Shown here: positions 1 to 64,000 of the stretch, piece after piece
Layout: each line of letters begins with the position of its first letter
How positions within the stretch are numbered: the first letter of the stretch is position 1
From: a bacterium
Lineage (GTDB): Bacteria > Patescibacteriota > Patescibacteriia > UBA10025
Assembly (NCBI GenBank): GCA_021815445.1
Contig: JAKAGM010000001.1
Location: 299,527-363,526 of the forward strand
DNA length: 64,000 nucleotides
Reading direction: 5' to 3'
Program-made: the position numbers and the translations under genes
Notes under the pieces: model-generated
Database searches by the model: none
What the model saw: the letters and a program-made list of their open reading frames with translations, nothing else
Told to the model about the DNA's origin: nothing

Positions 1-805
1 TGCTGTGAAAGATTCTGCTCCGATTTCGTCTGAAAGAGAATATGGCGCGCGCGCACCTCAAGTGCAGATTGTCCATTTTCCTGCACCGTTTTCTCTTCTT
101 CTTTTTTTATAATATGGTATCCGTATGATGTTTGGACGAGTTCATGAGTGATTTCCCCCACCTTCAGCTTGTCGAAAATCTGCGCATCAAATTCCGGAAC
201 AAGTTGGCCTCTTTTGACAAACCCTAGGTCACCCCCAAGTTTTTTGCCGCTTGCATCAGTGTTTCCCGGATCTTCCGAGTATTTATTAGCAAGCGCTGGA
301 AAATCAGCGCCAGGTTTGATCGCATCTGCGAGTACGTTCTCGGCTTTCTGTTTTTGGCTGTCATTATAGGCTTTCAATGCTTCCTTTTGCCCGGCATCCA
401 ATGTCTGCGCCCCTTGCTCGCGAAATTCAAGCAGTGGAGTTTCCCCTATCTGCTTAATTGCGTCCTGAATGTCCGTTACGCCAGGTAATTCAACAATCAC
501 GCGCCATGTGCTTCCAGTTTGGTTCGTTTGTACGATGGGTTCTGAAACGCCAAAAGCGTTCACGCGACGTTCAATGACGTCCCGCACACCTTCAGCGGCA
601 TTTTGTTTGTCCGCTGAGGCAAGCTGGCTGGTGTCGGCCGTGTAAACAAGTTCTGCGCCACCTTTGAGATCAAGCCCAAGATGAACTTTAAGCTCGCGCA
701 CCGTTGAGCCAATTTTTAAGTTGGGCCCTTTGGGATAATCAACGAGGCCTGCAAGCGCCGCGAGGATGAGTATACTAGCAAATGTTATCCAAACTTTTCT
801 GCGCA
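1..805 (-). CDS. Partial CDS (N-terminus in window, continues past position 1). SecD-like N-terminal TM plus periplasmic P1 head domain, followed by parvulin-type (PpiC/PrsA-like) PPIase domains.
   Basis: Manual reverse translation from the ATG at 803-805 gives MRRKVWITFASILILAALAGLVDYPKGP...LGLDLKGG...ERRVNAFGVSEPIVQTNQTGSTWRVIVELPGVTD...LLEFRE. This aligns with the E. coli SecD P1 head ([31 protein letters not shown]...TLEFR). It is followed by KYSEDPGNTDASGKKLGGDLGFVKRGQLVPEFD...SYGYHII (parvulin C-terminal half) and a second VRARHILF parvulin start. It is absent from the ORF track because there is no in-window stop. Confidence 0.6.
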
Positions 806-844
806 TGGAAATGTTAGAGTTATGTATCACATCTTAGCATAGCC

Positions 845-874
845 AAAAAACGCCCGCAATACACTAGCCGGGCG
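845..874 (-). terminator. Rho-independent terminator candidate downstream of the FG-GAP/L,D-transpeptidase gene
   Basis: Plus strand has aaaaaa then cgcccg-caatacactagc-cgggcg (6-bp GC stem). Read on the minus strand this is a hairpin followed by T6. Confidence 0.5.
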
Positions 875-901
875 AGCGCAAAACTGCGGATCGCGGCTTT
901 C

Positions 902-2308
902 TTAATCTCTGACTACCACCTTCGTGCCCATCGGAGCCCATTGATAAAGCCACTGTGCTTGCGAGTAGGGAATGTTCACGCAGCCGTGACTTTTCCTCCT
1001 GCCGAAATCATTATGCCAGTATGCTCCGTGAAGAAATCGAGGCCCGTCGTATCGCATATTCCAAAGGGTATTTGGAAGGTAATAACCGGGACCCTGATAC
1101 AGTTTTGAATACGTTTTTTCATAAATATTAAACGTCCCCTTGTGCGTGTCATACCCTGGTAATCCCGTGGAAACAAGAAAGCTGCGGACAACGCGGCCAT
1201 ACTCATACGCATATAATCTTTGCTCGTTTAAACTCACCTCTATGTATTTGGGGACATCGGTTTTCCCGTCGGCATTCCAGCTCGCAGGCGCAGTCACAAC
1301 TTCATCCTTGCCGTCACGCGTGAGGTCGCCTGCGGCGACATTAACACCTCCCCTAAAATCACTTTCATAGGAGAAAAAGTTTATTGCGTAGGGCTTTCCA
1401 TTTCCGTTGAACACCCGCACCTGCGGTCCGCCGCCTGACCGAGCTCCAACAATTATTTCATCAACCCCATTTCCATCAATGTCTCCTGACGACAAATCAA
1501 CTCCCCCCTTAAAACTGTCGCCGAAGGCCTTGAACATTCCAAAAGTAGTTTCTTTTCCCGCTCTGTTTACCACCTTTATCCAGGACAAATCCTGGCTTTG
1601 CACACCTGTAACGATTTCCGTGCTTGTGCCACCATTAACATTCGCAGTTGCTACCGTCACGCCGCCGCGGAAATTTCTATCAAAGGCAAAAAAGCTATCC
1701 ATTGGATGGCCAAAGCGGTTGAAAATCCGTACCTGCGGTCCGCCTCCGGGACCTGCGCCTACAATGATTTCTTTCTGACCGTCTCCGTTATAATCACCAA
1801 TGGCAATATTCACTCCTCCCCGGAATGATTCATTAAACGCATAAAAACCGGGTGTAAATTTCTGATGCCCGTTGACGTCAAAAACCCGCACATGGGGAGC
1901 TCCCCCTTGACGTGGCGCCGTAATTATTTCTTCCCGGCCATCACCGTCAAGATCGCCGACGGCAACATTAATCCCCGAACGCATATTTCGGTTATACGCA
2001 AGAAAGTGTGAGACCTCGCTTCCGTCTGCCCGGAGCACACGCACATTTGGTTCACCGCCCTGTCCCGGCGCAGTAACAATATCATCCAATCCAGTATCCT
2101 CAAGGTCTCCTACGGCTATCTGCACTCCCCCTTGAAATTTCTTGTCATACGGCACAATTGTTTTCTCGACCGTGTTCTGCTGGAACACCCTCACCTCGGG
2201 TGCGCGGGTGAAAGCAGCGTGGGCACTCGGTGCGGTAAAAACGAAAAGAACGCACAGGATAAATGTCCCAGCAAAAAAGAAGGGGTATGAGATAACTTTT
2301 GTTTTCAT
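902..2308 (-). CDS. Secreted FG-GAP repeat protein with C-terminal YkuD-type L,D-transpeptidase catalytic domain
   Basis: N-terminal signal peptide (MKTKVISYPFFFAGTFILCVLFVFTAPSAHA). Repeated GDxDGDG FG-GAP motifs (VGDLDGDGREEII, GDYNGDGQKEII, GDIDGNGVDEII). C-terminal HG...SHGCVN motif typical of the L,D-transpeptidase active site. Confidence 0.8.
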   Translation of the reverse strand: MKTKVISYPFFFAGTFILCVLFVFTAPSAHAAFTRAPEVRVFQQNTVEKTIVPYDKKFQGGVQIAVGDLEDTGLDDIVTAPGQGGEPNVRVLRADGSEVSHFLAYNRNMRSGINVAVGDLDGDGREEIITAPRQGGAPHVRVFDVNGHQKFTPGFYAFNESFRGGVNIAIGDYNGDGQKEIIVGAGPGGGPQVRIFNRFGHPMDSFFAFDRNFRGGVTVATANVNGGTSTEIVTGVQSQDLSWIKVVNRAGKETTFGMFKAFGDSFKGGVDLSSGDIDGNGVDEIIVGARSGGGPQVRVFNGNGKPYAINFFSYESDFRGGVNVAAGDLTRDGKDEVVTAPASWNADGKTDVPKYIEVSLNEQRLYAYEYGRVVRSFLVSTGLPGYDTHKGTFNIYEKTYSKLYQGPGYYLPNTLWNMRYDGPRFLHGAYWHNDFGRRKSHGCVNIPYSQAQWLYQWAPMGTKVVVRD

Positions 2309-2344
2309 TTTGATTTTATTGGCTTTTTTTGATTTTCTGTTTAT

Positions 2345-2376
2345 AGTATACCATCAAAACTCCTTTTTGTAAAGGG
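2345..2376 (-). promoter_or_regulatory. Extended -10 promoter candidate (TGgTATACT on minus strand) for the L,D-transpeptidase gene
   Basis: Minus-strand sequence ...ttttgaTGgTATACTataaac about 35 nt upstream of the ATG at 2308. The -35 is weak. Confidence 0.35.
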
Positions 2377-2415
2377 TAGGATGGCTATTCCTCTTGTTGC
2401 TATGACTACAGGAAA

Positions 2416-5163
2416 CTAAACAGTTCTCATCCTTCTTTGGTGCTCTTCGGTGTTGATCAGCCCGCACTTCTTATATTTCACGCCTGAGCCGCAAGGGCAG
2501 GGGTCGTTACGCCCAACTTTTTCCCCGTCAGAAGTTTTTGGCGTAGCTGATAATTGAGGCTTTTGCTCAGGATGAGGTTGCGCAGAGGACGATATGCTTT
2601 GAAATTGGCTTGGTTCGGACATCGAGATATTCGGAGTTTCGTGTAAGCGCTGAGCAAGCGGGGTTTCGGCCACAGCCTTCGCTGCGGCAACTTTATAGAT
2701 AGAATACACAATCTGCTTCTGTATATTATTCATTAACTCGGTAAAAAGTCTGTAAGCTTCTTTTTTGTACTCGACGAGAGGATCCTGCTGCGCATATCCG
2801 CGAAGACCTATTCCTTGACGCAGATGGTCCATGAGATCCAGGTGTTCTATCCAAAGCGTATCGATAGCCCTTAGATAGAGCGCACGCTCAATAGTATCCA
2901 TGAGGTCTGCATCATTCACCCGGCCGATCAATTCCTGATAGGACTTACTGGCGAGAGATGTAAGATACCCGATAATCGCAGTACGTGCTGTCGGTTCTTT
3001 CGGCATATCAGCAACATGACCGCGCATGTCCTCAAGCTTAATTCTGTCCTGAAGCGATATGGGGAAAATAGTGTCGACGACTTCATAGATCTCATCAATA
3101 TTCCAACGTGTTTGGTCGGGGTCCGAGGAGTGGAAAGAAACCACCTGCTCTATTTCTTGAGTTATCAGTTCCATGATTCTGGATCTGACATTTTTTTGTC
3201 CCTCGGCGAGCTTTGGGTTCGCTCCTCCCAGGATGCCCCTTCGGAGGCCGTATACTACCTCTCTGTGTTTATTAATAACATCGTCGTACTCTACAATATG
3301 CTTGCGAATATCAAAATTATGCCCCTCAACTTTTTTCTGGGCCGATTCTATTGATCTCGAAATCATCCTGTTCTCAATAGGCATATCATCAGGCACTCCG
3401 AGCCTATCCATCATGCCCTTCATCCTGTCCGACCCGAAAATGCGCATGAGGTCATCCTCCATGGAGACGTAAAACTGGCTTGAACCCGGATCGCCCTGGC
3501 GTCCGGAGCGTCCGCGCAACTGGTTGTCTATGCGCCGTGATTCATGCCGCTCAGTGCCTATCATATGCAGCCCTCCAAGCGACCGAACTTCATCGGCAAG
3601 TTTACTGTCAGGAGGATTCCCCCCTAAAATAATGTCGACTCCCCTACCAGCCATATTCGTCGCCACGGTGACAGCCCCCTTCCGTCCGGCTTGGGCGATA
3701 ATGAGCGCTTCTTTTTCATGGTTCTTAGCGTTTAAAATACTGCATTCGATCCCCTCCCTGCTGAGAATTTCGGCGACGAGCTCATTTTTTTCGATGGAGA
3801 TGGTCCCGATAAGCAGGGGCTGGCCGAGCTCATGACGGGTCTTGATCTCCCGAGCAAGCGCCTGAAACTTCCCTTTTTCATTTTTATATACGCGATCAGG
3901 CAGGTCCTTGCGTATCATCTCTTTATTGGGAGGGACCTGCACTGTTTCCAGTCGGTATATTTTGGCGAATTCCTCGGCTTCCGTTGCAGCGGTCCCGGTC
4001 ATGCCGGAAAGTTTTTTGTATAGCCTGAAATAATTCTGGAACGTTATTGTTGCGAGCGTTTGGCTTTCCTGTTTCACTTCTACGCCCTCTTTCGCCTCAA
4101 TTGCCTGGTGTAATCCTTCGGAGTAACGCCGTCCATACATGAGCCGGCCGGTAAACTCATCTACTATAATAATTTCACCCTCGCGGACCACATAATCACG
4201 ATCACGCTTAAATAGCGCCTTTGCCTTGAGCGCCTGCTCAACATGATGGACATTTTCTATTCCACCAGCCTCATAAATATTGCCGATGCCCAGAGAGCGC
4301 TCAATTTTAGTCATGCCTTCCTGGGTAAGTGAGGCGGCGCGCATTTTTTCATCAACATTATAGTCGGGTCCCTCTTCTAACCTTTGAACTAGCTGTGCGA
4401 ATTTATAATACAGCTGACTGGAATCCTCTGCCGGAGCGGATATGATAAGGGGGGTTCGCGCTTCGTCAATGAGGATACTGTCCACCTCATCCACTATGGC
4501 GAAGTTAAGCGACCTCTGCACACATTGCTCAAACGAGGGGGCCATATTGTCACGAAGGTAATCAAAACCGAATTCATTATTCGTGCCGTACGTAATATCA
4601 GCCGCGTAAGCTTCCTGCCTCAGTACCGGACGCAGGAAATTGGTTTGCGGGTCCTTACTCTCATACGAGGAGTCGTAGAGAAACGCTGCGTCATGCTGGA
4701 TACATGCAACGGACAGCCCGAGCGCTTCATAGAGCGGACCCATCCATGCGGTGTCCCGTTTGGCCAGATAGTCATTGACTGTTACCACATGCACTCCTTT
4801 TTGCGAAAGGGTGTTCAGACAAACGGCGAGCGTAGCAGCTAAGGTCTTGCCCTCCCCTGTCTTCATCTCAGCAACTTTGCCTTCATGTAAAACCATCCCG
4901 CCGATAAGCTGGACGTCAAAATGGCGCATGTGTAAGCTGCGCCTACTCTGCTCCCGTACAAGGGCAAATACGTCGGTGAGTATTTGGTCTATGGAGGTAC
5001 CCTGTTCGACCTTTTTTTTATATTCGATAAACAATCCGCGAAGTTTATCATCGGGAAGTTTTTTTAGGTTATCCTCAGCTGCATTAATGCTACGAACCTT
5101 CGATAGATAAGTATTGAGTGTGCGCCTATTCGGATCACCAAATAGGGTATGAAAAAGTGACAT
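2416..5163 (-). CDS. secA: Preprotein translocase ATPase SecA
   Basis: 915 aa. N-terminal DEAD-like motor (KTGEGKTLAATLAVCLN), preprotein cross-linking and helical scaffold regions, C-terminal zinc-binding tail CPCGSGVKYKKCG. Confidence 0.97.
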   Translation of the reverse strand: MSLFHTLFGDPNRRTLNTYLSKVRSINAAEDNLKKLPDDKLRGLFIEYKKKVEQGTSIDQILTDVFALVREQSRRSLHMRHFDVQLIGGMVLHEGKVAEMKTGEGKTLAATLAVCLNTLSQKGVHVVTVNDYLAKRDTAWMGPLYEALGLSVACIQHDAAFLYDSSYESKDPQTNFLRPVLRQEAYAADITYGTNNEFGFDYLRDNMAPSFEQCVQRSLNFAIVDEVDSILIDEARTPLIISAPAEDSSQLYYKFAQLVQRLEEGPDYNVDEKMRAASLTQEGMTKIERSLGIGNIYEAGGIENVHHVEQALKAKALFKRDRDYVVREGEIIIVDEFTGRLMYGRRYSEGLHQAIEAKEGVEVKQESQTLATITFQNYFRLYKKLSGMTGTAATEAEEFAKIYRLETVQVPPNKEMIRKDLPDRVYKNEKGKFQALAREIKTRHELGQPLLIGTISIEKNELVAEILSREGIECSILNAKNHEKEALIIAQAGRKGAVTVATNMAGRGVDIILGGNPPDSKLADEVRSLGGLHMIGTERHESRRIDNQLRGRSGRQGDPGSSQFYVSMEDDLMRIFGSDRMKGMMDRLGVPDDMPIENRMISRSIESAQKKVEGHNFDIRKHIVEYDDVINKHREVVYGLRRGILGGANPKLAEGQKNVRSRIMELITQEIEQVVSFHSSDPDQTRWNIDEIYEVVDTIFPISLQDRIKLEDMRGHVADMPKEPTARTAIIGYLTSLASKSYQELIGRVNDADLMDTIERALYLRAIDTLWIEHLDLMDHLRQGIGLRGYAQQDPLVEYKKEAYRLFTELMNNIQKQIVYSIYKVAAAKAVAETPLAQRLHETPNISMSEPSQFQSISSSAQPHPEQKPQLSATPKTSDGEKVGRNDPCPCGSGVKYKKCGLINTEEHQRRMRTV

Positions 5164-5247
5164 AGTGATGCTTATTGTATCGCGTTTGGACTAAAAGTAA
5201 AAGAGGGCGCTTGACCCCCTTATGTTCGTTGCTCACGGCTGAAACAC

Positions 5248-6135
5248 TTATGCTCCTTTCGGAATTCGTTTGGGATATGACTTGTAGCAAATCAGCTTGT
5301 GCACGATTTTTGCCGCAATAAAGTCAGGCGCTGCGACTCCAGGGATTGGCGCTAGCTCGACTACATCGGCGCCAACAACATTGCATGATCGGAAAACGAA
5401 ACGCAGTGTACTCATGAGGTCATCCCAAGTCCAACCTCCTGGCTCAGGAGTTCCTGTCGCGTGCATGAAGGATGGATCGAGGACATCAAGATCAATTGTC
5501 AAGTAGACGTGCTTTGTTAAACGGCCAAGTACCGCCTCAAATGGGGGCGGGCTGCCGTAGAAGACGTCATGCTGCCATCGGCGTGTGGAAATCGCTCGAG
5601 CTTCCTCGGCGCATTGACTTCGAATGCCGCATTGCACTACGTTCGAGACGACCTCTCGGCAACGTTTCATCACACATGCATGATTATATCGAGATCCCTC
5701 GTACTTCTCACGCAAATCGGTGTGCGCGTCAAGCTGGAGAATTGAAAGGTCATTGTACTTTCTTTGATACCCCCGCACAGCTCCAAGGGTAATAGAGTGT
5801 TCGCCGCCCAGCGTAATCTGAAATTTCCCGTATTGGGCGTTTTTTGCCGTAACGTGCTGAACCATATTAATCACCTGCGCCGGTGAATCAGTGGAAGGTT
5901 CCAGCTCGGGAAGCGTATATACCGGCAGTTTCGAAATATCTTGCTTCAATTCAATATCATAGAGCTCGACCTGCCTCGATGCTGTAATAATCGCTTGAGG
6001 GCCGAGACTCGTTCCGTGCTGATATGAAACAGTGCCTTCATATGGCACGGGAAAAATGACGACCCGGGACTTCTTGAAGTTCGGGTTTTCGATGCCGTAA
6101 TAATTATACGGGGGGCGTAGAGAGACTAAAGACAT
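5248..6135 (-). CDS. speB: Agmatinase (arginase/ureohydrolase family)
   Basis: 295 aa. GGEHSITLGAV, LQLDAHTDL and DLDVLDPSF...GTPEPGG match the Mn-binding arginase-fold motifs. Lies directly downstream of an arginine decarboxylase gene. Confidence 0.85.
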   Translation of the reverse strand: MSLVSLRPPYNYYGIENPNFKKSRVVIFPVPYEGTVSYQHGTSLGPQAIITASRQVELYDIELKQDISKLPVYTLPELEPSTDSPAQVINMVQHVTAKNAQYGKFQITLGGEHSITLGAVRGYQRKYNDLSILQLDAHTDLREKYEGSRYNHACVMKRCREVVSNVVQCGIRSQCAEEARAISTRRWQHDVFYGSPPPFEAVLGRLTKHVYLTIDLDVLDPSFMHATGTPEPGGWTWDDLMSTLRFVFRSCNVVGADVVELAPIPGVAAPDFIAAKIVHKLICYKSYPKRIPKGA

Positions 6136-6141
6136 AATAAG

Positions 6142-7683
6142 CTACCAACCAAAGAGTTTTCCCACTTCTTCTGCCGATTCTCGACGGCGTATTGTTTTCG
6201 CCTCACCGCTCGAAAGACTTATTTTAGCAGGAGAGGACAATAGGCAGTGATGCGAAGCAAGGGCGTCCTGATATGCTCCTGTGTCTAGGAAGGCCACATA
6301 GAGATTCTCCCCCTCTGGCAGATCCTCGAGCCGAGGAAGCAGAAGGTAAGCCCCGTGCGCAATGTATTTATCATCTGTGTCACAACTCAATCCTGCAAAC
6401 CAGCATCGGTGAAACTTTCGCGCGTCAAGCTTATTGATCGGAACAACGTGCCACATCTGGTGTATGGCCCAAGTATCGAGAAGATCGTTCATAAAACTCC
6501 CATCGATGATATACCACTTACGGGCATTCCCCTTGGGAATGTTCTTCATGGAGATGACTTTAAAAACCGAAATTTGCGCCGGTGCGATGATATAGCGCCC
6601 CCATTCACAGATAATATCTGGGTGATTTATTTTTTTCGATTCGCAAAAATGAACCATAAACTTGATAAGCTTCCTGACGAGATTATCGACACTGATGACT
6701 TTTGTGCGCTCGTAAGGTATCGGCATCCCGCCGCCGATATCCAATGTGTCTAATGACGGGTTAATTTTCTGTAAACGTACATAAAACTGCATTGCGCGTT
6801 TTACTGTATCAAGTATGTGTTTTGGTTGCTCAATTTGCGAGCCAACGTGATAGTGGAGTATTTTTAGGTTCTTTATCTTGCCAAGACGGAGAATTTCACG
6901 AGGAAGAAGCCCGAACCTGTTAATTCGCTTGTCCCAATGGGAATCGACTGAGACGTCAAGGTCTATGCGAATGCCGACATCTCCTCGGAATGCTTTTAAA
7001 AGTTCGTACTCATGGAGATCTTCGATGATGGGAATAATTTTCAGGTCATTACGCAGTAATTCATCGATCAGCTCAAGATACTTTTGATCCTTCGGGCCGT
7101 TACAGAGCACTTTTATTTTCGGATTGAAATTTTCCTGCTCCCACATCCTCTTGACTAAGTAGAGCTCATTATACGAGGCAACTTCGAGATTAGCGCCCTC
7201 TCCGACGAGAGGAAGGATAAACTCCTTGTTTTGGTTCACCTTCATTGGGTAATGGTAAAAAAACTTGCCTTTGTAACGCGAGATCTTGATGTAGAAATTG
7301 AAAATACTCAATAGGTCATCAAGCCTGTCCTTTGCGATAAACGGAAAGAAAAGCTCAAGAGGCGTACCGAATTTCTTCACAAGCTCTTTGACATTGTACA
7401 GATAGTTTCCTTCTTGCACGATAAGCTCACCGTCTTTTGCAATGTCAAAAACGTCGGTGTTGAAATCGGCATTACCGAGCTTCCAGAATTTCTTCTGCTT
7501 TCTGCTCTGGGGGCTGTTATACTTACCGACCTCCGTCTTGACATCAAGAGGAGTCGGAATCTTCATCTCAGGGAGCCAGCGCGCTAATACTTTTTTTTGG
7601 CTGTCTCCATTTGCTTCACTGCCTTCTTTGGTCAGGGTTAAGCTCTTCCTCGTGGTTGGCGCTGCGGTAATATGGTTATTCAT
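6142..7683 (-). CDS. speA: Biosynthetic arginine decarboxylase (fold-III PLP decarboxylase)
   Basis: 513 aa. HYHVGSQ...FYVRLQK...LDIGGGMPIPYE aligns with the E. coli SpeA HFHLGSQ...FYVELHK...DVGGGLGVDYEG motif. Operon partner of the agmatinase. Confidence 0.75.
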   Translation of the reverse strand: MNNHITAAPTTRKSLTLTKEGSEANGDSQKKVLARWLPEMKIPTPLDVKTEVGKYNSPQSRKQKKFWKLGNADFNTDVFDIAKDGELIVQEGNYLYNVKELVKKFGTPLELFFPFIAKDRLDDLLSIFNFYIKISRYKGKFFYHYPMKVNQNKEFILPLVGEGANLEVASYNELYLVKRMWEQENFNPKIKVLCNGPKDQKYLELIDELLRNDLKIIPIIEDLHEYELLKAFRGDVGIRIDLDVSVDSHWDKRINRFGLLPREILRLGKIKNLKILHYHVGSQIEQPKHILDTVKRAMQFYVRLQKINPSLDTLDIGGGMPIPYERTKVISVDNLVRKLIKFMVHFCESKKINHPDIICEWGRYIIAPAQISVFKVISMKNIPKGNARKWYIIDGSFMNDLLDTWAIHQMWHVVPINKLDARKFHRCWFAGLSCDTDDKYIAHGAYLLLPRLEDLPEGENLYVAFLDTGAYQDALASHHCLLSSPAKISLSSGEAKTIRRRESAEEVGKLFGW

Positions 7684-7792
7684 GTCTGGTTATAATATTT
7701 TTACAAATGGAATAGTATAGTTAAAACCTGAAAGACACAATGAAAAAAAGCTGTGGATAACTCAGGAAATGGCCGCACGTTAAAATATGTAC

Positions 7793-8125
7793 CTACAGGA
7801 AGGAAGCGCGGGGGGACCTTTTCCTCTGCGACTGGAGTTTTTCCTTATACCGCTCGACTTGCCTGACTAACTTAGGCATACAAAGATCAATAGCTTCCTG
7901 TATGTGCTCAGCCCTCTCGCCAGCTTTAAAATATCGCCCATTGACTAGCGCTGATGCTTCAGCACGGAATCTGACGCCCGTAGTTTGATTTTTGTCAGCA
8001 TCGAGCTCAACTTTTATTTCCTGTATGGACTTAGAAAAATGTGAAAGCTTTGCCGTATGCTTGATAACATATGCTTTCAGGGTATCGGTGAGCTTAAAGT
8101 CTTTTGCAGATATAATAACGTTCAT
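7793..8125 (-). CDS. hpf: Ribosome hibernation promoting factor (short HPF/RaiA family)
   Basis: 110 aa. MNVIISAKDFKLTDTLKAYV...IQEIKVELD...GERAEHIQEAIDL is the S30AE/YfiA fold pattern. Confidence 0.8.
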   Translation of the reverse strand: MNVIISAKDFKLTDTLKAYVIKHTAKLSHFSKSIQEIKVELDADKNQTTGVRFRAEASALVNGRYFKAGERAEHIQEAIDLCMPKLVRQVERYKEKLQSQRKRSPRASFL

Positions 8126-8133
8126 AATACAGA

Positions 8134-9021
8134 TTAGAATCCTACATATTTAATTTCTTCTTGAAGCTGTACGCCAAACTTGTCGCGGACTTGCTGTTTA
8201 ATATAGCTGATGAGAATAACGATATCTTCTGCGCGGGCGGCACCCGTATTAACGATAAAATTGGCGTGATCGGGAGAAACCATGGCTCCTCCAATCTTTT
8301 TACCTTTTAATCCGGCTTGCTCTATCAGCAGTCCGGCGGATTTTTGAGAAGGGTTCTTAAAAACGCACCCCGCGCATGCGTCACCCGCAGGTTGATGTCC
8401 TCGCTTTAAAATAAATTGACGGGCCAATTGCTTGATTTCAGCCGCAGGCGCGGAAGCAAGATCAAATTCAGCAGCGACAACCACTTCCTTGTCACTGTAC
8501 TTAAACCTGCTATATCGGTACGAGAAATCACACTGCGTTTTTGGAATTTTTTGCATTGTACCGTCCATCGACACGATGTGTACAAATGTTAAATGATCTG
8601 AAATCCATTTTTGCGAAGTGCCGGCGTTCCCTGCGACCGCCCCGCCGACAGTTCCTGGAATACCAGACAAATGCTCGAGCCCTGCGAGTCCGGCTTGCAT
8701 GGACTTCTGGACGCATTGCTGGAGCGGAGTGCCTGATTCTGCGACAAGATGGACACCGTCTATTGTCACCCCGACATTTCGGATACGAATGACCACCCCA
8801 TCAAAACCTTTGTCAGATACGAGGATATTACTTCCGCCGCCGAGGATAAAATGCGGAATCCCGAGTTCCACCGACGCGCGGACAGCCTTACCAATCTGCT
8901 CTCGGTTTTTAGCTTCGACGAAGTACTTAGCAGGACCGCCTATCTTAAATGTGGAGTATTGCGCCAAGGGTTCGTCAGTCTTGACGCCTGTAATGTAGTC
9001 AGCCAGCTTGCGCGATTTCAT
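8134..9021 (-). CDS. murB: UDP-N-acetylenolpyruvoylglucosamine reductase MurB
   Basis: 295 aa. FAD-binding N-terminus YSTFKIGGPAKYFVEAKN...ILGGGSNIL. Lies in the dcw cluster. Confidence 0.9.
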   Translation of the reverse strand: MKSRKLADYITGVKTDEPLAQYSTFKIGGPAKYFVEAKNREQIGKAVRASVELGIPHFILGGGSNILVSDKGFDGVVIRIRNVGVTIDGVHLVAESGTPLQQCVQKSMQAGLAGLEHLSGIPGTVGGAVAGNAGTSQKWISDHLTFVHIVSMDGTMQKIPKTQCDFSYRYSRFKYSDKEVVVAAEFDLASAPAAEIKQLARQFILKRGHQPAGDACAGCVFKNPSQKSAGLLIEQAGLKGKKIGGAMVSPDHANFIVNTGAARAEDIVILISYIKQQVRDKFGVQLQEEIKYVGF

Positions 9022-9074
9022 ACTAGACAGTGTAGCACACTTTCGTTGATCCGAGTGGACACGCCGCCACCTGC

Positions 9075-10403
9075 CTAACGCAATGCACGGGGTAGTTCAG
9101 AAAGAGCCCGCAAGAAATCTCCACTGATACGTGTGATGCTTCCGGCTCCCATAGTAATAACCACGTCTCCGCGCTTAAGTTGGGGCAGGACTCCAGAAAT
9201 GATACTGCCGAGCTGGGGGATATATTGCAAATCACGATGTTTGAGTATTTCATCAAACAGATTTTTCGCATTTATGCTCTCACCTGCCTCGCGTCCTTCG
9301 ACAAAAAAAATCTCAGTCAATACCAGCTTATCGGCGTCCTGAAATGAGTTGACGAAATCCTGAAAAAGCATCCTGGTCCTGTTGCGTTGATGCGGCTGAA
9401 AAATACACCATATTCTTCTGCCAGGGTACTTCTCTTTCGCCGCCTTGAGCGTAGCCCTGATTTCTGTAGGATGATGCGCATAGTCGTCAATAATCGTCAC
9501 CCCGTTGCTCTCACCCTTAACTTCAAATCTCCTCCAAATTCCCGGGAATTCTTTCAACGCAGAGGCTATAATATCCATAGCAACCCCCAGTTCACAGGCG
9601 AGCATACAAGCGGCAAGCGCATTGTTAATATTGTGTCTCCCTGGAATTTTAAGCGGTGTAATTTCAGATTCATGCGTGTCGCCCTTTCCGAACCATAACA
9701 CCCTGCTTCTCAGATGGTGGCACACATCAAGAACATTTCGATCTTCTATATTTGCAACGATAAAACCTTCCGGCGGGACTTTTTTGGCAAGGGCGTGGAA
9801 CGACTGCTTCACGTCATCCAGATCCTTATAAAAATCCAGATGATCTGCTTCAATGTTCGTGATAATCAGGCAATCAGGTTTATATCGAAGAAATGATGCT
9901 TGGTACTCGTCCCCTTCGACAATGAAGAATTTTCCATTTCCGACGAGAACGTTGCCGTCAAATCCGGGAACGAGACTCCCGACGATGACCGTAGGATCAA
10001 GCCCGGCTTTTTGGAAAATGCGTCCCACCATAGCCGAGGTCGTTGATTTGCCGTGCGTGCCTGCCACGACGATGCGGACATGCCCCTCCATCAGTTCACC
10101 GACCATTTCAGGGTAACTGAGTATTGCGATGCCCCGATGTTCTGCTTCTACCCGCTCGGGGTTATCCTTACTGATCGCCGGACTATAGACGAGGAGATCG
10201 ACATCCGCAGCCACGCTCTCCTTTCGATGCTCACCGAATATAACCGCAGCACCACGGGACACGAGAGCGTCGGTAATTGCAGATGGCGCAAGATCTGACC
10301 CCGAGACATGCTTGCCATGTACCAGCATATAGCGAGCGACGGCGGAAACGCCGATCCCGCCGATACCCACGAGGTGCACATGCTGAATTTGTCCCATATT
10401 CAT
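9075..10403 (-). CDS. murC: UDP-N-acetylmuramate--L-alanine ligase MurC
   Basis: 442 aa. VHLVGIGGIGVSAVA Rossmann start, Mur ligase central GTHGKSTTS P-loop and C-terminal domain. Confidence 0.9.
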   Translation of the reverse strand: MNMGQIQHVHLVGIGGIGVSAVARYMLVHGKHVSGSDLAPSAITDALVSRGAAVIFGEHRKESVAADVDLLVYSPAISKDNPERVEAEHRGIAILSYPEMVGELMEGHVRIVVAGTHGKSTTSAMVGRIFQKAGLDPTVIVGSLVPGFDGNVLVGNGKFFIVEGDEYQASFLRYKPDCLIITNIEADHLDFYKDLDDVKQSFHALAKKVPPEGFIVANIEDRNVLDVCHHLRSRVLWFGKGDTHESEITPLKIPGRHNINNALAACMLACELGVAMDIIASALKEFPGIWRRFEVKGESNGVTIIDDYAHHPTEIRATLKAAKEKYPGRRIWCIFQPHQRNRTRMLFQDFVNSFQDADKLVLTEIFFVEGREAGESINAKNLFDEILKHRDLQYIPQLGSIISGVLPQLKRGDVVITMGAGSITRISGDFLRALSELPRALR

Positions 10404-11458
10404 ACACTTCCAAGTGAACGAATGATGCTTGCGATCATTTTTCCCGAACCGGGTTTCGAAAACCGCGCGATAGCCCTCTCCAACCCAGCACGATCATCGG
10501 GACTTTGAAGAAGTCTGTCTATTTCGCGTGACAGACGTGAGGATGAAAATTCCTCTTGAGAAATGACCACTGCGGCATGAGACGCCGAGAATAAAGCTGC
10601 ATTATCTTCCTGCGGCGAATGTGGGAGTGGAACAAGGATGGAGGCTTTTCGAAGGTCGGAAAGTTCTGACAATATGGATGCACCAGCACGAGAAACGACG
10701 ATTGTCGCTGTTGCCAGTGCTTGATAAAGCTGGCGAGGTTTAAGAAATTCGAATTGTCTCAGCCGTTTGTTCGCGGTAAACCCTGGTGACTTGTTTTTTC
10801 CCGTAATTGCAGTTACATTCATTCGCTCGAGAATATGGGGAAGCGATCCGCCGAGAACTTTATTCATAAACAATGACCCGGTTCCCCCGCCGGTAATAAG
10901 AAGTAACGGCAAGTTTTCAGGAAATGACGGCAGATCTTTCGATCCCTGACGCGCATAAACTCGTGTAGGGTTCCCAGTCCAGATCGCCTTTGCGCCAGGG
11001 ATTCGATCAACAGTGGCTTGAAACCCAGTCGTTATCTTGGTACAGCAATAATGAGACATCGCAAGCGAGAGGCCCGGCTTGACGTCGGGTTGGTGAAACA
11101 CAATCTTTTTTCCTAGTAGCCACCCCGCCCAAACGCACGGCACGCTGACGTATCCACCCGCCGCAATAATGACGTCAGGCTGGAAACGCATGAAAATGAC
11201 CACTGCCTGTATGAAGCCTACTGCAACAAGAAAAGGCGCAACTGCTGTTTGCAGGCTGAGATAACGCCGAAACTTGCCACTGATCAATGTTGTGAAGGGA
11301 ATATGACATTCTGAGACCATTTCACGCTCGGGAAAACCCGACCTTGTTCCCACAAACAAAAATGAATGACGTGGCTGGTCGATATGCAGCTCATCCCACA
11401 ATGCGAGGAGTGGAGTGACCGACCCTGCCGTGCCGCCTCCGCACAGAGCGATGTTCAT
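10400..11458 (-). CDS. murG: Undecaprenyl-PP-MurNAc-pentapeptide GlcNAc transferase MurG (GT28)
   Basis: 352 aa. MNIALCGGGTAGSVTPLLAL N-terminal G-loop and C-terminal GT-B domain. 4-nt overlap with murC. Confidence 0.9.
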   Translation of the reverse strand: MNIALCGGGTAGSVTPLLALWDELHIDQPRHSFLFVGTRSGFPEREMVSECHIPFTTLISGKFRRYLSLQTAVAPFLVAVGFIQAVVIFMRFQPDVIIAAGGYVSVPCVWAGWLLGKKIVFHQPDVKPGLSLAMSHYCCTKITTGFQATVDRIPGAKAIWTGNPTRVYARQGSKDLPSFPENLPLLLITGGGTGSLFMNKVLGGSLPHILERMNVTAITGKNKSPGFTANKRLRQFEFLKPRQLYQALATATIVVSRAGASILSELSDLRKASILVPLPHSPQEDNAALFSASHAAVVISQEEFSSSRLSREIDRLLQSPDDRAGLERAIARFSKPGSGKMIASIIRSLGSV

Positions 11459-12561
11459 ACTGTTGAAGTTTGCTTTGAAATATTAAGCAGGACGCCCACG
11501 CAAGTTAATGATATTGCAAGTGCAGAACTCCCGTAACTGATAAAAGGTAAAGGGATCCCAGTAAGCGGTAATAGCCCGACCATCGCGCCTATATTGATAA
11601 GTGTCTGGACGGTAATCCAAGACGTAATACCGGCCGCCAGAAGTTTGCCGAATGTATCCGGCGCGCGACGCGCGGTCATAAAACCTCTTATCATGACAAT
11701 AAAATATAATCCGATCAACAGCAGTGAAAGAATAAATCCAAGTTCTTCGGCAATGACGGCAAATATCGAATCGCCGGTAACCTCCGGGAGAAAATTATAC
11801 TTCTGCCGTGAATGGCCGAGGCCGAGGCCGAATATTCCGCCTGATCCGACGGCAAGCAACGCCTGGTTGATATGATATCCGATACCCTGCGGGTCAAGAT
11901 CAGGGTTGAGAAAAACAGTGAGACGGTCCGCGCGGTACGACGAAGTTTTGATGAGAAGGTAAAAAAGGGCCAACCCGCCTCCGAACATCCATAGTAGATG
12001 TTTTATCGGAGCTCCGGCGACAAAATATACAATAATGGAGGTTATCGCTATAACCATGAGAGTGCCAAAGTCGGGCTCCATAATAATTAGCAGGCCCAAT
12101 GCTCCGAGAATTACCACAAAGGGTACGAGACCGTACGAAACATCTTTAATGGACTTGCCTCTTTTCTCAAGCCATGTCGCAAGGTACAAGATAAACGAGA
12201 ACTTCAAGAGTTCGGTTGGTTGAAATGTGTTCCCGGCTACAGCAATCCACCGGCGCGCACCGCCTGAGCCATAGCCGATTCCCGGGATAAAGACAGCGAT
12301 GAGTAAAATGACCGTGAGCACCAAAAGAGGAAGTGCAAATTTTTTCCAGCGGTGGTATTCAATCCTCGACGCCACATACATCCCCGCGATACCTATGAGA
12401 AGGCCGTAGATAATCTGATGATTAACCAAGTAATTGCTGCTGCCAAAGTGCTCATAGCTCACCACGCTTGATGCGGATGTAAGCATGACGATTCCAATAA
12501 CGACAATGATAAATACGCAGGCAAGCAAGGTATAGTCCGGGTGGTGTGGTCGCGTGCTCAT
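11455..12561 (-). CDS. ftsW: SEDS family cell division protein FtsW
   Basis: 368 aa polytopic membrane protein with FtsW/RodA family pattern. Positioned between murD and murG. Confidence 0.85.
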   Translation of the reverse strand: MSTRPHHPDYTLLACVFIIVVIGIVMLTSASSVVSYEHFGSSNYLVNHQIIYGLLIGIAGMYVASRIEYHRWKKFALPLLVLTVILLIAVFIPGIGYGSGGARRWIAVAGNTFQPTELLKFSFILYLATWLEKRGKSIKDVSYGLVPFVVILGALGLLIIMEPDFGTLMVIAITSIIVYFVAGAPIKHLLWMFGGGLALFYLLIKTSSYRADRLTVFLNPDLDPQGIGYHINQALLAVGSGGIFGLGLGHSRQKYNFLPEVTGDSIFAVIAEELGFILSLLLIGLYFIVMIRGFMTARRAPDTFGKLLAAGITSWITVQTLINIGAMVGLLPLTGIPLPFISYGSSALAISLTCVGVLLNISKQTSTV

Positions 12562-12566
12562 GGTAG

Positions 12567-13946
12567 TTACAGTTTCTTGACTGCTGCTACAAACTGGCGT
12601 CCGCGGTCGAATTCGTGGAGAAATAAGCCGAAACTCGCACTTCCAGGCGAAAGAATTACCGTGTCACCTTTTTTTGCACGGGCTGAAGCAAGTTTCACAG
12701 CGTGATCCATTGATCGGGCAAAAGAATGGGGGAATTTACGTTTCCTTAGTAAAGCACTGATCTTTGCTGTCGCTGTCCCTGGCAGCAATATGAGGCAGCC
12801 GACTTTACGAACAATTTCGCGTACAAAATTCGCATACGGAAGTTTTTTGTCCGCCCCTCCTGCGATAAGTATAATCCTTCCCGAGATTGTTTCGAGCGCC
12901 GCAACCGCAGATTCAGGATTTGTAGCAGTTGTGTCATTGATAAATCGGACGCCGTTTTTTACAGTAACAAGTTCCTGCCTTCCTGCGACTCCCCGAAAGT
13001 GTGACAAGGCAGAGGCAATATATTTCACGGGGACACCGACGGTATACGCAGCCGTGACGGCGGCCAAAGCATTTTCCCGATTGTGGCTTCCAGGAACCCT
13101 GATTGCATCAACCGGGCAAATAGCTTGCTCTATTTTCTTTGACCTGCACACCACAGTGTTGTCGCGGATAAAACAGGCCCGCTCGCGCTCTAACGGGTGT
13201 AATGAAAACCAAACTACTGTCCCGCCAGCTTTTTTAGCCAGAGACCTTGTTAGCTTATTATCAAAATTGAGAATAGTGAAGTCTTTTTTTGTCTGACGGG
13301 AAAAAATAACACTCTTGGCTTTAGCGTAGCCCGCCATAGTACCATGCGTGTTGAGATGGTCGGGAAACAAATTAGTGATTACTGCGAGATGGGGCTTCAA
13401 ACGGAAAAAACTCAAGTCCTCAAGTTGCCAGCTCGATAATTCGATTACCGTCGGATCTTGGCGCCGGATGCCCTTAAGCAAAGTTAAAGGACTCAAGCCG
13501 GGATTTCCTGCGAGAACGCTATGAGGCCACCTACGCAGAACCATGTCATAGAGCATGCGCGTTGTCGTCGTTTTTCCCTTCGTACCGGTAATCGCAAACA
13601 ACGGGCTTGGGGTTCTTTCAATAAACAATGAAATATCCGTAACTATGGGAATCCCCTGCTTCCTGGCAAACATTAGATACGGAGAATTGATTGGCACTCC
13701 GGGATTTTTGACAATGATATCAGACGACGCAACTACTGCTCTGGAATGACTGCCAAGCTCAAAACGAATCCCAAGTCCGCGCAGTTTCCTCAGAGAAGGA
13801 CGCAAAATCAGGGACGACCTGCGATCGGTGACCGTTACCGTCGCGCCTTGACCTACAAGCCATTGAGCCACACTTACTGCCCCTCCGTGCAGGCCGAGGC
13901 CGAAAACAAGCACTTTTTTCCCTTCCAGCTTTGTCAATGTAGACAT
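12567..13946 (-). CDS. murD: UDP-N-acetylmuramoylalanine--D-glutamate ligase MurD
   Basis: 459 aa. KVLVFGLGLHGGAVSVAQWL N-terminal Rossmann and Mur ligase domains (TGTKGKTTTT P-loop). Confidence 0.9.
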   Translation of the reverse strand: MSTLTKLEGKKVLVFGLGLHGGAVSVAQWLVGQGATVTVTDRRSSLILRPSLRKLRGLGIRFELGSHSRAVVASSDIIVKNPGVPINSPYLMFARKQGIPIVTDISLFIERTPSPLFAITGTKGKTTTTRMLYDMVLRRWPHSVLAGNPGLSPLTLLKGIRRQDPTVIELSSWQLEDLSFFRLKPHLAVITNLFPDHLNTHGTMAGYAKAKSVIFSRQTKKDFTILNFDNKLTRSLAKKAGGTVVWFSLHPLERERACFIRDNTVVCRSKKIEQAICPVDAIRVPGSHNRENALAAVTAAYTVGVPVKYIASALSHFRGVAGRQELVTVKNGVRFINDTTATNPESAVAALETISGRIILIAGGADKKLPYANFVREIVRKVGCLILLPGTATAKISALLRKRKFPHSFARSMDHAVKLASARAKKGDTVILSPGSASFGLFLHEFDRGRQFVAAVKKL

Positions 13947-13947
13947 G

Positions 13948-15003
13948 CTAGCGTTTATCTATAATCGCGAGTACAAGCCCAAGAAGCGCCGTGACACCGG
14001 CAATAATCCAAAATCGCATAACAATTTTTGGCTCTGACCAGCCTTTCGCTTCCAAGTGATGATGGATGGGAGCGGACAAAAAAACTTTCTTTTTAAAAAC
14101 CATGCGCCAAAGGAGTTGAATAACTACGGAGAGGGACACGACGGCAAAAACGAAACCAATAACCGGTAACAGCAGTGAAGCGTTGGTAAGCATGGCAATA
14201 ATACCGAGAGTTACCCCTAGCGACATTGACCCCGTATCACCCATAAAAAAACGTGCCGGATTGACATTAAACCATAAAAAGGCAAGAAGTGCGCCGATAA
14301 TTACGCCGCAAAAAGTTACCAGATCATATTTCCCCTGCGCAAATGCTATTCCTGCGTAGGCTACGAATGCAGGGAGAAGCGTCCCTCCAGCAAGTCCGTC
14401 AAGGCCGTCAATTTCATTTACCGAGAAGGCGGTCGCCGCAATCATAAAAATAAAAATTGGTATGTACCAAAGTCCGATATCAAAACTGCCCACAAACGGT
14501 ACATGGAGTGTTGTCCATCCAAGTTTCGAGTAAAACCAGTAGGCGCCAAAAATAGCAATTAGGAGATACAGCAAAAGTTTATGGCGGACCCTCAGCCCTC
14601 CGCCCTGCGGGCCGATACGTCGAACATTAAATAGATCATCGACAAGTCCGACAATCGCAGATACGACGAGTATGCCCAATGGGAGTAACGTTTCAGAGCG
14701 CGAAAGAAAATTAAATTTCTGCAGTGTTGAAAGCCACGGAAACGCGTCAGCGAGTAGAGCGAGAAGAAGCGTAACAATAACGACGGTACCCCAGATGAGG
14801 ACTCCGCCCATAGTAGGAGTGCCCTCTTTTTGGGCGTGCAACTTTGTGAAAATGGGAGTTTGATCAGAAGATCGTATCCGTTTTCCCAATTTATACTTAT
14901 AGAGATAATGAGTGACTGCAGGAGTAAGCAGTATAGCGATAACAAATGAGATAAAAGTAAGTATGAGGGTTCTGATAATGACAAAATCTATTTTTAGTAG
15001 CAT
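13948..15003 (-). CDS. mraY: Phospho-N-acetylmuramoyl-pentapeptide transferase MraY
   Basis: 351 aa. NEIDGLDGLAGG and ten-TM topology typical of MraY/WecA (PNPT) superfamily. Confidence 0.92.
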   Translation of the reverse strand: MLLKIDFVIIRTLILTFISFVIAILLTPAVTHYLYKYKLGKRIRSSDQTPIFTKLHAQKEGTPTMGGVLIWGTVVIVTLLLALLADAFPWLSTLQKFNFLSRSETLLPLGILVVSAIVGLVDDLFNVRRIGPQGGGLRVRHKLLLYLLIAIFGAYWFYSKLGWTTLHVPFVGSFDIGLWYIPIFIFMIAATAFSVNEIDGLDGLAGGTLLPAFVAYAGIAFAQGKYDLVTFCGVIIGALLAFLWFNVNPARFFMGDTGSMSLGVTLGIIAMLTNASLLLPVIGFVFAVVSLSVVIQLLWRMVFKKKVFLSAPIHHHLEAKGWSEPKIVMRFWIIAGVTALLGLVLAIIDKR

Positions 15004-15007
15004 AGTT

Positions 15008-15370
15008 TCAAAAAATATTTTTTATGACAAGTATCGAGGAAGTCAAAAAAATTATCTGCGCGACTAAAGAAAAAGAAGCCAGCAATACGTTTGAAAAATA
15101 ACTCTCTCTGATAATGACAGAAACGAAAAAGTTTATAGCAAGGGTAAGAAAAGCTAAGCAAGGAAAGATAAATATGTAATACCATGGACCAAAAAAATCT
15201 ATCCCGAGGTATACGGTATAATGCAGCGGGATGGAATCATTCACAGGGTGAACCTTGAGTGTCAACAGTACGATGTGGGCGACAAGAACCACCGCACTGC
15301 TTAAATACAGGGCGATGACTGATTGATTGTCCATAGCGTCAGTAAAACTCTTTTTGCTGAAACGTAGCAT
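15008..15370 (-). CDS. Small hypothetical membrane protein at head of dcw operon
   Basis: 120 aa with 3-4 hydrophobic segments, co-oriented and 5 nt from mraY. No recognisable family. Confidence 0.4.
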   Translation of the reverse strand: MLRFSKKSFTDAMDNQSVIALYLSSAVVLVAHIVLLTLKVHPVNDSIPLHYTVYLGIDFFGPWYYIFIFPCLAFLTLAINFFVSVIIRESYFSNVLLASFSLVAQIIFLTSSILVIKNIF

Positions 15371-15460
15371 GAACAGTATTGCCTATTGGCTAATAATACT
15401 CCGCAAATATCACAAAGTTTTTGTATTATACAACAAGACTGGCCTTTTTACAAGCGATTG

Positions 15461-15489
15461 ATTGACTATTGCATTTATTTTTGCTATAA
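15461..15489 (+). promoter_or_regulatory. Sigma-70-like promoter for pilB (TTGACT-17 nt-TATAAT)
   Basis: ttgact at 15461-15466, 17-nt spacer, tataat at 15484-15489, 18 nt upstream of the pilB ATG. In a 137-nt divergent intergenic region. Confidence 0.5.
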
Positions 15490-15507
15490 TATATTGGTAA
15501 AAATCGT

Positions 15508-17247
15508 ATGTTTAGTGAAGATGAAATCAAAAAGGTTATCCTTTCCAGCAGCATACTGACGGAGGATGTCCTTACGGTCAATGCTAAGGCAGCGGCCTCG
15601 AAAGGCATAGAGCTCGGCAAATACCTCGTCGAAAATAAAGTCGTCGGGGAAAATGTCCTTTATGAAGCTCTCGCAAATAGCAAGAAAATTCCTTTCATTG
15701 ACTTGCGGGATCAAACCATCCGGAAAGATATCCTCACTTTGCTCCCTGAGCCAATTTCGCAAAAACACCAGATCGTCGCTTTTGCAAAAGACGACCATGA
15801 AGTAAAAATCGCTACCCTGGATCCGTACAACATCCAGCTTTTTGAATTTATAAAGAAAAAAACGGGATTGAACGTCGAGGTGTCGCTCACTTCACCGACA
15901 GGGATCAAGGCGGCACTTGCGCAATATCACAAAGGACTTTCAGCTGAATTTAAAAAAATCACCAGCGGAGAAGAAACGGCAGATAGCCAAGATGAAGATA
16001 AAGAAAAAGATCTCAAGAAACTGGCCCATGACCTCCCCATTGTAAGAATAGTTGACACGCTACTGGAATACGCAATCTTTGAAAACGCTTCAGATATTCA
16101 CATCGAGCCCACTGAAAAAGAGACAGTCGTTCGCTACAGAGTCGACGGAATTCTGCGGGATGCCATGACTCTCCCTAAATCAGCGCACGCAGGTATCATC
16201 GCTCGCATCAAAGTGCTCTCAAGTCTTAAAATTGATGAGCATCGTTTGCCTCAGGACGGGAGATTTAAGGTCTCCACCCAGGAGCACAAAATTGCATTTC
16301 GTGTTTCGATACTTCCTGTTTTCGACGGCGAAAAGGTTGTGCTGAGACTGCTTAATGAATCAGCCCATGTGCTGACCCTTGAACAGCTTGGTATGCAGCC
16401 AAAAGCCCTCCTCGCCGTAAAGGACGCCCTCGATAAACCCCACGGCATTCTTCTGGTCACGGGCCCCACCGGCTCCGGAAAAACGACTACGCTGTATACA
16501 ATGCTGAATATTCTGAATACGTCGGACGTAAATATTTCAACAGTCGAAGATCCTATTGAATATCGAATGCCGAGAGTAAACCAAAGCCAGGTGAACCCGA
16601 AGATAGGCTTTACGTTTGCTAACGGATTGCGCTCCCTTCTTCGCCAAGATCCGGATATCATCATGGTAGGAGAAATCCGCGACAATGAAACCGCCGAGAT
16701 CGCCGCGAATGCCGCGATGACCGGCCACCTCGTGCTCAGCACTCTTCATACCAACGACGCGCCGTCATCACTTCCCCGCTTGTCAGAGATGGGAATTCCC
16801 TCATTTCTTATTGCATCGACGACAAATTTGATTATCGCTCAACGACTTGTGAGAAAAATTTGCCCTCACTGCATTTTAAGTTACACACTTTCAAAAAAAG
16901 CGATAAGTGAGCTTTCAAGGCAATTTGATGTGCCCATGATACTCATGACTCTTGAAAGAGAAGGCACCATACTCTCGGCAAAGGCTCCCCTTGAGTCTTT
17001 ACTGTTTTATAGGGGAAAGGGATGCAAACAGTGCAATAATTCCGGCTACAAAGGACGAATTGGAATTTATGAGGCACTCGTGGTATCAAAAAAAATGAGT
17101 GAACTGATTCTCAATAATGCCTCTACTGAAGAAATTCGACAGGCGGCAATAAAAGAAGGTATGATCACAATGCTACAGGACGGTTTTATAAAAGCAAAAA
17201 ATGGTATGACATCAATCGAGGAGGTCATCCGGGTAACAAAAGAATAA
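15508..17247 (+). CDS. pilB: Type IV pilus assembly ATPase PilB (GspE family)
   Basis: 579 aa. N-terminal T2SE_N domain. Walker A GPTGSGKTTTLY, Asp box, His box and tetracysteine (CPHC...CKQC) motif. Confidence 0.9.
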   Translation: MFSEDEIKKVILSSSILTEDVLTVNAKAAASKGIELGKYLVENKVVGENVLYEALANSKKIPFIDLRDQTIRKDILTLLPEPISQKHQIVAFAKDDHEVKIATLDPYNIQLFEFIKKKTGLNVEVSLTSPTGIKAALAQYHKGLSAEFKKITSGEETADSQDEDKEKDLKKLAHDLPIVRIVDTLLEYAIFENASDIHIEPTEKETVVRYRVDGILRDAMTLPKSAHAGIIARIKVLSSLKIDEHRLPQDGRFKVSTQEHKIAFRVSILPVFDGEKVVLRLLNESAHVLTLEQLGMQPKALLAVKDALDKPHGILLVTGPTGSGKTTTLYTMLNILNTSDVNISTVEDPIEYRMPRVNQSQVNPKIGFTFANGLRSLLRQDPDIIMVGEIRDNETAEIAANAAMTGHLVLSTLHTNDAPSSLPRLSEMGIPSFLIASTTNLIIAQRLVRKICPHCILSYTLSKKAISELSRQFDVPMILMTLEREGTILSAKAPLESLLFYRGKGCKQCNNSGYKGRIGIYEALVVSKKMSELILNNASTEEIRQAAIKEGMITMLQDGFIKAKNGMTSIEEVIRVTKE

Positions 17248-17255
17248 ACGTCGTT

Positions 17256-18470
17256 ATGCCACTATACGAATACACAGCCCGCACGCAGAATGGCCAACCC
17301 CAAGACGGCCATCTTGAGATATCAAGTGAAAAAGCGCTCGGAGAATACCTTACCTCACGGGGCCTGATCCTTACCAGCGTTAAGGCCGTCCAATCAAAGA
17401 GGGGCGGCATCGCATCTCTTTTCCGCCTGAGTCCGAAAGTTAATGTTGTACAGAAAATTTTCTTTTCTCAAAATCTCCAGGTGATGATTCGAACGGGCTT
17501 TTCTCTTTCAAATGCCCTTCATACGCTTGCCATGCAGACTGAGAGTAAAAAGTTTAAAGAAATCATCTTGGCCATGCAGAATGATGTCGAGAATGGCAAA
17601 TCTTTTTCTGAAGCCTTGAAAAAGTTTCCAACAGTATTTCCCGAATTGTTCGTTAATATGGTCGCTGCGGGCGAAGTGAGCGGCAAACTTGACGAGGTCT
17701 TACACCAATTAAGCCTCCAGCTTAAGAAGGATCACACGCTCATCAGCAAAGTTAAATCGGCGCTTACCTACCCCGCAATTGTTGTTTCAGCCATGCTCGG
17801 CCTCATCGTCGCCATGATGCTGTTTGTCATCCCCAACCTCTTGTCAGTTTTTGAAGAGGCGGGCGCGCAGCTTCCATTGCCCACGAGGGTGCTTATTTTT
17901 CTAACAAAATTTATCAGCGCCAACGGTGTCTGGATCTTACTCGGCGGTATTGCTTTTTGCTTTCTTGTATATCGAATAATTAAGACACGAAAAGGTAAGT
18001 ATTACTTTCACCTTTTTTTGCTCCAAAGTCCTGTTATGGGAAAGATTATAAAAAAAATAAACCTCGCGCGATTTACGAGAAGTCTCAGTTCGCTTTTGAA
18101 AACTGACATTCCGATAGTGCAGACCTTGCAGATTATTTCCCGTACCTTAGGCAATGTTCATTATCGTAATGCCATGATGAAAGCGTCGGAGGAGGTAAAA
18201 AAAGGCGTGAGCATTGTAAAAACACTTGAGATGTATCCGAAGCTTTTTCCGCCCATAGTGACCCAAATGGTGAGCGTCGGGGAGCAGAGCGGCACTCTCG
18301 ATACTATTGTCGAAGAGATAGCAAATTTTTATGAAGAAGACGTCGACACTACAATGGCTAACTTGTCCACAATTATTGAGCCTGCACTTATGCTCCTCCT
18401 CGGTGCAGGGGTTGCCGGATTAGCCGTTTCTATCATCCTGCCTATTTATAATCTTTCGCAGGCTATCTGA
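17256..18470 (+). CDS. pilC: Type IV pilus platform protein PilC (GspF family)
   Basis: 404 aa, two GspF repeats, 3 TM. Immediately downstream of pilB. Confidence 0.9.
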   Translation: MPLYEYTARTQNGQPQDGHLEISSEKALGEYLTSRGLILTSVKAVQSKRGGIASLFRLSPKVNVVQKIFFSQNLQVMIRTGFSLSNALHTLAMQTESKKFKEIILAMQNDVENGKSFSEALKKFPTVFPELFVNMVAAGEVSGKLDEVLHQLSLQLKKDHTLISKVKSALTYPAIVVSAMLGLIVAMMLFVIPNLLSVFEEAGAQLPLPTRVLIFLTKFISANGVWILLGGIAFCFLVYRIIKTRKGKYYFHLFLLQSPVMGKIIKKINLARFTRSLSSLLKTDIPIVQTLQIISRTLGNVHYRNAMMKASEEVKKGVSIVKTLEMYPKLFPPIVTQMVSVGEQSGTLDTIVEEIANFYEEDVDTTMANLSTIIEPALMLLLGAGVAGLAVSIILPIYNLSQAI

Positions 18471-18511
18471 CAGCGGATTATTCACCGACAGTCTGTAATA
18501 TTATTTCTCCA

Positions 18512-19588
18512 ATGTTTCGCTTCTCTCCCTTCACCAACGCATTCGGAATAGATATAAGTGATTTGCGCTTGAGACTTGTCCAAATTGCCAAGAGTGGACG
18601 TAAGCTCAAAGTGCGGTGCTACAACGAGCTTACCGTGCCAGAAGGGTTTATCGTCGACGGTGAAATCAAAAATTTTGCCAAACTCGTCGAGCTTCTCAAG
18701 CAGCTTGTTAAAGAAGCAAAAGGCGGAAAAGTCCTATCAAGCTATGTGATTGCGTCGTTGCCTGAAAGAAAGACATTCTTTAAGGTTTTGGATATTCCGC
18801 AACTTCCCGAAAAAGAAATTGAGGGCGCCGTACAGTGGGGTATAGAACAAAATATCCCCGTAAGCTTCGACTCAGTTTCATATGATTGGCAGACTCTTTC
18901 CCACGATTCCCAAAGTAATAAAACAACCATAGCGGTCGCCGCAATCCCCAAAGAAATACCCGAACAATACTCTGCGTTGCTGAAAGCAGCCAAGCTTGTA
19001 CCGATCGCGCTGGAGACCGAGTCAAATGCAATTGCACGCGCACTGATTGATCCCGCCCAGCATACCAAATCAGGCCTCATTATTATTGACTTAGGCGCAA
19101 GCCGCACATCACTTATTCTAGTCGACGAGGGCGTAATCCATTATTCATCCACTATTGAGCTCTCAGGATACGAAATGACCCAGACAATTGCAAGAAAATT
19201 CCAACTTACAATTGAGCAGGCCGAGAAGGCAAAGCTCATTTGCGGCCTCGATCAAAAAAAGGGAAAAGGTATTGTGCGCCAAGCTTTACTTCCTCTTTTT
19301 GCCGGCCTACAAAAAAAAACGCAAGAGGTTGAGATGTTTTATCACGCATCGCTTTCACGCAAACTCCCTCTTCGGGTTATCCTGTGCGGAGGTGTAAGCC
19401 AGATGGTAGGGCTGGATATATTCCTTACAGATGCACTGCATTTACCCGTTGAGCTTGGCAATCCTTTGAGGTTTGTTACGGGCGGATCAATAAAGAATAG
19501 TATCCCTAAGGAAAAAATACTTCCTTACACAACAGCGCTGGGATTAGCCCTGCGTCCCTTCCTTTCCAACGAACGATATTTCATATGA
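18512..19588 (+). CDS. pilM: Type IV pilus assembly protein PilM (actin-like ATPase fold)
   Basis: 358 aa. N-terminus FGIDISDLRLRLVQ matches the PilM/FtsA-like start. ATGA overlap with the next gene. Confidence 0.8.
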   Translation: MFRFSPFTNAFGIDISDLRLRLVQIAKSGRKLKVRCYNELTVPEGFIVDGEIKNFAKLVELLKQLVKEAKGGKVLSSYVIASLPERKTFFKVLDIPQLPEKEIEGAVQWGIEQNIPVSFDSVSYDWQTLSHDSQSNKTTIAVAAIPKEIPEQYSALLKAAKLVPIALETESNAIARALIDPAQHTKSGLIIIDLGASRTSLILVDEGVIHYSSTIELSGYEMTQTIARKFQLTIEQAEKAKLICGLDQKKGKGIVRQALLPLFAGLQKKTQEVEMFYHASLSRKLPLRVILCGGVSQMVGLDIFLTDALHLPVELGNPLRFVTGGSIKNSIPKEKILPYTTALGLALRPFLSNERYFI

Positions 19589-20154
19589 TTGCTCTTAATT
19601 TACTTTCAAAGCAGGACAAGCAGCTTGTTAAACAGAACATATACCTCAGGCTTACTCAGCGCTACGTGTTTACGGCAGTTTTTGCCGTAGCAATAATTGC
19701 AGGCGCATTGTTCGCCAATAAATATATTGCGCAAAAAAACATTGATGAGCTCCAGGGAAAAATTCAGGCTGCCACTCAAGCAACAATACTCGACCAGGGA
19801 GGGTCTCTACAGGATAATATCAAAAAAATAAACACCCAGCTTAAAGCCATCTCCGCTGTGCAGGCGAACTTTGTTCCGTGGGGACCAACTTTGGTCGACT
19901 TTTTTCATTATTTTCCAGCCGGGATTTCATTAAGCTCCTTTTCCGCTGATTCGGAAACAAAGGTTGTAAATATTCAGGGGACTGCAAAAACACGTGCTGA
20001 TCTTATAGCTTTTCGCGACTCGCTGAGTACTATTCCCTATTTTACCGCAACTCAATCCCCTGTTTCTGATCTTACCCAGCGTACCAATATCCAGTTCGAG
20101 GTAAGCGGAACGTTGAAAAGTAACTTTTGGAAACTGATTCCTCGATCGCAATGA
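19585..20154 (+). CDS. pilN: PilN-like bitopic pilus alignment protein
   Basis: 189 aa. Short cytoplasmic N-terminus, one TM (VFTAVFAVAIIAGALF), coiled-coil periplasmic region. Follows pilM. Confidence 0.6.
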   Translation: MIALNLLSKQDKQLVKQNIYLRLTQRYVFTAVFAVAIIAGALFANKYIAQKNIDELQGKIQAATQATILDQGGSLQDNIKKINTQLKAISAVQANFVPWGPTLVDFFHYFPAGISLSSFSADSETKVVNIQGTAKTRADLIAFRDSLSTIPYFTATQSPVSDLTQRTNIQFEVSGTLKSNFWKLIPRSQ

Positions 20155-20684
20155 CAACGTCTCCTGTGCAAAAAATATACATATACATCGGCATAGGGAT
20201 ACTGAGTGTTTTCGTGCTTTGGTTTTTTCTCTTAAGGCCAGAGATGCTGTCGTCTACGAAGCTCATCAGCGATTTTCGTGAACAGCGAGTATTCTTAGCA
20301 ACATTACTGAAAGAGCAGGAAAACCTCGCTACATCAAATAAGGATTTTACGGCGGTAAGCACACAGATAGAATCGTTAAAACCGATCATCCTCAAAACTG
20401 ATGAATCGCTAACATTTATTTCAGATGTGGAAAGTTACGCGGATGAAGAAGGGGTGGATGCAAAACTGAATCTTTCCCAACTCAGCTCCTCAACTGAGGT
20501 CCAGGACGTTCCGCTGGTCATCCGCGTAAAAGGGACTTTGGAAAAAACAATGAACTACATTCATCGTCTTGAGAGTTCCCAGTATTATATAGCCATTTCC
20601 TCTGTGAATATCACTCCAGTGAATGCCACTGATGTGACCGTTACACTTAATACCCATACGTATTGGATTGAGAAGGCGTTATGA
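20151..20684 (+). CDS. pilO: PilO-like bitopic pilus alignment protein
   Basis: Single TM then a coiled-coil/ferredoxin-like periplasmic domain. ATG at 20151 overlaps the pilN stop (ATGA). An alternative upstream ATG lies at 20127. Confidence 0.5.
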   Translation: MTTSPVQKIYIYIGIGILSVFVLWFFLLRPEMLSSTKLISDFREQRVFLATLLKEQENLATSNKDFTAVSTQIESLKPIILKTDESLTFISDVESYADEEGVDAKLNLSQLSSSTEVQDVPLVIRVKGTLEKTMNYIHRLESSQYYIAISSVNITPVNATDVTVTLNTHTYWIEKAL

Positions 20685-20977
20685 AGCTTCAATTCTCAAA
20701 ATTCAACAGATCTTTCTTTAGATACTTCTTTGTCATCCGCTCGAATATCGTCCTTGCCGGCATTATTGTGATCACGCTAGCCTTCATTGGTATGTATCTT
20801 AAAAGCCATCTACTGGACACTATTCTCCACCCAGCAGCAATTTCTGATTCTGTGGTAACAGCGCGACAACAGAAAATAAATATACTCTCTTTTAACACAA
20901 CGTTGCAGAATTACACAGCTAAGAAAGCTGCCCCAAAGTTAGAGGTCGGGACGCTTCACAATCCGTTTGCAGAATGA
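20681..20977 (+). CDS. Hypothetical small bitopic membrane protein, last gene of pil operon (PilP-like position)
   Basis: 98 aa, one TM (IVLAGIIVITLAFIGMYL). 4-nt overlap with pilO. Confidence 0.35.
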   Translation: MKLQFSKFNRSFFRYFFVIRSNIVLAGIIVITLAFIGMYLKSHLLDTILHPAAISDSVVTARQQKINILSFNTTLQNYTAKKAAPKLEVGTLHNPFAE

Positions 20978-21050
20978 ACTTTACTTGACAGGATCGACAT
21001 TTTTTTGATATCCTGCCAAATACCCATTTTTTATTTTTTAGCTTACTACT

Positions 21051-21377
21051 ATGGCACATGTTAAAGGAGTCGGAACAACCAGTCTCGGTCGAGAATCCGC
21101 TTCGAAACGCTTGGGAGTAAAAATATTCGCTGGTCAGCTGGCTCGTGCAGGGAGCATTCTCGTTAGGCAACGAGGAACGCGTTTTCATGCTGGAAAAAAT
21201 GTCGGACGGGGAAAGGACGATTCACTGTTCGCGATGGTCACGGGTAAAGTGCAGTTTGCAAAAAAAGTGAAGCGCGCATTTAATAACCGCTTAACCGAAA
21301 AAACGTTCATCCACGTTGTCCCTGCATCGAGCGAGCATGCCGAGTCTACCGCAAGGAGGCATGCAGAAAATCCCTGA
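21051..21377 (+). CDS. rpmA: 50S ribosomal protein L27 with ~14-aa C-terminal extension
   Basis: [29 protein letters not shown]...[24 protein letters not shown] aligns with the L27 consensus [24 protein letters not shown]...RQRGTKFHAG.NVG.GKDHTLFA. Confidence 0.9.
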
Positions 21378-22959
21378 AGAGGGGGTGTGGACGTATCGGT
21401 CGTGATTGAAATTCAGGGTGAAACTGGACCCCGACAAACCACGGGTGGTCTTTAAGCTCAACTATTTCAACTAAAAGCTTGTCCGGGGATACACCTGTGA
21501 TAGACATACCCGCTTCTTCAATTTGCTCGCGATACACGTTATTGAACTCATAGCGATGCCTGTGTCGTTCGAGAACCCGAGGAGCACCATATGCCTTGAG
21601 CGCCAATGAACCTTTGCTAAGGACACATGGCCAGCTTCCAAGACGCATTGAGGCGCCATACTCTTGCTTCATAAGTTTTTTTTCCTGTTCAGACATGATA
21701 TGGATTACAGGATCTTTTGTTTTTTCATCAAATTCAGTGCTATTCGCACCCTTGAGCTTCAGTACGGACCGCGCAAACTCGATGACTGCGATCTGCATGC
21801 CGAGGCACAACCCGAGGAATGGGACATTATGAGTTCTTGCATATCCTGCAGCGGAAATTTTTCCCTCAATACCGCGAGAACCAAAACCTCCGGGAATAAC
21901 AATACCATCGACACTTTGCAGGGTAGCCCATTCTTTTTTATCTTTCTTCTCTATTTTTTCCGCGTCAATCCACTCAAGCTTTAACTTGGCATTGTGATAA
22001 TACGTGGCTGATTTTAGCGCTTCCAGAACACTAAGGTAGGCATCGCCAAGTTCGGTGTATTTCCCCACCATACCAATCCGCACTGATTTTGTGGGGTGTT
22101 GAATCCGCCTCACGAGAGTTTTCCATGAACTTAAATTGGGCTTTTGTGTCTTAATCTGAAATTGGGAAAAAATTATATCCGAAATGCCATGCCGCTCGAG
22201 GTTCAAAGGAACTTCATAGATGCTTTTACTAGTCTGGGCTGGGATGACGGCCTTGACGGGGACATCGCAAAAAAGCGAGACTTTTTCCAAGTGCTCTTTT
22301 TTAATGGGATAATCTGCGCGGGCAATGATAATTTCAGGCTGGATTCCAAGGCGGCGTAGTTCACGGACACTTGCCTGTACCGGCTTCGTTTTGAGTTCAT
22401 GGGATGTCTTGAGGTAAGGAAGCAAAGCAACGTGCACGAAAAGGACGTTTTGGTTTCCCACCTCCTGGTGGAGCTGTCTGGCAGCTTCGAGAAAAGGCTC
22501 GCCTTCAATATCCCCAACCGTCCCGCCAATTTCCATAATCAGGAAATTGGCATTGCTTGATTTTGCAGTAGAATAAATCCTTTTTTTTATGGCATCGGTA
22601 ATGTGAGGGATGATTTGTATGGTTTTCCCGAGAAAGGTGCCCTTACGCTCTTTTGCGATGACTTCCTGATATGCCTGACCTGTAGTCATATTGCTTTCAG
22701 CATTCAAATTTACATCAAGAAACCGCTCGTAATGACCCAGGTCAAGGTCGGTTTCTGTGCCGTCCTCAAGCACATATACCTCACCGTGCTGGTATGGATT
22801 CATCGTACCGGGATCGACGTTGAGATACGGATCAAACTTTAAGCTAAAAACTCTGAAGTTCGTCGCCTTAAGTAATGCGCCAATGGATGACGCCACTATT
22901 CCTTTGCCTAATCCGGAGCAAACCCCTCCCGTAACGAATATGTACTTTGTCCCTGTCAT
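21346..22959 (-). CDS. pyrG: CTP synthase PyrG
   Basis: Start taken at the internal [21 protein letters not shown] (22957-22959), which abuts the rplI stop. The ORF-track 5-prime extension to 23079 overlaps rplI and is not family-like. C-terminal glutamine amidotransferase domain (GLCLGMQ). Confidence 0.93.
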
Positions 22960-22960
22960 G

Positions 22961-23407
22961 TTATTCTTTTTCAATATTGAGTTTAAGAGTATACGCCTTT
23001 GCTGACCGGTCCACGAGGGTGTATGTGTGTTCACCAGTTGTTTGTAGAGGCCGCGGCAGAACGATTGCGGTGTCGGCAAGAGATATGCCAGTTAGCCCGT
23101 GTATTCGTTTCTGAATATCCCGGGCAGTGATACTGCCAAAAAGCTTCCCTTGGTTATTTGCCTTTGCGCGGATGAATAGCGGTTCCTGGACGAGCCGTTC
23201 ATGGACAGCATGCACTTCTTCCACGAGTTTCCGGATTTTATCATCCTCTACCTTTCGTTCTCGAAGCAACTTTTTTTCTGCCTCAGGGGTCGAGGGAACA
23301 GCTAACTTTTGCGGAAAAAGGAAATTTCTTGCATAACCATCACTCACGGTACGTGTTGTCCCCTTTTTTGCTGTACCCTTAATTTCTTTGAGAAAAACTA
23401 CCTTCAT
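22961..23407 (-). CDS. rplI: 50S ribosomal protein L9
   Basis: 148 aa. [11 protein letters not shown]...[13 protein letters not shown] is the L9 N-domain signature. Confidence 0.9.
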
Positions 23408-23685
23408 GAGTAGTGAATGCCAAATTGAGTATAGGTGTCAGAGTCGTTTATCTGCTCGATCTCTAGTCTCTCGATATGGGATGCCCCGGGATGAGTTCGC
23501 AACCAGTCGCAGAGCTTTTGCACATTTTCCGGTATTCCCCTGCATACGATTAACGCCCCGCCCTCCTTCGTATTACGAACAAAACCTACGAGACTGAGGG
23601 CTTGAGCCTTTTCCTTTATCATCCATCTCAGGGAAACGCCCTGTACTCGACCATGTACCGTTATTGCATGGGTCAACCGGGTCAT
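23404..23685 (-). CDS. acyP: Acylphosphatase
   Basis: 93 aa. [12 protein letters not shown] matches the acylphosphatase signature V.G.VQGV.FR. Confidence 0.8.
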
Positions 23686-24947
23686 TTTGCTCGTACAACG
23701 TCTTGCGCCTCTTTGAGCTGTGTATCTATTCCCTTTGCAGCGTCGGCATCGTTCTGGGTAACTTTGACATCAGGGGTAATACCGTTTTGATCGATTGACC
23801 GACCCAGAGGGGTGAGCCACTCTGCAATGGTGATTTTCAGCGAAGAACCGTCGTTAAATTCCTCTAAATCCTGTACCACTCCCTTTCCAAATGTCTGCTC
23901 CCCAACAACCTTGGCGCGCTTATGGTCTTGAAGGGCGCCCGCGACAATCTCAGAAGCCGAGGCGCTCCCTTTATTCGTCAAGACCACGAGCGGAATAGTG
24001 CTCACGGTTCCCGCAGATTGTGAAGTATATGACTTCTCCTCTTTGTCTCGGAATCTTTCTGTGACAACCACTTGATTTTTCTCAGTGAGAAATGTCTCGG
24101 TAATATGCACGGCGGCGTCAAGGTATCCTCCAGGATTGTCCCTAAGGTCCAGGATGATATATTTTGGATTTTTTACGAGCATTTCGCGAACTGCACGGTC
24201 AAAGTTTGCATCGACGCGTGAATCAAAACTGGTAATCTGAATATACGCAACATCATTATCAAGCATGCGCCATACCACGCTGTCAAGAGTTATATTATCT
24301 CTTATAATAGTCAGTGTAAAGGGATCTTTAGTTCCTTCGCGGGCAAGCTGGAGGGCAACTTTGGTGCCTTTTGGCCCGCGTATCATTGTAATCGCCTCTG
24401 AAAGTGACAGGCCCTGGGTGTCGGTTGAATCTATTTTTAGTATCAGATCTCCCGCCTTTATTCCGCCCTTCTCAGCCGGGGAGTTGGCAAGCGGGGCAAT
24501 GACGGTGAGCATATCATCTTTGATGCCAATTTCAGCGCCGATTCCATCGAACTCCCCATCGAGTTCCTTGTTGTACTTTTCAGTCATCGCAGGATCGAGA
24601 AATACGGAATAAGGGTCGCCTAAACTCTGAACGAGTCCTGCAAGCGCGCCATAGTACAATTTGCTGGTGGTTTGCCCGCCACGCAGATAACGTGTCTGAA
24701 TAGCATCCCAAACTTTTTCAAACGCATCCGACTGGACTTGGCGCCCCGAGAGAGCTTGAGGAGCATGTAGAAGAAGCTGCGAGAAGGAGAGAGCTGGTGT
24801 GGAGTTCCGGAAAGAAGTCCAAAGTCCGACAAGGAGTCCAGCGGAGAATATTAAAGAACAAAGGAGCATGCCCGTAACAATAAGTCGTGTGCGCGATTTG
24901 CGTTTCATGGGAGGTTGACTTTGCATGCTGAATAGTGGTGTATTCAT
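23682..24947 (-). CDS. Carboxyl-terminal processing protease (S41, PDZ-containing)
   Basis: 421 aa. N-terminal TM anchor, PDZ region (GIKAGDLILKID). S41 catalytic region LTNKGSASASEIVAGALQD with a Ser/Lys dyad context. Confidence 0.88.
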   Translation of the reverse strand: MNTPLFSMQSQPPMKRKSRTRLIVTGMLLCSLIFSAGLLVGLWTSFRNSTPALSFSQLLLHAPQALSGRQVQSDAFEKVWDAIQTRYLRGGQTTSKLYYGALAGLVQSLGDPYSVFLDPAMTEKYNKELDGEFDGIGAEIGIKDDMLTVIAPLANSPAEKGGIKAGDLILKIDSTDTQGLSLSEAITMIRGPKGTKVALQLAREGTKDPFTLTIIRDNITLDSVVWRMLDNDVAYIQITSFDSRVDANFDRAVREMLVKNPKYIILDLRDNPGGYLDAAVHITETFLTEKNQVVVTERFRDKEEKSYTSQSAGTVSTIPLVVLTNKGSASASEIVAGALQDHKRAKVVGEQTFGKGVVQDLEEFNDGSSLKITIAEWLTPLGRSIDQNGITPDVKVTQNDADAAKGIDTQLKEAQDVVRAK

Positions 24948-26275
24948 GCTTTGTGTCGAGTGATATGTGCTCCGAGCTCTTTTAAGCGACCATCAATATG
25001 CTCATAACCTCTGTCAATACGTTCTATATGTTCGAGAGTACTTTCACCTTGGGCTATAAGCGCAGCGATAAGAAGAGTCGCCCCGGCGCGAATATCGAAC
25101 GAGGTAATCCTTTTGCCATACAAAATCGTAGGACCGTTAATCACAGCGGTATGTTGGTCAACAGTTTTGGCATCAGCACCCATACGTTGAAGTTCTTTAA
25201 TATACCCGAGTCTCCCATCGTACATGGTTTCAAAAATTCTCCCCATTCCCTTCGCCTGAGTCATAAGCACGCTTATCGGAGCCTGCAGGTCTGTAGGAAA
25301 CCCAGGGTAAGGGCGCGTATCTATCGAAATAGGTTCAAAAATAGTCGTTGGAAGAATACACAGTGTTGAATGCATGTTATCTTCACGTTCAAGTAAGTAC
25401 TGGACATTAGCTCGTTGCAGCACATTAAGGACGGCATCAAGATGGTCAGGACACACACCATGAATGTTGACTTTGCCCCGGCTCACCGCTGCAGCTATTG
25501 CAAACGTACCGGCCTCTATTCTGTCTGGGATTAATGTATAGTCAGACCCGTGAAGCTTTGATTGACCCCTGACGCGCAGTAAAGATGTTCCAATCCCGTC
25601 TATTTGCGCCCCCATCGAGTTGAGAAAACCGGCTAAATCGGATATTTCAGGCTCTGATGCCGCAAGATGTATCTCAGTTTCACCCTGGGCAAGACAGGCC
25701 GCCAGAAGAGCGTTCTCAGTAGCTGTTACGCTCATCTCGTCAAGGACGACTTTATTTCCTAGCAATTTTTTTGCCGAAAATGCATAGAGATCGTCATCGC
25801 GGTCAACCGATACGCCGAGCTGCTGCAAGGCGCGAATGTGCGTGTCTATCGGTCGTGCACCAATTAGGCATCCTCCGGGCAATGGAATCGTGACTTCGCC
25901 TGAACGGGCAAGAAGCGGGCCTACAACCATAATCGATGCACGCAGATGTTTCACGAGCTGATAGTCCGGATGCGTTGATGAAATAGTCTTGCAATGAATA
26001 CTTACCGTATTTTTATTGAAAGCTACCGCCGCGCCGATACCCTGAAGGATGGCAAGCAAAGAACGAACATCAGCTATATCCGGAACGTTACGAATTATAC
26101 ACGGTTCCGACGTCAAAAGAGCCGCAGCGAGTAATTTCAACGCCGCATTCTTTGCACCGCTCACGGTAATATCACCGTTTAACGAATTTCCGCCCTCAAT
26201 GAGAAAATACTCCATAATGGTATCGCATGTAGTATATGGAAATTCCCGCAGAAAATCAAGAATGGTCATGGACAT
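24944..26275 (-). CDS. murA: UDP-N-acetylglucosamine 1-carboxyvinyltransferase MurA
   Basis: 443 aa. FLIEGGNSLNGDITVSGAKNAALKLLAAALL, the EPSP-synthase-fold MurA N-terminus. Confidence 0.92.
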   Translation of the reverse strand: MSMTILDFLREFPYTTCDTIMEYFLIEGGNSLNGDITVSGAKNAALKLLAAALLTSEPCIIRNVPDIADVRSLLAILQGIGAAVAFNKNTVSIHCKTISSTHPDYQLVKHLRASIMVVGPLLARSGEVTIPLPGGCLIGARPIDTHIRALQQLGVSVDRDDDLYAFSAKKLLGNKVVLDEMSVTATENALLAACLAQGETEIHLAASEPEISDLAGFLNSMGAQIDGIGTSLLRVRGQSKLHGSDYTLIPDRIEAGTFAIAAAVSRGKVNIHGVCPDHLDAVLNVLQRANVQYLLEREDNMHSTLCILPTTIFEPISIDTRPYPGFPTDLQAPISVLMTQAKGMGRIFETMYDGRLGYIKELQRMGADAKTVDQHTAVINGPTILYGKRITSFDIRAGATLLIAALIAQGESTLEHIERIDRGYEHIDGRLKELGAHITRHKA

Positions 26276-26308
26276 TTCAGGTTCTGGATATTATACTTCC
26301 AGGAAAGT

Positions 26309-27637
26309 ATGTCTATCACTACGCGAAGAATATATTTTGCATCGCTTCTGCTGTTTTTTACGCTTGCTGCCCCTCTTCTGATTTACTATTCCCGAGGGTG
26401 GCGTTTTGATATCGGCACAAAAAAAATAGTCCTTACTGGAACACTTTCAATAACGACAGACCCGGCAGGCGTTTCCTTGAGTCTCGATGACAAAAATATC
26501 GGACGAAGCCCAATCAAGGCTATGAGGGTCGCTCCGGCGAATTATATGGTCAAGTTCTCTAAAGAGGGCTATTTCAGTCGCGAACAGCCGCTGGACATCG
26601 AGGAAGGCAAGGCCGCAGTATTAAATAAAGTTGACCTTTTTAAAAGCGAGTCCTCGAGGAATAGAGTACTCACCGGCGATATTTCGCTTTTTACCGAGTC
26701 CCCAGACAAAAAATACCGAGCGTCTATACTTCATACGCTCAGTGGCGATACCCTGATGATCCAAAAAAAGCCGGACACGCCCTTCGAGCCATTCGGAAAT
26801 TTTGCTCCACAATCTGTTTCATCAATTGTATGGAGTCCTGATGCTGCAAGTCTTGTGATTGAAACAAAGCTGGATGCCAGAAGAGAGTTTAGCCTCGCGA
26901 CCCTTGCGTCAAGACAGCTACAGTCGATACTTACGACTTCTGATGAGAAAATTCAGATACTCTGGGATCAAAATGACGGGTCGAGGTTGTATGTAAAAAA
27001 CGGGGATACAATTAGCCTTTTTGGCACTAAAAGTGTATACACTCTGCCCGGTAATACTTTAAGTCTGCTTATCCAAGGAAAAAAAGGTTTCTTTCTTGTT
27101 GAGCGGGATAACAAAACAATAGAACTTATCACACGCGGACTCAATGAATCAGTAGAATCAGAAACCGTAATCCAGGACAAACTTCCACTTTCACGCGAAG
27201 CTGCATTGTCGGCTCATCGAGACTATATGATCATCACTGATCCTACGAACAATTTGCTTTATGTTTTCCGAGCTTCAATAAGCAAACCTGCGCTTTTTTA
27301 TCAGGCCAGCTCAGTTACTTTTGCTGAATGGCAATTTGATCAGGATGCATTACTCTTCGGCAACGATCACGCATTGCACCTCCTCGGCCAAGATGGAACC
27401 GACCGGGTAGTGGTCCGTTATGCTGATATCATTCACAGCCCTACATGGATCTACAAAAAAAACCTGGCACTCCTCATCCATAACGGCTTTGTGACAGTTG
27501 CGGATCTCAATTATTCGCCGGCAGTCACATTAGAGCTCTTCCCGTTTGACGCCGCGACTATCTCGACTGATGAGAGCGGCAAATATATGTTTCTTGTTAC
27601 TCCTCAGGAGGTCACCGGCATTCAAATATCAAACTGA
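26309..27637 (+). CDS. Membrane-anchored PEGA-domain protein with large C-terminal extracytoplasmic region
   Basis: 442 aa. N-terminal TM (IYFASLLLFFTLAAPLLIYY), then TDPAGVSLSLDDKNIGRSPIK (PEGA-like). The remainder is beta-rich and uncharacterised. Confidence 0.5.
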   Translation: MSITTRRIYFASLLLFFTLAAPLLIYYSRGWRFDIGTKKIVLTGTLSITTDPAGVSLSLDDKNIGRSPIKAMRVAPANYMVKFSKEGYFSREQPLDIEEGKAAVLNKVDLFKSESSRNRVLTGDISLFTESPDKKYRASILHTLSGDTLMIQKKPDTPFEPFGNFAPQSVSSIVWSPDAASLVIETKLDARREFSLATLASRQLQSILTTSDEKIQILWDQNDGSRLYVKNGDTISLFGTKSVYTLPGNTLSLLIQGKKGFFLVERDNKTIELITRGLNESVESETVIQDKLPLSREAALSAHRDYMIITDPTNNLLYVFRASISKPALFYQASSVTFAEWQFDQDALLFGNDHALHLLGQDGTDRVVVRYADIIHSPTWIYKKNLALLIHNGFVTVADLNYSPAVTLELFPFDAATISTDESGKYMFLVTPQEVTGIQISN

Positions 27638-27682
27638 CTCCGGCTGTCGCCCGGTTAATCTGAAGAATCTGCCTATCGGTCA

Positions 27683-28423
27683 TCAGGAGGAAGATGATTT
27701 GTTTTTTGCCCACTTTGCCGCCAAAACCTGCGCTTCGAGAAGGGAGTCAAAAGATTCACCGCCGTCTCCCCACCACCCCTTGAGCACCTGATAGGTCATC
27801 ACCCCTTTTTGAATGTAGTAGTTGTTGACATCGGTAATTTCCAGCTCCCCTCGGTCAGAAGGTTTGAGGGTCTTAATGACATTGAACACATTTTTATCGT
27901 ACATATACACCCCAACCACCGCCAGATTGGTCGGCGGATTCTTGGGTTTCTCAATAATACGGGTTATTCGTTCATTTGTAATCTCCGCGACTCCGTACGA
28001 TTGAGGTTTTTTTACCTCCTTGAGAAATATTTTTGCGCCCGCTTTTTGCTTCTCAAACTCGTGAGCGGCAGCCGAGATGTCATCTTCTAGAATATTATCA
28101 CCGAGCACGACAACAATCTTCTGGTTATCAGCGAAGTCTTCCGCCAGCCCAAGAGCCTGCGCTATTCCACCGGCTCCTTCCTGAAAAGTATAGTGGATCT
28201 CATGCAGTCCGAACTCTTTGCCATCACCAAGCAGCCGGACAAAGTCCCCCGGGTTGCCGCCGCCCATGACCAGGAGGATATCTTTAATCCCTGCACGGGC
28301 AAGGGTCTCCAAAGGATAAAAAATCATCGGCTTATTGTACACGGGGAGCAAATGTTTGTTGGTTACCCGTGTAAGCGGGCGGAGACGGGTTGCATTGCCT
28401 CCGGCGAGTATGATGCCTTTCAT
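27683..28423 (-). CDS. rmlA: Glucose-1-phosphate thymidylyltransferase, short form (RmlA-like sugar nucleotidyltransferase)
   Basis: 246 aa. MKGIILAGGNATRLRPLTRVTNKHLLPVYNKPMIFYPLETL is the RmlA G-loop signature. Last gene of the rml operon. Confidence 0.85.
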   Translation of the reverse strand: MKGIILAGGNATRLRPLTRVTNKHLLPVYNKPMIFYPLETLARAGIKDILLVMGGGNPGDFVRLLGDGKEFGLHEIHYTFQEGAGGIAQALGLAEDFADNQKIVVVLGDNILEDDISAAAHEFEKQKAGAKIFLKEVKKPQSYGVAEITNERITRIIEKPKNPPTNLAVVGVYMYDKNVFNVIKTLKPSDRGELEITDVNNYYIQKGVMTYQVLKGWWGDGGESFDSLLEAQVLAAKWAKNKSSSS

Positions 28424-29268
28424 AAGGTTGGTTTAGTTGATAGATAATCCCTGAGCGCGTCCTGCCATTTTTGAAGTTTTGGGAGTTTGGTATTAATCAG
28501 CATTGAATACCGGGGACGTTGTGCGGGGCGTGGAAATGTGCCTGCAGGCACTGGAATCAGTGTACCACTCCATCCAATTTGGGCAAATATTTCCTTTGCG
28601 AAACCGTACCAAGTGCAACCACCAGCATTGGTGACATGGTATATCCCCCACGGGTTGTTTCCATCAACAATTTCCCGTGTCCGTCGAGCAAGATCGGATG
28701 CATAAGTTGGACAACTGAGCTCCTCGTCAATGACAGTAAGGGTTGATTTTTCATGCGAGAGCTTGAGCATTTTATCCACGAAGCTTTCCTTAGTCTCTTG
28801 GCTGGAACCAGGAGAACCAAAAAGACGAGATAGTCTTATCAGGTAATATTTTGTGCAACACCGTTGGAGCTCCTGCTCTCCAAGTGCCTTTGACCTGGCG
28901 TACGCGCTTATTGGAGACTGAGGAGCGTCTTCTGCATACCCTTCTTTTTTTTGACCATCAAATATGTAATCAGTGGAATAGTGGACCAAAATTGCCCCAA
29001 TCTCCTGAGCAACAGAGGCAAGGTATCCCACCGCATAACCGTTTACCCTATCTGCGGTTTCCGAGTCAGTTTCGGCCGCGTCAACATTATTATATGCGGC
29101 AGCATTGATGATAATTTCTGGGTGCAGGCTGGCAATTTTATTGAACGTGTCTTCCTTCTCCGTAATGTCAATTTCAGCCCTATCCCATAACGAAAGCTCA
29201 GAATCTGAAAATGTCCGGGCGAGCTCCTGCCCAAGCATTCCTCTGCTGCCTATGATCAGCGCCTTCAT
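28420..29268 (-). CDS. rmlD: dTDP-4-dehydrorhamnose reductase RmlD
   Basis: 282 aa. MKALIIGSRGMLGQEL Rossmann start and YxxxK context typical of RmlD. 4-nt overlap with rmlA. Confidence 0.85.
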   Translation of the reverse strand: MKALIIGSRGMLGQELARTFSDSELSLWDRAEIDITEKEDTFNKIASLHPEIIINAAAYNNVDAAETDSETADRVNGYAVGYLASVAQEIGAILVHYSTDYIFDGQKKEGYAEDAPQSPISAYARSKALGEQELQRCCTKYYLIRLSRLFGSPGSSQETKESFVDKMLKLSHEKSTLTVIDEELSCPTYASDLARRTREIVDGNNPWGIYHVTNAGGCTWYGFAKEIFAQIGWSGTLIPVPAGTFPRPAQRPRYSMLINTKLPKLQKWQDALRDYLSTKPTL

Positions 29269-29272
29269 ATTG

Positions 29273-30271
29273 TTATCGTTCGATGTATTGCCTGGTGTAG
29301 TATTCCTGGAACTTTTTGCTTTTGAGCCTTTTCCACCATGCAGGATTGTCTTTGTACCATTGAATCGTTTTTGTTATCCCCCGTTCAAAAGTTGTTTTCG
29401 GCTTCCAACCGAGATGTCTCAAACGGTCGGAGTTTATCGAATAGCGAAGATCATGGCCCGGCCTGTCTTTCACATATTCTATGGAACGCTCGTCTTTTCC
29501 AAGCTCATGAAGAATGAGGCGCGTCAATTCGATGTTTGTTATCCCCTCACCAGTCCCTATATTGTAGACTTCGCCCAGGGCGCCTTTGTGAAGGATGAGA
29601 TCAACCGCCCGGCAATGATCTTCTGTGTAAATCCACTCACGTTGGTTCAAACCTTTGCCGTAGAGCGGAACCTTTTTGCCTTCAAGAAGATTGGTGACAA
29701 AAAGAGGAATAACTTTCTCAGGATACTGGTTAGGTCCATAAAAATTAACGCTATGAGTCACAATGACCGGGGTGCCGTAGGTCCTGATAAAAGCCCGGCA
29801 GAGCATGTCACCGCCGGCCTTCGACGCTGAATACGGGCTGTTGGGCAGGAAGGGGCTTTCTTCGGTAAACTCCCCCTTTTCAATACTGCCGAACACTTCA
29901 TCCGTCGATATTTGAACCATCCTAGGAATTTTGTATTTCTCAACTGCTTCAAGGAGCGTGAGAGTGCCTATAACGTCGGTAACCGCAAAATCCCTCGCCT
30001 CCATAATTGAGCGGTCCACGTGAGTTTCAGCCGCGTAGTTTATAATAGCATCAACGCCTCGTGCAACATCACCGACGCATTTCGCATCCGCAATATCGCC
30101 GCGCATAAAACCATATCGGGGATTTTGTTCTACATCTCTGAGATTTTCAGGGTTTCCCGCGTACGTCAGTTTATCAAGGTTCACCACCTCATAGTCCTCA
30201 TACTTCTCGAGGATATAGCGTATAAAGTTGGATCCCATGAACCCGGCGCCGCCGGTAACAAGTATTCGCAT
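29273..30271 (-). CDS. rmlB: dTDP-glucose 4,6-dehydratase RmlB
   Basis: 332 aa. MRILVTGGAGFMGSNFIRYIL...AAETHVDRSI...YSASKA is the extended-SDR RmlB pattern. Confidence 0.9.
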   Translation of the reverse strand: MRILVTGGAGFMGSNFIRYILEKYEDYEVVNLDKLTYAGNPENLRDVEQNPRYGFMRGDIADAKCVGDVARGVDAIINYAAETHVDRSIMEARDFAVTDVIGTLTLLEAVEKYKIPRMVQISTDEVFGSIEKGEFTEESPFLPNSPYSASKAGGDMLCRAFIRTYGTPVIVTHSVNFYGPNQYPEKVIPLFVTNLLEGKKVPLYGKGLNQREWIYTEDHCRAVDLILHKGALGEVYNIGTGEGITNIELTRLILHELGKDERSIEYVKDRPGHDLRYSINSDRLRHLGWKPKTTFERGITKTIQWYKDNPAWWKRLKSKKFQEYYTRQYIER

Positions 30272-30280
30272 AAGGTTAAC

Positions 30281-31558
<1,278 letters not shown>

Positions 31559-32074
31559 TTAGTATTCTTTTAACCAATCAAAACCAATCCGAGGATCATC
31601 GTGCGGAATGCGCTGTTCATCAGGCTGCTTGGGATTGTAGGGTTCTGTCGTATGATAAAAAAGGAGTACAGGATCGTCGCTCAGCACTTTATACCCATGT
31701 GCAACGCCCGTAGGTATGACCACGAGCTTATAGTCATTCTCGCCAGCCATAATGACTTGTGTTACGCCATATGTTCGGGATTGCTCACGGAGATCATAAA
31801 GCACAATCATGGCTTTTCCCGTTGCGGCAAACCATAGATCATCCTGACGTTTATGCCAGTGAAACGCTTTGACTGTCCCCTTGTGGGCTACGGTAAATGT
31901 CGTCTGGCCGAATTGGCGGAGAAGTTTTTCATCCGCCCGTAAGACTTCCATGAGGAACCCAGGATTAGATGACACTTCACCATCCTCAACAATATCAGGG
32001 AAAACACGAAGTTTTTTTATGACAACGCCATTGATCATACGATTCCTAAATCCTCTTCTCATTATACCTTCCAT
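31559..32074 (-). CDS. rmlC: dTDP-4-dehydrorhamnose 3,5-epimerase-like cupin (RmlC)
   Basis: 171 aa. FHWHKRQDDLWFAATGKAMIVLYDLR ... GVAHGY resembles the RmlC RGLHFQ...DLR and HGF motifs. Operon position with rmlBDA. Confidence 0.72.
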   Translation of the reverse strand: MEGIMRRGFRNRMINGVVIKKLRVFPDIVEDGEVSSNPGFLMEVLRADEKLLRQFGQTTFTVAHKGTVKAFHWHKRQDDLWFAATGKAMIVLYDLREQSRTYGVTQVIMAGENDYKLVVIPTGVAHGYKVLSDDPVLLFYHTTEPYNPKQPDEQRIPHDDPRIGFDWLKEY

Positions 32075-32492
32075 TTAATAAAGTCAAGGAAAAAAAGACA
32101 ATAAGCACGGTGACTATAGCTAACAATACAGAGAAATGCCCAACTGTGCGAGTTTGCCGGTATACAATGCCAGCTGAAGTGAGCGCCAAAATTGATCCAA
32201 TGCAGTATTCCTTGATGCCCGGTTTCTGGAATGTATATTGAGCCTCTTCGTTATGCACAAAAACACTAATTACTCCACTCACTGCAGCTATAGCGAGTAT
32301 GGCGTTAATATTAAAATAATTCGAGACGAAACTTGCACTCATGCTCTCGAGAAGGTACAAGCAAAGATACGTCACCAGGGAAACTTTGAATAGCTCAACT
32401 ATAACTAGCAAGTAAAAATGTGTCCAGAACCCCGCCTTTTTATCCTTGAGAAACATAACCCCTCTCACTTTCTTAATTGCCGGGTGAGCCAA
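32046..32492 (-). CDS. Small polytopic membrane protein, paralog B (GtrA/ArnE-ArnF-like candidate)
   Basis: 148 aa, ~4 hydrophobic helices. FKVSLVTYLCLYLLESMSASFVSNYFNINAILAIAAVSGVIS aligns with FKISLLTYLLFYVIENLYPGFISDYFNTNILLAITALSGTAS of the ORF at 36125-36544. Confidence 0.5.
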   Translation of the reverse strand: MAHPAIKKVRGVMFLKDKKAGFWTHFYLLVIVELFKVSLVTYLCLYLLESMSASFVSNYFNINAILAIAAVSGVISVFVHNEEAQYTFQKPGIKEYCIGSILALTSAGIVYRQTRTVGHFSVLLAIVTVLIVFFSLTLLNGRYNEKRI

Positions 32493-34231
32493 GAAGACAA
32501 TTTCGGGAAAAAGTTTTTGATCGTAATAGGATCTTTGTGGAAAGTAATTGTCAGTTCTTTTATTTTCATTGTCCGGTTATGTTCAGGCAAACCAGGAAAG
32601 TCGATAATGAAATGGGCAAGAATATCTTTTCCTTTATCTAAATAAAGGTACTGGGGTTCAATTGTCGCATCAGCGACTAGCCAATCCCCCTCAGTACGTG
32701 GCTGAGGATAATCGGCAATTATATAGTCATAATCGTCTATATGCTCAACGCTATCCACTTGGGCGACTGAGGCGTAATCTTGATTAAAGATCTGGCTTTT
32801 ATCCAAAGCGAAGAACCCGTCGCCCTGGATATAAACGTCATTGCCCGGCGATACTATTGCCGTTACCCCGGTGAGATTATTGATCTGAGCCGGCGAATTA
32901 ATCGCTGTCAATCTAAGGTCAAGACGACCGACTTTAAGCGTTTGAAGGCTTTCTGGATGCGATGTTTGCGCGCTGATTTTTGTGCTAGTGGTATAGACAG
33001 TAGTCGGCGTCAATACCTTTTCACCGAGTATATCTTTATACGCCTTGCTGTCAGTGAGGTAGATATTTCCCTTAAATACAATAAGATGCTGGGCAGTTGA
33101 AATATTTTTTATGAAAATGTCGTCAGGAGCGTTAATTTTTATTTTGTAAACGCCTTCGGGTAAATTTTCTCGAAAAACCTTCAAGGATCTCTCCTGGGTA
33201 ACAATGCTGCTTGCCTGCGTATCTCCGTCATCAGGCAATTTCTCTTCACCTACTGCTACGCCGCCTGAATCTTCGATAGACACAGAAAAAACGTCAGGAC
33301 CATCATGCCTGTTGCTATCCTGTATATTGAAAAGAAAGTTGAGATTTTCATTCTTTCCGATGTAGGTATCTATCTCGTGCGCCCCGCGAATACTTTTATT
33401 AATAATCGTTTCCTGTCCGCTCGGTTGGTAGCCTGGTAAATGTATGTATTTTGCGACGTTGTAATTATACTCCGCGATTTTGGATATAGCCGGTATGTTA
33501 GAAGTAAACTCTTCTATGGTGGAGTATAACGGCTTGCTTCGAATGGTGGGCACACTTTCCTCTGTGATTTTTTCGAGCGTATCCTGATACCTCGCCTCGA
33601 CAATTTGCTGCTCAGTAAGCATCGCCTGCATACGCTCAGAGTTGAGGTTGACACTGGGGCCGTAGTTTTTTTCTATATTTACCAAAGTTTGTGTTCTTGC
33701 ATCATCAAGCTTCTTTTTCTGGACAGGAAATGCTTTTTTCTTTTCCAAAGTTTCTCGGTAACGAGCATTGTCTTTTTGCCAGAGAACGATATCGCCCTGA
33801 CTTATTTTGTCCCAATAGTCGGGCAGATTATCAAGTGTGGCATTTTGAAAGGCCATATTTTCCAAATGATAGGCACCACTTGGTAATTTGGCGCCAAGGC
33901 GAGTTACCGGCTGGCCGTTTGGATTTTGGTAGGTTAAAATGACGTTTGCACTTTTGAAAGGGCGAGGTACTTTCACATCAAAGTAGGTCGGGTTTGTCGT
34001 AATTAGCTGAAAATAATCGATGTTGCCGGAAATATTTTTTGTCCCGATTAATTTGTCCGGTTCTTTTGACGCAAAATTCCTGACGAGAAGCGAGGGTTGA
34101 TTTGGATGGTAAACAATCTTTAAGGTGCCGCCAAGTACCAGGTGTTTATCTACTAACCAAACAAACAGAACTATCGGCGCAAGCCAAAGTATGATTTTTA
34201 CTGCTCGTAATGGTATATGGTGTTCGTCCAT
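32465..34231 (-). CDS. Large N-terminally anchored extracytoplasmic protein, unknown function
   Basis: 588 aa. TM at residues ~10-28 (IILWLAPIVLFVWLV), remainder hydrophilic. Lies between the GT-C gene and small-membrane paralog B. Confidence 0.5.
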   Translation of the reverse strand: MDEHHIPLRAVKIILWLAPIVLFVWLVDKHLVLGGTLKIVYHPNQPSLLVRNFASKEPDKLIGTKNISGNIDYFQLITTNPTYFDVKVPRPFKSANVILTYQNPNGQPVTRLGAKLPSGAYHLENMAFQNATLDNLPDYWDKISQGDIVLWQKDNARYRETLEKKKAFPVQKKKLDDARTQTLVNIEKNYGPSVNLNSERMQAMLTEQQIVEARYQDTLEKITEESVPTIRSKPLYSTIEEFTSNIPAISKIAEYNYNVAKYIHLPGYQPSGQETIINKSIRGAHEIDTYIGKNENLNFLFNIQDSNRHDGPDVFSVSIEDSGGVAVGEEKLPDDGDTQASSIVTQERSLKVFRENLPEGVYKIKINAPDDIFIKNISTAQHLIVFKGNIYLTDSKAYKDILGEKVLTPTTVYTTSTKISAQTSHPESLQTLKVGRLDLRLTAINSPAQINNLTGVTAIVSPGNDVYIQGDGFFALDKSQIFNQDYASVAQVDSVEHIDDYDYIIADYPQPRTEGDWLVADATIEPQYLYLDKGKDILAHFIIDFPGLPEHNRTMKIKELTITFHKDPITIKNFFPKLSSWLTRQLRK

Positions 34232-34282
34232 AAAATCACATGGTACTTCACACTATGCAATATTTCTGCAGATAAATCAATA

Positions 34283-35974
34283 TCAACGCCCGATGCGGTA
34301 TAAGATCTCGCCGTTTTTACTTAAACTTACAACCGGACTTGCGGAGAACCCTCTCGAGGTGATGTCGTCCAATGCGCTGTTGCCAACAAATGGGTCAAAA
34401 TAGAAATATACCGTTGTTTGTCTCAGCAATGCATCGAGGAATCTATCGCGTGTTGTGATATCTGACGGAAGATTCACAATCACTTTACGCTGGGGGAAAA
34501 AGAGCTTATCGGCCGTACCAGAAATGATAACCGAAGCCGATTCTGTCCGGCTCTCGACGATTTTTTCTCTGTTATTATTTTGCTTCATATTTTCCTTTAG
34601 CGGGACGAGTCCGTATGAAGCGTCAAAGAGAACAGTCATGGCCGCACCGAGTAAAAATATTGCCACCACGGACACAACGACCATGCGTCCCAAGACGCCA
34701 TTCTTGAAAAAGCTCGCGAGTTTTTGGAGACCAAATATAAAAAATGGGATCCCAAAAATATATATTGGCAACCAATATCGTAGATACGAAGATCCCAGAA
34801 CAATCACCGATTGATCTGAGAACTCAGTAAAGATATATGAACCATAATAAATAATCAGCCATAGGGATATAACAAAGAATACCAGCGCATAGATTACTTG
34901 CGGTCGCGGTAGCGGCGGTGCGGGAGGGTGAGAATCAACATGCGGGAAAAATTTCACAATGAACGGTAGAGAAACTCTTCGCACTAGTAAAAGTATTCCG
35001 ATAATAAGGAGGAGCGAGAAAATCGGTGAAAAAAGAAACAGGTACTGGTATGCCGCCACGCTCATACGATGAAAATTCAGACCAAACGGAAGAATCAACT
35101 GCCATAAACGTTCAAAATCAGAATGCGAAACGACATTGGTGACTGAAACCGATATATCCGAGACACTCGGCAAAGGAGCGTATCCAAAAGAATCCCATGA
35201 ACCATAGAGTTGGTGATTATAAAAGAAGATTGGGGCAAAAACCAGGAGACTTGCACCTAAAAAAATGAGGACATGAAACAATCGAATCCGTGCTTTATGC
35301 AGAATTCCCATCAACAGGAGCATTATGACGACCCACGGGGCCTCGGATGTTCTCACTGCAAGAGCGAGCCCGAAAAAAATTCCTGAAAGAAAATACAAAA
35401 GCGTACTGCCACCTTTTGATCTTTTGGAATGGGAGCCGTGTAACAAAAAATAGAGGCCAACTATGATCAGAGAGACGAACAGGCTGTTGTGAAACATTCC
35501 TCGGGATGCGTAATACCAAAAAGGCGGAAGAATAAAAAGCATCAAAGACGAATAAAACGCGATAGTCTTTGAGAAAATCTGCTTGAGCAGCAAATAGAAA
35601 AAAACCACACTGACTGCTGCCATAAACGGCGTGAAGAGAGTCATGGACGCAATTCCCGTAAATTTTGCTATGGCGCCGTACAACATTGGAAGTCCCAGGA
35701 AACTGACTGGAACAGTATACCCGTTAACCAAGGTCATGCTTCGCGGTATAACCAAAGCCCCGGCTAACGTATTGAGCGGCTCATGGTATCGAAGCGAGTT
35801 ATGCTGCGCGAATAATCCCCCAAAAAAATAATTCGCGGTCTCGTCGGGAGATGCAAAACGACTTGGCATTCGATAAGAAAACCATAAATAGATGAAAAAA
35901 AAGACAATACAAAATCCAACTATGATGAGTAGCTTTTTATCAACTCGGGTATTCGTTAAACTCTGCATCTGCAT
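34283..35974 (-). CDS. GT-C fold glycosyltransferase (ArnT/PMT-like, lipid-linked sugar donor)
   Basis: 563 aa with ~11-13 TM segments. First extracytoplasmic loop carries FASPDETANYFFG, a DE-type motif like the ArnT/PMT (GT83/GT39) loop-1 motif. C-terminal soluble domain. Confidence 0.6.
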   Translation of the reverse strand: MQMQSLTNTRVDKKLLIIVGFCIVFFFIYLWFSYRMPSRFASPDETANYFFGGLFAQHNSLRYHEPLNTLAGALVIPRSMTLVNGYTVPVSFLGLPMLYGAIAKFTGIASMTLFTPFMAAVSVVFFYLLLKQIFSKTIAFYSSLMLFILPPFWYYASRGMFHNSLFVSLIIVGLYFLLHGSHSKRSKGGSTLLYFLSGIFFGLALAVRTSEAPWVVIMLLLMGILHKARIRLFHVLIFLGASLLVFAPIFFYNHQLYGSWDSFGYAPLPSVSDISVSVTNVVSHSDFERLWQLILPFGLNFHRMSVAAYQYLFLFSPIFSLLLIIGILLLVRRVSLPFIVKFFPHVDSHPPAPPLPRPQVIYALVFFVISLWLIIYYGSYIFTEFSDQSVIVLGSSYLRYWLPIYIFGIPFFIFGLQKLASFFKNGVLGRMVVVSVVAIFLLGAAMTVLFDASYGLVPLKENMKQNNNREKIVESRTESASVIISGTADKLFFPQRKVIVNLPSDITTRDRFLDALLRQTTVYFYFDPFVGNSALDDITSRGFSASPVVSLSKNGEILYRIGR

Positions 35975-36124
35975 TGTGTTAGTATATCATCTTTCGAGCC
36001 TTTCCAACACCTGGCGTAAGAGACGCAGAAATAAACTATAAGCACCCGTGCAAACGCCGCACTGGCATTCTTTAACAAAATCAAAATGAGCCGGGTATAC
36101 TACGGTACCAAAAAAACTTTATTC

Positions 36125-36544
36125 CTAAGACTCCTCGAGTCCCTCGTCTTCCTCAAATAAGATAAATAAAGAAATCAGAACTATGGTGGCACCGACCAAC
36201 CCAGAGATCACATATCTCAACCAGCCGGACATTTGCAAATTATAGAAGGTGATCCCAGTCGCAAGCGTGGTAACTAAAAAAACGATACCTAGATCCTTCC
36301 ATAAAGCAAGCTTTCGTTGTCCCGTTAAATTTTCGGACCATAAAGCAGAGGCTGTCCCGCTTAAGGCGGTTATTGCAAGTAATATGTTGGTATTAAAATA
36401 ATCCGAAATAAATCCCGGGTAAAGGTTTTCAATGACATAGAACAGTAAATAAGTAAGCAGTGAAATTTTAAAAATTTCGTTCAATATTGTGCGCGCAAAT
36501 CCCAAAATATCAACATTTGTGGAGGTTTGTGGTTTTAATATCAT
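36125..36544 (-). CDS. Small polytopic membrane protein, paralog A (GtrA/ArnE-ArnF-like candidate)
   Basis: 139 aa, ~4 TM, acidic C-terminal tail. Clear paralog of 32046-32492. First gene of the minus-strand glycan operon. Confidence 0.5.
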   Translation of the reverse strand: MILKPQTSTNVDILGFARTILNEIFKISLLTYLLFYVIENLYPGFISDYFNTNILLAITALSGTASALWSENLTGQRKLALWKDLGIVFLVTTLATGITFYNLQMSGWLRYVISGLVGATIVLISLFILFEEDEGLEES

Positions 36545-36778
36545 ACTTGCCTTTATTGTCTCAAATATCGATTCGATCCATCTAAGCTTTTATAAAATTC
36601 ATATTTCAGCAATTTATTTTCCGCTAGAATACTTATTGTAATTTGAGCCTTCTGGCTTCGACCCGGATGAAGCGCCTTTTGCACATACGTTACTTAGTAT
36701 ATCAGCCAACTTCCAACATTACAAAAAGTGGTAACCCGGCCCCTTTTTATTGATTTCAAAAAATCGCCTCGGCGACTA

Positions 36779-36807
36779 TTGACAAAAGCGTACACGTATG
36801 TTAGCAT
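36779..36807 (+). promoter_or_regulatory. Sigma-70-like promoter candidate (TTGACA-17-TAGCAT) upstream of 36940 gene
   Basis: ttgaca at 36779-36784, 17-nt spacer, tagcat at 36802-36807. A second ttgaca is at 36828-36833. Long leader. Confidence 0.35.
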
Positions 36808-36919
36808 TTTTAGTCAAATAAAAGAATAAAAGTAAGTTGACAATGTAACCACGCACACTTACAGTGATGCGTCTGATAGTGAAAGGTAAAGAGCTCTTGT
36901 CATTCACTGAGGGATAACC

Positions 36920-36934
36920 CCGAACCGAACCGAA
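36920..36934. repeat. Short tandem repeat (ccgaa)x3 immediately upstream of start codon
   Basis: ccgaaccgaaccgaa read directly, 5 nt before the ATG at 36940. Confidence 0.4.
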
Positions 36935-36939
36935 ACCCA

Positions 36940-37782
36940 ATGTCCAAGGAGGCTCCATTGAACACACCGTACCCTTATCCAGTATTAACTGTCGGGAACG
37001 ATCCCGAAGGATTCTTTCGTGAGCTCCGCGTTCACGGCATTCATCGTTGGGAACAGCTGACTGAACCGCTTCTGGTGCCGGAATACCGGGAGCAGCGGAG
37101 CCCTCTGACACCTGCTCAAGAAAGAGCGACAACGATGTTTGTTCCCCGGATCGAGGTCATCGACTTCCGGGAGCCCGGCGCTAACGAGGCGTTCACCGGG
37201 GTCAGGTTGAACACCAAGCCCTGGGCGTCGTGTTTCACTCTTCTCCCTCAGGACCCCCATGAGCTTGATGGCTACGACACTCATCGTGAATGGGTTGACC
37301 AGCTGACACCCGATGAGATCGGCGAGGCATTGATTCCCCTGACCTTCGAATTCAAGCACGGTGTGGGCGATCTCTACCCCGGCGCTGAGCACGATGCATG
37401 CACGATAGTGACCCCGTCAGGAGTTCCGAACAAGGACGAATGGCCGCGGGGCTTTGACAGCCTCGAAGACTGCGCACGACGCGAGTTCAGGAACGAGTTC
37501 GGACTCGACCTGGAAAACGTAACGCCCCTCGGTCCTCGGGTCTACGGATTCAGTGTGAGTCCGAGGCGTTCCAATGAAACGGTTCAGCCCTTCTGGGTCG
37601 AGCCGAAACTCCCGCTCGAGTTTCATCCGCGGAAATCGGGCAAGAGTGAACAGCTCTTGCCGTTCCTGATCACGGTGAACGACTATCGGGAGCTCGTTCG
37701 CCGGAAACTGCTCATTGAGATTTACAGCGCAGGGATCGTGTACATCGCCCTCGAGCACCTTGGGCGACTGCAGATCGTCTGA
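36940..37782 (+). CDS. Hypothetical protein in GC-rich insert (possible degenerate Nudix-like box)
   Basis: 280 aa. Visibly higher GC than its flanks. REFRNEFGL resembles, but does not match, the Nudix REUXEEXGU core. A perfect aaggagg lies just after the annotated ATG, with a TTG 5 nt further on, so the true start may be slightly downstream. Confidence 0.45.
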   Translation: MSKEAPLNTPYPYPVLTVGNDPEGFFRELRVHGIHRWEQLTEPLLVPEYREQRSPLTPAQERATTMFVPRIEVIDFREPGANEAFTGVRLNTKPWASCFTLLPQDPHELDGYDTHREWVDQLTPDEIGEALIPLTFEFKHGVGDLYPGAEHDACTIVTPSGVPNKDEWPRGFDSLEDCARREFRNEFGLDLENVTPLGPRVYGFSVSPRRSNETVQPFWVEPKLPLEFHPRKSGKSEQLLPFLITVNDYRELVRRKLLIEIYSAGIVYIALEHLGRLQIV

Positions 37783-37811
37783 CCGCGGTAATCTCGTTTT
37801 CCTGATTTTCA

Positions 37812-37841
37812 CGCGCTTGCCATTTGGCGGCGCGTTTTTTT
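37812..37841 (+). terminator. Rho-independent terminator for the 36940-37782 gene
   Basis: cgcgc-ttgccatttggcg-gcgcg GC-rich hairpin followed by T7 (37835-37841). Confidence 0.5.
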
Positions 37842-37853
37842 AAATAAAAAAAC

Positions 37854-37874
37854 GGGAGAAGCTATACTTCTCCC
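37854..37874 (-). terminator. Rho-independent terminator for the 37891-38955 minus-strand gene
   Basis: Perfect hairpin gggagaag-ctata-cttctccc. On the minus strand it is followed by a T7 run (plus-strand aaataaaaaaa at 37843-37852). Confidence 0.6.
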
Positions 37875-37890
37875 GACATGCCTCGCGGTT

Positions 37891-38955
37891 TTACAACAGC
37901 GAGAGAATAAACCGTGCAGACCTTTCCGCATTTTGCCCATCGAGGCGAAAATTGGCCACCTGAGCTGCCGTGAGACCCAGATCCCCTTTTAGCGCCAGTT
38001 TGAGCTGGGAACACAGTTCCTCATAGCCTGCAGCCATTGTCGAGCATCCGAGGGAAACAACCGGCGGGACATCCATAGAGTTCCCGGTCGACGCCCTGAA
38101 TAGAGAGAGCCCGGCATCAGGATAGAGAACGGAGATGGTCTGCTTCCTGATGGTGGCCGACTCTACGAGAATCGTCGAGTACATCGAGAGTATGACGTCG
38201 CTCGCTGCCAGAAGCTGCTGGGTGGAAAAGCCCGACCCGTCGACAAGAATTCCGCCCGAAAAACATTTGATGGCCTCTTGCCATATTGGCAGTTCATCAG
38301 GGGCATTGTTGCCCATTGCCGGGTGCGCCCGGGGGATCAGATATACCGAGTTGTCGCCGAGCTCATTGAGCGCTCGCACAATCTCGGCAAGCACCGATCC
38401 GCTCCCTTGCCACTGTCCGCCGTACAGTACGATGCGTCCTTGTGGCGGGATGCCTAGCTGCAATCGAACCTTTGACGCTTCTGCCGCAACATCGTACCCC
38501 GCGTACTTGTCGAGTGCGGGGAACCCCGTTGCCCGAATATTCTCGGAAGGAAAGCCAGGCCAGGCCTCCTCAACCAATCTGGCGCCGATGCCATCATTCA
38601 CGATGATGTAATCAGGCCTATAGTCAGGTGCCCGCCAAGCATCATACAGGTACCCTGCCCAGTAGTCCTGGAGCGCAACCACTTGAGTTGATTTGCGAAG
38701 ATAAAGGATAAGGTCCCTCCCGACTCCGCCTTGTGAGCACATGCTGGTTACCAGTGTTTTTGGATAATCCATGGCAAGCAGCGTTTCGACGGATTGAGCT
38801 TGGACAAATACTTCGCCCGATCCGGCTAATATTTCCACAGCCTTACCGTTCGCAAAAAGCTCGACCTGCGCGCCATGAGACCTTATGGCTTTCACCACAG
38901 GAACTATCCCGGCAGTTCCCCCCGTGTCTTTGCACACACACCAAATGTCCGCCAA
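37891..38955 (-). CDS. GT-B fold glycosyltransferase-like protein (GT1/GT28-like) in GC-rich insert
   Basis: 354 aa. N-terminal GGTAG G-loop. C-domain IVLYGGQWQGSGS ... ASDVILSMYSTILVESATIRKQTISVLYPDAG resembles the GT1/MurG-type C-terminal nucleotide-sugar binding region. Confidence 0.5.
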   Translation of the reverse strand: MADIWCVCKDTGGTAGIVPVVKAIRSHGAQVELFANGKAVEILAGSGEVFVQAQSVETLLAMDYPKTLVTSMCSQGGVGRDLILYLRKSTQVVALQDYWAGYLYDAWRAPDYRPDYIIVNDGIGARLVEEAWPGFPSENIRATGFPALDKYAGYDVAAEASKVRLQLGIPPQGRIVLYGGQWQGSGSVLAEIVRALNELGDNSVYLIPRAHPAMGNNAPDELPIWQEAIKCFSGGILVDGSGFSTQQLLAASDVILSMYSTILVESATIRKQTISVLYPDAGLSLFRASTGNSMDVPPVVSLGCSTMAAGYEELCSQLKLALKGDLGLTAAQVANFRLDGQNAERSARFILSLL

Positions 38956-39203
38956 TCTCCACCTCCCTTTAATTGGGTCCGTTTACGGTTTGGAAATGAA
39001 CATGCCTTCAAAAGTGCAAACTGCCAGGAAAAAAAAGATTTTATTGATCTGACGGAACATTATAACTTATTAATTATCATCTGTCAAGGCCGTTCCTACC
39101 ACATTGATGCTGTGATATAGCTGTTATTTCCTTGCATTTTCAGCATTCTGGAAAGCACCCTTTCCAAATAGGACCGTTTCTGTTATGATGGGAACTGAAG
39201 CTT

Positions 39204-39572
39204 ATGGTAAAAAAATGGCTTATTTACTGTTTAGCTGGAGTTTGCGTACTCGTGCTTATTGCGCTCGTCCTGACCATTTGGTTGCCTGTCTTCGTCGCAT
39301 TTAGGTCGGTTTTCGGCTTCGTCTGTCTTTTTTTCTTACCAGGGTACATCTGGAGTTACGTTTTTTGGCGAGGGGGCGAAATAGACGGTACTGAACGCTG
39401 GATACTTGGTATTATGCTCTCTGTTGTTTCTGTCCCTCTGCTGGTTTTTTTTCTCAATAAGATCGGAATAAAAATAAACATCGTTAATGTATTACTGGAA
39501 AGTTTTGTACTTATGCTCTCCTCGTTAATTATCATTTACTACAAAAAAATTAAATCTAAACCATCGCTATGA
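39204..39572 (+). CDS. Small 4-TM membrane protein, hypothetical
   Basis: 122 aa, four hydrophobic helices. 4-nt overlap with the downstream epimerase gene. Tatgat -10-like element at 39183-39188. Confidence 0.45.
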   Translation: MVKKWLIYCLAGVCVLVLIALVLTIWLPVFVAFRSVFGFVCLFFLPGYIWSYVFWRGGEIDGTERWILGIMLSVVSVPLLVFFLNKIGIKINIVNVLLESFVLMLSSLIIIYYKKIKSKPSL

Positions 39573-40552
39573 GGACAGAGAGATTCGCACTTGTATGCGG
39601 CGCCGGAGGTTTTATTGGCAGTCACCTTGTTAGTCGGCTCAAATCTGAAGGATTTTGGGTTCGCGGCGTTGATATAAAAAAACCTGAATTTAGTGAATCG
39701 ACCGCTGACGAGTTTGTCATCGGTGACCTTCGCAACCCGCTCGTGTGCCAAAAAGTGCTCGACAGGCCATTTGATGAAGTGTACCAGCTAGCTGCTGATA
39801 TGGGTGGCGCCGGATACATCTTTACAAAGGATCATGATGCTGATGTCATGCACAATTCAGCAACTGTCAATCTGAATATGGTCTTTTACGGCCAAAAAGC
39901 GGGGGTAAAAAAAATATTCTTCTCCTCTTCAGCCTGCATTTACGCTGAATACAACCAAATGGATCCGGATAACCCAAAGTGCTCGGAGGATTCCGCGTAT
40001 CCTGCCATGCCGGATAGCGAGTATGGTTGGGAAAAGCTCTTCAGTGAACGATTATACCTTTCGTTCAGGAGAAATTACGGCCTCAATGCAAAAATCGCCC
40101 GGTTTCACAATGTTTACGGTCCGGAAGGAGCATGGGACGGCGGCAGAGAAAAAGCTCCGGCAGCTTTGTGTCGTAAAGTTGCCCAGGCAACTGATGGCGG
40201 TGAAATAGAGATGTGGGGTGACGGAAAACAGACGCGGTCTTTCCTTTACATTGATCAATGCCTGGACGGGGTGAGAAGACTTATGGATTCGCCCGATTTC
40301 AATGGACCGGTGAATATCGGTTCCGAGGAAATGGTCACTATCAACCAGCTTGCGGAAATGATTATGGAGATTGCAGGAAAAAAACTGCGCATACACCATA
40401 TCCCCGGACCGCTGGGTGTAAAGGGTCGGAAATCGGACAATAAGCTTATTAGAGAGAAATTGCGGTGGGAGCCTACAGAGCCCCTATCCATAGGGTTGGG
40501 AAAAACATACCGTTGGATTGAACGTCAGATTGTTAATCAAAAGGGATCATAA
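39569..40552 (+). CDS. NAD-dependent nucleotide-sugar epimerase/dehydratase (extended SDR)
   Basis: 327 aa. CGAGGFIGSHLVSRL Rossmann motif and YxxxK region (YGWEKL). Specific sugar substrate not assignable. Confidence 0.8.
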   Translation: MRTERFALVCGAGGFIGSHLVSRLKSEGFWVRGVDIKKPEFSESTADEFVIGDLRNPLVCQKVLDRPFDEVYQLAADMGGAGYIFTKDHDADVMHNSATVNLNMVFYGQKAGVKKIFFSSSACIYAEYNQMDPDNPKCSEDSAYPAMPDSEYGWEKLFSERLYLSFRRNYGLNAKIARFHNVYGPEGAWDGGREKAPAALCRKVAQATDGGEIEMWGDGKQTRSFLYIDQCLDGVRRLMDSPDFNGPVNIGSEEMVTINQLAEMIMEIAGKKLRIHHIPGPLGVKGRKSDNKLIREKLRWEPTEPLSIGLGKTYRWIERQIVNQKGS

Positions 40553-40566
40553 TTCAGCACCCCCTA

Positions 40567-41397
40567 ATGGCCTATCAAGAAGTAACTACGATCAAACCAA
40601 AAAAGGGTTGGGTGGGGGTTAATGTAAAAGAACTATGGCGCTATCGAGAGCTTTTTTTTATTTTTGTATGGCGTGATATTAAAATACGATACAAGCAGAC
40701 GGCAATAGGCGTACTCTGGGCTATCCTGCAGCCATTTTTGTTAATGGTAGTGTTTTCAATCTTTTTTGGCTCATTCGCCAAAATGCCGTCAAACGGGGTC
40801 CCCTACCCTATTTTCGTTTTTTCAGGTCTGCTTTTTTGGAATTATTTTTCTGTTTCACTGACGAATGCAAGCGACTCATTAGTCAGTAATGAGAATATTT
40901 TAAAAAAAATATATTTCCCCCGTTTAATCCTTCCCCTGTCGCCCACGATGACACCTCTCGTTGATTTTGCAATCGCCTTCATTGTGCTCATCGGAATGCT
41001 TTTTTATTATCATTTTACGCCCACGCTCATCGGCATCGTCATATTGCCGCTGCTCCTTTTTACGTCCTTTCTCTCCGCGTCGGGTTTGGGAATGTTTTTA
41101 GCCGCCATAAACGTCAGATACCGCGACATAAGATATGCCCTCCCCTTTTTTATTCAAAGCCTTTTGTTTGTCACTCCGGTAATTTATCCGACAAGCATTG
41201 TTTCTTCGCAATACCAATGGATCCTCAAATTGAACCCAATGACCGGAATCATCGAGGCGGCTAGGGCCGGCATTGTTGGCGGCAAACAAATTGATTTCAC
41301 GTTACTGGCAATTTCTGGGATTATCGCCGCAGCGATTTTTTTGTTTGGAATATTTTATTTTAGGAAAACTGAGCGGATATTCGCTGATGTCGCCTAA
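40567..41397 (+). CDS. wzm: ABC-2 type polysaccharide export permease (Wzm/TagG-like)
   Basis: 276 aa, 6 TM. ABC-2 family pattern (IKIRYKQTAIGVLWAILQPFL). Precedes the ATPase. Confidence 0.85.
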   Translation: MAYQEVTTIKPKKGWVGVNVKELWRYRELFFIFVWRDIKIRYKQTAIGVLWAILQPFLLMVVFSIFFGSFAKMPSNGVPYPIFVFSGLLFWNYFSVSLTNASDSLVSNENILKKIYFPRLILPLSPTMTPLVDFAIAFIVLIGMLFYYHFTPTLIGIVILPLLLFTSFLSASGLGMFLAAINVRYRDIRYALPFFIQSLLFVTPVIYPTSIVSSQYQWILKLNPMTGIIEAARAGIVGGKQIDFTLLAISGIIAAAIFLFGIFYFRKTERIFADVA

Positions 41398-42676
41398 TAC
41401 TATGCAGGACGAAATCATAAAAGTAAACAACATTTCTAAATCCTACACCATTACGCATCGCGAATCTTACGAAACCATACGCGATAAAGTAACTGAACTT
41501 GCGAAAAAGCCGTTTCAAATGTTTGCTGGCCGCACACATACTGAAAAAGAAAAGTTCTGGGCACTGAGAGATGTCCAATTTTCAGTCAAACAGGGCGAGC
41601 GCTTGGGAATCATAGGAAGAAATGGCGCCGGCAAAAGCACACTCTTAAAGATTTTGTCCCAGATTACGTATCCGACCGCCGGCGATGTAATGTTGCGGGG
41701 ACGGGTAGCTAGTCTGCTCGAGGTCGGTACTGGCTTCCACCCCGAGCTGACCGGCAGAGAAAATATATTCCTGAATGGAGCCATATTAGGGATGAAACAA
41801 TCGGAAATAAGAAAAAAATTTGATGAAATAGTCGCGTTTGCTGAGATTGAACAATTTCTTGATACACCCGTTAAACGATATTCATCAGGGATGTACGTGA
41901 GGCTCGCTTTTGCGGTTGCCGCACATTTGGAGCCTGAAATACTAATCATTGACGAAGTCTTAGCCGTCGGCGACACGCAATTCCAGAAAAAATGCCTAGG
42001 TAAAATGGAGGATGTGGCAAAAGGAGGCAGGACAATACTTTTTGTCAGCCACAACATGGGTTCGATACATAAATTGTGCGATTCTTGCATATGGCTTGAC
42101 CGGGGGAAAGTTGTCGCGGCCGGTGATCCGCAAAATGTCATCATGCAGTATTTGGACTACCAAAGTAAGGGACGCGCAATTTTTACGCAGGAACATCAAT
42201 CAAAAAAAAAGATGAACTTAAGAAAAGTATTCCTGTTGGACGGAAGAGCTCAAATCGGCCGTTTAGTCAACTTCGATGACGATGTTTTGATAGCTATTGA
42301 GTATGAGATTAATCAAGAAGTGAATAACTGCCTCGTCTGGTTTACGCTCTCATCAGGCGACGGTATTGAGATTCTCTGCAGTACGGACTATGATCTCCAC
42401 CCCGAGCTCAAAGGCCCAAGATCCAAAGGTTATTACCGTACAACTGCTGTGATTCCAAAAAAGGTCCTCAGTCCAGGCAGCTATAATATCTTAGTCGGAA
42501 TTAATTCGAATAATTTACCCAGTGAAACTTTTGATCGGATTGAGACTATTTCATTTGATGTGGTAGACAACGGCAGTTCACCTAAAGCCATGTTTGGGGA
42601 AATGTCGCGAAGTGGATTTTTACAGCCTTTTTTGGACTGGCAAACGCAAAAAGTTTCTGAAAAAACGGATTCTTAA
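41387..42676 (+). CDS. wzt: ABC transporter ATPase Wzt/TagH-like with C-terminal glycan-binding extension
   Basis: Walker A GRNGAGKST, signature YSSGMYVRLAF, Walker B ILIIDE. ~170-aa C-terminal beta-rich extension, as in O-antigen-binding Wzt. Start chosen at the in-frame ATG 41387 (the ORF-track start 41273 overlaps wzm extensively). Confidence 0.85.
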   Translation: MSPNTMQDEIIKVNNISKSYTITHRESYETIRDKVTELAKKPFQMFAGRTHTEKEKFWALRDVQFSVKQGERLGIIGRNGAGKSTLLKILSQITYPTAGDVMLRGRVASLLEVGTGFHPELTGRENIFLNGAILGMKQSEIRKKFDEIVAFAEIEQFLDTPVKRYSSGMYVRLAFAVAAHLEPEILIIDEVLAVGDTQFQKKCLGKMEDVAKGGRTILFVSHNMGSIHKLCDSCIWLDRGKVVAAGDPQNVIMQYLDYQSKGRAIFTQEHQSKKKMNLRKVFLLDGRAQIGRLVNFDDDVLIAIEYEINQEVNNCLVWFTLSSGDGIEILCSTDYDLHPELKGPRSKGYYRTTAVIPKKVLSPGSYNILVGINSNNLPSETFDRIETISFDVVDNGSSPKAMFGEMSRSGFLQPFLDWQTQKVSEKTDS

Positions 42677-42710
42677 TAATACTACTATCGGCTCAAAACT
42701 AAAAAACACT

Positions 42711-43427
42711 ATGATACTGAATAAGAAAATACTTACAATCATACCTGCTCGCGGAGGATCTAAGCGTTTGCCGGGAAAAAATATCAAGCTTTTGGCCGGC
42801 AAACCGATGATTGCATATGCGATCGAGGCTGCCAGAAAATCGAAATATACTGACAATATAATTGTTACGACGGATGACCAAAAAATTGCTGATATCGCCG
42901 CGAAATATGGAGCTGATGTCCCGTTTATACGGCCGACCGAGTTGGCCACTGACGAAGCCAAGAGCATCGACGTTATCATCCACGCCGTAGATTTCTTCGA
43001 GACACAGAAGGGCTTTTTGATAGATTTGATAATCTTGATTCAACCGACCTCGCCGCTCGTTATTTCGACGGATGTTGACGCGGTCATTGAAAAAATACTC
43101 CAAGCAGAGACAAAAAGTTGTGCAACTGTGTTTAAGGTTACACAGAGACCCGAGTGGATGTACGTAATCCACCAGGGTGAATCGAAGCCCTTTCTGACTG
43201 CGCATAACACTGACCTGCCGAGTCAGGAACTGAAAGAACTCTATTGTTTAAATGGCGCCGTCTATGCCATGCGTCGTGATACGGTCATGAAAGACAGGTT
43301 GGTAATAGACAATAAAAGCTTCTCAACTGTCATTATACCCAGGGAAAGATCGGTGGACGTGGACGAGCTGTATGACTTTGAGCTAGCTGAAGCTATTCTA
43401 AAAAATCATGCCAACAAGACAAGATAA
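42711..43427 (+). CDS. CMP-nonulosonic acid synthetase (acylneuraminate cytidylyltransferase family; NeuA/LegF-like)
   Basis: MILNKKILTIIPARGGSKRLPGKNIKLLAGKPMIAYAIEAA is the CMP-NeuAc/CMP-Kdo synthetase family N-terminus. Start taken at 42711 rather than ORF-track 42594. Confidence 0.85.
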   Translation: MILNKKILTIIPARGGSKRLPGKNIKLLAGKPMIAYAIEAARKSKYTDNIIVTTDDQKIADIAAKYGADVPFIRPTELATDEAKSIDVIIHAVDFFETQKGFLIDLIILIQPTSPLVISTDVDAVIEKILQAETKSCATVFKVTQRPEWMYVIHQGESKPFLTAHNTDLPSQELKELYCLNGAVYAMRRDTVMKDRLVIDNKSFSTVIIPRERSVDVDELYDFELAEAILKNHANKTR

Positions 43428-44481
43428 CCTAAACATTCAGATCGGTGATAAACGGATCAGCTATCATGATGAGGTTTTTGTTATTGCCGAGGCAGGGGTA
43501 AATCATAACGGACGTCTTAATCTGGCATTGAAGCTTGTCGACGCCGCTGCGCAAGCCGGTGCTCATGCGGTAAAATTTCAGACTTTCAAAGCCCACCAGG
43601 TTGTGGTAAAAAAAACGCCGATGGCTGAGTATCAAAAAAAGAACATTGCACGTAAACAAAGCCAACTGGCTATGTTAAAAAAAGTTGAATTACAAGAAGC
43701 ATTCTACGACAAAATAATTAAGCACTGCAAAAGAAGGAAAATTATTTTTCTTTCCACACCGCACGGCGGATTTGAGAGCATTGATTTTCTTCATTCCCTC
43801 GACGTGCCTGCGTATAAATTTGGCTCAGGAGATTTGAATAACACGCCTGTGCTCCAATACGCTGCGCGATTCGGAAAACCCATGATACTCGGTACCGGAA
43901 TGTCCACACTGCAAGAGGTAAAAAACGCAATCGCGGTCATCAGAAAAACCGGAAACAATAAAATAATCGTATTGCATGCAACGACCAATTACCCATGCCC
44001 TCCCCAAGAAGTCAACTTACAATCAATGGTAACAATGATGCACGCTGTACGTTGCCTCGTGGGCTATTCTGACCATACGTTAGGGATTGAGACGTCATCA
44101 GCTGCTGTCGCACTAAAGGCATGCATGATCGAGAAACACTTCACGTTAAACAAAAAATTGCCCGGTCCGGATCATAAATGTTCAGCTGAACCGAAGGAGC
44201 TTCAAACTTTAATAGACCGCATACGATACATTCACACGATATTGGGTTCACCAGTTAAGCAGCCGAACCCTAGCGAACTGAGAATGTTAAAGACTGTTCG
44301 AAAAAGCATTGTCACGTTATCTGAAATAAAAAAAGATGAGTTTTTTACACCAAAAAACTTAGGGATTAAGAGGCCTGGGACGGGTCTGGATCCAAAATAT
44401 TATTACAGGATCATCGGCAAAAAAGCATTACAGAACATTCGCCCAGATGTTCTGCTGACAAAAAAACATTATGCAGAGTAA
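43408..44481 (+). CDS. neuB: Nonulosonic acid synthase (NeuB/LegI family, C-terminal SAF domain)
   Basis: 357 aa. VIAEAGVNHNG...AGAHAVKFQTFKA is the NeuB TIM-barrel signature. SAF-like C-terminus. Confidence 0.9.
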   Translation: MPTRQDNLNIQIGDKRISYHDEVFVIAEAGVNHNGRLNLALKLVDAAAQAGAHAVKFQTFKAHQVVVKKTPMAEYQKKNIARKQSQLAMLKKVELQEAFYDKIIKHCKRRKIIFLSTPHGGFESIDFLHSLDVPAYKFGSGDLNNTPVLQYAARFGKPMILGTGMSTLQEVKNAIAVIRKTGNNKIIVLHATTNYPCPPQEVNLQSMVTMMHAVRCLVGYSDHTLGIETSSAAVALKACMIEKHFTLNKKLPGPDHKCSAEPKELQTLIDRIRYIHTILGSPVKQPNPSELRMLKTVRKSIVTLSEIKKDEFFTPKNLGIKRPGTGLDPKYYYRIIGKKALQNIRPDVLLTKKHYAE

Positions 44482-45628
44482 AAAGAAAAAAGTAGCATAC
44501 ATTACCGGTAATCGCGCCGATTTCGGATTAATGACACCGGTATTGCTGGCGATGAGGAAAAGCAAAAAGTTGTCACTTACGGTATATGCAACCGGCATGC
44601 ATCTCATGCCGGAATTTGGGCGCACTCTGAAAGAAGTAAAAAAGATATTTCCTGACGTGAAAGTGATCAGCGCCATTTTCAAATCAGACGGCAATAAAGG
44701 GATGGCAAGTTTTTCCTCAGCATACATTAAACGTCTGGTGGAGATGTTTACCAAAGACCGACCGGACTTTGTTATTACGTTGGGTGATCGAGTTGAGATG
44801 CTCTGTACGGCGCTTACCTGTCTTTACATGCATATCCCGAGCGGTCAGCTGCACGGCGGCGAAAAGACTTCCACAGTTGATGAAATTGCGCGCCATACAA
44901 TTACCAAACTTTCCAATCTGCATTTCCCGGCAACGCGTGTATCAGCCCAGAGAATCGAAAAAATGGGCGAAGAAAAGTGGCGCATACACATAGTTGGCGC
45001 CCCTGCGCTTGATATGATATTACACGGCAATTTGCCGAGCAAAAGGGAGGTTTACCGGTTTCTCGATATCAGGCCGTCGCTTCCATATATCCTAGTTACC
45101 CAGCATCCCGTTAGCCAAGAATGGACTGAATCCGGGAGACAAATGAGAGAAACGCTGCGCGCCGTCAAACACTTCGGCATACCTGTTGTAGTTACATACC
45201 CCAACGCAGATGCCGGTGGAAGAGTAATGATAAGGGAAATTAATAAAGAGGAGGGAAACTCATTATTCAGGATCAAGCCGAGCATCCCTTATGCATATTT
45301 CCTGGCAATTGAAAAATATGCGGCAGTCTGGGTTGGGAACAGCAGCGGGGCAATGATTGAGTCATCCTCTTTCCATACTCCGGTCGTCAATGTGGGCGAC
45401 CGTCAAAAAGGCAGAGAACGAGGTTTGAATGTTATTGACAGCCCTCACATACATACACGAATAGAAAAAGCCATCCGGAAATCACTGTCTGACAAAAAAT
45501 ATCGTAAACGACTTCAAAAGATTAAGAACCCGTGGGGTGACGGAAAAACTGGGATGAGGGTCGTAAAAATTCTAGAAAAAACTGATTTCAATACACAATT
45601 GCTCAACAAGCATTTAACTTATGACTAA
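44471..45628 (+). CDS. neuC: Hydrolysing UDP/GDP-N-acetylhexosamine 2-epimerase (NeuC/LegG-like)
   Basis: 385 aa. VAYITGNRADFGLMTPVL ... HGGE ... HPVSQEW ... VGNSSG matches the NeuC-type hydrolysing 2-epimerase pattern. Confidence 0.85.
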   Translation: MQSKKKKVAYITGNRADFGLMTPVLLAMRKSKKLSLTVYATGMHLMPEFGRTLKEVKKIFPDVKVISAIFKSDGNKGMASFSSAYIKRLVEMFTKDRPDFVITLGDRVEMLCTALTCLYMHIPSGQLHGGEKTSTVDEIARHTITKLSNLHFPATRVSAQRIEKMGEEKWRIHIVGAPALDMILHGNLPSKREVYRFLDIRPSLPYILVTQHPVSQEWTESGRQMRETLRAVKHFGIPVVVTYPNADAGGRVMIREINKEEGNSLFRIKPSIPYAYFLAIEKYAAVWVGNSSGAMIESSSFHTPVVNVGDRQKGRERGLNVIDSPHIHTRIEKAIRKSLSDKKYRKRLQKIKNPWGDGKTGMRVVKILEKTDFNTQLLNKHLTYD

Positions 45629-46226
45629 AAAAGTAATCATCGTAGGTGCCGGAGAAAATGGATATGTTATAGTGAACATATTGAAAAGAAAGTACAGTAT
45701 CGCCGGTTTTCTTGATGATAGAAAGAGAGGAAAACACATTCTTGGTAAAATTAATCAGTTCTCTAAATATAAAAAAAGTCATCTTTTTTTTGTAAATATT
45801 GGGAATAACAAGGTGAGAAAGAATATTTATCTGCTGATGAAGTCCGCCGGAGCAAAATTCGTTAATGCGATTCATGTCTTGTCTTTTGTAGAAAAAACTG
45901 CTAAAATTGGTGAAAATGTTTTTATCGGAGCTATGACCTACATAAATGTAAACGCCTCCATTGGCGACAATTCTTTCATTAATAACGGCTGCATTATCGA
46001 GCACGATAATGAGATTTCCGCGCACACACATGTTGCACCTGGCGTGATAACGGGAGGACGTGTCGTCATTGGTACGGGTTCGTTTATAGGACTTGGCAGC
46101 CGCATTAATGACCACACTAAGATAGGAAATAATGTAACCATCGGATCTGGTTCAGTCGTCATCGGCCCGATTGCGAGCAATACCACTGCGGTGGGTATTC
46201 CCGCTCATATAATTAAAAAATTATGA
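45621..46226 (+). CDS. Left-handed beta-helix sugar N-acetyltransferase (NeuD/PglD/LegH-like)
   Basis: 201 aa. N-terminal Rossmann-like IIVGAGENG and C-terminal hexapeptide repeats (IGDNSFINNGCIIEHDN..., IGTGSFIGLGSRIN...). Confidence 0.8.
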   Translation: MTKKVIIVGAGENGYVIVNILKRKYSIAGFLDDRKRGKHILGKINQFSKYKKSHLFFVNIGNNKVRKNIYLLMKSAGAKFVNAIHVLSFVEKTAKIGENVFIGAMTYINVNASIGDNSFINNGCIIEHDNEISAHTHVAPGVITGGRVVIGTGSFIGLGSRINDHTKIGNNVTIGSGSVVIGPIASNTTAVGIPAHIIKKL

Positions 46227-47335
46227 AAAATTTTCCCGTTGCACGACCTTTTATTGATCGTAAAGACATTGATGGAGTAGTCGGCGTGCTGAAGTCCGGA
46301 TTGCTTTCTTTCGGGCCCAAGTATCTCCAATTTGAAAAACAAATTGCGAAATATACTGGGACCAGGTACGCATGCGCCGTTTCGAATGGCACCTGCGGCC
46401 TGCATTTGGCGGTCAAAGCTCTTAACCTTCACCCGGGCGATGAAGTAATCACGTCACCATTTTCCTTCATATCCTCTTCAAACTGCCTTCTCTTTGAGGG
46501 TGTCGTGCCAAGATTTATTGATATCCAGGAAAATACGTTTAACATGGATCCGAAATATCTCGATAAAAGCGTAACAAAAAAAACCAAAGCAATCCTCGCG
46601 GTACATATATTCGGACAGTCAGCTGATATGACTGAAATTATGGCATTTGCTAGACGGCATCATTTGCCGGTCATCGAGGATTCTTGTGAAAGCCTGGGAT
46701 CAAGATATATGGGAAAAATGACCGGGTCTATAGGTGATGTAGGTGTGTACGCCTTTTATCCCAATAAACAAATGACTACGGGCGAAGGAGGGATTGTTGT
46801 AACAAAATCAAAAAAAATTCGTGACATTTGCGTGAGTTTAAGAAACCAGGGCCGGAACAACCGCAATGATTGGCTGGTTCATGAAAGAGTCGGATACAAT
46901 TACCGGATGGATGAAATGAGCGCATCGTTAGGAATCACCCAACTTCACAAATTAAATTGGATGATAAATGAAAAAAGGAAGATCGCTTCATGGTACTCAT
47001 CTGAATTGGATGGACATAGATCGATCCGCGTACCGCGCATCGGCGTTAATCGAACGCATTCTTGGTTTGTGTACGTGATCCGTGTTACTAACGGCTCTCG
47101 CGATAAGATTATAAAAAAACTTGAACGAGAAAATATTTTCACGAAACCCTATCTTCCGGTGATACATCTCCAGCCATTTATGAAACAAATGTTCCATTAC
47201 AAAAAGGGGGCTTTTCCGATCGCGGAAAAAATCTCTTCTCAAACACTCGCGCTCCCCTTTTACATCGGGTTGACACGAGAAGATGTCGCATATATATCAC
47301 GTAAATTAATCTCTGTGATTAAGAATTATGATTAA
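46223..47335 (+). CDS. DegT/DnrJ/EryC1-type PLP aminotransferase (LegC/PglE-like)
   Basis: 370 aa. GPKYLQFEKQIAKYTGTRYACAVSNGTCGLHLA and a conserved lysine region. Typical nucleotide-sugar 4-aminotransferase. Confidence 0.9.
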   Translation: MKNFPVARPFIDRKDIDGVVGVLKSGLLSFGPKYLQFEKQIAKYTGTRYACAVSNGTCGLHLAVKALNLHPGDEVITSPFSFISSSNCLLFEGVVPRFIDIQENTFNMDPKYLDKSVTKKTKAILAVHIFGQSADMTEIMAFARRHHLPVIEDSCESLGSRYMGKMTGSIGDVGVYAFYPNKQMTTGEGGIVVTKSKKIRDICVSLRNQGRNNRNDWLVHERVGYNYRMDEMSASLGITQLHKLNWMINEKRKIASWYSSELDGHRSIRVPRIGVNRTHSWFVYVIRVTNGSRDKIIKKLERENIFTKPYLPVIHLQPFMKQMFHYKKGAFPIAEKISSQTLALPFYIGLTREDVAYISRKLISVIKNYD

Positions 47336-48323
47336 ATATTTTCAGAATAAAATAATACTGGTAACTGGAGGGACTGGTTCAATAGGCTCCGAGCTGGTCA
47401 AACAGCTTATTACATATAAGCCGAAACAGTTACGTATTTTCTCGCGCGACGAAAGCAAACAGTACTACCTTATGGAGCAAATTGACCATCCGAGTAACGT
47501 CAGGTTTTTTATCGGCGATGTGAGGGACCAGGAACGTCTGGATTTGGCATTCCAAAATGTAGACGTGGTATTCCACGCCGCAGCGATGAAGCACGTTCCC
47601 TTGTGCGAGTACAACCCATTTGAAGCGGTAAAAACCAATATCGTAGGATCTCAAAATGTCATTAACGCCGCTCTAAAACATAATGTTGACAAGGTTGTCG
47701 CGATTTCAACCGATAAAGCCGCAAACCCGAGTAATGTCATGGGAACCTCAAAGCTCATGATGGAAAAACTTATAATAAATGCAAATTTTTACCGCGGCTG
47801 GGCTAGAACAAAATTTTCTTGCGTACGCTTCGGGAATGTCGCCTGGGCAAGAGGGTCAGTTCTTCCGCTATGGAAAAAACAGGCAGAAAGAGGGAATTCC
47901 ATTAAAATTACCAACCATGACATGACACGTTTTTTTATGTCTATTCCTCAGGCCAGGGATTTAGTTTTAAAAACTGCAAGCTTGGCATACGGCGGGGAGA
48001 TTTTCATTTTAAAGATGTCATCAATAAGAATCATCGATTTGGCAAAGATTTTTGTCAAAAAATATTATCCCGATAGGAAAATAAGAATCGTCAAAACAGG
48101 AAATCGACCCGGAGAAAAGATGCACGAAGATTTGTACGTTCCCAATATTACACCGAAGGCAATATTTGAAAATGACGAAATTCTCATAATAATTCCCGAG
48201 CTTGAAATATATGACCTTAAACAGCCCGAAAGAGAGTACAAAGGCTTTAGGAAAAAGCTCAGTTATGCGGATTATTGTTCCGATAAATCAATCAATGTAA
48301 GTAGGGTGAGAAATGTTATATAA
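47328..48323 (+). CDS. UDP/GDP-GlcNAc 4,6-dehydratase, short FlaA1/PseB/LegB type
   Basis: 331 aa. IILVTGGTGSIGSELVKQL...AAMKHVPLCEYNP...TDKAANPSNVMGTSK is the short-form polysaccharide biosynthesis (CapD-like) dehydratase pattern. Confidence 0.85.
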   Translation: MIKYFQNKIILVTGGTGSIGSELVKQLITYKPKQLRIFSRDESKQYYLMEQIDHPSNVRFFIGDVRDQERLDLAFQNVDVVFHAAAMKHVPLCEYNPFEAVKTNIVGSQNVINAALKHNVDKVVAISTDKAANPSNVMGTSKLMMEKLIINANFYRGWARTKFSCVRFGNVAWARGSVLPLWKKQAERGNSIKITNHDMTRFFMSIPQARDLVLKTASLAYGGEIFILKMSSIRIIDLAKIFVKKYYPDRKIRIVKTGNRPGEKMHEDLYVPNITPKAIFENDEILIIIPELEIYDLKQPEREYKGFRKKLSYADYCSDKSINVSRVRNVI

Positions 48324-48339
48324 ATTTAATTATCGGTAA

Positions 48340-49209
48340 ATGAAAAAAGGGGTCAACATTAGGATAATCCCGAGGCTTGACATTAAGGGTCCCAACCTGG
48401 TCAAAGGAATTCATTTGGAAGGTTTACGCGTATTGGGTAAACCGGAGGATTTCGCCAAGCGTTACTATGAAATGGGCGCCGACGAACTTCTCTATGTCGA
48501 CGTCGTCGCAAGTTTGTACAACAGAAACAGTTTGCACGACATCATCTCTAGAACTGCTAAGGAGATATTCATACCCATGACAGTTGGCGGAGGCATACGT
48601 ACAATTGATGACATAAAATCTGTATTGCGGGCGGGTGCGGACAAGGTTGCCCTAAATACCGCAGCAATAAAGAATCCTGAGATCATACGGGAAGCCGCAA
48701 CCATCTTTGGCTCGTCAACAGTCACCATCGCAATAGAAGCGATAAAACAGCCAAACGGCGACTACCTCGCCTACACTGATAACGGTCGTGAATTCACTGG
48801 GGTGGAAGTGCTCGACTGGGCAAAAAAAATTGAATCACTCGGGGCCGGAGAAATCTTGCTCACATCGATAGACAGGGAGGGTACGGGATTGGGTTTCGAT
48901 AAAGAATTAACTAAGCGCATTGCTGCTGCGGTTTCGATACCTGTAGTAGCATGCGGAGGTCCCGGAAAACTTGAGCATATTTATGAGGTTATACATGAAT
49001 CACAGGCTGATGCGGTGGCGATAGCCTCGATGCTGCACTATGATCTCATTGGCCAGGGTAACGCCTCAGCGAAGTATGAAGGCGAAGGAAATACGGAATT
49101 CCTAAAGAAAAAAACAGGCACATTCGGCAAAATTACCAACACGAACATTTCCGCTATAAAAAAATATTTATTTGAACACGACATTCCTTGTCGGTACAGA
49201 AATGAATAA
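48340..49209 (+). CDS. HisF-like cyclase subunit (WbuY-type, glycan amidotransfer)
   Basis: 289 aa. IIPRLDIKGPNLVKG...ADELLYVDV...PMTVGGGIRT is the imidazole-glycerol-phosphate synthase HisF fold. Located in the glycan locus rather than a his operon. Confidence 0.85.
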   Translation: MKKGVNIRIIPRLDIKGPNLVKGIHLEGLRVLGKPEDFAKRYYEMGADELLYVDVVASLYNRNSLHDIISRTAKEIFIPMTVGGGIRTIDDIKSVLRAGADKVALNTAAIKNPEIIREAATIFGSSTVTIAIEAIKQPNGDYLAYTDNGREFTGVEVLDWAKKIESLGAGEILLTSIDREGTGLGFDKELTKRIAAAVSIPVVACGGPGKLEHIYEVIHESQADAVAIASMLHYDLIGQGNASAKYEGEGNTEFLKKKTGTFGKITNTNISAIKKYLFEHDIPCRYRNE

Positions 49210-49885
49210 AACAAACCCAAGGATAGCAATTATTGATTATAAATTGAGCAACCTTTTCAGCGTCAAACATGCATGCGAGTTCGTCGGCATGAATGCTGAA
49301 ATAACATCCTCGCGCGATGATGTTTTAAATGCAGACGGTGCGATTCTGCCAGGTGTAGGGGCGTTCGGCGATGCAATGAAAAATTTAGAAAATTTAAACC
49401 TTGTCAGCGCAATTAAAGAGTTCGTCAAATCCGGAAAACCGCTCATGGGCATTTGCCTCGGACTTCAGTTGCTTTTTTCTGAAAGCGAAGAATTTGGCCC
49501 TCATAAAGGCCTCGGCATTATCCCCGGTAAAGTTGTAAAATTTCCTTCCATAAATTCGGATGGGCGCGTCATAAAGGTTCCTCAAATAGGGTGGAATACA
49601 ATTCATACGCCGGACTCAGATCCTCTCAAATGGCAGAATACTCCCCTCTTAGGAATTGCCGACGGCGAATTTATGTATTTTGTTCATTCCTACTATATTA
49701 TCCCTGACAATACGAGGGATGTGCTGACGACTACGACATACGACACAATCACGTATGCGTCAAGCATACTGCATGATAATGTCATTGCGTTCCAATTCCA
49801 TCCCGAAAAAAGCGGGATAGAGGGCGTCAAAATATATAAGAACTGGGCCTTACACCTAAAAAAATTAAATAACCCGAATATATGA
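49172..49885 (+). CDS. HisH-like class I glutamine amidotransferase (WbuX-type)
   Basis: RIAIIDYKLSNLFSV ... GICLGLQLL (catalytic Cys) ... QFHPEKS. An alternative start at 49202 (MNKTNP) avoids the overlap with the HisF-like gene. Confidence 0.85.
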   Translation: MNTTFLVGTEMNKTNPRIAIIDYKLSNLFSVKHACEFVGMNAEITSSRDDVLNADGAILPGVGAFGDAMKNLENLNLVSAIKEFVKSGKPLMGICLGLQLLFSESEEFGPHKGLGIIPGKVVKFPSINSDGRVIKVPQIGWNTIHTPDSDPLKWQNTPLLGIADGEFMYFVHSYYIIPDNTRDVLTTTTYDTITYASSILHDNVIAFQFHPEKSGIEGVKIYKNWALHLKKLNNPNI

Positions 49886-51102
49886 CTTTAAAGACCATGT
49901 ATGATCTCCCAGAAAAAGTGATTTTTTGCAAACGGTGTGTTATTTCCAATCAACGACCGGCTTCAACCCCGGAGTTCAGGCACACAAAAACTGCAAAAAA
50001 AGTTACGATTAATATAGATTCACAGGGAGTGTGTGACGCATGCCGGCAGGCTGAGGTTAAGGAAAAAATTGACTGGAGCAAACGTGAAAAGGAACTCGTC
50101 GTTTTGCTTGATAAATACCGTAAAAATGACGGAAGTTATGATTGCATCGTGCCCGGAAGTGGCGGCAAGGACAGCGCCTTTCAGGCGCACACTTTAAAAT
50201 ACAAATATGGCATGCATCCATTAACGGTAACTTGGCCTCCGATCCTCTACACTGACTATGGTTATCAAAATTTTAAAAATTGGATTGAAATTGGCGGTTT
50301 TGATAATATCACATTCAAGCAAAACGGACGGGTGATGAAACTGCTTACGAGACTGGCAATCGAAAACCTTTTTCACCCTTTTCAGACATTCATTCTTGGG
50401 CAGAAAAATCTCGGACCAAAAATCGCTTTAAAGTACAAAATTCCCCTGATTTTTTACGGAGAAAATGAAGCGGAATACGGAAACCCAATTGCCGAAAACG
50501 CAACATCCCTTCGCGATAAATCTTACTATGCAATGGAAAATCTTGACGAAGTATACCTCGGGGGCGTTTCGATTCCGGAACTTATAAAAAAATATAACAT
50601 CCAGCTAGCGGACCTTATGGCTTTTCTCCCCCCACGGGCAGAAGATTTAGACTCCTCAAAAATTGAAGTGCACTATTTAGGATATTACCTCAAATGGACG
50701 CCGCAAGAAGTTTATTATTACGCGGTTGAAAATACCGGTTTTAAGGCACGCCCTTTTCGCACACAGGGCACCTATAGCAAATATAATAGCATCGACGATA
50801 AAATCGACGATCTGCATTATTACACGACTCACATCAAATTCGGGATTGGTCGGGCGACATACGACGCTTCGCAGGAAATAAGGAATAGACACCTAACACG
50901 CGAAGACGGCAAAGCGCTCGTCAAACGTTTTGACGGCGAATTTCCAGATCGATATTTTGACGAAATAATGAACTATATAGGCATGGAGCCGAAACATTTC
51001 TTCGAATTATGTGATAAATTCAGACCGTCTCATTTGTGGAAAAAAATTGATGGTGAGTGGAAATTGCGTCACACTGTGAATAGTGACGGCACAGACGATT
51101 AA
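49882..51102 (+). CDS. N-acetyl sugar amidotransferase, PP-loop ATPase (PseA/WbuZ/WbpG-like)
   Basis: 406 aa. N-terminal Cys cluster (CKRC...C..C) and PP-loop VPGSGGKDS. Family partner of the HisH/HisF-like pair in acetamidino-sugar formation. Confidence 0.8.
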   Translation: MTLKTMYDLPEKVIFCKRCVISNQRPASTPEFRHTKTAKKVTINIDSQGVCDACRQAEVKEKIDWSKREKELVVLLDKYRKNDGSYDCIVPGSGGKDSAFQAHTLKYKYGMHPLTVTWPPILYTDYGYQNFKNWIEIGGFDNITFKQNGRVMKLLTRLAIENLFHPFQTFILGQKNLGPKIALKYKIPLIFYGENEAEYGNPIAENATSLRDKSYYAMENLDEVYLGGVSIPELIKKYNIQLADLMAFLPPRAEDLDSSKIEVHYLGYYLKWTPQEVYYYAVENTGFKARPFRTQGTYSKYNSIDDKIDDLHYYTTHIKFGIGRATYDASQEIRNRHLTREDGKALVKRFDGEFPDRYFDEIMNYIGMEPKHFFELCDKFRPSHLWKKIDGEWKLRHTVNSDGTDD

Positions 51103-52093
51103 GCAAATAATACTCACCCATATGAAAACAGCAGTCATTATCGGTGCAGGACAGCTTGGAAGCAGACATCTTCAAGCGCTTAAATCAGTGACAACTGCCC
51201 TTGAGATTTATGTTATCGATCCTTCAGATAAGTCCCTCAAAGTCGCGAAAGAACGATACGATACTATTGACTCCAAACAACCTAAGCAGCGAGTGACATT
51301 TGCTAATTCTTTACCGGACTCTTTGGATATAGAAATAGCAATTGTAGCTACAAATGCGGATGTTCGAAGAACTGTTGTTGAAAAAATGCTGCGTACAGCC
51401 AAAGTAAGACATCTCATATTGGAAAAACTACTGTTCAGCAAACCGGAAGATTATCCTGCGGTAGCAAAGCTGCTAAGAGAAAAAAACGTTGCGTGCTGGG
51501 TAAATTGCAGCATGAGAACTATGCCTTTTTATCAAACCCTTCAAAAACACTTTAAAGACCTACCGCTCACATACACGGTGACAGGCAGTCAATTCGGGTT
51601 AGTGACTAACGCAATTCATTACCTTGACCATGTGGCTTTCCTTACTGGGTGTCCTGACTTTACTATTTCGACTCAATATTTAAATCCCCGACCCATTGAG
51701 AGTAAACGACCAGGATTTTTGGAACTTAACGGTACGCTGCTTGCCGAGTACCAAAATGGCAGTATCGCTGCGCTTACATGCTACTCTGATGGCAATGCCC
51801 CGGTTGTAGTAGAGATCTGCAACCAAGACTACCGCTGTATATCACGGGAATCGGAGAAACTAGCATGGATTTCGAACCAAAAACAAAACTGGCAGTGGAG
51901 CGAGGTACCCTCAAACTTACCCTACCAAAGCGCAATGACTACCGATGTGGTTGAAGAATTGTTAAAAAAGGGGACGTGTTCCTTGACTCCTTACGCTGAA
52001 TCGATGTCCATCCACCTTAACCTGTTGCCAAAATTACAGGAATTCCTCGATAGAAAATCCACCAAGCAATTTGATCATTATCCATTTACGTAA
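51083..52093 (+). CDS. NAD(P)-binding oxidoreductase (Gfo/Idh/MocA-like)
   Basis: KTAVIIGAGQLGSRHLQAL Rossmann motif. An alternative start at 51122 avoids a 20-nt overlap. Confidence 0.55.
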   Translation: MTAQTIKQIILTHMKTAVIIGAGQLGSRHLQALKSVTTALEIYVIDPSDKSLKVAKERYDTIDSKQPKQRVTFANSLPDSLDIEIAIVATNADVRRTVVEKMLRTAKVRHLILEKLLFSKPEDYPAVAKLLREKNVACWVNCSMRTMPFYQTLQKHFKDLPLTYTVTGSQFGLVTNAIHYLDHVAFLTGCPDFTISTQYLNPRPIESKRPGFLELNGTLLAEYQNGSIAALTCYSDGNAPVVVEICNQDYRCISRESEKLAWISNQKQNWQWSEVPSNLPYQSAMTTDVVEELLKKGTCSLTPYAESMSIHLNLLPKLQEFLDRKSTKQFDHYPFT

Positions 52094-53077
52094 ATGAACA
52101 GCGCATCCCATCCAAAAGTTCTACTCATAGGTACCGGTCCAATAGGTATCGAATACGCAAAAATACTCCAGGCGTTGCGGAAAGACTTTTTAGTTGTGGG
52201 TCGTAGTGAATCATCGTGTAAAAATTTTTTCAGTCAAACAGGAGTTACTGCCCAAATGGGGGGAATACAGGAATGGTTCAGCGTGCACCCGAATATACAT
52301 AGTGACCAGATAGAAAAGGTTATCATCGCTGTCAGCGAAAATGAACTCGGCATTGTGACGCTTACCTGCCTGGAACATGGATGTAATAACATCCTGGTAG
52401 AGAAGCCGGGGGGATTAAATATTGAGGAAATTAAAAAAGTAGAAAGTACATCCAAAAAAAAACATGCTCTCGTTTTTGTTGGGTATAACCGTCGTCAGTA
52501 TGCTTCAGTGAAAATGTGCAAAAAATTGCTTGCAGACGACGGAGGCGTGACGTCTTTTAATTTTGAATTTACTGAATGGGGACACGTCATCCAAGATCTA
52601 AAAAAAGCTGCAGGCGTAAAAGAACAATGGTTTCTGCATAATTCTACGCATGTGATTGACCTTGCATTTTTTCTGGGCGGAAATCCAAAAAAAATAGTGA
52701 CATTTACAAAAGGTTCGTTACCTTGGCATCCTTCGGGGTCGATCTTTGCGGGTGCTGGTGAGTCTTCTTCAGGGGCATTATTCTCTTATCAAGCAAATTG
52801 GTCGGCGCCTGGTCGGTGGGGCGTAGAGGTATTAACATCAAAACATAGATTCATTTTACGTCCTTTGGAAAAACTTCAGATGCAAAAAATCGGATCCGTC
52901 GAGATTTCGGAAGTCCCGTTGGAAGATCGGTACGACAAGGAGTTTAAACCCGGTTTTTACGAGCAAACCAATGCTTTTCTGACTGAAAACTACGACCTTC
53001 TGTGTTCAATTGAAGAGCAAAAGAGAAATTGTGCCACTTATGAAAAAATCTCAGGCAACACCCACAGTTTGGTATGA
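52094..53077 (+). CDS. NAD(P)-binding oxidoreductase (Gfo/Idh/MocA-like), second copy
   Basis: 327 aa. KVLLIGTGPIGIEYAKIL Rossmann motif. Same architecture as the preceding gene but a distinct sequence. Confidence 0.55.
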   Translation: MNSASHPKVLLIGTGPIGIEYAKILQALRKDFLVVGRSESSCKNFFSQTGVTAQMGGIQEWFSVHPNIHSDQIEKVIIAVSENELGIVTLTCLEHGCNNILVEKPGGLNIEEIKKVESTSKKKHALVFVGYNRRQYASVKMCKKLLADDGGVTSFNFEFTEWGHVIQDLKKAAGVKEQWFLHNSTHVIDLAFFLGGNPKKIVTFTKGSLPWHPSGSIFAGAGESSSGALFSYQANWSAPGRWGVEVLTSKHRFILRPLEKLQMQKIGSVEISEVPLEDRYDKEFKPGFYEQTNAFLTENYDLLCSIEEQKRNCATYEKISGNTHSLV

Positions 53078-53829
53078 TGGCAGCTGATCTTGGTTGTGGA
53101 GTAAATAAAACGAGGGATACCGTGGGCATCGACCGATTCCCGCTTGAGGGTGTCGATGTTGTTGTCGACCTCAATAAATTCCCATACCCCTTTGCCGATA
53201 ACTCGTTTGACGTCTTCTACCTCAATGACATCATCGAACATTTACCCGACACCATTGGAGTTATGGAGGAATTATACAGATTATGTAAACCAAACGCTCA
53301 CATCTACATACGAGTTATAAATTGGAACAGTAAATTAAACGCCGAGGACCCGACGCATGTAAAAGCATTCACTGAACATACATTTGATTTCTTTGGAAAA
53401 TACGCATTACGTTCCTACTATAGTAAGGCGAGATTTGAAGTTGTATCCTGTGAGTACCAATTCAACGCAAAAGTGGAAAAATACATAAAAAACCGTCGCC
53501 TCATGAAATTCCTAGGTACTTATTTGAATAACGTTTTAGAGGGTCTCAATTTTGACCTGCGGTGTGTAAAAAATACAACATCCCCCAGCGAACATGAACC
53601 TCGTCAGGATCGGGATATTTTTTCGCTTATCAGGTGTCCGCATTGCATCGGTGATAAAGAAACAAAGGATAACTCCAGTTTAACTATTTACAACACCGAC
53701 TGGCTTCTGTGCAGCAACCCTCATTGCAAAAGAAAATACCCGATAGTAAATGGGACCCCCCTGCTCACCTTAAAGGATGGTAATAAACGGATATCCGTAC
53801 AGCCGGAATCACTTGCAACAATAACCTAA
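53074..53829 (+). CDS. Class I SAM-dependent methyltransferase with C-terminal Trm112-like zinc ribbon
   Basis: DLGCGVNKT motif I, DVFYLNDIIEHL motif II-III. C-terminal CPHC...CSNPHCKRKYPIVNGTPLL resembles the Trm112 zinc-ribbon (YPI.dGIP.L) element. Confidence 0.8.
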   Translation: MMAADLGCGVNKTRDTVGIDRFPLEGVDVVVDLNKFPYPFADNSFDVFYLNDIIEHLPDTIGVMEELYRLCKPNAHIYIRVINWNSKLNAEDPTHVKAFTEHTFDFFGKYALRSYYSKARFEVVSCEYQFNAKVEKYIKNRRLMKFLGTYLNNVLEGLNFDLRCVKNTTSPSEHEPRQDRDIFSLIRCPHCIGDKETKDNSSLTIYNTDWLLCSNPHCKRKYPIVNGTPLLTLKDGNKRISVQPESLATIT

Positions 53830-53839
53830 TGTATCGTAC

Positions 53840-54790
53840 ATGACCCAATCGATTTTCAGAAAATATTATTCTTCCGAATCGCTTGTTGATAAATTCTCGA
53901 GTGATCAATCATCGGGCGTCGATGTGATTATTCCCATTATTCACACAAATGAACTGTGGGAAAGCAATTTGCATTCTATGTACCGGGAAATTCCGATTCG
54001 GCGTTTGCTTATCGGTGACGGCGGATGCAAGGATAATTCCATTGAAGTGGTAAAGAAGTTTCCGCGAGTAAAAATTTTTGACCATAGGTCATTCGTTTCA
54101 CTCGGATATAGCATCAAAAAGCTAATCGAGCAAGTCGAGTCCGAATGGTTTATTTACCTTCACTCAGATGTTTATATTCCCGCCGGTTGGTTTATCGAAA
54201 TGTCAAAGAATAAAAAAAACTACGACTGGTTTGAGTGTAACCAGCGCATAACGGCGCTCATTGAATATCCCCTTGATTACACGGGGATCCATCGACCGTT
54301 TTCGGGAAGCCAGATGGGGAAAAAAGAAATATTTTCGTCCGTCCTGGGTAAGATAGATGATGACTTTCTTTATCGAAATGAGGATATAATTTTTTCAGAG
54401 TTAATCCAAAAAGAGGGGTACCGATACGGCAGGGTTAAGTCAACTTTTCACTACCATCAATTAATGCACAAAGAGGGACCATGGGAGCGAAAAATATCCT
54501 CTGTCGACTTTATCGTGGAAAAGTCAAAAGAGGAGGAGTTTAGAGAGTCAAATATGCAAATCAGGGGGATCATTAAATATCTCGATCCGACTGACGCTCA
54601 CGCAGATATGATTCAAATTCATATTGCAAAGTTGTTGTCGAAACATCTTCTCCAAAAAAAGAAATTTGTGCGATGGGTTGAGCAAACCAATCCGGCATGG
54701 AAAAAACTCATCAAGCGAAGGTTAAAAAAGATTGCTTTGCTTAATGCCGTTAAACGCGCATATGCATTAATTCCCGGCTGGTTGAGGTAG
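53840..54790 (+). CDS. Putative GT-A fold glycosyltransferase
   Basis: 316 aa. VDVIIPIIHTNE ... IGDGGCKDNS ... YLHSDV resemble GT2-like nucleotide-binding and DxD elements. Weak assignment. Confidence 0.4.
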   Translation: MTQSIFRKYYSSESLVDKFSSDQSSGVDVIIPIIHTNELWESNLHSMYREIPIRRLLIGDGGCKDNSIEVVKKFPRVKIFDHRSFVSLGYSIKKLIEQVESEWFIYLHSDVYIPAGWFIEMSKNKKNYDWFECNQRITALIEYPLDYTGIHRPFSGSQMGKKEIFSSVLGKIDDDFLYRNEDIIFSELIQKEGYRYGRVKSTFHYHQLMHKEGPWERKISSVDFIVEKSKEEEFRESNMQIRGIIKYLDPTDAHADMIQIHIAKLLSKHLLQKKKFVRWVEQTNPAWKKLIKRRLKKIALLNAVKRAYALIPGWLR

Positions 54791-54801
54791 CCGACACAAG
54801 T

Positions 54802-56244
54802 ATGAAAAAAAAAGTTTTAGTGATTATTCATTCAAACACCTATTTTAATGAGTTGTTTAAATTAGCCAGAATGCTTTTACACTCCGAGGCGTATGAACCG
54901 ATTTTGTTATTTCCCGTAAACTACTCCAGAAAAGACGATAATGTTGCGACTTGCTTGCATAATGGATTAACTTGTCTCGATGAATTAGGTACTCAGCTGA
55001 AACACGCAAGTGTTAAAAATACCGGCGTAACAGCGTCAACGTTTCCTTTACATAATGTGACTGCCTCTTTGCGTACCTGGGTGCGAAACATGCTCAAAAT
55101 CATCCAAATTGACTTCATTTTCGGGACTTTGTACATGATTCTATTTCTGAAAAGACGAATCTCATTCGCTCAAGAGGTCATTAAAAAGCACAATTGTGAA
55201 CTCATAGTCGTGGGTGGCGATCTTGTACATTATGATTCTTCCGCATTTATCCGCGCGGGGCATGAATTGGGCGTTAAGTCCGTCATCATACCTTGCACGA
55301 TGTCAAACGCCCTTGAGATGGCGGAATCATACTACGGTGACAAGCGCTATTCGATGTCAACTCTTGGTAACTGGCTTGCGGGTAAGCTGATGCCTGAGTG
55401 GACCTATATACATAAGGGAAAAAAAATGCTTCGGACTCCGGCCGACCGTGCATTTGCTATGTATTTTCTCCGCCTCTCCCCCCCATTTCCGTGGATAAAT
55501 AACAGCTCCTTTGCAGATGCCATTGCGGCAGAGAGCGAGATGATGAGGCTGTATTACACTCGAGAAGGGATACCAAACGCTCAGATAACAATTACAGGAT
55601 CCCCCTCTCATGATATTTTGGCGAGTGCCGAAAAAAAGCTTGATACCGAGAAACATACTATTTTCCGGGAGTTGAATCTCAACCCGGGAAAACCGGTCAT
55701 TTTATCCCCCCTGGTGCCAAATCAACACTACCTCGCCGGGGGAAGACCTGAATGCGAATTTCGCACTTATGAGGAACTAATCGAATTCTGGGTACATGCC
55801 ATTTCGAAGATGAGCTCGTCTCATAATATTTTAATAAATCTCCACCCTTCAATGAAAATTGATGATTATAGGAAATTTGAGAAAAATGGAGTTACAATTT
55901 CCGACGCTGACATAACATCACTCATACCTTACTGTGATTTCTTTGTAGCAAGCGTTTCTTCAGTCATTCGGTGGGCCATTGCGTGCGGCAAGCCTGTCCT
56001 TAATTATGACATATATAAATTCCGATACACTGATTACCTCTACCAACCAGCGGTGATCACTACTGAGAAAAAAGGGGATTTTCTGAATTTCTTGGAAAGG
56101 TTGAGCCATGACGCCGCATATTTACGCGAGTTATCGCTGAAGCAAAAAATTTTTTCGAGGAAATGGGGTATCCTTGATGGCAAAGCGCACGTCAGAATCA
56201 TCCAGTTGTTTGATTTGCTCACCAAATCGGGAGTACATGCCTAG
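54802..56244 (+). CDS. Large GT-B-like transferase, tandem paralog 1 (Capsule_synth/KpsS-KpsC-like candidate)
   Basis: 480 aa. N-terminus KVLVIIHSNTYFNELFKLARML. C-terminal FFVASVSSVIRWAIACGKPVLNYDIYKF resembles the ...TINSgvGlEAL..GKPV..G...Y motif of beta-Kdo/sialyl-type Capsule_synth transferases. Confidence 0.45.
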   Translation: MKKKVLVIIHSNTYFNELFKLARMLLHSEAYEPILLFPVNYSRKDDNVATCLHNGLTCLDELGTQLKHASVKNTGVTASTFPLHNVTASLRTWVRNMLKIIQIDFIFGTLYMILFLKRRISFAQEVIKKHNCELIVVGGDLVHYDSSAFIRAGHELGVKSVIIPCTMSNALEMAESYYGDKRYSMSTLGNWLAGKLMPEWTYIHKGKKMLRTPADRAFAMYFLRLSPPFPWINNSSFADAIAAESEMMRLYYTREGIPNAQITITGSPSHDILASAEKKLDTEKHTIFRELNLNPGKPVILSPLVPNQHYLAGGRPECEFRTYEELIEFWVHAISKMSSSHNILINLHPSMKIDDYRKFEKNGVTISDADITSLIPYCDFFVASVSSVIRWAIACGKPVLNYDIYKFRYTDYLYQPAVITTEKKGDFLNFLERLSHDAAYLRELSLKQKIFSRKWGILDGKAHVRIIQLFDLLTKSGVHA

Positions 56245-57595
56245 ATTCATACTCTTTGTCGTAAATACAAACACATATTTCTCCGTATTATTCAATTTAG
56301 CCAGGCGGTTTAAGGCGTCTTCTTTCGCCATCCATATCGTGTTTGATGGAGGCTACCCTACCCTTCAACACGATATCGAACGCTGCCGAACAGCAAGACT
56401 AGATTTTTCCATTAGAAACGAGTACGGTTTTTCGAATAATTATTTCATCCGCGTCCTTCAGTTAATCTTATCGAGGGGGTCCCTTGGCAAATTCGTTAAA
56501 TCCTATCTCCAGACGCTCTATGATATCCGATCAATTAAGCAGCTACTGCAACAAAAACAGCCGGATTTTATCGCCCTGGCGGCTGATAACGTCGCATATT
56601 CCACCGCGTTATATATTAAGCTCGGACATACCCTCGGCATAAAAACAGTCGTTTTTCCGCAGTGGTTAGCTAATGCGAAAGAGCCCGTGGAATTTATCAT
56701 TAATGACGATGATTATGAAGTGAAATCTGTTTACTCAAAACTTATTGCCAGGTTCTTTCCCAAGTGGACTTTTTCTGTGAATGGAAAAACATTGCTTCGT
56801 CTGCCTGCTCAAAAAATACTTCTCAAGGAGCTATTTGGCATCTCGCCCAAACTCCCATGGATACTGCATAGCGGAGATGCCGATCGTATCGCTTTAGAAA
56901 GCCGGGCGATGAAAGCATTTTCCAGGAGAATTGGCTTGCCGGATGAACAAACCATTGTAACAGGTTCATTGGAGCTAGACATGTTGTGCGATATAAAGAA
57001 ACACTCTGCAATTTTGCGCCATAAACTCTACGCTAGATACGGATTTGCAAAATCACGCCCCCTTGTGATTACCGCCCTGCCGCCTGATTTCTACACACAT
57101 ACCGGAGGGAGGCCTCAAAGCGAATTTAAAAATTACCGAGAGCTTTTGAATAAGTGGATTGATGCTTTCAAAGTCAATAACCCGGCGAATTTACTGGTTT
57201 GCGTTCATCCCTCTGTAGATAAAAAAAACTTTTCACTGGCTGAGACTGCATACATGAAGCTCTGCAGGGAAGATTTAATTAACGTTTTACCACTTGGGGA
57301 CTTGTTCGTAGCAAGTGTTTCCGCTACTATTCAGTGGGCAATCTGCGTAAATATCCCGACTATAAACTATGACGTTTACCAATATGACTACGATGAATAT
57401 AAGCATGTTGCGGGCGTTATTACTGTTCGCGATTACCACAATTTTAAAACGACGCTGAAACATCTGACACAGCGGCCGGCTGAAATCGAGGAGCTGAGGA
57501 AAAAGCAAAGCAAAATCTCAGACATGTGGGGAACTCTCGATGGTCATTCATTCGACCGTATACAATCATTAATCGATTCTCTCGATAAAGCATGA
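56237..57595 (+). CDS. Large GT-B-like transferase, tandem paralog 2
   Basis: Aligns with the preceding gene at both ends (FILFVVNTNTYFSVLFNLARRF; LFVASVSATIQWAICVNIPTINYDVYQYDY; C-terminal WGTLDGHSFDRIQSLID vs WGILDGKAHVRIIQLFD). Start at ATG 56237 (8-nt overlap) preferred over ORF-track 56174. Confidence 0.45.
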   Translation: MPRFILFVVNTNTYFSVLFNLARRFKASSFAIHIVFDGGYPTLQHDIERCRTARLDFSIRNEYGFSNNYFIRVLQLILSRGSLGKFVKSYLQTLYDIRSIKQLLQQKQPDFIALAADNVAYSTALYIKLGHTLGIKTVVFPQWLANAKEPVEFIINDDDYEVKSVYSKLIARFFPKWTFSVNGKTLLRLPAQKILLKELFGISPKLPWILHSGDADRIALESRAMKAFSRRIGLPDEQTIVTGSLELDMLCDIKKHSAILRHKLYARYGFAKSRPLVITALPPDFYTHTGGRPQSEFKNYRELLNKWIDAFKVNNPANLLVCVHPSVDKKNFSLAETAYMKLCREDLINVLPLGDLFVASVSATIQWAICVNIPTINYDVYQYDYDEYKHVAGVITVRDYHNFKTTLKHLTQRPAEIEELRKKQSKISDMWGTLDGHSFDRIQSLIDSLDKA

Positions 57596-58473
57596 TCTCC
57601 AAAATCGCAAAATTTCTTAAAGAGTTGGCGCTTCTGGTCGAATCAGTTGTTAAAATTCTTTTTTTCTCAAATTTTCAACCCCCGATCAGGAACCTGCGCA
57701 TAGACTCTTCCAAGCCCTCGGTTATACTTGGAAACGGCCCGTCCCTGACTACAACGCTGTCTGACTACCCAGCATTTTTTGTTAATAAAACAAATATTTG
57801 CGTGAATGATTTTGCTGATTCAGACTATTTCGAAAAAATTAAACCCACCATATACGTTTTTACCGACCCGACATACTGGATGACATCAGCGTCGGCGAGA
57901 ATTCAAAACCAACTCGAGCTGTACAAGCAAAAGATGGTAAATAACGTTACCTGGAAAATGACGATTATCTTGCCTTTCGCGGCAAAAAAATGGAATTATT
58001 TCATTGATGTCCCAAAAAAAAATACTAATATATCGATTTGCTACATTAATACGACCGAGGTCAATTGTTTCAAGCGTCTGCGCTTTTATTTGTATAGTAG
58101 AAACTTAGCTATTCCACCAATGCAAAATGTCATTGTTGCAGCTCTCTTTATATCCGTAAACGTGGGAATAAAAACGGCCTACCTTGTCGGGGCTGATCAT
58201 TCATGGCATGAAAGCTTTTTTGTAGGAAATGATAATATCCTCTATTTAAAAAACAAGCGTTTCCAAGATAGAGAAGAGGCGACGTATTCTCCGTTTTATC
58301 AGGATCCCGGTGAAACACTTCCCTATCGAATGGATAATCTACTTTTCGCCCTGGCGAGAATGTTTCAAGGCTACCGCGAACTTGAAGAGTATGCGAAACT
58401 ACATCATGCGAAAATATTTAATGCAAGCACGAAGTCATATATTGACGCCTTTGAAAGATATAAAATATCATAA
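57592..58473 (+). CDS. GT42/DUF115 (MAF_flag10)-like CMP-nonulosonate transferase
   Basis: VILGNGPSL ... ICVNDFADSDYFEK ... VAALFISVNVGIKTAYLVGADHSW parallels Campylobacter Cst-II/Maf motifs IIAGNGPSL ... FRCNQFYFED ... CAVAIALGYKEIYLSGIDFY. ATGA overlap with the upstream gene. Confidence 0.65.
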   Translation: MISKIAKFLKELALLVESVVKILFFSNFQPPIRNLRIDSSKPSVILGNGPSLTTTLSDYPAFFVNKTNICVNDFADSDYFEKIKPTIYVFTDPTYWMTSASARIQNQLELYKQKMVNNVTWKMTIILPFAAKKWNYFIDVPKKNTNISICYINTTEVNCFKRLRFYLYSRNLAIPPMQNVIVAALFISVNVGIKTAYLVGADHSWHESFFVGNDNILYLKNKRFQDREEATYSPFYQDPGETLPYRMDNLLFALARMFQGYRELEEYAKLHHAKIFNASTKSYIDAFERYKIS

Positions 58474-58481
58474 TACCAACC

Positions 58482-59153
58482 ATGAACAACATCTTGCTCA
58501 ACCCACTGACGATATATATAAAGAGGCTGCTGGTTGCATTAAGCTTGCAGACGGTTAATTATAAAAAACACCTGTCCATTGGCAATATGAGTGTGGTAAA
58601 AAATTGCCATTTTGGAACATACAATACTATATATGAGAATGCACGCCTCATCGACGTTACCGTTGGCGATTTTACCTACTTTTCCAGCAATTCGTGGGTT
58701 AGCAACGCCGTTATTGGTAAATTCTGCTCAATCGGTCCCGGAGTCATGTGCGGATTAGGCATACATCCAACTTCATTCGTATCGACCCATCCAGCTTTTT
58801 ACTCGACTCAAAAACAAGCTCAAGTAACATTTGCAACCAAGAATCTTTTTGATGAACATAAAATGACAAACATCGGCAATGATGTCTGGATTGGTGCTCG
58901 TGCAATCATACTTGACGGGGTCACAATCGGTGACGGAGCAATCATTGCCGCAGGTGCAGTAGTGACAAAAAATGTTGCTCCCTATGCGATAATGGGTGGG
59001 GTTCCTGCGACTATCATTAAATACCGATTTGGAGACGACGAAATTAAGTCGTTATTGCGACTACAGTGGTGGAATAGAGACCCTCAATGGTTACAACTTC
59101 ACTCAGAACAGTTCACAAAAGTATCAGAATTCCTCAGGTCTAGGTCCGGATAA
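58482..59153 (+). CDS. Hexapeptide-repeat O-acetyltransferase (XAT/CatB-Vat-like)
   Basis: 223 aa. VWIGARAIILDGVTIGDGAIIAAGAVVTKNVAPYAIMGGVPATIIKYRF is the left-handed beta-helix xenobiotic acetyltransferase C-terminus. Confidence 0.85.
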   Translation: MNNILLNPLTIYIKRLLVALSLQTVNYKKHLSIGNMSVVKNCHFGTYNTIYENARLIDVTVGDFTYFSSNSWVSNAVIGKFCSIGPGVMCGLGIHPTSFVSTHPAFYSTQKQAQVTFATKNLFDEHKMTNIGNDVWIGARAIILDGVTIGDGAIIAAGAVVTKNVAPYAIMGGVPATIIKYRFGDDEIKSLLRLQWWNRDPQWLQLHSEQFTKVSEFLRSRSG

Positions 59154-59183
59154 AGCCGCCTACTAGATTTAGGAAGGGTTCAG

Positions 59184-59999
59184 TCATGTAGCCGAATTCA
59201 TCAAGCGCTGGCGTTTTTTTTCGATTCGCACGCTGATATCATAGCCGAATATAATCACCGCTATACCGCGTAGTAGGTAAAAATACTGCGATAACCTGAT
59301 AAACAGGCCTTTTGAGTATTTTCTCTGAAGTTGAAATGATTCAAAGAGATGTTTCATGGTTTTAGTCGCACTTTTTGTCTGCATATAATAGCGAGCATTC
59401 GAAATAACCCATGGGAGTGTAATAGGCTCAGCTACCGCGGCCATGCGAAGCCATAAATCATAATCCATAGACAGGTGTAAGCTCTCGTCAATAAGCCCGA
59501 CTTTTAGGAAAAAATCCTTCCGATAAAAGCAGCTTGGTTGGACTATAGTATCCACACATAGTAATTTATTTTTTGAGTATACTTCCGGCATTTTCACCAC
59601 GAATTCGCGACCCTCTAAATCGACAAATTTCCATCCCCCATACCCCCACTGAGCTTCCGGGTACTTGAGAAATTGCTCGACGACGCTACCAAGAACCTGC
59701 GGTTCATAATAGTCGTCAGAATTCAAGTATGTGAGCAACTCGCCGGTGGCAAGCTTGGATCCCTTATTAATCGCATCAGACTGGCCGCGGTCAGGCTCGG
59801 AAATAAATCGGAAACGGATACCTTTTTTTTCGATTAACGGTCTAAATTTTTCCACAATGTGCGCCGTTTCGTCAGTAGACTTCCCGTCAACAATAATGAA
59901 CTCAAGATCTAGGTCGTCAGGCTGGCGCAATATACTCTCAATAGTCTGAGAAATAAATTTGCCCTGATTGAACGATGGTGTGATAATTGAAAGTCGCAT
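59184..59999 (-). CDS. Family 2 glycosyltransferase (GT-A)
   Basis: 271 aa. LSIITPSFNQGKFISQTIESIL...IIVDGKSTD...LNSDD(Y) are GT2 N-terminal and DxD motifs. Confidence 0.88.
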   Translation of the reverse strand: MRLSIITPSFNQGKFISQTIESILRQPDDLDLEFIIVDGKSTDETAHIVEKFRPLIEKKGIRFRFISEPDRGQSDAINKGSKLATGELLTYLNSDDYYEPQVLGSVVEQFLKYPEAQWGYGGWKFVDLEGREFVVKMPEVYSKNKLLCVDTIVQPSCFYRKDFFLKVGLIDESLHLSMDYDLWLRMAAVAEPITLPWVISNARYYMQTKSATKTMKHLFESFQLQRKYSKGLFIRLSQYFYLLRGIAVIIFGYDISVRIEKKRQRLMNSAT

Positions 60000-60008
60000 A
60001 ATATATTT

Positions 60009-61556
60009 TTACATTATTTTAAATAGTGAGACGTCCCGTCCGCTAAACAAGGATATATAATGATTGTTTTGGTATAACGCGATGAGCGCATCTAATTTGC
60101 CGTTGCCTTCGAAGCTGTTTTTCATGAATAAAAAGTACTTTACGTTCTTCTCCTTAAAATACCTTAAACTTGAATCGGCCGATGGAGTATTTAAGGCAAT
60201 ACAACCGACATCAGCAGCATTGCAAAGCGTCCTACTCGTGGAAAAGTAACGTATATCACGGTCGGTGAGCATGCTGTCGTGGTATGTTTCAGATACGGCG
60301 TTGAAATTTGAATATACTAAATCATCCTTGCCTGAGACTTGATTCAATAATCGGAGTGCCTCGATTTGCTGCGCTGTCACCTTGTTAGATTGATTATACA
60401 GATTATAAACCCTATTAGCGCCGGCTGTAACTATCAATACTATAAAAATTGAAGAGATCACTACCATAATTTTCCTATTGAATCCCATGCGCGACAACTG
60501 AAAAATATAAAAAGCAGAAAAAACAGCTACAACGGTCCCCGCTAAAAAGATTATTCTTTCGAAATAGAAATTAACCCCAAGTTTATACGTTTGTGAGAGA
60601 CCCGCTATCACAATAAAAAATATAACCGGCAATAATTTGTAGGAGCGTATATTTTCTTTAAAACGGGTTACATATACCAATATGCCAAGGCATGCGGTAA
60701 CGAAGACGAAATCACCAAGATACGTGTGAAACTCGGAAAAAGGGATTACTTTCATAAATTTATTTGACGAAATTGAAAGCCAAAAAGCATGTTTCGCCTC
60801 TTTAAAAACAGGCAAATAAAGTTTAAAGAAGAAAAGAAGCGGTAAAAACAACAGGCATATGGCCAATAATCGAAAATACCTATTCAAAGCAAAAAAGATT
60901 TTCTTGATTTCGCTTCTGAGTGTTTTGTTGATTCCTATAAGTAATGCCACATATACTATGTATGTCAAAATGTAAATCGGCGCAGTTAAATAATTATGAG
61001 TTAGGTATAGTGCTAGGAGAAACACCGCAATTAGAATGGGGTAGATTTTTTTTCTGGTTGCAAAATATTTGTATGTAAAATAATAAGTAATATTAATGTA
61101 CACAAAGGCCAGAAGGTTGGAAACTGTTGAACCGATAAATAAACGTATTATTGAAAAACTTCCTAAGAGCGCAATGGGAAGAAGTATTGAGGAAAATTTT
61201 CCGTAAATCCTGCCAACTAAATAGCAACTGAGGAGCAACAACAGAATGAGGAATATCTGATATATCGAAAAAAGTGGGAAAACAATATCGAGATTAGTCA
61301 CGATATTCAGTAAAGCAAGATTTAAGTCGGTTAGTGGAGCCGTATATGCCCCCGAACCGTGGTACGTGAGCTGATAAGGCTTGGGCAAAGTATTATTATC
61401 CACAATCCAATGCACATCATTAATATAAACAGCCGCATCAACGCCAGGCGGCACTGGCTTAACAACTGCATAGAGAAAGATTGCAACCCCAAGGCAAAAA
61501 ACAAAAAAAAGCATTAGGCTAAATAAAATTTGCGCGTGTTTACGATAAAAATTCAT
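60009..61556 (-). CDS. Polytopic membrane protein with C-terminal soluble domain (candidate GT-C/polymerase/oligosaccharyltransferase-like)
   Basis: 515 aa with ~11 hydrophobic segments. Acidic/aromatic first external loop (PPGVDAAVYINDVHW). ~150-aa hydrophilic C-terminus. No firm family. Confidence 0.5.
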   Translation of the reverse strand: MNFYRKHAQILFSLMLFFVFCLGVAIFLYAVVKPVPPGVDAAVYINDVHWIVDNNTLPKPYQLTYHGSGAYTAPLTDLNLALLNIVTNLDIVFPLFSIYQIFLILLLLLSCYLVGRIYGKFSSILLPIALLGSFSIIRLFIGSTVSNLLAFVYINITYYFTYKYFATRKKIYPILIAVFLLALYLTHNYLTAPIYILTYIVYVALLIGINKTLRSEIKKIFFALNRYFRLLAICLLFLPLLFFFKLYLPVFKEAKHAFWLSISSNKFMKVIPFSEFHTYLGDFVFVTACLGILVYVTRFKENIRSYKLLPVIFFIVIAGLSQTYKLGVNFYFERIIFLAGTVVAVFSAFYIFQLSRMGFNRKIMVVISSIFIVLIVTAGANRVYNLYNQSNKVTAQQIEALRLLNQVSGKDDLVYSNFNAVSETYHDSMLTDRDIRYFSTSRTLCNAADVGCIALNTPSADSSLRYFKEKNVKYFLFMKNSFEGNGKLDALIALYQNNHYISLFSGRDVSLFKIM

Positions 61557-61579
61557 AAAACGAATTTGTTACGACCATG

Positions 61580-62731
61580 CTATATTGTAACATTTCTTTT
61601 GCTAAGTATCGAGACGTAAACATTTTCCAGCTGCTGAGCGATCAGGTCCCAGGTATTGTTTCTGGAAACTTTTTCATATCCAGTTTTTCCCATTATGAGG
61701 CTACGATCCGGATGAAGAGTTAGGTAGTCTATTTTTTCCACTAACTCACCAAGGTTTCCTTTCTCAAAAAGCAATCCGTCCTTCCCGTCCTCTACAACTG
61801 ATTGAAGCGCGGGCAAGTTGCTCGCTACCACCGGTTTCCCGCACGCAAATGCCTCTATGAGAACAATCCCAAACGATTCATTGTCAGATGGAAGGACCAA
61901 AAAGTCAGATTGGTGAAGATACTGACTGATCTCTTTGTTCGCTACTCTTCCGATAAAAGTAATGTGTTTGCTAATTCCCAATTGAATGGCCAAGTCCTCG
62001 TATGCCTGGCGCATGTCACCGTCACCGATCACAATCAAATGTGTTGGGGCCGCTGTGAGCGGGATAACTTTCATGAGCAGGTCCAATCTTTTGTAGTAGT
62101 GGGCCCTATCGAGCGCTCCAATGAAACATATTATCGGGATCTGGCTCGGAATGTGAAATTTCTTTCTCATGTCAACCCCACGGCCAGTGCTCACAAAATC
62201 ACGAAGGTTGATGCCGTTCGGAATTATTATTATTTTTTCATTAATGTTCTTAAGGGATAAAATTTGCGAGCTGTTAATATGATTTCGAGTAAGTGCTATT
62301 ATTTTGTTTGCGTCATACATGACGTGTTTTCTGAAAAGACCATTATACGTTGAAAAAATCGCCTTTCTGAGGATGCTGTCCCCCTGGATATCAACGTGAT
62401 AATTAACTACATAGGGTATGTGATACTGACGGGCAGCATTTCTCACAAATATATCCCCTCCGAAAAATGGGTAATGTAAGTGGAGCATATCAAAATCTGC
62501 TAATTTCTTGCGAAGAGATGGTATAAAGCTTGCATTACCAACAGTCAATAGGGGTCTTATATACTGTATCTTAAATGGGGTGATCCCGTGATATCGCCCA
62601 TGGCGTGGCCACGGCACGAATACGGTGACTGCATGCCCACGTCGGCTCAAGGCTTCAGCTTGATAAAAACATACATTACCTATCCCCCCCTCGTAAGGAG
62701 GAAATGTTGAGCTAATATGCGCAATGTTCAT
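61580..62731 (-). CDS. Family 4 glycosyltransferase (GT-B, retaining)
   Basis: 383 aa. MNIAHISSTFPPYEGGIGNV N-terminus. C-terminal E...E GT4 region (IVLIEAFACGKPVVASN). Confidence 0.9.
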   Translation of the reverse strand: MNIAHISSTFPPYEGGIGNVCFYQAEALSRRGHAVTVFVPWPRHGRYHGITPFKIQYIRPLLTVGNASFIPSLRKKLADFDMLHLHYPFFGGDIFVRNAARQYHIPYVVNYHVDIQGDSILRKAIFSTYNGLFRKHVMYDANKIIALTRNHINSSQILSLKNINEKIIIIPNGINLRDFVSTGRGVDMRKKFHIPSQIPIICFIGALDRAHYYKRLDLLMKVIPLTAAPTHLIVIGDGDMRQAYEDLAIQLGISKHITFIGRVANKEISQYLHQSDFLVLPSDNESFGIVLIEAFACGKPVVASNLPALQSVVEDGKDGLLFEKGNLGELVEKIDYLTLHPDRSLIMGKTGYEKVSRNNTWDLIAQQLENVYVSILSKRNVTI

Positions 62732-62744
62732 CTCTCGCTGACCG

Positions 62745-63782
62745 TTATTCTGTTAGGCTAAGCTCCTTAACGGGAATACCAAAGCGACGAAACCATGAAA
62801 CAATCTCCTTGCTTCCAACAACAGTGTATTTCCGCACTGCTTTCCTTTTTGCTACTATGCGCGGCAAAGATACGATTGCGGATATCCACGCCGAACATAC
62901 TATCATGACTAAGCGTACCCCGGAGGATTCCCCTGCCAATTTTGCCGCTGAGCCCTTCCGTGCAAAAACTCCGTATAACTGGTAACAATACCTCTGTAAA
63001 GTATAGAGGGGGCTGCGAAGTAAAAGTGGTAAAGGAAACAGCTTTGCCGCGAACCACACCCTGTTCCTTTCTACCAAGAATGCTTTGCGTGCCGAGTATT
63101 TGCCCACAGTTGCAGAGTATCTGTGATACAGCTTAGCATCCGGAACGTACAGACATGTCCACCCTCCTAATCTGGCGCGAAATCCCAGATCGCTGTCTTC
63201 AAGGAAAAATTGGTAATCTTCATCGAATAACCCTATCGTATCAAGCATATCTTTTCGATACATCCCCGCACACCCGCTTGGAAAAAAAACCTCTAGGGAT
63301 TTATCAAACTGCCCGCTGTCTCTCTGCATCCTTCCTCTCCCTCGGCAAATACCGTCGGGATAAATGAGTAAGCCGGTGCTGTCTATGACGTCACGACGGT
63401 AGAAGTTCAATATTTTGGTCGCCCACATTCCTACGGCTGGCAGAGACCTTTCGGCAGCTTCAACCAATCGGGATAAGAAGTTTTCATCAAGTTCAACATC
63501 GTTGTTCAGCACCAACACATATTTTCCTTTTGCCAACCGTATCCCGGCATTATTACCAGCTGAAAAGCTGTTTTCTGCGCAAATAACGGTAGTAATTCTA
63601 TCCGATCTCCCGTTGAGATACTGGAGCGATCCGTCTGTTGACCCGGTATCTACAAAGATGACCTCGTAGCGGGTATACGTTTGCTTGAAAATGGATGAAA
63701 TGAGTGCTTCAAGAAATTTTCGTCCGTTTCGGTTGAGAATGATAAGCGAAATAACGGGGTATGATCCCATAACTGAAGGCAT
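62745..63782 (-). CDS. Family 2 glycosyltransferase (GT-A)
   Basis: VISLIILNRNGRKFLEALISSI...VIFVDTGSTDGS...NNDVEL...(D)SDLGFR. ATG at 63780-63782 chosen. The ORF track extends to a TTG at 63797. Confidence 0.85.
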   Translation of the reverse strand: MPSVMGSYPVISLIILNRNGRKFLEALISSIFKQTYTRYEVIFVDTGSTDGSLQYLNGRSDRITTVICAENSFSAGNNAGIRLAKGKYVLVLNNDVELDENFLSRLVEAAERSLPAVGMWATKILNFYRRDVIDSTGLLIYPDGICRGRGRMQRDSGQFDKSLEVFFPSGCAGMYRKDMLDTIGLFDEDYQFFLEDSDLGFRARLGGWTCLYVPDAKLYHRYSATVGKYSARKAFLVERNRVWFAAKLFPLPLLLRSPLYTLQRYCYQLYGVFARKGSAAKLAGESSGVRLVMIVCSAWISAIVSLPRIVAKRKAVRKYTVVGSKEIVSWFRRFGIPVKELSLTE

Positions 63783-63783
63783 G

Positions 63784-64000
63784 CTAACGTTTTTCAATTG
63801 TCTTCAGGGTCTCTTCTCGGGTGAACGCTTCAATCCGTTTTTCCATGCGTCTAACAATTACATAATTTCTAAACGTAATGCCAAAGAGTACAACGATTGC
63901 CACCACAACGACGAGGTCAAACGTACGGCTAATACTAAAACTTGTCAGTATGAACTGCACGCTCCGCGGATAAATAACGACAGCGATAAGTCCTACCCAC
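63784..64000 (-). CDS. Partial CDS (C-terminus only) of a hydrophobic membrane protein, first visible gene of the minus-strand glycosyltransferase operon
   Basis: Reverse translation ...WVGLIAVVIYPRSVQFILTSFSISRTFDLVVVVAIVVLFGITFRNYVIVRRMEKRIEAFTREETLKTIEKR with stop at 63784-63786, 1 nt from the next gene start. Confidence 0.4.
   Translation of the reverse strand, partial: WVGLIAVVIYPRSVQFILTSFSISRTFDLVVVVAIVVLFGITFRNYVIVRRMEKRIEAFTREETLKTIEKR

Follow-up and report, generated by a model that had tools for sequence, protein, structure and literature searches.

The space outside the membrane has no ATP, which makes it puzzling how proteins that leave the Sec channel are passed on to folding factors. 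SecD and SecF together form the proton-driven SecDF motor, which lies beside the SecYEG channel and draws secretory proteins out on the trans side via its mobile P1 head. In bacteria that have no outer membrane, PrsA works on proteins as they exit from the Sec channel. Other parvulin-containing chaperones are physically tied to the Sec translocon: PpiD-YfgM of Escherichia coli associates with SecYEG (PMC9643414), and the parvulin lipoprotein Mpn444 of Mycoplasma pneumoniae cross-links to SecD (bioRxiv 10.1101/2024.09.05.611430). For SurA, docking of its parvulin domains on the P1 head of E. coli SecDF has been predicted and has support from EM (PMC9987972). PpiD-YfgM and Mpn444 are separate, non-covalently bound polypeptides, whereas the protein described here has its parvulin built into SecD itself. 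Our literature search found no description of a parvulin-SecD fusion, which agrees with an earlier note, made from the DNA sequence alone, that placed this architecture outside the described standard SecD.

We analyzed a 64,000-nucleotide stretch (the window) of a Patescibacteria genome of about 0.88 Mb. Translation of its minus strand from 806 to 3 gives a single open frame of 268 codons that runs off the left end; the earlier note had put the gene start at 805, but the ATG is at 806. The SecD-type TM (VWITFASILILAALAGLV) and the motifs LGLDLKGG, VIVELPGVTD, LLEFRE, YGYHII and VRARHILF that it had reported are all present in the translation, as are RRVNAFGVSEPIVQ and GGDLGFVKRGQLVPEFD. We extended the gene leftwards with P0122, a full-length protein of 566 aa taken from public contigs that is 100% identical across the 268 residues encoded in the window. 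Contigs bearing P0122 (L018, L019 and L020) match the window without a difference, L018 for as much as 8806 nt, and the identical P0122 sequence is present on 11 contigs from several samples. Pfam gave the domain order SecD_1st (74-131), Rotamase (143-236), SecDF_P1_head (272-368) and SecD_SecF_C (372-538), so that the parvulin is inserted within P1, as the earlier note had considered. The window itself encodes, in order, TM1, the P1 base and the parvulin; the P1 head, which the note had located here, comes after the parvulin and outside the window. The SecD features in the window are as follows.

1..806, minus strand: beginning of secD, covering codons 1-268 and a further 2 nt, an open frame from the ATG at 806 in a gene that runs past the window's left edge to 566 codons.
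738..794, minus strand: SecD TM1 (residues 5-23, VWITFASILILAALAGLVD), a hydrophobic stretch with an AlphaFold helix at 2-23 and an NCBIfam SecDF match from residue 6.
627..686, minus strand: SecD/SecF GG motif region (residues 41-60, VHLGLDLKGGAELVYTADTS), with a sub-threshold Pfam Sec_GG match (16.4 bits; cut-off 20.3).
414..587, minus strand: N-terminal half of the P1 base (residues 74-131; SecD_1st, PF21760, 62.2 bits, E 3e-17), with LLEFRE as its last strand.

The SecD_1st score compares with a Pfam cut-off of 27 bits, and NCBIfam SecDF and SecD N-terminal models match residues 6-154 of the window translation. Within the GG motif, G44, L45, D46, G49 and G50 are invariant across 138 relatives. 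The N-terminal region aligns well with Thermus thermophilus SecDF (52 bits), the P1 base being matched to its residues 29-124. The earlier note had described a close alignment of this region to E. coli SecD; in our match tables, residues 275-543, C-terminal to it, make up the best stretch against E. coli SecD (5mg3_D). On the window-identical contig, beyond the window, we found the P1 head C-terminal to the parvulin (PF22599, 105.6 bits) and then the RND-like bundle of TM2-6 (SecD_SecF_C, as above; MMPL, 338-545), where the AlphaFold model has helices at 384-540. The TIGR01129 secD model matched P0122 over its whole length (positions 1-397 of 397) with 399.9 bits against a cut-off of 244.4. 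Directly downstream, with an 8-nt overlap, lies secF, which encodes a protein of 298 aa (SecD_SecF_C, 199 bits). These data demonstrate that P0122 is a genuine SecD of a Patescibacteria (CPR) bacterium with an inserted parvulin module, and not a PrsA-like protein. The earlier note had reasoned that a protein continuing into TM2-6 would be an accessory component of the translocon with a foldase of its own, and the full-length gene bears out that continuation.

The solved SecD/SecDF proteins of T. thermophilus and Deinococcus radiodurans (3AQP, 5YHF, 5XAN, 5XAP) have TM1, the P1 base and head, and the TM2-6 bundle in common with P0122, to which the T. thermophilus and D. radiodurans SecDF proteins are related at phmmer E 1e-83 and Foldseek E 1e-25. 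A Foldseek search with the full SecD model retrieved 5XAN and 3AQP, with E-values from 1e-22 to 1e-25. The model has a mean pLDDT of 90.3; its inter-domain geometry is uncertain (pTM 0.63). In alignments to T. thermophilus SecDF, the proton-relay aspartate D340 corresponds to D455 of P0122, and equivalents of D637 and R671 are present in the downstream SecF. Thus, the SecD/SecF core is intact, including its proton-relay residues, and its sequence predicts a role in export driven by the proton-motive force. Two differences stand out: SecD and SecF are one fused protein in Thermus but two genes here, and at the P1 base-to-head connection, which in Thermus is short and helical (about 40 residues), P0122 has a 137-residue parvulin module. 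In relatives that have no insert, this connection is only a variable linker of 20-45 aa. Of the two links that join the P1 base to the head, the insert occupies one, and its features are the following.

3..413, minus strand: the whole insert (residues 132-268, some 137 aa), placed where the P1 base connects to the head and delimited by comparison with the plain Patescibacteria SecDs P0042, P0070, P0093 and others; the P1 head follows from residue 272.
96..380, minus strand: parvulin core alpha1-beta4 (residues 143-237), from Rotamase and Rotamase_3 matches (pLDDT 94-98).
270..272, minus strand: D179, in the core motif SEDPG.
222..236, minus strand: core motif GGDLG.
114..116, minus strand: H231, in the core motif TSYGYHII.
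30..71, minus strand: strand QSALEVRARHILFQ (residues 246-259; H255 at 42..44), the proposed displaced beta1, from HIL conservation, DSSP strands, a re-ordering test and the SurA P2 alignment.

The insert is matched by Pfam Rotamase (PF00639; 62.1 bits, cut-off 21.7, E ~1e-16) and Rotamase_3 (PF13616; 70 bits, cut-off 22.5, E 3.4e-19), and NCBIfam PrsA/PpiC models match residues 152-243, in agreement with the earlier note's reading that a PrsA/PpiC-type parvulin follows the SecD N-terminus. Its sequence is 40-50% identical to those of the active parvulins PpiC and PrsA. We compared the residues of active-site type among 131 insert-bearing SecDs: D179 is kept in 118, H231 in all and H255 in 127, while position 226 is Thr in 97 and Ser in 34. 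The parvulin glycines G192 and G229 are present in all 131. From the alignment and general background, we take Asp179, Thr226, His231 and His255 to be the Pin1 C113, T152, H157 and H59-type positions, as likewise in PpiC. Modeled in isolation by AlphaFold, the insert gave a pLDDT of 93.3 and a pTM of 0.85.

The PrsA lipoprotein of Bacillus and Staphylococcus (4WO7, 2JZV, 1ZK6) is likewise a parvulin tethered to the membrane on the extracytoplasmic side, has Asp where Pin1 has Cys113, and its parvulin is about 40-45% identical to the insert. Unlike PrsA, P0122 has no lipobox and no NC chaperone domain, its parvulin strand order is apparently permuted, and its anchor is the SecD membrane domain. 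PrsA models (NCBIfam NF002827 and NF002846) reached only 49-52 bits on P0122, in the parvulin region alone, against cut-offs of 343-361, and a Pfam search of P0122 found no SurA_N-type chaperone domain.

The order of strands in the insert departs from that of a canonical parvulin. The Rotamase and Rotamase_3 matches begin at profile positions 10 of 97 and 33 of 116, which indicates that an N-terminal beta1 is missing from its usual place. No HIL motif precedes alpha1 in the insert, so that it does not show the canonical beta-alpha3-beta-alpha-beta2 order with a His-bearing beta1 at the N-terminus; an HIL strand lies 24 residues past the beta4 histidine (H231 to H255). Among the insert-bearing SecDs this motif is 97-99% conserved (H255 in 127, I256 in 130 and L257 in 127 of the 131), and the residues flanking the hairpin tip are variable and often deleted. 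In the AlphaFold model, DSSP assigned strands at 229-243 and 246-259 (pLDDT ~98), two residues apart, which we read here as a beta4-beta1 hairpin with N244-G245 as its tip. When the HIL segment was placed before alpha1, Rotamase coverage became 1-96 of 97 and the score rose by a modest 3-7 bits in five of five family members, while shuffled or reversed control segments gave zero gain. Alignments of the un-permuted insert to solved parvulin sequences also lengthened, and now included beta1. The beta4 and trailing-strand histidines were lost jointly in three independent contexts, comprising the two-unit variants described below and P0388; the His-His spacing of 16-25 residues occurs in both parities and is hence uninformative on the hairpin register. 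Together, these sequence and model data indicate that the insert looks like a single parvulin that is circularly permuted, because VRARHILF, most likely its beta1 strand, is positioned after beta4 and not before alpha1. As far as the searchable literature allows us to judge, this would be a new topology for the parvulin fold.

When the insert was modeled alone and compared with the PDB by Foldseek, no match had E < 0.001, the best being the SurA-like PEB4 (3rfw; E 0.013, TMq 0.39). Foldseek aligns structures sequentially, and its structural alphabet uses the sequence separation to the nearest neighbor; a permuted central strand may therefore degrade the matches of the insert.

The top-scoring parvulin relative of the insert is the P1-P2 region of E. 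coli SurA (1M5Y; 53 bits). The alignment is colinear, running through alpha1-beta4 of SurA P1, the linker and then beta1 of SurA P2 (a stretch of 30 residues, not shown, against GYHIIKKEEEKTVQENGQSALEVRARHILFQ). SurA is a soluble periplasmic protein, whereas the insert is a covalent part of SecD; it is without the N- and C-terminal chaperone domains of SurA and has the length of one unit, out of phase. The insert resembles a piece cut out of phase from a SurA-like pair of tandem parvulins, running from alpha1 of the first unit to beta1 of the second. Two parvulin units do occur in some relatives (P0054, P0115/L003 and P0247), in which the outer unit has lost both histidines and is still kept. 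These two-unit forms and the SurA P1-P2 alignment fit a route to permutation by duplication and then truncation.

The same order of elements (alpha1, GYHII, hairpin, HIL) is found outside SecD, in about nine stand-alone proteins that combine a TM, a SurA_N-like domain and a seemingly permuted parvulin (P0252 and P0386-P0393). P0252 shares 50% identity with the insert, as well as the unusual loop EDPGNTDAxGKKLGG; these proteins differ in having no SecD domains, in an N-terminal chaperone domain of PrsA/PpiD type and in ending with a short C-terminal tail. Given these stand-alone, membrane-anchored parvulin chaperones, which contain the same module, the fusion does not have to stand in for a separate foldase. 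By tblastn, no other parvulin gene was found in the window.

The parvulin-in-SecD architecture is common among Patescibacteria and is the usual form of the closest database relatives. All of the best 120 database matches to a full-length relative had it, and all named ones were Patescibacteria; among the best 120 matches to the window fragment, about 100 did. A protein-pattern scan found it in twelve GTDB genomes (best relative, 68% identity). SecDs without the insert are scattered among insert-bearing relatives, so some lineages can dispense with it. A search of 1.84 billion representatives with the insert returned mostly multi-parvulin chaperones and nothing that reached E 1e-30, so the size of the family is not derivable from it. 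Many database entries are short and labeled 'peptidylprolyl isomerase, partial', and public records thus mis-name many such secD genes; one relative ends after TM2, in two samples.

Our best explanation, to which we assign a probability of roughly 0.7, is that this is a Patescibacteria SecD with a permuted parvulin spliced into P1, acting as a tethered PPIase/holdase at the translocon exit. A tethered PPIase or chaperone is the most likely role. The parvulin would sit where polypeptides emerge, beside the substrate-binding P1 head, and as a covalently tethered domain it would act on them directly as an isomerase or holdase. It would thereby do the job that falls elsewhere to a separate PrsA (in monoderms) or to SurA and PpiD (in diderms). 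An insert that serves without catalysis is unlikely, yet we give it some weight: it might be a substrate-binding (holdase) module, or a structural one, such as a lid or spacer that alters capture and release by the P1 head or a contact to the cell wall or S-layer. Its location on the P1 base-head hinge connection would suit such a role, as would the retention of the histidine-free outer unit in two-unit variants, the replacement of His255 by Gln in 4 of 131 single-unit proteins and the repeated loss of the insert among relatives. Several chaperone parvulin domains are moreover inactive, among them SurA P1 and the parvulin-like domain of PpiD. Against this, D179, T/S226, H231 and H255 are 90-100% conserved in single-unit proteins, as expected of an active site, and the identity to PpiC and PrsA noted above is to active enzymes.

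The remaining alternatives concern the fold and the gene. The HIL strand might lie outside the parvulin fold, as a relic of a lost second parvulin or as a linker or hinge strand of P1, leaving a parvulin that is three-stranded or borrows a strand. The alignment of this strand with beta1 of the second SurA parvulin makes a relic origin plausible, and Foldseek failed to recognize the isolated insert model as a parvulin; we nevertheless consider this reading improbable, since HIL is conserved far above linker level next to a variable hairpin tip, the modeled strand follows beta4 after a two-residue turn with high confidence, and the two histidines are lost jointly. Moreover, beta1 lies at the center of the parvulin sheet, so that its absence would probably make the domain unstable, and the same strand order recurs in a different protein family, the stand-alone P0252-type proteins. 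The earlier note had proposed several parvulin domains, with VRARHILF as the start of a second one. Two units are real in the variants named above, and VRARHILF is a typical parvulin beta1, so the resemblance that the note saw stands; no second domain follows it, as HILF and the P1 head are only about 14 residues apart in P0122 and Pfam finds a single Rotamase stretch there. A second complete parvulin in this secD is thus ruled out by the full-length protein, and we regard this reading as very improbable. The note's other alternative was a PrsA-like membrane-anchored foldase, with a SecD part that it had borrowed but no RND-like core; a further one is an assembly chimera. Both might have drawn on the many short 'partial' entries and the relative truncated after TM2. 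They have next to no chance of being right: P0122 has TM2-6 followed by secF, and its N-terminal region matches SecD; the same sequence is on 11 contigs and the architecture in hundreds of relatives; PrsA models score far below their cut-offs, and the SurA_N-type domain is absent. The full-length protein, the downstream secF and the 11 contigs rule out both the PrsA-like protein and the chimera.

If SecD does carry a permuted, tethered parvulin, its position may be coupled to the proton-driven movement of the P1 head. A bolder version, which we put forward as a long shot, is that the parvulin, through its place on the P1 base-head hinge, is mechanically coupled to the proton-driven SecDF swing between F-form and I-form, that binding and release of substrate are timed by the proton-motive force, and that the fusion is 'Rosetta-stone' proof for the action of SurA, PrsA and PpiD at the P1 head in bacteria generally. 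If true, this would be a chaperone/isomerase cycle coupled to energy on the trans side of the membrane, where, to our knowledge, energized chaperones are otherwise thought to be lacking. The fusion also hints at an economy of envelope chaperones in ultra-small CPR bacteria, and offers a compact, single-polypeptide system for study of the partnership between parvulins and SecDF. As a widespread, natural and covalent joining of parvulin to P1, it provides independent genomic evidence for that partnership (PMC9987972; bioRxiv 10.1101/2024.09.05.611430).

Upstream of secD we identified one further feature, by eye and by RNA folding.

845..880, minus strand: terminator-like hairpin and U-run, 3' of the upstream FG-GAP/YkuD gene and about 40 nt before the secD ATG.

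Its 8-bp stem is followed by UUUUUU and folds with -17.6 kcal/mol, at a z-score of only -0.82 that is not statistically distinctive, and a consensus terminator scan upstream of secD did not detect it. A promoter scan of the same region found no sigma-70-like promoter, and tRNA and Rfam scans of the window gave no matches. The hairpin tentatively suggests that secD-secF may be transcribed separately from the FG-GAP/YkuD gene.

At the left edge of the window, an ATG at 806 on the minus strand (one nucleotide beyond the start at 805 that had been given earlier) begins a 268-codon frame that stays open up to that edge. After the N-terminal TM1 helix, the fragment reads LGLDLKGG, then RRVNAFGVSEPIVQ...VIVELPGVTD...LLEFRE, followed downstream by GGDLGFVKRGQLVPEFD, YGYHII and VRARHILF. 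Pfam places SecD_1st at residues 74-131 (62.2 bits, E 3e-17), Rotamase at 143-236 (62.1 bits) and Rotamase_3 at 148-237 (70 bits), all well over threshold, and NCBIfam returns SecDF/SecD N-terminal matches at 6-154 and PrsA/PpiC matches at 152-243. The earlier note had proposed that SecD-type and parvulin sequence are joined in this fragment, and the two databases agree on both halves; the SecD part within the window, which it had called the P1 head, is the P1 base.

Homology matches to the fragment were mostly truncated Patescibacteria proteins composed of SecD_1st and Rotamase, with or without a P1 head. In GTDB genomes, a scan found full-length ORFs (559-592 aa) at 12 loci, ordered TM1, SecD_1st, parvulin, P1 head, TM2-6. 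Using the closest of these full-length relatives as the query, we found P0122, a database protein of 566 aa that shows 100% identity to the fragment along the entire 268 residues. The contigs that encode it, L018 (from an 877 kb contig), L019 and L020, align to the reverse-complemented window for as many as 8806 nt, with 0 mismatches. The features of P0122, encoded on the minus strand of the window as far as residue 268, are as follows.

Residues 5-23: N-terminal hydrophobic helix
Residues 74-131: SecD_1st
Residues 143-236: Rotamase
Residues 272-368: SecDF_P1_head
Residues 372-538: SecD_SecF_C

The predicted continuation into SecD TM2-6 is thus present: the P1 head is followed by SecD_SecF_C and then by secF (298 aa), which lies downstream of secD with an 8-nt overlap. 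We reject the alternative raised in the earlier note, a PrsA-like analogue that had borrowed the SecD head, as the full-length protein has the TM bundle that such an analogue would lack. On the NCBI secD equivalog model, P0122 scores 399.9 bits, above the cut-off of 244.4, with the whole profile covered. The equivalent of Thermus thermophilus D340 is kept in this SecD, as are those of D637 and R671 in the adjacent SecF, and the best Foldseek matches of the AlphaFold model of P0122 (138-sequence alignment, mean pLDDT 90.3) are SecDF crystal structures. Together, these results show a SecD core with its proton-relay residues intact and support the view that P0122 is a working SecD. In the full text of open-access papers and preprints, we found no description of a SecD-parvulin fusion or of a permuted parvulin. 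We conclude that the SecD-parvulin architecture is genuine and conserved and has so far gone undescribed, and that it is relevant to researchers in protein secretion and CPR biology.

We bounded the insert by comparing P0122 with seven insert-less Patescibacteria SecDs (P0042, P0070, P0093, P0099, P0113, P0114 and P0117). Residues 132-268 stand in place of a 20-45-residue linker of variable sequence, which joins LLEFRE, the strand closing the N-terminal half of the P1 base, to the strand that opens the P1 head. Because the module replaces this linker, it is inserted internally, on the extracytoplasmic side, where one of two connections links base and head; insertion of the parvulin within P1, a possibility raised previously, is what we find. 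In Thermus SecDF this position is occupied by a short helical segment, whereas P0122 has a parvulin module.

The earlier note had also read several parvulin domains here, with a second one starting at VRARHILF. Beta1-type sequence is indeed present at that motif, but no second domain follows it in P0122, where only about 14 residues separate it from the P1 head. The Pfam parvulin matches start at profile position 10 of 97 (Rotamase) and 33 of 116 (Rotamase_3); therefore, the histidine-bearing N-terminal beta1 is missing from its usual place. Typical beta1 sequence is found 24 residues past the beta4 histidine. Among 131 insert-bearing SecDs, this trailing strand is strongly conserved (H255 in 127, I256 in 130, L257 in 127), as are the core residues H231 and G229 (both invariant) and D179 (118), while the hairpin-tip residues between beta4 and the HIL strand are variable and frequently deleted.

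We then assessed synthetic constructs in which the trailing strand was placed before alpha1, with constructs carrying a shuffled or reversed strand as controls. Re-ordering the window protein raised the Rotamase score from 64.7 to 70.4 bits and extended coverage from 10-96 to 1-96 of 97; for Rotamase_3 the score went from 73.4 to 80.6 bits. The same outcome was seen in 4 other family members. In contrast, the controls scored 64.2 (shuffled) and 63.0 bits (reversed), and neither gave full coverage. Alignments to the sequences of solved parvulin structures likewise widened to take in beta1, from 30-110 to 9-110 (2JZV), 22-104 to 5-104 (4G2P) and 20-91 to 7-91 (6XD8). In the full-length and insert-only AlphaFold models (insert-only: pLDDT 93.3, pTM 0.85), strands 229-243 and 246-259 are neighbours with two residues between them, at pLDDT about 98; we read them as a predicted beta-hairpin, the model output itself giving no strand pairing. 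A Foldseek search with the isolated insert model returned no significant parvulin match, the best being SurA-like PEB4 (E 0.013). We put the probability that the parvulin in P0122 is circularly permuted at about three in four, and the insert is probably a new parvulin topology.

The insert can be aligned colinearly with Escherichia coli SurA, starting at alpha1 of P1, passing beta4 and the linker between the domains, and ending at beta1 of P2, its EVRARHILF pairing with SurA EVHARHILL. This colinearity suggests that the insert arose as a stretch taken out of phase from two parvulin units in tandem; duplication followed by truncation is a classical route to a circular permutant. Two-unit relatives (P0054, P0115/L003 and P0247) are arranged as [alpha1..beta4]-[beta1 alpha1..beta4]-[beta1]. 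Here the histidines are gone from the leading half-unit and the trailing strand, and the inner canonical unit retains both, a pattern to be expected of outer pieces that together make up a single domain. A small stand-alone family (P0252, P0386-P0393; about 350 aa), with an N-terminal TM helix, a SurA_N-like chaperone domain and a parvulin, shares the insert's order alpha1..GYHII..hairpin..HIL; P0252 is 50% identical to the insert, with the unusual EDPGNTDAxGKKLGG loop in common, and in P0388 both histidines are lost together. One relative of this family is labelled Omnitrophota. Among 50%-identity representatives, many of the best insert matches consist of 3-5 tandem parvulin units without SecD domains (about 430-1040 aa, several about 660 aa; for example P0241, P0242, P0245, P0250, P0256 and P0258), and these may be related to the insert's donor.

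In Thermus and Deinococcus proteins, SecDF uses the proton gradient to swing the P1 head; the head binds the polypeptide as it emerges and draws it out of SecYEG. P0122 carries, beside this head and on the trans side, an inserted parvulin whose active-site-type residues are conserved. We infer that it would act as a tethered PPIase or holdase on proteins leaving the channel, by catalysis or by substrate binding alone, and its position may be coupled to the movement of the head; the same exit-side role belongs to PrsA in monoderm bacteria and to SurA and PpiD in diderms. Such a role is plausible because SurA binds the SecYEG-SecDF-YidC holo-translocon in binding assays and electron microscopy, with its P1 and P2 parvulin domains sitting on the SecDF P1 head in AlphaFold models (PMC9987972), a parvulin lipoprotein of Mycoplasma forms cross-links with SecD (bioRxiv 10.1101/2024.09.05.611430), and SecYEG associates with PpiD-YfgM (PMC9643414).

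All 120 of the best matches to the full-length relative, 543-576 aa long, have the SecD plus Rotamase composition; named entries among them are 'protein translocase subunit SecD' from Patescibacteria or Kerfeldbacteria. Further named relatives come from Komeili-, Buchanan-, Falkow-, Magasanik-, Moran-, Jackson- and Veblenbacteria. Public records annotate such proteins as plain SecD or, if truncated, as 'peptidylprolyl isomerase, partial'. SecD-parvulin genes of the Patescibacteria type in MAG bins that carry the labels Gammaproteobacteria, Lysobacteraceae, Nanoarchaeota, Thermodesulfobacteriota and Bacteroidales (L007, L012; P0005, P0106, P0234) probably lie on mis-binned or mis-labelled contigs. 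The 7 insert-less SecDs, a small sample skewed to relatives of the window protein, do not form a monophyletic group: over non-insert columns, the proteins closest to them carry the insert (P0042 and insert-bearing P0181 are 79% identical), which implies that the insert was lost (or gained) repeatedly.

In one relative, found in two independent samples (ENA, JGI; L001 6001-7519, L002 2474-3992), the gene ends near residue 433 of P0122 numbering, after TM2. The rest of SecD and secF are absent from these loci, the next genes being a 70-aa ORF and a YkuD gene in convergent orientation; the short gene may be a truncated remnant or mark a rearrangement boundary. On L003 (6001-8078 of a 281 kb contig), a two-parvulin SecD is frameshifted into overlapping ORFs of 439 aa and 268 aa, followed by secF, probably through sequencing error, since the contig name points to a long-read assembly. 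P0022, P0028 and P0054 are among entries that end in off-frame tails within the P1 head or TM region.

Genes at this locus run in the order murB, hpf, arginine/ornithine decarboxylase, arginase-family gene, secA, FG-GAP/YkuD gene, secD, secF, with the arginase-family gene through secD at window 6135..1. No tRNA, tmRNA or Rfam family at gathering threshold was found across the 64 kb window, and an upstream scan found no sigma-70-like promoter or obvious Shine-Dalgarno sequence before the secD ATG. Features flanking secD and secA are as follows.

845-880, minus strand: GC-rich hairpin with six U after it, in the stretch that separates the YkuD-domain gene from secD
902-2308, minus strand: secreted-looking 468-aa protein that combines FG-GAP repeats with a YkuD (L,D-transpeptidase) domain at its C-terminus, between secA and secD
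5248-7683, minus strand: arginase-family gene (295 aa) and ornithine/arginine decarboxylase gene (513 aa), immediately upstream of secA

The hairpin is terminator-like, yet statistically undistinctive (z -0.82). The arginase-family and decarboxylase genes suggest a polyamine-synthesis pair. A YkuD gene also adjoins the SecD-parvulin gene in L001/L002.

Follow-up and report, generated by a model that had tools for sequence, protein, structure and literature searches.

The L. pneumophila serogroup 1 locus brings wzm/wzt together with genes for legionaminic acid, for O-acetylation and for methylation of the 5-acetimidoyl group (PMC3766260). A multi-component transmembrane glycosylation scheme has been described for Gram-positive rhamnose polysaccharides (PMC8035078), and a family of Pse/Leg transferases is known from T. 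forsythia (PMC5420450). Here we analysed a 64,000-nucleotide stretch of DNA (the window), the second half of which is occupied by a gene cluster of ~43 kb that extends past the window end. The cluster is a cell-envelope glycan locus of a Patescibacterium, an ultra-small CPR organism, and consists of two parts with different histories: a conserved part (27.7-36.5 kb) and a variable part (39.2 to ~70.7 kb), with a high-GC gene pair (36.9-39.0 kb) between them.

Results

Pfam and NCBIfam searches confirmed the gene content described in the initial annotation (Table 1), and the nearest MurA matches, which are Patescibacteria MAGs, and the source contig of 877 kb agree with the CPR-type organism that it had considered. 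As shown in Table 1, the conserved part contains rmlA/D/B, an AdoHcy hydrolase, an RmlC-like cupin, a small 4-TM protein, a 588-aa ectoprotein and a GT-C glycosyltransferase. The variable part contains Wzm/Wzt with a Wzt_C domain, a six-enzyme legionaminic-type pathway and a WbuXYZ-type amidotransferase trio, together with a methyltransferase, an acetyltransferase, two paralogous TagB-like GT-B enzymes and further glycosyltransferases. The window cuts the cluster off at position 64000: on the source contig (L001) it runs ~6.7 kb further, to about 70.7 kb, with genes for GT2, DUF2304, GT2, two UDP-sugar dehydrogenases, two epimerases, GT2 and GtrA.

Table 1. Genes of the glycan locus and its left neighbour, in window coordinates
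Position	Strand	Product	Evidence
26309..27637	+	PEGA-domain protein, N-terminal TM helix and large ectodomain	PF08308 E 4e-10; one TM helix, residues 8-26
27683..28423	-	RmlA, glucose-1-phosphate thymidylyltransferase	PF00483 E 5e-57; L002 orthologue 80% identical
28420..29268	-	RmlD, dTDP-4-dehydrorhamnose reductase	PF04321 E 3e-78
29273..30271	-	RmlB, dTDP-glucose 4,6-dehydratase	PF16363 E 3e-73
30281..31537	-	S-adenosylhomocysteine hydrolase, embedded in rml/GT-C anchor	PF05221 and PF00670
31559..32074	-	RmlC-family cupin, 171 aa	PF00908 77 bits, above cut-off; TIGR01221 62.9 bits, below 155.75 cut-off
32046..32492	-	Small membrane protein, ~4 TM helices, anchor member	TM prediction
32465..34231	-	588-aa protein, N-terminal TM anchor and large extracytoplasmic domain	Always paired with GT-C
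34283..35974	-	GT-C-fold membrane glycosyltransferase, ArnT/PMT_2-like	AF2 model pLDDT 91.7
36125..36544	-	Second copy of small 4-TM protein	49% identical over 47 aa to 32046-32492 product, E 2e-14
36940..37782	+	280-aa protein, weak NUDIX-like region, first of high-GC pair	PF00293 E 4e-5; GC 0.577, GC3 0.673 (z = 6.0)
37891..38937	-	TagB/TagF-like GT-B enzyme, 348 aa, second of high-GC pair	PF04464 E 6e-8; GC 0.555, GC3 0.60 (z = 4.0)
39204..39572	+	DUF1616 small membrane protein, opens variable block	PF07760 E 2e-9
39569..40552	+	SDR-type NDP-sugar epimerase/reductase, GDP-fucose-synthase-like	PF01370 E 5e-42; NF047922 103 bits, below cut-off
40567..41397	+	Wzm, ABC-2 permease of glycan exporter	PF01061 E 2e-18; 85% identical in L087
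41402..42676	+	Wzt, ATPase with C-terminal glycan-binding Wzt_C domain (start refined to 41402)	PF00005 E 3e-23; PF14524 38.1 bits, above 30.4 cut-off
42711..43427	+	CMP-nonulosonate synthetase, LegF-like (start refined)	PF02348 E 2e-31; TIGR03584 179 bits, below 205.7 cut-off
43408..44481	+	Nonulosonate synthase, NeuB/LegI type	TIGR03569 425.5 bits, above 399.65
44471..45628	+	Hydrolysing NDP-sugar 2-epimerase, NeuC/LegG type	TIGR03568 361.7 bits, above 235.9
45621..46226	+	NeuD/PglD-type N-acetyltransferase, LegH-like	TIGR03570 178.9 bits, above 160.8
46223..47335	+	DegT-type sugar aminotransferase, LegC-like	PF01041 E 2e-112; PseC and LegC models both below cut-off
47328..48323	+	NDP-GlcNAc 4,6-dehydratase, Polysacc_synt_2 (PseB/PglF) family	PF02719 E 7e-103; PseB equivalog 332.9, below 407.75
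48340..49209	+	HisF-like cyclase subunit, WbuZ type	TIGR03572 272 bits, just below 299.7 cut-off
49202..49885	+	HisH-like glutaminase subunit, WbuY type	TIGR01855 195.9 bits, above 105.4
49882..51102	+	N-acetyl-sugar amidotransferase, WbuX family	TIGR03573 363.4 bits, above 203.2
51122..53077	+	Two tandem GFO/IDH/MocA oxidoreductases	PF01408 E 6e-11 and 3e-9
53074..53829	+	SAM-dependent methyltransferase	PF08241 and PF13489
53840..54790	+	Divergent GT2-like protein	PF00535 26.2 bits, above 23.3
54802..56244	+	TagB-like GT-B enzyme, 480 aa, candidate CMP-nonulosonate transferase 1	PF04464 E 4e-5
56237..57595	+	Paralogous GT-B enzyme, 452 aa, candidate CMP-nonulosonate transferase 2	
57592..58473	+	DUF115/MptE-like protein, 293 aa, weak Maf-like candidate transferase	PF01973 25.2 bits, below 34.6
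58482..59153	+	Hexapeptide-repeat acetyltransferase, CatB/Vat-like	PF00132 E 3e-15; NCBIfam matches all below cut-off
59184..59999	-	GT2 glycosyltransferase	PF00535 E 2e-26
60009..61514	-	Polytopic membrane protein, ~12 TM helices and ~130-aa C-terminal domain	TM prediction; 61% identical in L092
61580..62731	-	GT4 glycosyltransferase	PF00534 E 2e-37
62745..63770	-	GT2 glycosyltransferase, 341 aa	PF00535 E 3e-24

The conserved part, or anchor, adjoins MurA in 8/8 relatives whose GT-C neighbourhood was examined, and its genes are indistinguishable from the core in composition (p = 0.28-0.80). Because of this adjacency, the anchor is lineage-conserved rather than an island, and it belongs to the core genome of the lineage. 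The PEGA-domain protein flanks the locus on the left in a conserved arrangement, lying between MurA and RmlA in L002, L005, L082, L083, L171 and L172, and as an acceptor it is only a speculative candidate. In seven of the eight relatives the S-adenosylhomocysteine hydrolase occupies the same position of the locus; it is missing from L171, and the flank in L089 stops short of the position. The RmlC-family cupin is the sole candidate 3,5-epimerase in the locus. Orthologues of the small 4-TM protein (136-157 aa) precede the ~590-aa protein in relatives, and orthologues of the 588-aa protein, itself without a Pfam, NCBIfam or PDB sequence match, adjoin GT-C in all relatives (34-44% identity). The second 4-TM copy is a window-specific duplication, with no gene at that position in L087. 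The earlier label "flippase" for the small membrane proteins that adjoin GT-C is unsupported, as neither Pfam nor NCBIfam gave a family match; the only recognisable flippase-type gene is GtrA, outside the window.

Even at E <= 1 the GT-C sequence gives no match to Pfam PMT_2; its homologues, nearly all Patescibacterial, are annotated GT39/PF13231. A Foldseek search with the model returned ArnT as the best structural match (5f15, E 9e-8, TM 0.54), along with AglB, STT3, PglB and ALG9, and the acidic motif of the first loop, P43-D44, is invariant across 71 homologues. The enzyme would be expected to use a polyprenyl-phosphate-linked donor.

The locus had been described as a compositional mosaic assembled by several transfers. 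Of the mosaic, the high-GC insert is real (GC 0.58 and 0.56; GC3 0.67 and 0.60, compared with 0.457 +/- 0.036 for all other genes, the reference for the z-scores in Table 1), and no other genes depart strongly in composition; the left third, as noted above, does not stand out. Nor is there a distinct low-GC sub-block at 42.7-59 kb, as all of 39.2-64 kb is uniformly ~0.42 GC. This is mildly below the 0.465 of 23 core genes, a significant but small shift (Mann-Whitney p = 1e-5) that is concentrated at the first codon position. For GC3 the values are 0.443 in the variable block versus 0.469 in the core (p = 0.014), and for codon bias measured against the core 0.275 versus 0.221 (p = 1e-4).

Assembly by several recent transfers finds no support in synteny: the left third lies beside MurA in every relative sampled, and the rest of the block, high-GC pair included, is collinear in the nearest relative. 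There the variable block corresponds gene for gene at 56-86% amino acid identity, compared with 56-81% for core genes. Because the nearest relative also carries the high-GC pair, the pair is an old insertion; in L087 the position of the 280-aa protein is taken by a 68% identical, likewise GC-elevated (0.53) orthologue, and the protein shows no relationship to the NUDIX proteins found in other anchors. Collinearity of the block extends to L087, L088 and L092 and in part to L171 and L089, whereas the block beside the anchor differs in L082, L083, L085 and L172; in more distant relatives the site is occupied by different glycan genes. The DUF1616 protein recurs at its position in L087, L171 and L082, and the adjacent epimerase/reductase is 86% identical in L087 and 80% in L171. 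The site adjoining GT-C is a hot spot whose content varies between more distant relatives. No strain-level variation was seen. An identical GT4 protein is encoded on 10 contigs; nine of these places share most of their neighbouring genes and were collapsed for that reason. Neither a tRNA nor an Rfam element, an integrase or a flanking repeat was found. Overall, the cluster was inherited with the lineage and not recently pieced together.

All six legionaminic-type enzymes sit in one operon, and NeuB, NeuC, the NeuD-family protein and WbuX exceed their NCBIfam cut-offs. The closest named NeuB homologues (58-69% identity) are all Patescibacterial, not from pathogens. The WbuX-family enzyme (81-83% identical in L092, L093 and L094) is the predicted maker of the acetamidino group, and the GFO/IDH/MocA pair travels with WbuX and GT-B genes in other contigs. 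By analogy, the methyltransferase may either N-methylate the acetamidino group or cap the chain end; the hexapeptide acetyltransferase probably O-acetylates a sugar.

Dedicated nonulosonate transferases, as proposed initially, are plausible: the two GT-B paralogues are candidates for this role, and the DUF115-like protein is a weak one. The GT-B fold was modelled with pLDDT 94, and an HP motif (residue 348 in the 480-aa enzyme) is invariant across the family, 28/60 members of which have a remote match to the T. forsythia transferase family; the 480-aa enzyme scores 26.8 bits against NF046086 (BFO_1060), below 200. We compared 36 GT-B-family loci of >= 10 kb with 58 background loci. Within 10 kb, a CMP-synthetase occurred in 13/36, NeuB in 11/36 and WbuX in 17/36, each against 0/58 (Fisher p = 8e-7, 9e-6 and 4e-9, respectively), an enrichment that is overstated because the background consists of MurA loci and not other glycan loci. 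The commonest neighbour is the divergent GT2-like protein, with a homologue <=10 kb away in 20/36 loci. The DUF115/MptE-like protein has no PDB sequence match, and its gene is kept after the GT-B genes in L092-L094. The 348-aa enzyme of the high-GC pair, with sub-threshold TarB and BFO_1060 matches, an HP motif at residue 211 and only 41 homologues (the sole one with an organism name being Yanofskybacteria), is a fourth, weaker candidate CMP-sugar transferase.

Discussion

The initial annotation is supported in its reading of the cluster as one large locus for a glycoconjugate, in which dTDP-rhamnose genes and an ABC exporter accompany an acetamidino-legionaminic-type sugar. The gene families, folds, synteny and distribution observed here are, we think with moderate confidence, best explained by an ABC-transporter-exported heteroglycan that carries a Leg5Am7Ac-like sugar and is decorated by GT-C outside the membrane. 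In the order of steps that we infer, the cytoplasmic GT2, GT4 and two TagB-like GT-B enzymes, possibly with the DUF115-like protein, would build a heteroglycan on a polyprenyl carrier. Donors would include dTDP-L-rhamnose, uronic acids (from genes just past the window end) and, as the putative GT-B donor, the CMP-activated legionaminic-type nonulosonic acid from the six-enzyme pathway. The WbuX/Y/Z-type amidotransferase would generate the 5-acetamidino form, with N-methylation and O-acetylation possible. The finished chain would be exported by Wzm/Wzt, with Wzt_C probably recognising the terminal residue. GT-C enzyme(s) would then decorate the glycan extracytoplasmically with single sugars from polyprenyl-phosphate donors, made and flipped by soluble GT2 enzymes with DUF2304 and GtrA. 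The acceptor would be a wall polymer or a surface protein.

The dehydratase and aminotransferase score nearer the PseB/PseC than the C. jejuni LegB/LegC models, so the legionaminic-type stereochemistry is tentative; NeuB scores 278 with the PseI model, below its 340 cut-off, and Pfam scans of the window ORFs gave no UDP-sugar-hydrolase (PseG-type) or GNAT-family (PseH-type) match. We infer a legionaminic-type configuration, and the exact modifications are likewise predicted. The polytopic protein encoded at 60009-61514, without a family or PDB sequence match, may be a second GT-C or a Wzy-like enzyme; were it a Wzy-type polymerase, a purely ABC-dependent model would be complicated. Pfam scans, including the source-contig extension, found no Wzx family match in the locus.

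Protein glycosylation, in which GT-C would pass whole oligosaccharides to protein, is a rival model. The GT-C sequence has no WWDxG motif. As the initial annotation stated, no acceptor is identifiable in the window: the scanned ORFs contain no prepilin motif and no Pfam match to an LCP ligase, a Wzy_C/O-antigen-ligase-type enzyme or an S-layer protein, and no initiating phosphoglycosyltransferase, LCP-type or Wzy_C-type ligase or acceptor protein was identifiable in the window and 10 kb beyond.

The locus adds a new example to a known kind of system and would encode a surface polymer with rhamnose and a sialic-acid-like sugar. The DUF2304, GtrA and two soluble GT2 enzymes at its far end fit the scheme described for glycosylation of Gram-positive rhamnose polysaccharides (PMC8035078). 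The L. pneumophila serogroup 1 locus is an analogue in its combination of genes, and the methyltransferase is likened to ORF8/PtmH by analogy (PMC3766260).

Gene content and extent of the locus

As judged from family scans of its ORFs, the left 27.6 kb of the window is housekeeping DNA, with envelope and cell wall genes (L,D-transpeptidase, SecA, MurB/C/G, FtsW, MurD, MraY, MurA, and a PEGA-domain membrane protein) together with agmatinase/arginine decarboxylase, a type IV pilus operon (PilB/C/M/N), L27, CTP synthase, L9, and an S41 protease. From 27,683 onward, Pfam and NCBIfam scans placed all ORFs of useful size in sugar or envelope-glycan metabolism, and the gene inventory of the initial annotation was therefore correct. 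Its end of the cluster at 64,000 has to be moved outward because the source contig, an 877,264-bp metagenome contig (ENA ERZ27237554 k141_1660939), carries further glycan genes past the window edge, in the order GT2 (341 aa, still inside the window), DUF2304, GT2 (220 aa), two UDP-sugar dehydrogenases, two SDR epimerases, GT2 (247 aa), and GtrA, with a subtilisin-like protease and a PDZ protein beyond GtrA. When 185,579 species representatives were searched with MurA, no representative of the same species was found, and the nearest matches were all "Patescibacteria group bacterium" MAGs at 61–69% identity; the organism is therefore a CPR bacterium, as had been supposed. No pilin gene was found in the window, and a prepilin cleavage motif is absent from all six frames.

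Features of the locus and its surroundings, in window numbering (scores in bits, followed by the model cut-off)
Feature	Position	Properties
Core genes	0.9–27.6 kb	n = 23; GC 0.465; GC3 0.469
Type IV pilus assembly operon	15508–20684	PilB, PilC, PilM, PilN, and a PilO-like 185-aa protein
PyrG (CTP synthase)	21346–23079
Entire glycan locus	27.7 to ~70.7 kb	~43 kb
Anchor genes	27.7–36.5 kb	n = 9; GC 0.449; GC3 0.469
S-adenosylhomocysteine (AdoHcy) hydrolase	30281–31537
RmlC-family cupin	31559–32074	171 aa; PF00908 77, above cut-off; TIGR01221 62.9 < 155.75
Small 4-TM protein, first copy	32046–32492
GT-C	34283–35974	563 aa
Small 4-TM protein, second copy	36125–36544
High-GC pair	36.9–39.0 kb	n = 2; GC 0.577, 0.555; GC3 0.673, 0.600
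NUDIX280	36940–37782	280-aa NUDIX-like protein
Spacer between the high-GC genes	37783–37890	palindromic A/T tract GCGCGTTTTTTTAAATAAAAAAACG and GC stem GGGAGAAGCTATACTTCTCCC
Variable-block genes	39.2–63.8 kb	n = 25; GC 0.422; GC3 0.443
Nonulosonate operon	42.7–48.3 kb	six enzymes, as follows
NDP-GlcNAc 4,6-dehydratase		PF02719 E 7e-103; PseB equivalog 332.9 < 407.75; C. jejuni LegB model weak
Aminotransferase		PF01041 E 2e-112
NeuD/PglD-type N-acetyltransferase		TIGR03570 178.9 > 160.8
NeuC-type hydrolyzing 2-epimerase		TIGR03568 361.7 > 235.9
NeuB/LegI-type synthase		TIGR03569 425.5 > 399.65; PseI model 278 < 340
CMP-synthetase		PF02348 E 2e-31
WbuZ/HisH/WbuX trio	48340–51102	WbuX TIGR03573 363.4 > 203.2; HisH-like 195.9 > 105.4; WbuZ 272.4, just under 299.7
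Recurring modification cassette	48340–59999
GT-B paralogues	54802–56244 and 56237–57595
DUF115-like protein	57592–58473	293 aa; 25.2 against PF01973 gathering score 34.6
12-TM protein	60009–61514	no family

A conserved anchor lies beside a variable block

Comparative genomics provided the decisive evidence on the history of the locus. We compared the neighborhoods of GT-C or MurA in eight further Patescibacterial genomes (L-numbers denote the contig stretches compared), and the gene order MurA – PEGA protein – RmlA/D/B – (AdoHcy hydrolase) – small TM protein – ~590-aa protein – GT-C was kept in all eight with small rearrangements. This left third of the proposed island is thus a lineage-conserved anchor and no island: its base composition is core-like, and the initial annotation had itself taken conservation throughout the lineage to speak against an island. 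The content directly beside GT-C varies: UbiA, glycerol-3-phosphate dehydrogenase, nucleotidyltransferase, and GT4 genes in L082; methyltransferases, an APH-like kinase, and GT4 genes in L083; Wzx, a GFO oxidoreductase, GT2, and GT4 in L085; Wzm/Wzt, GT4 genes, and an FdtA-like cupin in L172; a legionaminic-type cluster with Wzx in place of Wzm/Wzt in L089; and DUF1616 – epimerase – Wzm – Wzt – CMP-synthetase – NeuB as in the window, with the high-GC pair missing, in L171. A legionaminic-type cassette was present in four of the eight relatives' loci sampled.

In the nearest relative (L002 and L087 on one contig, L088/L092 on a second), all window genes from GT-C to the UDP-sugar dehydrogenase are present in the same order, including the high-GC pair. 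Identities are 56–86% in this block and 56–81% for MurA, the S41 protease, and PyrG. Because the block is collinear in this relative, its present arrangement is older than the split of two lineages that are ~30% apart in core proteins.

Within the anchor, RmlA, RmlB, and RmlD are clear, and RmlC is represented by the 171-aa cupin alone, a candidate for the 3,5-epimerase step. A canonical ~180-aa RmlC lies between RmlD and RmlA in relatives (L082, 18010–18555; L083, 18787–19338; L172, 18879–19424); the window and L002 are without it and keep the RmlC-family cupin elsewhere in the locus, and some relatives have both. AdoHcy hydrolase may tie the anchor to the methylation of sugars with SAM; it is reported for seven of the eight relatives' loci, being absent from L171, while the L089 stretch does not reach its position. 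MurA of the window is 58–69% identical to that of L002, L003, L004, L005, and L171. PyrG is 81% identical to that of L002 and 38–40% identical to those of L003, L004, L005, and L171, and a foreign copy may have replaced CTP synthase in the clade of the window and L002. The records of L003 (CAZJUO010000019.1) and L004 (CAYPXF010000015.1) are titled "uncultured Gammaproteobacteria," labels that are probably wrong; their gene order is Patescibacterial (L27/PyrG/L9/S41/MurA/rml/AdoHcy hydrolase/~590-aa protein, with PilM/PilN), and GT-C lies within the compared DNA of L003 only.

Base composition and the high-GC pair

The anchor genes do not differ from the core genes (p = 0.28 for GC and 0.80 for GC3). 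The variable block is ~4 GC points lower than the core (p = 1e-5 for GC and 0.014 for GC3), and its codon bias relative to the core is 0.275 compared with 0.221 for core genes (p = 1e-4); the shift is strongest at codon position 1 and therefore mainly reflects amino acid usage. The high-GC pair lies 6.0 and 4.0 S.D. above all other genes in GC3. The compositional mosaic proposed for the whole region accordingly holds in part, with a strong signal at the high-GC insert, which is real, a mild one from 39.2 to 64 kb, and none in the anchor. A separate low-GC sub-block at 42.7–59 kb was rejected because the genes on either side of it have the same composition.

The orthologues of the high-GC pair in the nearest relative (68 and 66% identity) are also GC-elevated (0.53 and 0.49 against a background of 0.42), and the pair is an old insertion specific to the clade of the window and this relative. 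An assembly chimera is ruled out by an identical protein on four contigs and by the equivalent position of the pair in the nearest relative; NUDIX280 is likewise no moved copy of the NUDIX gene of other anchors, to which it has no similarity. A high-GC donor phylum was not found among the homologues of one protein of the pair, which number just 41 and include one with an organism name (Yanofskybacteria); elsewhere these homologues are merely 3–6 GC points above their surroundings, and the NUDIX-like partner gene is not adjacent to them. The two genes converge on a spacer that, from its sequence, looks like a bidirectional terminator.

The nonulosonic acid pathway and its modification

The nonulosonate operon encodes a CMP-synthetase, a NeuB-type synthase, a NeuC-type hydrolyzing 2-epimerase, a NeuD/PglD-type acetyltransferase, a DegT aminotransferase, and a Polysacc_synt_2 4,6-dehydratase, of which NeuB, NeuC, and NeuD pass their NCBIfam cut-offs. 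The three genes right after it encode a WbuX-family amidotransferase with HisH- and HisF-like partners, a set known as the route to acetamidino sugars. The family matches thus agree with the acetamidino-legionaminic-type sugar named initially and point to a legionaminic-type gene set; its product would have the D-glycero-D-galacto configuration, but stereochemistry is not readable from sequence, and the sugar may be an epimer such as 8-epi- or 4-epi-legionaminic acid.

Two oxidoreductases of the GFO family and a SAM methyltransferase lie downstream of the amidotransferase trio, with a hexapeptide acetyltransferase at a greater distance. A unit of the order WbuZ–WbuY–WbuX–GFO–GFO–methyltransferase–GT2-like–GT-B (two to three copies)–DUF115-like–acetyltransferase–GT2 recurs in L092, L093, L094, and the metagenome loci L099–L169.

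Candidate nonulosonate transferases

The two GT-B proteins are paralogues (30% identity, E 1e-77), and both match NCBIfam NF046086, "BFO_1060 family glycosyltransferase," over their C-terminal ~230 residues. Window proteins reach 38.2, 26.8, and 20.2 bits against this model (38 and 27 for the two paralogues), so far below its cut-off of 200 that the paralogues are remote relatives and not members. BFO_1060 of Tannerella forsythia is orthologous to Tanf_01245 and TFUB4_00887; these GT-B proteins are TagB-like, carry an HP motif, and are required for adding the terminal Pse or Leg derivative (PMC5420450). An exhaustive search put the GT-B family of the window at 1767 representative clusters; H-P is invariant in a 60-sequence alignment, 28 members of which match BFO_1060 and 17 TIGR04396.

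Next to family genes, nonulosonate genes are frequent. In 36 metagenome loci that encode a family member and are 10 kb or longer, a CMP-synthetase (13 loci), NeuB (11), NeuC (13), WbuX (17), or Wzt (12) lay within 10 kb, compared with none in 58 background loci; this background is no glycan-locus control, and co-occurrence therefore supports the transferase assignment without proving it. Gene adjacency and co-occurrence also make the nonulosonic acid a candidate substrate of the WbuX-family amidotransferase, several of the loci with WbuX carrying NeuB and CMP-synthetase as well. The commonest neighbor of the family is a divergent GT2-like gene (20 of the 36 loci).

The window paralogues combine a GT-B/TagB-like fold, the HP motif, and adjacency to nonulosonate genes. 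The DUF115-like protein and the high-GC TagB-like protein, which has the HP motif and a weak profile match to the GT-B family, are weaker candidates. Neither the DUF115-like protein nor GTB473 had a useful match in PDB sequence searches, and the GT-B family profile gave only weak matches to CapG and a 2-epimerase in the PDB. To speak of three candidate transferases, as was done initially, is fair, each being a candidate by remote similarity and none a demonstrated member of a characterized family.

GT-C, its neighbors, and export

The predicted model of GT-C (pLDDT 91.7) has ArnT as its best structural match (E 9e-8, TM 0.54), followed by AglB, STT3, PglB, ALG9, and AftA, with TM 0.46–0.53 for AglB, PglB, and STT3. 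In its first extracytoplasmic loop, P43-D44 is invariant in 71 homologues and E45 is kept in at least 90%; the WWDxG motif occurs in none of the 71 aligned family members, and the modeled C-terminal domain is small (~85 residues). GT-C of the window has no match to PF13231 (PMT_2) even at E ≤ 1. Many homologues at ~40% identity carry PF13231, and the named ones are annotated as GT39/PMT_2, to which GacL, CsdD, CsdF, and GtsC belong, the decorators in Gram-positive multi-component transmembrane glycosylation (PMC8035078). The source contig carries a GT2 (220 aa) with DUF2304 and a GT2 (247 aa) with GtrA at 0.1–7 kb beyond the window; they would presumably work with GT-C by making polyprenyl-P-sugars and flipping them.

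Two small 4-TM paralogues, duplicated in the window only, flank the pair formed by the 588-aa ectoprotein and GT-C. They had been labeled flippases, for which we found no support: a relaxed Pfam scan of the proteins without a family, these two included, returned nothing. Over the first 47 residues of their alignment, the paralogues are 49% identical; relatives carry one copy, and that of L002 is closer to the second window copy (44% compared with 34%). PDB sequence searches with the 588-aa protein, NUDIX280, and a 515-aa membrane protein gave no useful matches.

Export by an ABC transporter, as first proposed, was confirmed by an ABC-2 permease (PF01061, E 2e-18) and an ATPase (PF00005, E 3e-23) with a Wzt_C domain (PF14524, 38.1 > 30.4 bits). 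Pfam scans of the window and the source contig stretch gave no Polysacc_synt (Wzx) match in the cluster. The family-less 12-TM protein may be a second GT-C-like enzyme or a Wzy-like protein. No initiating polyprenyl-phosphate phosphoglycosyltransferase was found in the window or in L001, the stretch of the source contig compared, where MraY of the mur operon is alone in matching PF00953; an initiating enzyme may lie elsewhere in the genome. No ligase or acceptor for the glycan was identified in the locus.

Overall, the best-supported picture is that of an ABC transporter-dependent envelope heteroglycan that would contain rhamnose, uronic acids, and a Leg5Am7Ac-like sugar, would be decorated on the extracytoplasmic side, and would be encoded by the conserved anchor together with a lineage-variable cassette.

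Alternative explanations

The locus was initially taken for a mosaic genomic island that several recent horizontal transfers had assembled and that differs from strain to strain. The lower GC and different codon bias of the variable block, the GC3 of the high-GC pair, the absence of this pair from L171, and the different glycan genes beside GT-C in L082, L083, L085, and L172 would all fit such an island, as would the occurrence of parts of the WbuX–GFO–methyltransferase–GT2–GT-B cassette in contigs of GC 0.31 to 0.70. Against it, the compositional shift lies mainly in amino acid usage, the anchor is core-like and syntenic in all relatives, and the nearest relative has the entire block, high-GC pair included, in collinear order, with identities similar to those of core genes. 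None of the boundaries of the parts of the locus showed a tRNA, an Rfam family, an integrase, or a border repeat, and tRNA, Rfam, and repeat scans around 35.9–39.7 kb returned only short A/T-rich chance repeats. An identical GT4 was found on ten contigs, nine of these places being collapsed because they share mostly the same neighboring genes, and no strain-level variation was seen among them. NeuB homologues at 58–69% identity are numerous, and all named ones are Patescibacterial (Falkow-, Magasanik-, Yanofsky-, or Parcubacteria), so that NeuB-type genes appear to circulate within the CPR with no recent import from pathogens. We therefore regard recent assembly by several transfers as improbable. 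It is still less probable that the operon makes Neu5Ac or pseudaminic acid, with the acetamidino trio acting on another amino sugar, as with FucNAm of Escherichia coli O145. NeuB does pass a model named "N-acetylneuraminate synthase," and the dehydratase, aminotransferase, and CMP-synthetase score best on Pse models, yet below cut-off. However, plain Neu5Ac is excluded by the dehydratase, aminotransferase, and N-acetyltransferase, none of which its pathway needs. Pseudaminic acid is argued against by NeuC above its cut-off where PseG and PseH would be expected (Pfam scans of the window's ORFs gave no UDP-sugar-hydrolase or GNAT-family match) and by a PseI score below cut-off. Moreover, WbuX directly follows the nonulosonate genes, and unrelated contigs also carry it together with NeuB and CMP-synthetase.

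The main rival to a single-sugar role of GT-C is general protein glycosylation, in which GT-C, as an oligosaccharyltransferase, would put an exported lipid-linked glycan whole onto a surface protein (an S-layer-like or PEGA protein, the 588-aa ectoprotein, or pilins), as in archaeal AglB loci or Gram-positive S-layer glycan clusters. GT-C stays the same while the clusters beside it differ in content and in their exporter (Wzx in L085 and L089, Wzm/Wzt in the window, L171, and L172), as expected of a final transferase with relaxed specificity; AglB, PglB, and STT3 are among its structural matches, conserved ectoproteins (PEGA and 588-aa) flank it, and DUF1616 is an archaeal-type family. Nevertheless, its top match, ArnT, is a single-sugar transferase, the lack of WWDxG and the modest size of its C-terminal domain make an STT3-type enzyme less likely, and the window is without a pilin gene. 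We consider protein glycosylation unlikely, if less so than the two preceding alternatives. Because of the small C-terminal domain, the absence of WWDxG, the GT39/PMT_2 annotation of its homologues, whose family includes GacL, CsdD, and GtsC (PMC8035078), and the donor-making parts in the same cluster, we favor the model in which GT-C would take single sugars from polyprenyl-phosphate donors and attach them to the glycan after its export.

Implications for the Patescibacterial cell surface

The CPR/Patescibacteria cell surface is almost without experimental knowledge, though attachment to host cells is the lifestyle of these bacteria. A full-text literature search found no publication linking Patescibacteria/CPR with legionaminic or other nonulosonic acids, and none stood among the top 25 results of a broader search; that legionaminic-type clusters occur in the CPR, and how often, thus seems to have gone unremarked, even though public annotations already name the synthases. 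Intact clusters of this type are common in Patescibacteria, and the locus offers a testable prediction for the surface of episymbiotic ultra-small bacteria, namely a polymer with a sialic acid-like sugar. The conserved anchor beside a variable cassette is a handle for surveying surface-glycan types across CPR genomes, and the large uncharacterized GT-B family linked to nonulosonate genes supplies candidates for the poorly known legionaminic/pseudaminic acid transferases.

It is conceivable, and we put it forward tentatively as a little short of an even prospect, that many Patescibacteria have a hitherto undescribed, serotype-like system of surface-glycan diversification, in which neighboring cassettes are swapped over evolutionary time beside a fixed anchor (rml, AdoHcy hydrolase, TM protein, ~590-aa ectoprotein, and GT-C), legionaminic-type acetamidino sugars are a common cassette, and the TagB-like GT-B family is a large nonulosonate transferase family. 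If so, the coat could set host-cell recognition by episymbionts or their evasion of phages and predators.

Comparison with known systems

All components of the locus are of known kinds in their chemistry, export route, and gene families, and no new mechanism is needed. By gene content, the closest known logic would be that of the Legionella pneumophila serogroup 1 LPS locus, with which the window shares Wzm/Wzt, legionaminic genes, 5-acetamidino conversion, a methyltransferase, O-acetylation, and rhamnose genes nearby. In L. pneumophila, the O-chain consists of polylegionaminic acid bearing a 5-acetimidoyl group, which a PtmH-like methyltransferase N-methylates; the chain also carries O-acetyl groups and is exported through Wzm/Wzt (PMC3766260). 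In contrast, the window comes from a CPR host without visible LPS genes and therefore without a lipid A-core acceptor or WaaL, and its at least eight glycosyltransferases and uronic acid genes point to a heteropolymer rather than the homopolymer of L. pneumophila. The putative O-acetyltransferase of the window is a hexapeptide-repeat enzyme and not of the Lag-1 type found in L. pneumophila.

Gram-positive rhamnose polysaccharides made by multi-component transmembrane glycosylation, such as those of the Streptococcus Group A carbohydrate gac cluster and the Lactococcus rhamnan, share with the window the dTDP-rhamnose genes and an ABC exporter, and likewise pair a soluble GT2 with a small membrane protein; a flippase of the GtrA type and a GT-C enzyme for decorating the polymer on the outer side of the membrane complete the common set (PMC8035078). 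These Gram-positive polymers are without nonulosonic acid; conversely, the window is without a visible GacO-type initiator or LCP ligase, and its GT-C fails the PMT_2 model. DUF2304 of the window is presumably equivalent to GacJ, which would make GT2 with DUF2304 a GacI/GacJ-like pair.

TagB-like GT-B proteins with an HP motif beside nonulosonate biosynthesis genes are common to the window and T. forsythia, whose Tanf_01245, TFUB4_00887, and BFO_1060 are the only genetically supported Pse/Leg transferases of the TagB-like type (PMC5420450). The T. forsythia glycan belongs to protein O-glycosylation in a diderm, whereas the window has export by Wzm/Wzt, and its GT-B proteins are remote relatives of the BFO_1060 family. 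The Campylobacter jejuni flagellin island (leg/ptm/maf) shares with the window a CMP-legionaminic pathway, putative transferases of the DUF115/Maf type, and a methyltransferase, which in C. jejuni is PtmH for Leg5AmNMe7Ac (PMC3766260). The window locus differs in having no flagellar genes, a DUF115-like protein below the Pfam threshold, and a dehydratase of the Polysacc_synt_2 rather than the C. jejuni LegB type. The acetamidino enzyme of C. jejuni, PtmG, belongs to the WbuX family.

Follow-up and report, generated by a model that had tools for sequence, protein, structure and literature searches.

A conserved gene module of Patescibacteria combining a GT-C-type glycosyltransferase, an anchored lectin-like protein and a membrane mini-protein

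The question raised by this locus is what two similar small membrane proteins and a large anchored protein do beside the gene of a membrane glycosyltransferase. The window, i.e., the whole stretch of DNA analyzed here (64,000 nucleotides of contig JAKAGM010000001.1), comes from a member of the Patescibacteria, a very large and mostly uncultivated group of ultra-small organisms that apparently depend on other microbes. To our knowledge, the surface chemistry of this group is essentially unstudied. A preliminary description of the window read the two small proteins, designated here miniA and miniB, as a heterodimeric flippase for lipid-linked sugars serving the glycosyltransferase. The genes concerned are as follows:

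36125–36544, minus strand: miniA, mini-protein paralog, 139 aa (ORF with four hydrophobic segments)
34283–35974, minus strand: predicted GT-C glycosyltransferase, PMT_2/ArnT-like, putative catalytic subunit, 563 aa (fold model, family alignment)
32465–34231, minus strand: 588 aa accessory protein, designated X (ORF, model, family alignment)
32046–32456, minus strand: miniB, the mini-protein of the cassette itself (136 aa from the ATG at 32456; the ORF reaches the TTG at 32492, 148 aa)
31559–32074, minus strand: rmlC-like gene, downstream in the same operon
30281–31537, minus strand: S-adenosylhomocysteine hydrolase, downstream in the same operon
29273–30271, minus strand: rmlB, downstream in the same operon
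28420–29268, minus strand: rmlD, downstream in the same operon
27683–28423, minus strand: rmlA, downstream in the same operon
36940–37782, plus strand: NUDIX-domain protein, between the cassette and the DUF1616/Wzm/Wzt operon
37891–38955, minus strand: Glyphos_transf-like protein, between the cassette and the DUF1616/Wzm/Wzt operon
39204–39572, plus strand: DUF1616-type 4-TM mini-protein, 122 aa, heading a divergent epimerase–Wzm–Wzt operon
40567–41397, plus strand: Wzm, ABC-2 permease, divergent from the cassette
41273–42676 (ORF), plus strand: Wzt, ATPase with a Wzt_C glycan-binding domain, divergent from the cassette

All four ORFs of the preliminary description (miniA, GT-C, X and miniB) are present on the minus strand. 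The database entry of miniB begins at Met13, which corresponds to the ATG at 32456; the miniB ORF overlaps both its neighbours, namely the end of X and the beginning of the rmlC-like gene. The four genes had been assigned to one operon upstream of the rml genes. This holds for the part from the GT-C gene through rmlA, where the intergenic gaps do not exceed 51 nt or the genes overlap, and where the identities of rmlC, rmlB, rmlD and rmlA were confirmed. It is less certain for miniA: between this gene and the GT-C gene lie 150 nt with a promoter-like element, so that a shared transcript is only putative. Judging by their sequences, the rml genes (27683–32074) would jointly supply dTDP-L-rhamnose, and Wzm and Wzt are predicted to be an ABC-transporter-type exporter of a lipid-linked glycan.

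According to its AF2 model (pLDDT 89.6, pTM 0.91), the 563 aa protein has a GT-C fold, in agreement with its initial assignment. The best PDB fold matches are ArnT, AglB/STT3, ALG9, AftA and DPY19, with AftB also among the matches, and GT-C enzymes account for all of the top 23 (E ≤ 1e-3); ArnT (5f15/5ezm) is the best of them (E ~3e-7, TM ~0.55, identity 12–13%). The acidic SPDE motif pointed out earlier occupies residues 42–45, after TM1, in the first extracytoplasmic loop. In the family alignment, P43, D44 and E45, together with N48, are invariant among 37 family members; R78, R208/E211, Y397/R399/Y400 and D489/K490 are also invariant. The homologs are Patescibacteria proteins annotated as “glycosyltransferase family 39”. 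PMT_2 (PF13231), one of the families named earlier, is matched by 25 of the 37 members (best E 1.4e-14) and STT3 by six, whereas for the 563 aa protein of the window Pfam gives no match at E ≤ 1, and NCBIfam only a sub-threshold LA_3751/LA_3752 match. YfhO, also named earlier, is absent from the Pfam matches of both the window protein and the 37 members. A PDB sequence search with the GT-C profile gave nothing useful.

The paralogy of miniA and miniB, claimed earlier from more than 40 aligned residues, is confirmed. BLASTP shows 23 identities over 47 positions (E 2e-14), a global alignment contains 42 identical columns, and the Smith–Waterman score of 140 compares with 33 ± 5.7 in 2000 shuffles (z 18.7); with block shuffles that preserve local hydrophobicity, z is 13.1. 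Each copy has four hydrophobic segments. The conserved core of the family, which comprises 659 cluster representatives in a full HMMER scan, is a two-TM hairpin, and many members of 60–70 aa consist of the hairpin alone. The positive-inside rule indicates an N-in/C-in topology with an outward-facing loop between helices 1 and 2. This loop, PGF(V/I)SxYxNLN, is the only strongly conserved element of the mini-proteins, and miniA keeps its canonical PGF..YFN form. Helix 1 carries a conserved intramembrane acidic residue, E23, and a basic one, K26. A word-indexed homolog search with miniA found only miniA itself, and neither copy has a match in Pfam or NCBIfam.

If the mini-proteins were a flippase, miniA and miniB would form an ArnE/ArnF-like heterodimer, or act like GtrA, and feed a polyprenyl-phosphate monosaccharide made by a GT2 enzyme to the GT-C protein. 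Small proteins with four hydrophobic segments beside a PMT_2/ArnT-like gene fit this, and E23/K26, which we liken to E14 of EmrE, recall SMR transporters and would suit a transport role. A lipid-linked donor has to be flipped for the GT-C enzyme, and the cassette contains no other obvious flippase; moreover, tandem double-mini proteins exist in other organisms, so that mini-proteins may act in pairs. However, no consistent similarity to GtrA, SMR, EamA or other transporter families was found: the window copies have none, and only one of 40 family members each matches GtrA (PF04138, E 0.014), EamA and EmrE (E 0.006–0.013), among 46 scattered membrane-protein families. A PDB profile search with the mini family found nothing. 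On this point, the flippase idea fails by the standard that the preliminary description itself had set. The many members that are 60–70 aa hairpins also argue against a transporter, as do the fusions in other organisms, which join the mini-protein to LytR_C or to DUF1616 (P0222, P0282, P0249) and not to transporters.

The comparison of loci points in another direction. In 57 of 78 non-redundant GT-C loci (hereinafter, cassette loci), the X gene lies directly downstream of the GT-C gene on the same strand, and in most of them a mini-protein gene follows. A mini-centred metagenome scan, run with a 10-member subset of the mini alignment, yielded 16 loci; in each of them X precedes the mini-protein, and wherever the contig extends far enough, GT-C precedes X. 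Altogether, about 75 related loci show the tightly coupled order GT-C, X and one mini-protein, and the module is present in at least 572 species-level genomes. A literature search on Patescibacteria GT-C enzymes, DUF1616, and CPR rhamnose or S-layer glycosylation revealed no description of it. The GT-C/X/mini trio is a conserved gene module of Patescibacteria, and apparently an undescribed one. Co-occurrence bears out the association of the enzyme with X and a single mini-protein; the bracketing by two mini-proteins is not conserved. A second mini-protein upstream of GT-C was found in none of the approximately 75 other loci, each of which has exactly one, and miniB is the positional ortholog of this single mini-protein in all related loci. 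MiniA lies in a segment of ~3.2 kb that is absent from the closest relative, where 61 bp stand in place of miniA and the NUDIX and Glyphos_transf-like genes. We propose that miniA is a lineage-specific extra copy and not half of an obligate heterodimer. The neighbour-joining tree of mini-proteins is star-like, and the miniA/miniB split cannot be dated from it. A recent tandem duplication was considered and rejected, as the distance between the two copies is no smaller than that to the mini-proteins of other genomes.

The GT2 enzymes at 59184–59999 and 62745–63797, suggested earlier as lipid-sugar synthases, turned out to be generic, without co-conservation: their homologs occur in 2 and 10 of the 57 cassette loci, respectively. 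Their best matches are chain-building GT2s (chondroitin synthase, TuaG and EpsD); GtrB is not among the matches, and those to DPM synthase (E 2.7e-5) and ArnC (E 7.4e-5) are marginal. Unlike a GtrA/GtrB/YfhO-type three-component system, the locus has neither a GtrA or YfhO match nor a co-conserved GtrB-like synthase. In addition, the window already has the Wzm/Wzt exporter, and a Wzx-like gene is present in one relative. All this makes a flippase function of the mini-proteins quite improbable.

The X protein is, as assumed earlier, anchored and extracytoplasmic, with one N-terminal TM helix (residues 5–30) and a beta-rich ectodomain. The anchor is followed by segment 54–80, a CBM-like beta-sandwich core assembled from N- and C-terminal strands, and a C-terminal helix; a helical hairpin (155–225) and further beta-sandwiches are present as nested insertions. 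The model (pLDDT 85) matches only CBM/lectin-type beta-sandwiches. X proteins fall into short, mid and long classes sharing the TM anchor, linker and sandwich core, and the short forms of 176–213 aa keep only the anchor, the linker and one sandwich. Residues 52–77 contain 11 invariant positions, yet segment 54–80 is modelled as disordered, as expected of a partner-binding segment. The X family has no Pfam or NCBIfam match, and a PDB sequence search with its profile gave nothing useful. A relationship to BcsB or OST subunits was rejected, as the sole BcsB match had a probability of 0.15; only an analogy is left.

Whether X is a substrate or an accessory factor was left undecided in the preliminary description. 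Its linkage with GT-C and the mini-protein in about 75 loci suggests an accessory factor and not an unrelated neighbour. As a dedicated substrate, X would be a surface glycoprotein whose juxtamembrane segment is modified by a PMT/STT3-like protein glycosyltransferase, with the mini-protein as a chaperone or anchor. The Pfam matches of the GT-C family are indeed to the protein-glycosylating PMT_2 and STT3; residues 54–80 are flexible, partly invariant, contain Ser, Thr and Asn, and lie near the membrane, where the GT-C active site is located; and PEGA-domain surface proteins are found nearby in 10 of the 57 cassette loci. Nevertheless, the short X forms look like a minimal binding subunit, the beta-sandwich matches are carbohydrate-binding modules, the operon is dominated by rhamnose-glycan genes, and strict 1:1 gene coupling with overlapping frames is typical of stoichiometric complexes. 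We therefore consider a substrate role unlikely.

Two loci differ from the common arrangement. In L087, an X-like gene and a mini::LytR_C fusion stand without an adjacent GT-C gene, and in L086 the X–mini pair follows an unrelated 10-TM enzyme; hence X and the mini-protein may serve more than one enzyme or function on their own. They could thus form, with or without the DUF1616-like protein, a self-standing envelope module, for example for glycopolymer anchoring or length control, that is merely co-regulated with a nearby membrane glycosyltransferase. LytR_C is a domain found in cell-wall glycopolymer ligases, and the helical hairpin of ~70 residues carried by long X forms is, in our view, reminiscent of chain-length regulators. 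This explanation seems doubtful, however, given that the three genes are contiguous and in fixed order in the 57 cassette loci and in all 16 mini-centred loci. Furthermore, the GT-C relatives that lack X and the mini-protein are a distinct and longer subgroup, followed downstream by another gene, suggesting a dependence of the cassette-type GT-C on its partners. As a point against a complex of the three, the sequences examined contain neither a GT-C::X nor an X::mini fusion.

There is a strong association of the cassette with dTDP-rhamnose genes: downstream, rmlC, rmlB, rmlD and rmlA are found in 30, 43, 27 and 19 of the 57 cassette loci versus 1, 5, 0 and 0 of the 21 non-cassette loci. The 122 aa protein encoded at 39204–39572 matches DUF1616 (PF07760) with 37.3 bits (cutoff 31.6; profile positions 3–112 of 307) and the DUF1616 part of the P0282 fusion with a BLASTP E of 8e-20. 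DUF1616-like genes occur in 12 of the 57 cassette loci, in 10 of them directly upstream and divergent of GT-C, and in none of the 21 non-cassette loci. Because its homologs are fused to mini-proteins elsewhere and lie directly upstream of GT-C in relatives, the DUF1616-type protein is a probable fourth component. The module is divergent from the DUF1616-like/Wzm/Wzt operon both in this genome and in the closest relative; only in this genome do miniA and the NUDIX and Glyphos_transf-like genes part the two. In L095, the DUF1616-like gene heads Wzm–Wzt at 61 bp from the GT-C gene. Wzm/Wzt are adjacent in only 3 of the 57 cassette loci, and the exporter link may therefore hold for close relatives only. 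The identity of GT-C, X and the mini-protein to those of the closest relative is 39–48%, against 68–76% for the flanking enzymes, a difference suggestive of selection acting on surface-glycan diversity.

On balance, we slightly favour the explanation that the three proteins make up an extracytoplasmic GT-C complex of several subunits that works at a late stage of the assembly of a rhamnose-containing surface glycan. On the outside of the membrane, the GT-C subunit would pick up a sugar or glycan linked to polyprenyl phosphate and transfer it onto the rhamnose-containing surface glycan or the final acceptor. X may hold the glycan that serves as acceptor or arises as product, playing in trans the part that the CBMs of Emb and AftD play in cis, and would dock to its partners via the conserved juxtamembrane segment (residues 54–80). 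The mini-protein would be a membrane adaptor tying X and GT-C to the DUF1616-like protein and thereby possibly to the exporter. More tentatively, the module might be an undescribed GT-C holoenzyme of Patescibacteria and some DPANN-like archaea, composed of GT-C, a lectin-like subunit, a mini-protein with two to four TM segments and a DUF1616-type adaptor coupling it to Wzm/Wzt. In organisms whose envelope biology is almost unknown, such an enzyme would perform the last extracytoplasmic step, the transfer of a rhamnose-rich glycan onto the cell surface, and would be a prokaryotic architectural counterpart of the eukaryotic OST and GPI-mannosyltransferase complexes. The module pairs a recognizable enzyme with two families without any match in Pfam or NCBIfam, which gives a testable entry into the rhamnose-containing surface glycans of Patescibacteria. 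Should the three proteins indeed make up a single complex, this would be one of the rare cases of a bacterial GT-C with dedicated non-catalytic subunits and a simple system for studying the role of such subunits.

The eukaryotic OST combines STT3 with single-pass beta-sandwich subunits of the Ost1/Wbp1 type and mini-subunits of the Ost4/Ost5/DAD1 type, and the GPI mannosyltransferase PIG-M/PIG-X is another multi-subunit GT-C enzyme. The complex proposed here from the genes resembles OST in architecture, with a GT-C catalytic subunit, a single-pass beta-sandwich protein and a very small membrane subunit, and STT3 chains rank high in the fold matches of the 563 aa model; homology of X or the mini-protein to OST or PIG subunits was not detected in the PDB profile and X fold searches.

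ArnT with ArnE/ArnF, which acts in the aminoarabinose modification of lipid A in Enterobacteria, likewise has a PMT_2-type GT-C and small membrane proteins encoded alongside. The module differs in its rhamnose-glycan context, in its mini-proteins, which lack SMR/EamA similarity and are single in most genomes, in having no conserved ArnC-type GT2, and in the extra anchored lectin-like subunit. The GtrA/GtrB/GtrX and CsbB/GtcA/YfhO systems share with it a lipid-linked sugar, a polytopic GT-C acting outside the membrane and a nearby 4-TM protein of ~120–140 aa; however, the mini core here is a two-TM hairpin, and X has no counterpart there. Archaeal DUF1616 proteins (PF07760) are ~300 aa long and have an extracellular part, whereas the 122 aa protein of the window corresponds to the N-terminal 4-TM membrane module only. 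One of them, HVO_2173 of Haloferax, is an AglB-dependent N-glycoprotein (PMC8241124).

The mycobacterial arabinosyltransferases EmbA/B/C and AftA/AftB/AftD also belong to the GT-C enzymes; they use polyprenyl-phosphate sugars to build glycans of the cell wall and hold the acceptor with CBMs. The identity to them is 12–13%, and their CBMs are in the same polypeptide, whereas the module described here has its CBM-like domain on an anchored protein separate from the enzyme.

The four genes named in the preliminary description were all found, and all of them are located on the minus strand:

32046-32492, minus: miniB, a small membrane protein
32465-34231, minus: X, a protein of 588 aa
34283-35974, minus: GT-C, a polytopic protein of 563 aa
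36125-36544, minus: miniA, a small membrane protein of 139 aa

The database entry of miniB starts at Met13, which gives 136 aa from the ATG at 32456. These genes had been described as a single operon. The spacing agrees with this from the GT-C gene through rmlA, where the genes overlap or have gaps of 51 nt or less; miniA is separated from the downstream GT-C gene by 150 nt containing a promoter-like element and may or may not share the transcript. Within the 64-kb window, the 10-mer GATATACTAA has just two exact copies, at 35979-35988 and 36694-36703 of the minus strand, and TTGGAA precedes both. The first copy ends 4 nt ahead of the GT-C start codon, and the second lies about 150 nt upstream of miniA. 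Judging by the sequence, this may be a promoter element shared by miniA and GT-C, and the GT-C mRNA might have almost no leader.

The 563-aa protein by itself matches no Pfam family, and its sole NCBIfam match is a sub-threshold one to a family of putative glycosyltransferases from Leptospira. The homologs come from Patescibacteria, and many of them bear the name 'glycosyltransferase family 39'; in a 37-member family alignment, PMT_2 was matched by 25 proteins and STT3 by six. The AlphaFold model is confident (pLDDT 89.6, pTM 0.91), and its best PDB matches are GT-C enzymes without exception, with ArnT at the top (E ~3e-7, TM ~0.55, 12-13% identity), followed by AglB/STT3, ALG9, AftA, and DPY19. 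These matches, together with PMT_2 in the relatives, bear out the earlier assignment of the protein as GT-C-like and indicate a GT-C fold that is not close to any characterised member. The SPDE loop-1 motif noted previously is also genuine: P43, D44, E45, and N48, located just after the first helix, are invariant in the alignment. A scan of species-representative genomes revealed at least 572 that carry a GT-C relative, practically all of them Patescibacteria.

The ORFs of 80 GT-C loci (78 non-redundant), viewed over +/-8 kb, were searched with profiles of the three families. An X homolog is located directly downstream of GT-C on the same strand in 57 of the 78 non-redundant loci, and in most of these cassettes a member of the miniA/miniB family (mini) comes after X; the genes usually overlap or sit a few bases apart. 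Where X and mini are lacking, the GT-C relatives have a greater length (about 575-640 aa), and the next gene is a different one of GT4-like type. Many GenBank records with the cassette (L005, L013, L014, L016, and others), which come from binchicken and SRP co-assemblies, are titled 'uncultured Gammaproteobacteria bacterium'; on these Patescibacteria-type records, the label is probably wrong.

The paralogy of miniA and miniB, proposed previously, is confirmed by BLASTP (23/47 identities, E 2e-14), by 42 identical columns in the global alignment, and by a Smith-Waterman score of 140 versus 33 +/- 5.7 for shuffled sequences (z 18.7; z 13.1 for block shuffles preserving local hydrophobicity). Both proteins have four hydrophobic segments. 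The conserved part of the family comprises helix 1, an outward loop PGF(V/I)SxYxNLN, and helix 2; minis of 60-70 aa consist of this part alone, and longer ones have two more helices. By the counts of positive charges, the topology would be N-in/C-in, which places the conserved loop outside. The canonical PGF motif is kept in miniA, whereas miniB has SASF there. A full HMMER scan with the mini yielded 659 cluster representatives; the best 150 of them include about six tandem double-minis, about seven fusions with LytR_C, and three fusions with a DUF1616 4-TM module.

The two minis had been interpreted as a heterodimeric flippase of lipid-linked sugars bracketing the enzyme, for which similarity to flippase families was to serve as the test. 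Neither window copy matches a Pfam or NCBIfam family, no family is matched by a consistent fraction of 40 mini members, and GtrA, EamA, and EmrE appear with one member each (E >= 0.006) among 46 scattered families; a mini profile search of the PDB gave no match. In addition, the bracketing pair is peculiar to this one genome, as no surveyed locus except the window carries a second mini. The flippase model is thus very unlikely.

No member of the X family has a meaningful Pfam match, and its profile finds no sequence relative in the PDB. The predicted structure (pLDDT 85) contains an N-terminal TM helix, in agreement with the anchoring suggested earlier, beta-sandwich domains, a helical hairpin of roughly 70 residues, and a C-terminal helix. 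All matches of a Foldseek search with this model were sandwiches of the CBM or lectin type (best 7zvo, E 4e-4). Residues 54-80 are modelled as disordered, with a pLDDT below 50 that is seen nowhere else in the AF2 model, and they are among the best-conserved stretches of the family; 11 positions within residues 52-77 are invariant (N52, F53, A54, K56, E57, G63, T64, N66, F74, Q75, and I77). Residues 54-80 are likely a partner-binding or acceptor loop. That X is the substrate of GT-C appears quite improbable. Three size classes of X can be noted. In short forms (176-213 aa), the match covers the first ~120 positions of the profile and, for several of them, the last ~80 as well; mid forms are without the helical hairpin, and long forms have all parts. 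Hence, the core comprises the anchor, linker, and one sandwich, to which longer forms add nested insertions. Short 2-TM minis (60-90 aa) almost always accompany short X forms (e.g., in loci L026, L030, L032, L035, L060, L066, and L075), and 4-TM minis accompany mostly mid or long ones. This pairing could reflect co-evolution or simply shared ancestry.

Other contexts of X and mini were also observed. On contigs with archaeal-type neighbours (AFOR, TrmB), the minis are a tandem double-mini and a fusion with DUF1616 (L085 564-1430, L086 3618-6837); in L086, the fusion is accompanied by a weak X-like gene, and both come after a 10-TM enzyme of 531 aa that is not related to the GT-C family of Patescibacteria. 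In L087 (4197-7392), the gene after that of a 499-aa X-like protein encodes a mini with two LytR_C domains fused to it; this pair has a Wzx-like flippase and also a pyruvyl transferase beside it, but GT-C is missing from its immediate surroundings. LytR_C is known from cell-wall glycopolymer ligases, so the fusion links the mini to a domain of such enzymes. The different enzyme in L086 and the missing GT-C in L087 speak for X and mini being a self-standing envelope module. We consider this unlikely; in 16 metagenome loci from a mini-centred search, X then mini were found in 16/16, with GT-C ahead of X in each contig reaching that far.

In L095, the closest relative found, the gene order is Wzt <- Wzm <- DUF1616-like, 61 bp, GT-C -> X -> mini -> rmlC -> AdoHcy hydrolase (S-adenosylhomocysteine hydrolase). 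In the window, the two operons are parted by about 3.2 kb containing a Glyphos_transf-like gene, a NUDIX gene, and miniA. Since this segment is not shared with L095, and miniA and miniB are no closer to one another than to minis of other genomes, miniA is apparently an old or acquired lineage-specific extra copy. Wzm, RmlC, and AdoHcy hydrolase are 68-76% identical between the two loci, whereas identity is only 39-48% for GT-C, X, and mini; by sequence, the module seems to be evolving at a much higher rate than the adjacent genes, which would be expected of surface machinery specific to a glycan. The 122-aa protein at 39204-39572 is of the DUF1616 type and homologous to the DUF1616 part of the mini fusions (E 8e-20). 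Such a gene occurs in 12/57 cassette loci versus 0/21 non-cassette loci, and in ten of the 12 it is directly upstream of GT-C and divergent.

The window is a glycan island with rml genes, Wzm/Wzt with a Wzt_C domain, a nonulosonic-acid pathway, methyltransferases, and GT2/GT4 enzymes, including:

30281-31537, minus: AdoHcy hydrolase, between rmlC and rmlB
42594-49885, plus: complete-looking nonulosonic-acid pathway
54802-57595, plus: pair of neighbouring paralogs of ~475 aa, matching the BFO_1060 glycosyltransferase family below threshold only
60009-61556, minus: protein of 515 aa with about 10 hydrophobic segments, flanked by a GT2 and a GT4 gene

dTDP-rhamnose genes show a strong linkage to the cassette: of the 57 cassette loci, 30 have rmlC, 43 rmlB, 27 rmlD, and 19 rmlA, lying downstream on the cassette's strand in all or nearly all cases, versus 1, 5, 0, and 0 of the 21 non-cassette loci. 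AdoHcy hydrolase is downstream of the cassette in 17/57 loci. Its presence in the operon, the nearby methyltransferases, and the cap-binding-type Wzt_C domain of Wzt hint that the rhamnose glycan is methylated. The two GT2 enzymes (59184-59999 and 62745-63782) put forward as the lipid-sugar synthase proved generic: their best matches are chain-building GT2s, GtrB is not matched, DPM synthase and ArnC matches are marginal, one has no hydrophobic segment and the other one, and homologs occur in 2/57 and 10/57 loci. For the 515-aa protein, neither a Pfam/NCBIfam match nor a homolog in the 78 related loci was found; it may act as a polymerase or ligase or be another enzyme of the GT-C-like kind. 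The nonulosonic-acid genes encode a CMP-transferase, NeuB, a NeuC-like protein, a PglD-like acetyltransferase, a DegT aminotransferase, a PseB-like dehydratase, and a HisF/HisH-like amidotransferase, the last suggesting an acetamidino-type legionaminic or pseudaminic acid derivative in a Patescibacterium. The region 902-20684 contains SecA, an L,D-transpeptidase with FG-GAP repeats, arginine decarboxylase, an arginase-family (agmatinase-like) enzyme, a MraY-MurD-FtsW-MurG-MurC-MurB cluster, and type IV pilus PilB/PilC genes, which is ordinary for a monoderm Patescibacterium.

Taken together, the GT-C fold with its motif, the anchoring and CBM-like character of X, the outward position of the mini's conserved loop, the constant order and coupling of the genes, their link to rhamnose genes, and the fusions fit best a multi-subunit extracytoplasmic glycosyltransferase, with complex formation, donor, and acceptor all inferred. 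X would bind the glycan acceptor or product, and the mini would be a membrane adaptor connecting also to the DUF1616-like protein. The module is widespread in a poorly understood phylum, and confirmation of the complex would increase its interest. No description of it was found in the literature that could be searched; what is new here is a GT-C enzyme with two dedicated accessory families without Pfam/NCBIfam matches. By fold, ArnT is the known enzyme closest to the 563-aa protein. By logic, the ArnT/ArnEF and Gtr-type three-component systems are closest; however, their defining accessory families were tested and are absent here, which departs from the ArnE/ArnF- or GtrA/GtrB-like system of the preliminary description. 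An analogous architecture would be that of the eukaryotic OST and PIG-M/PIG-X, with which no homology was detected.
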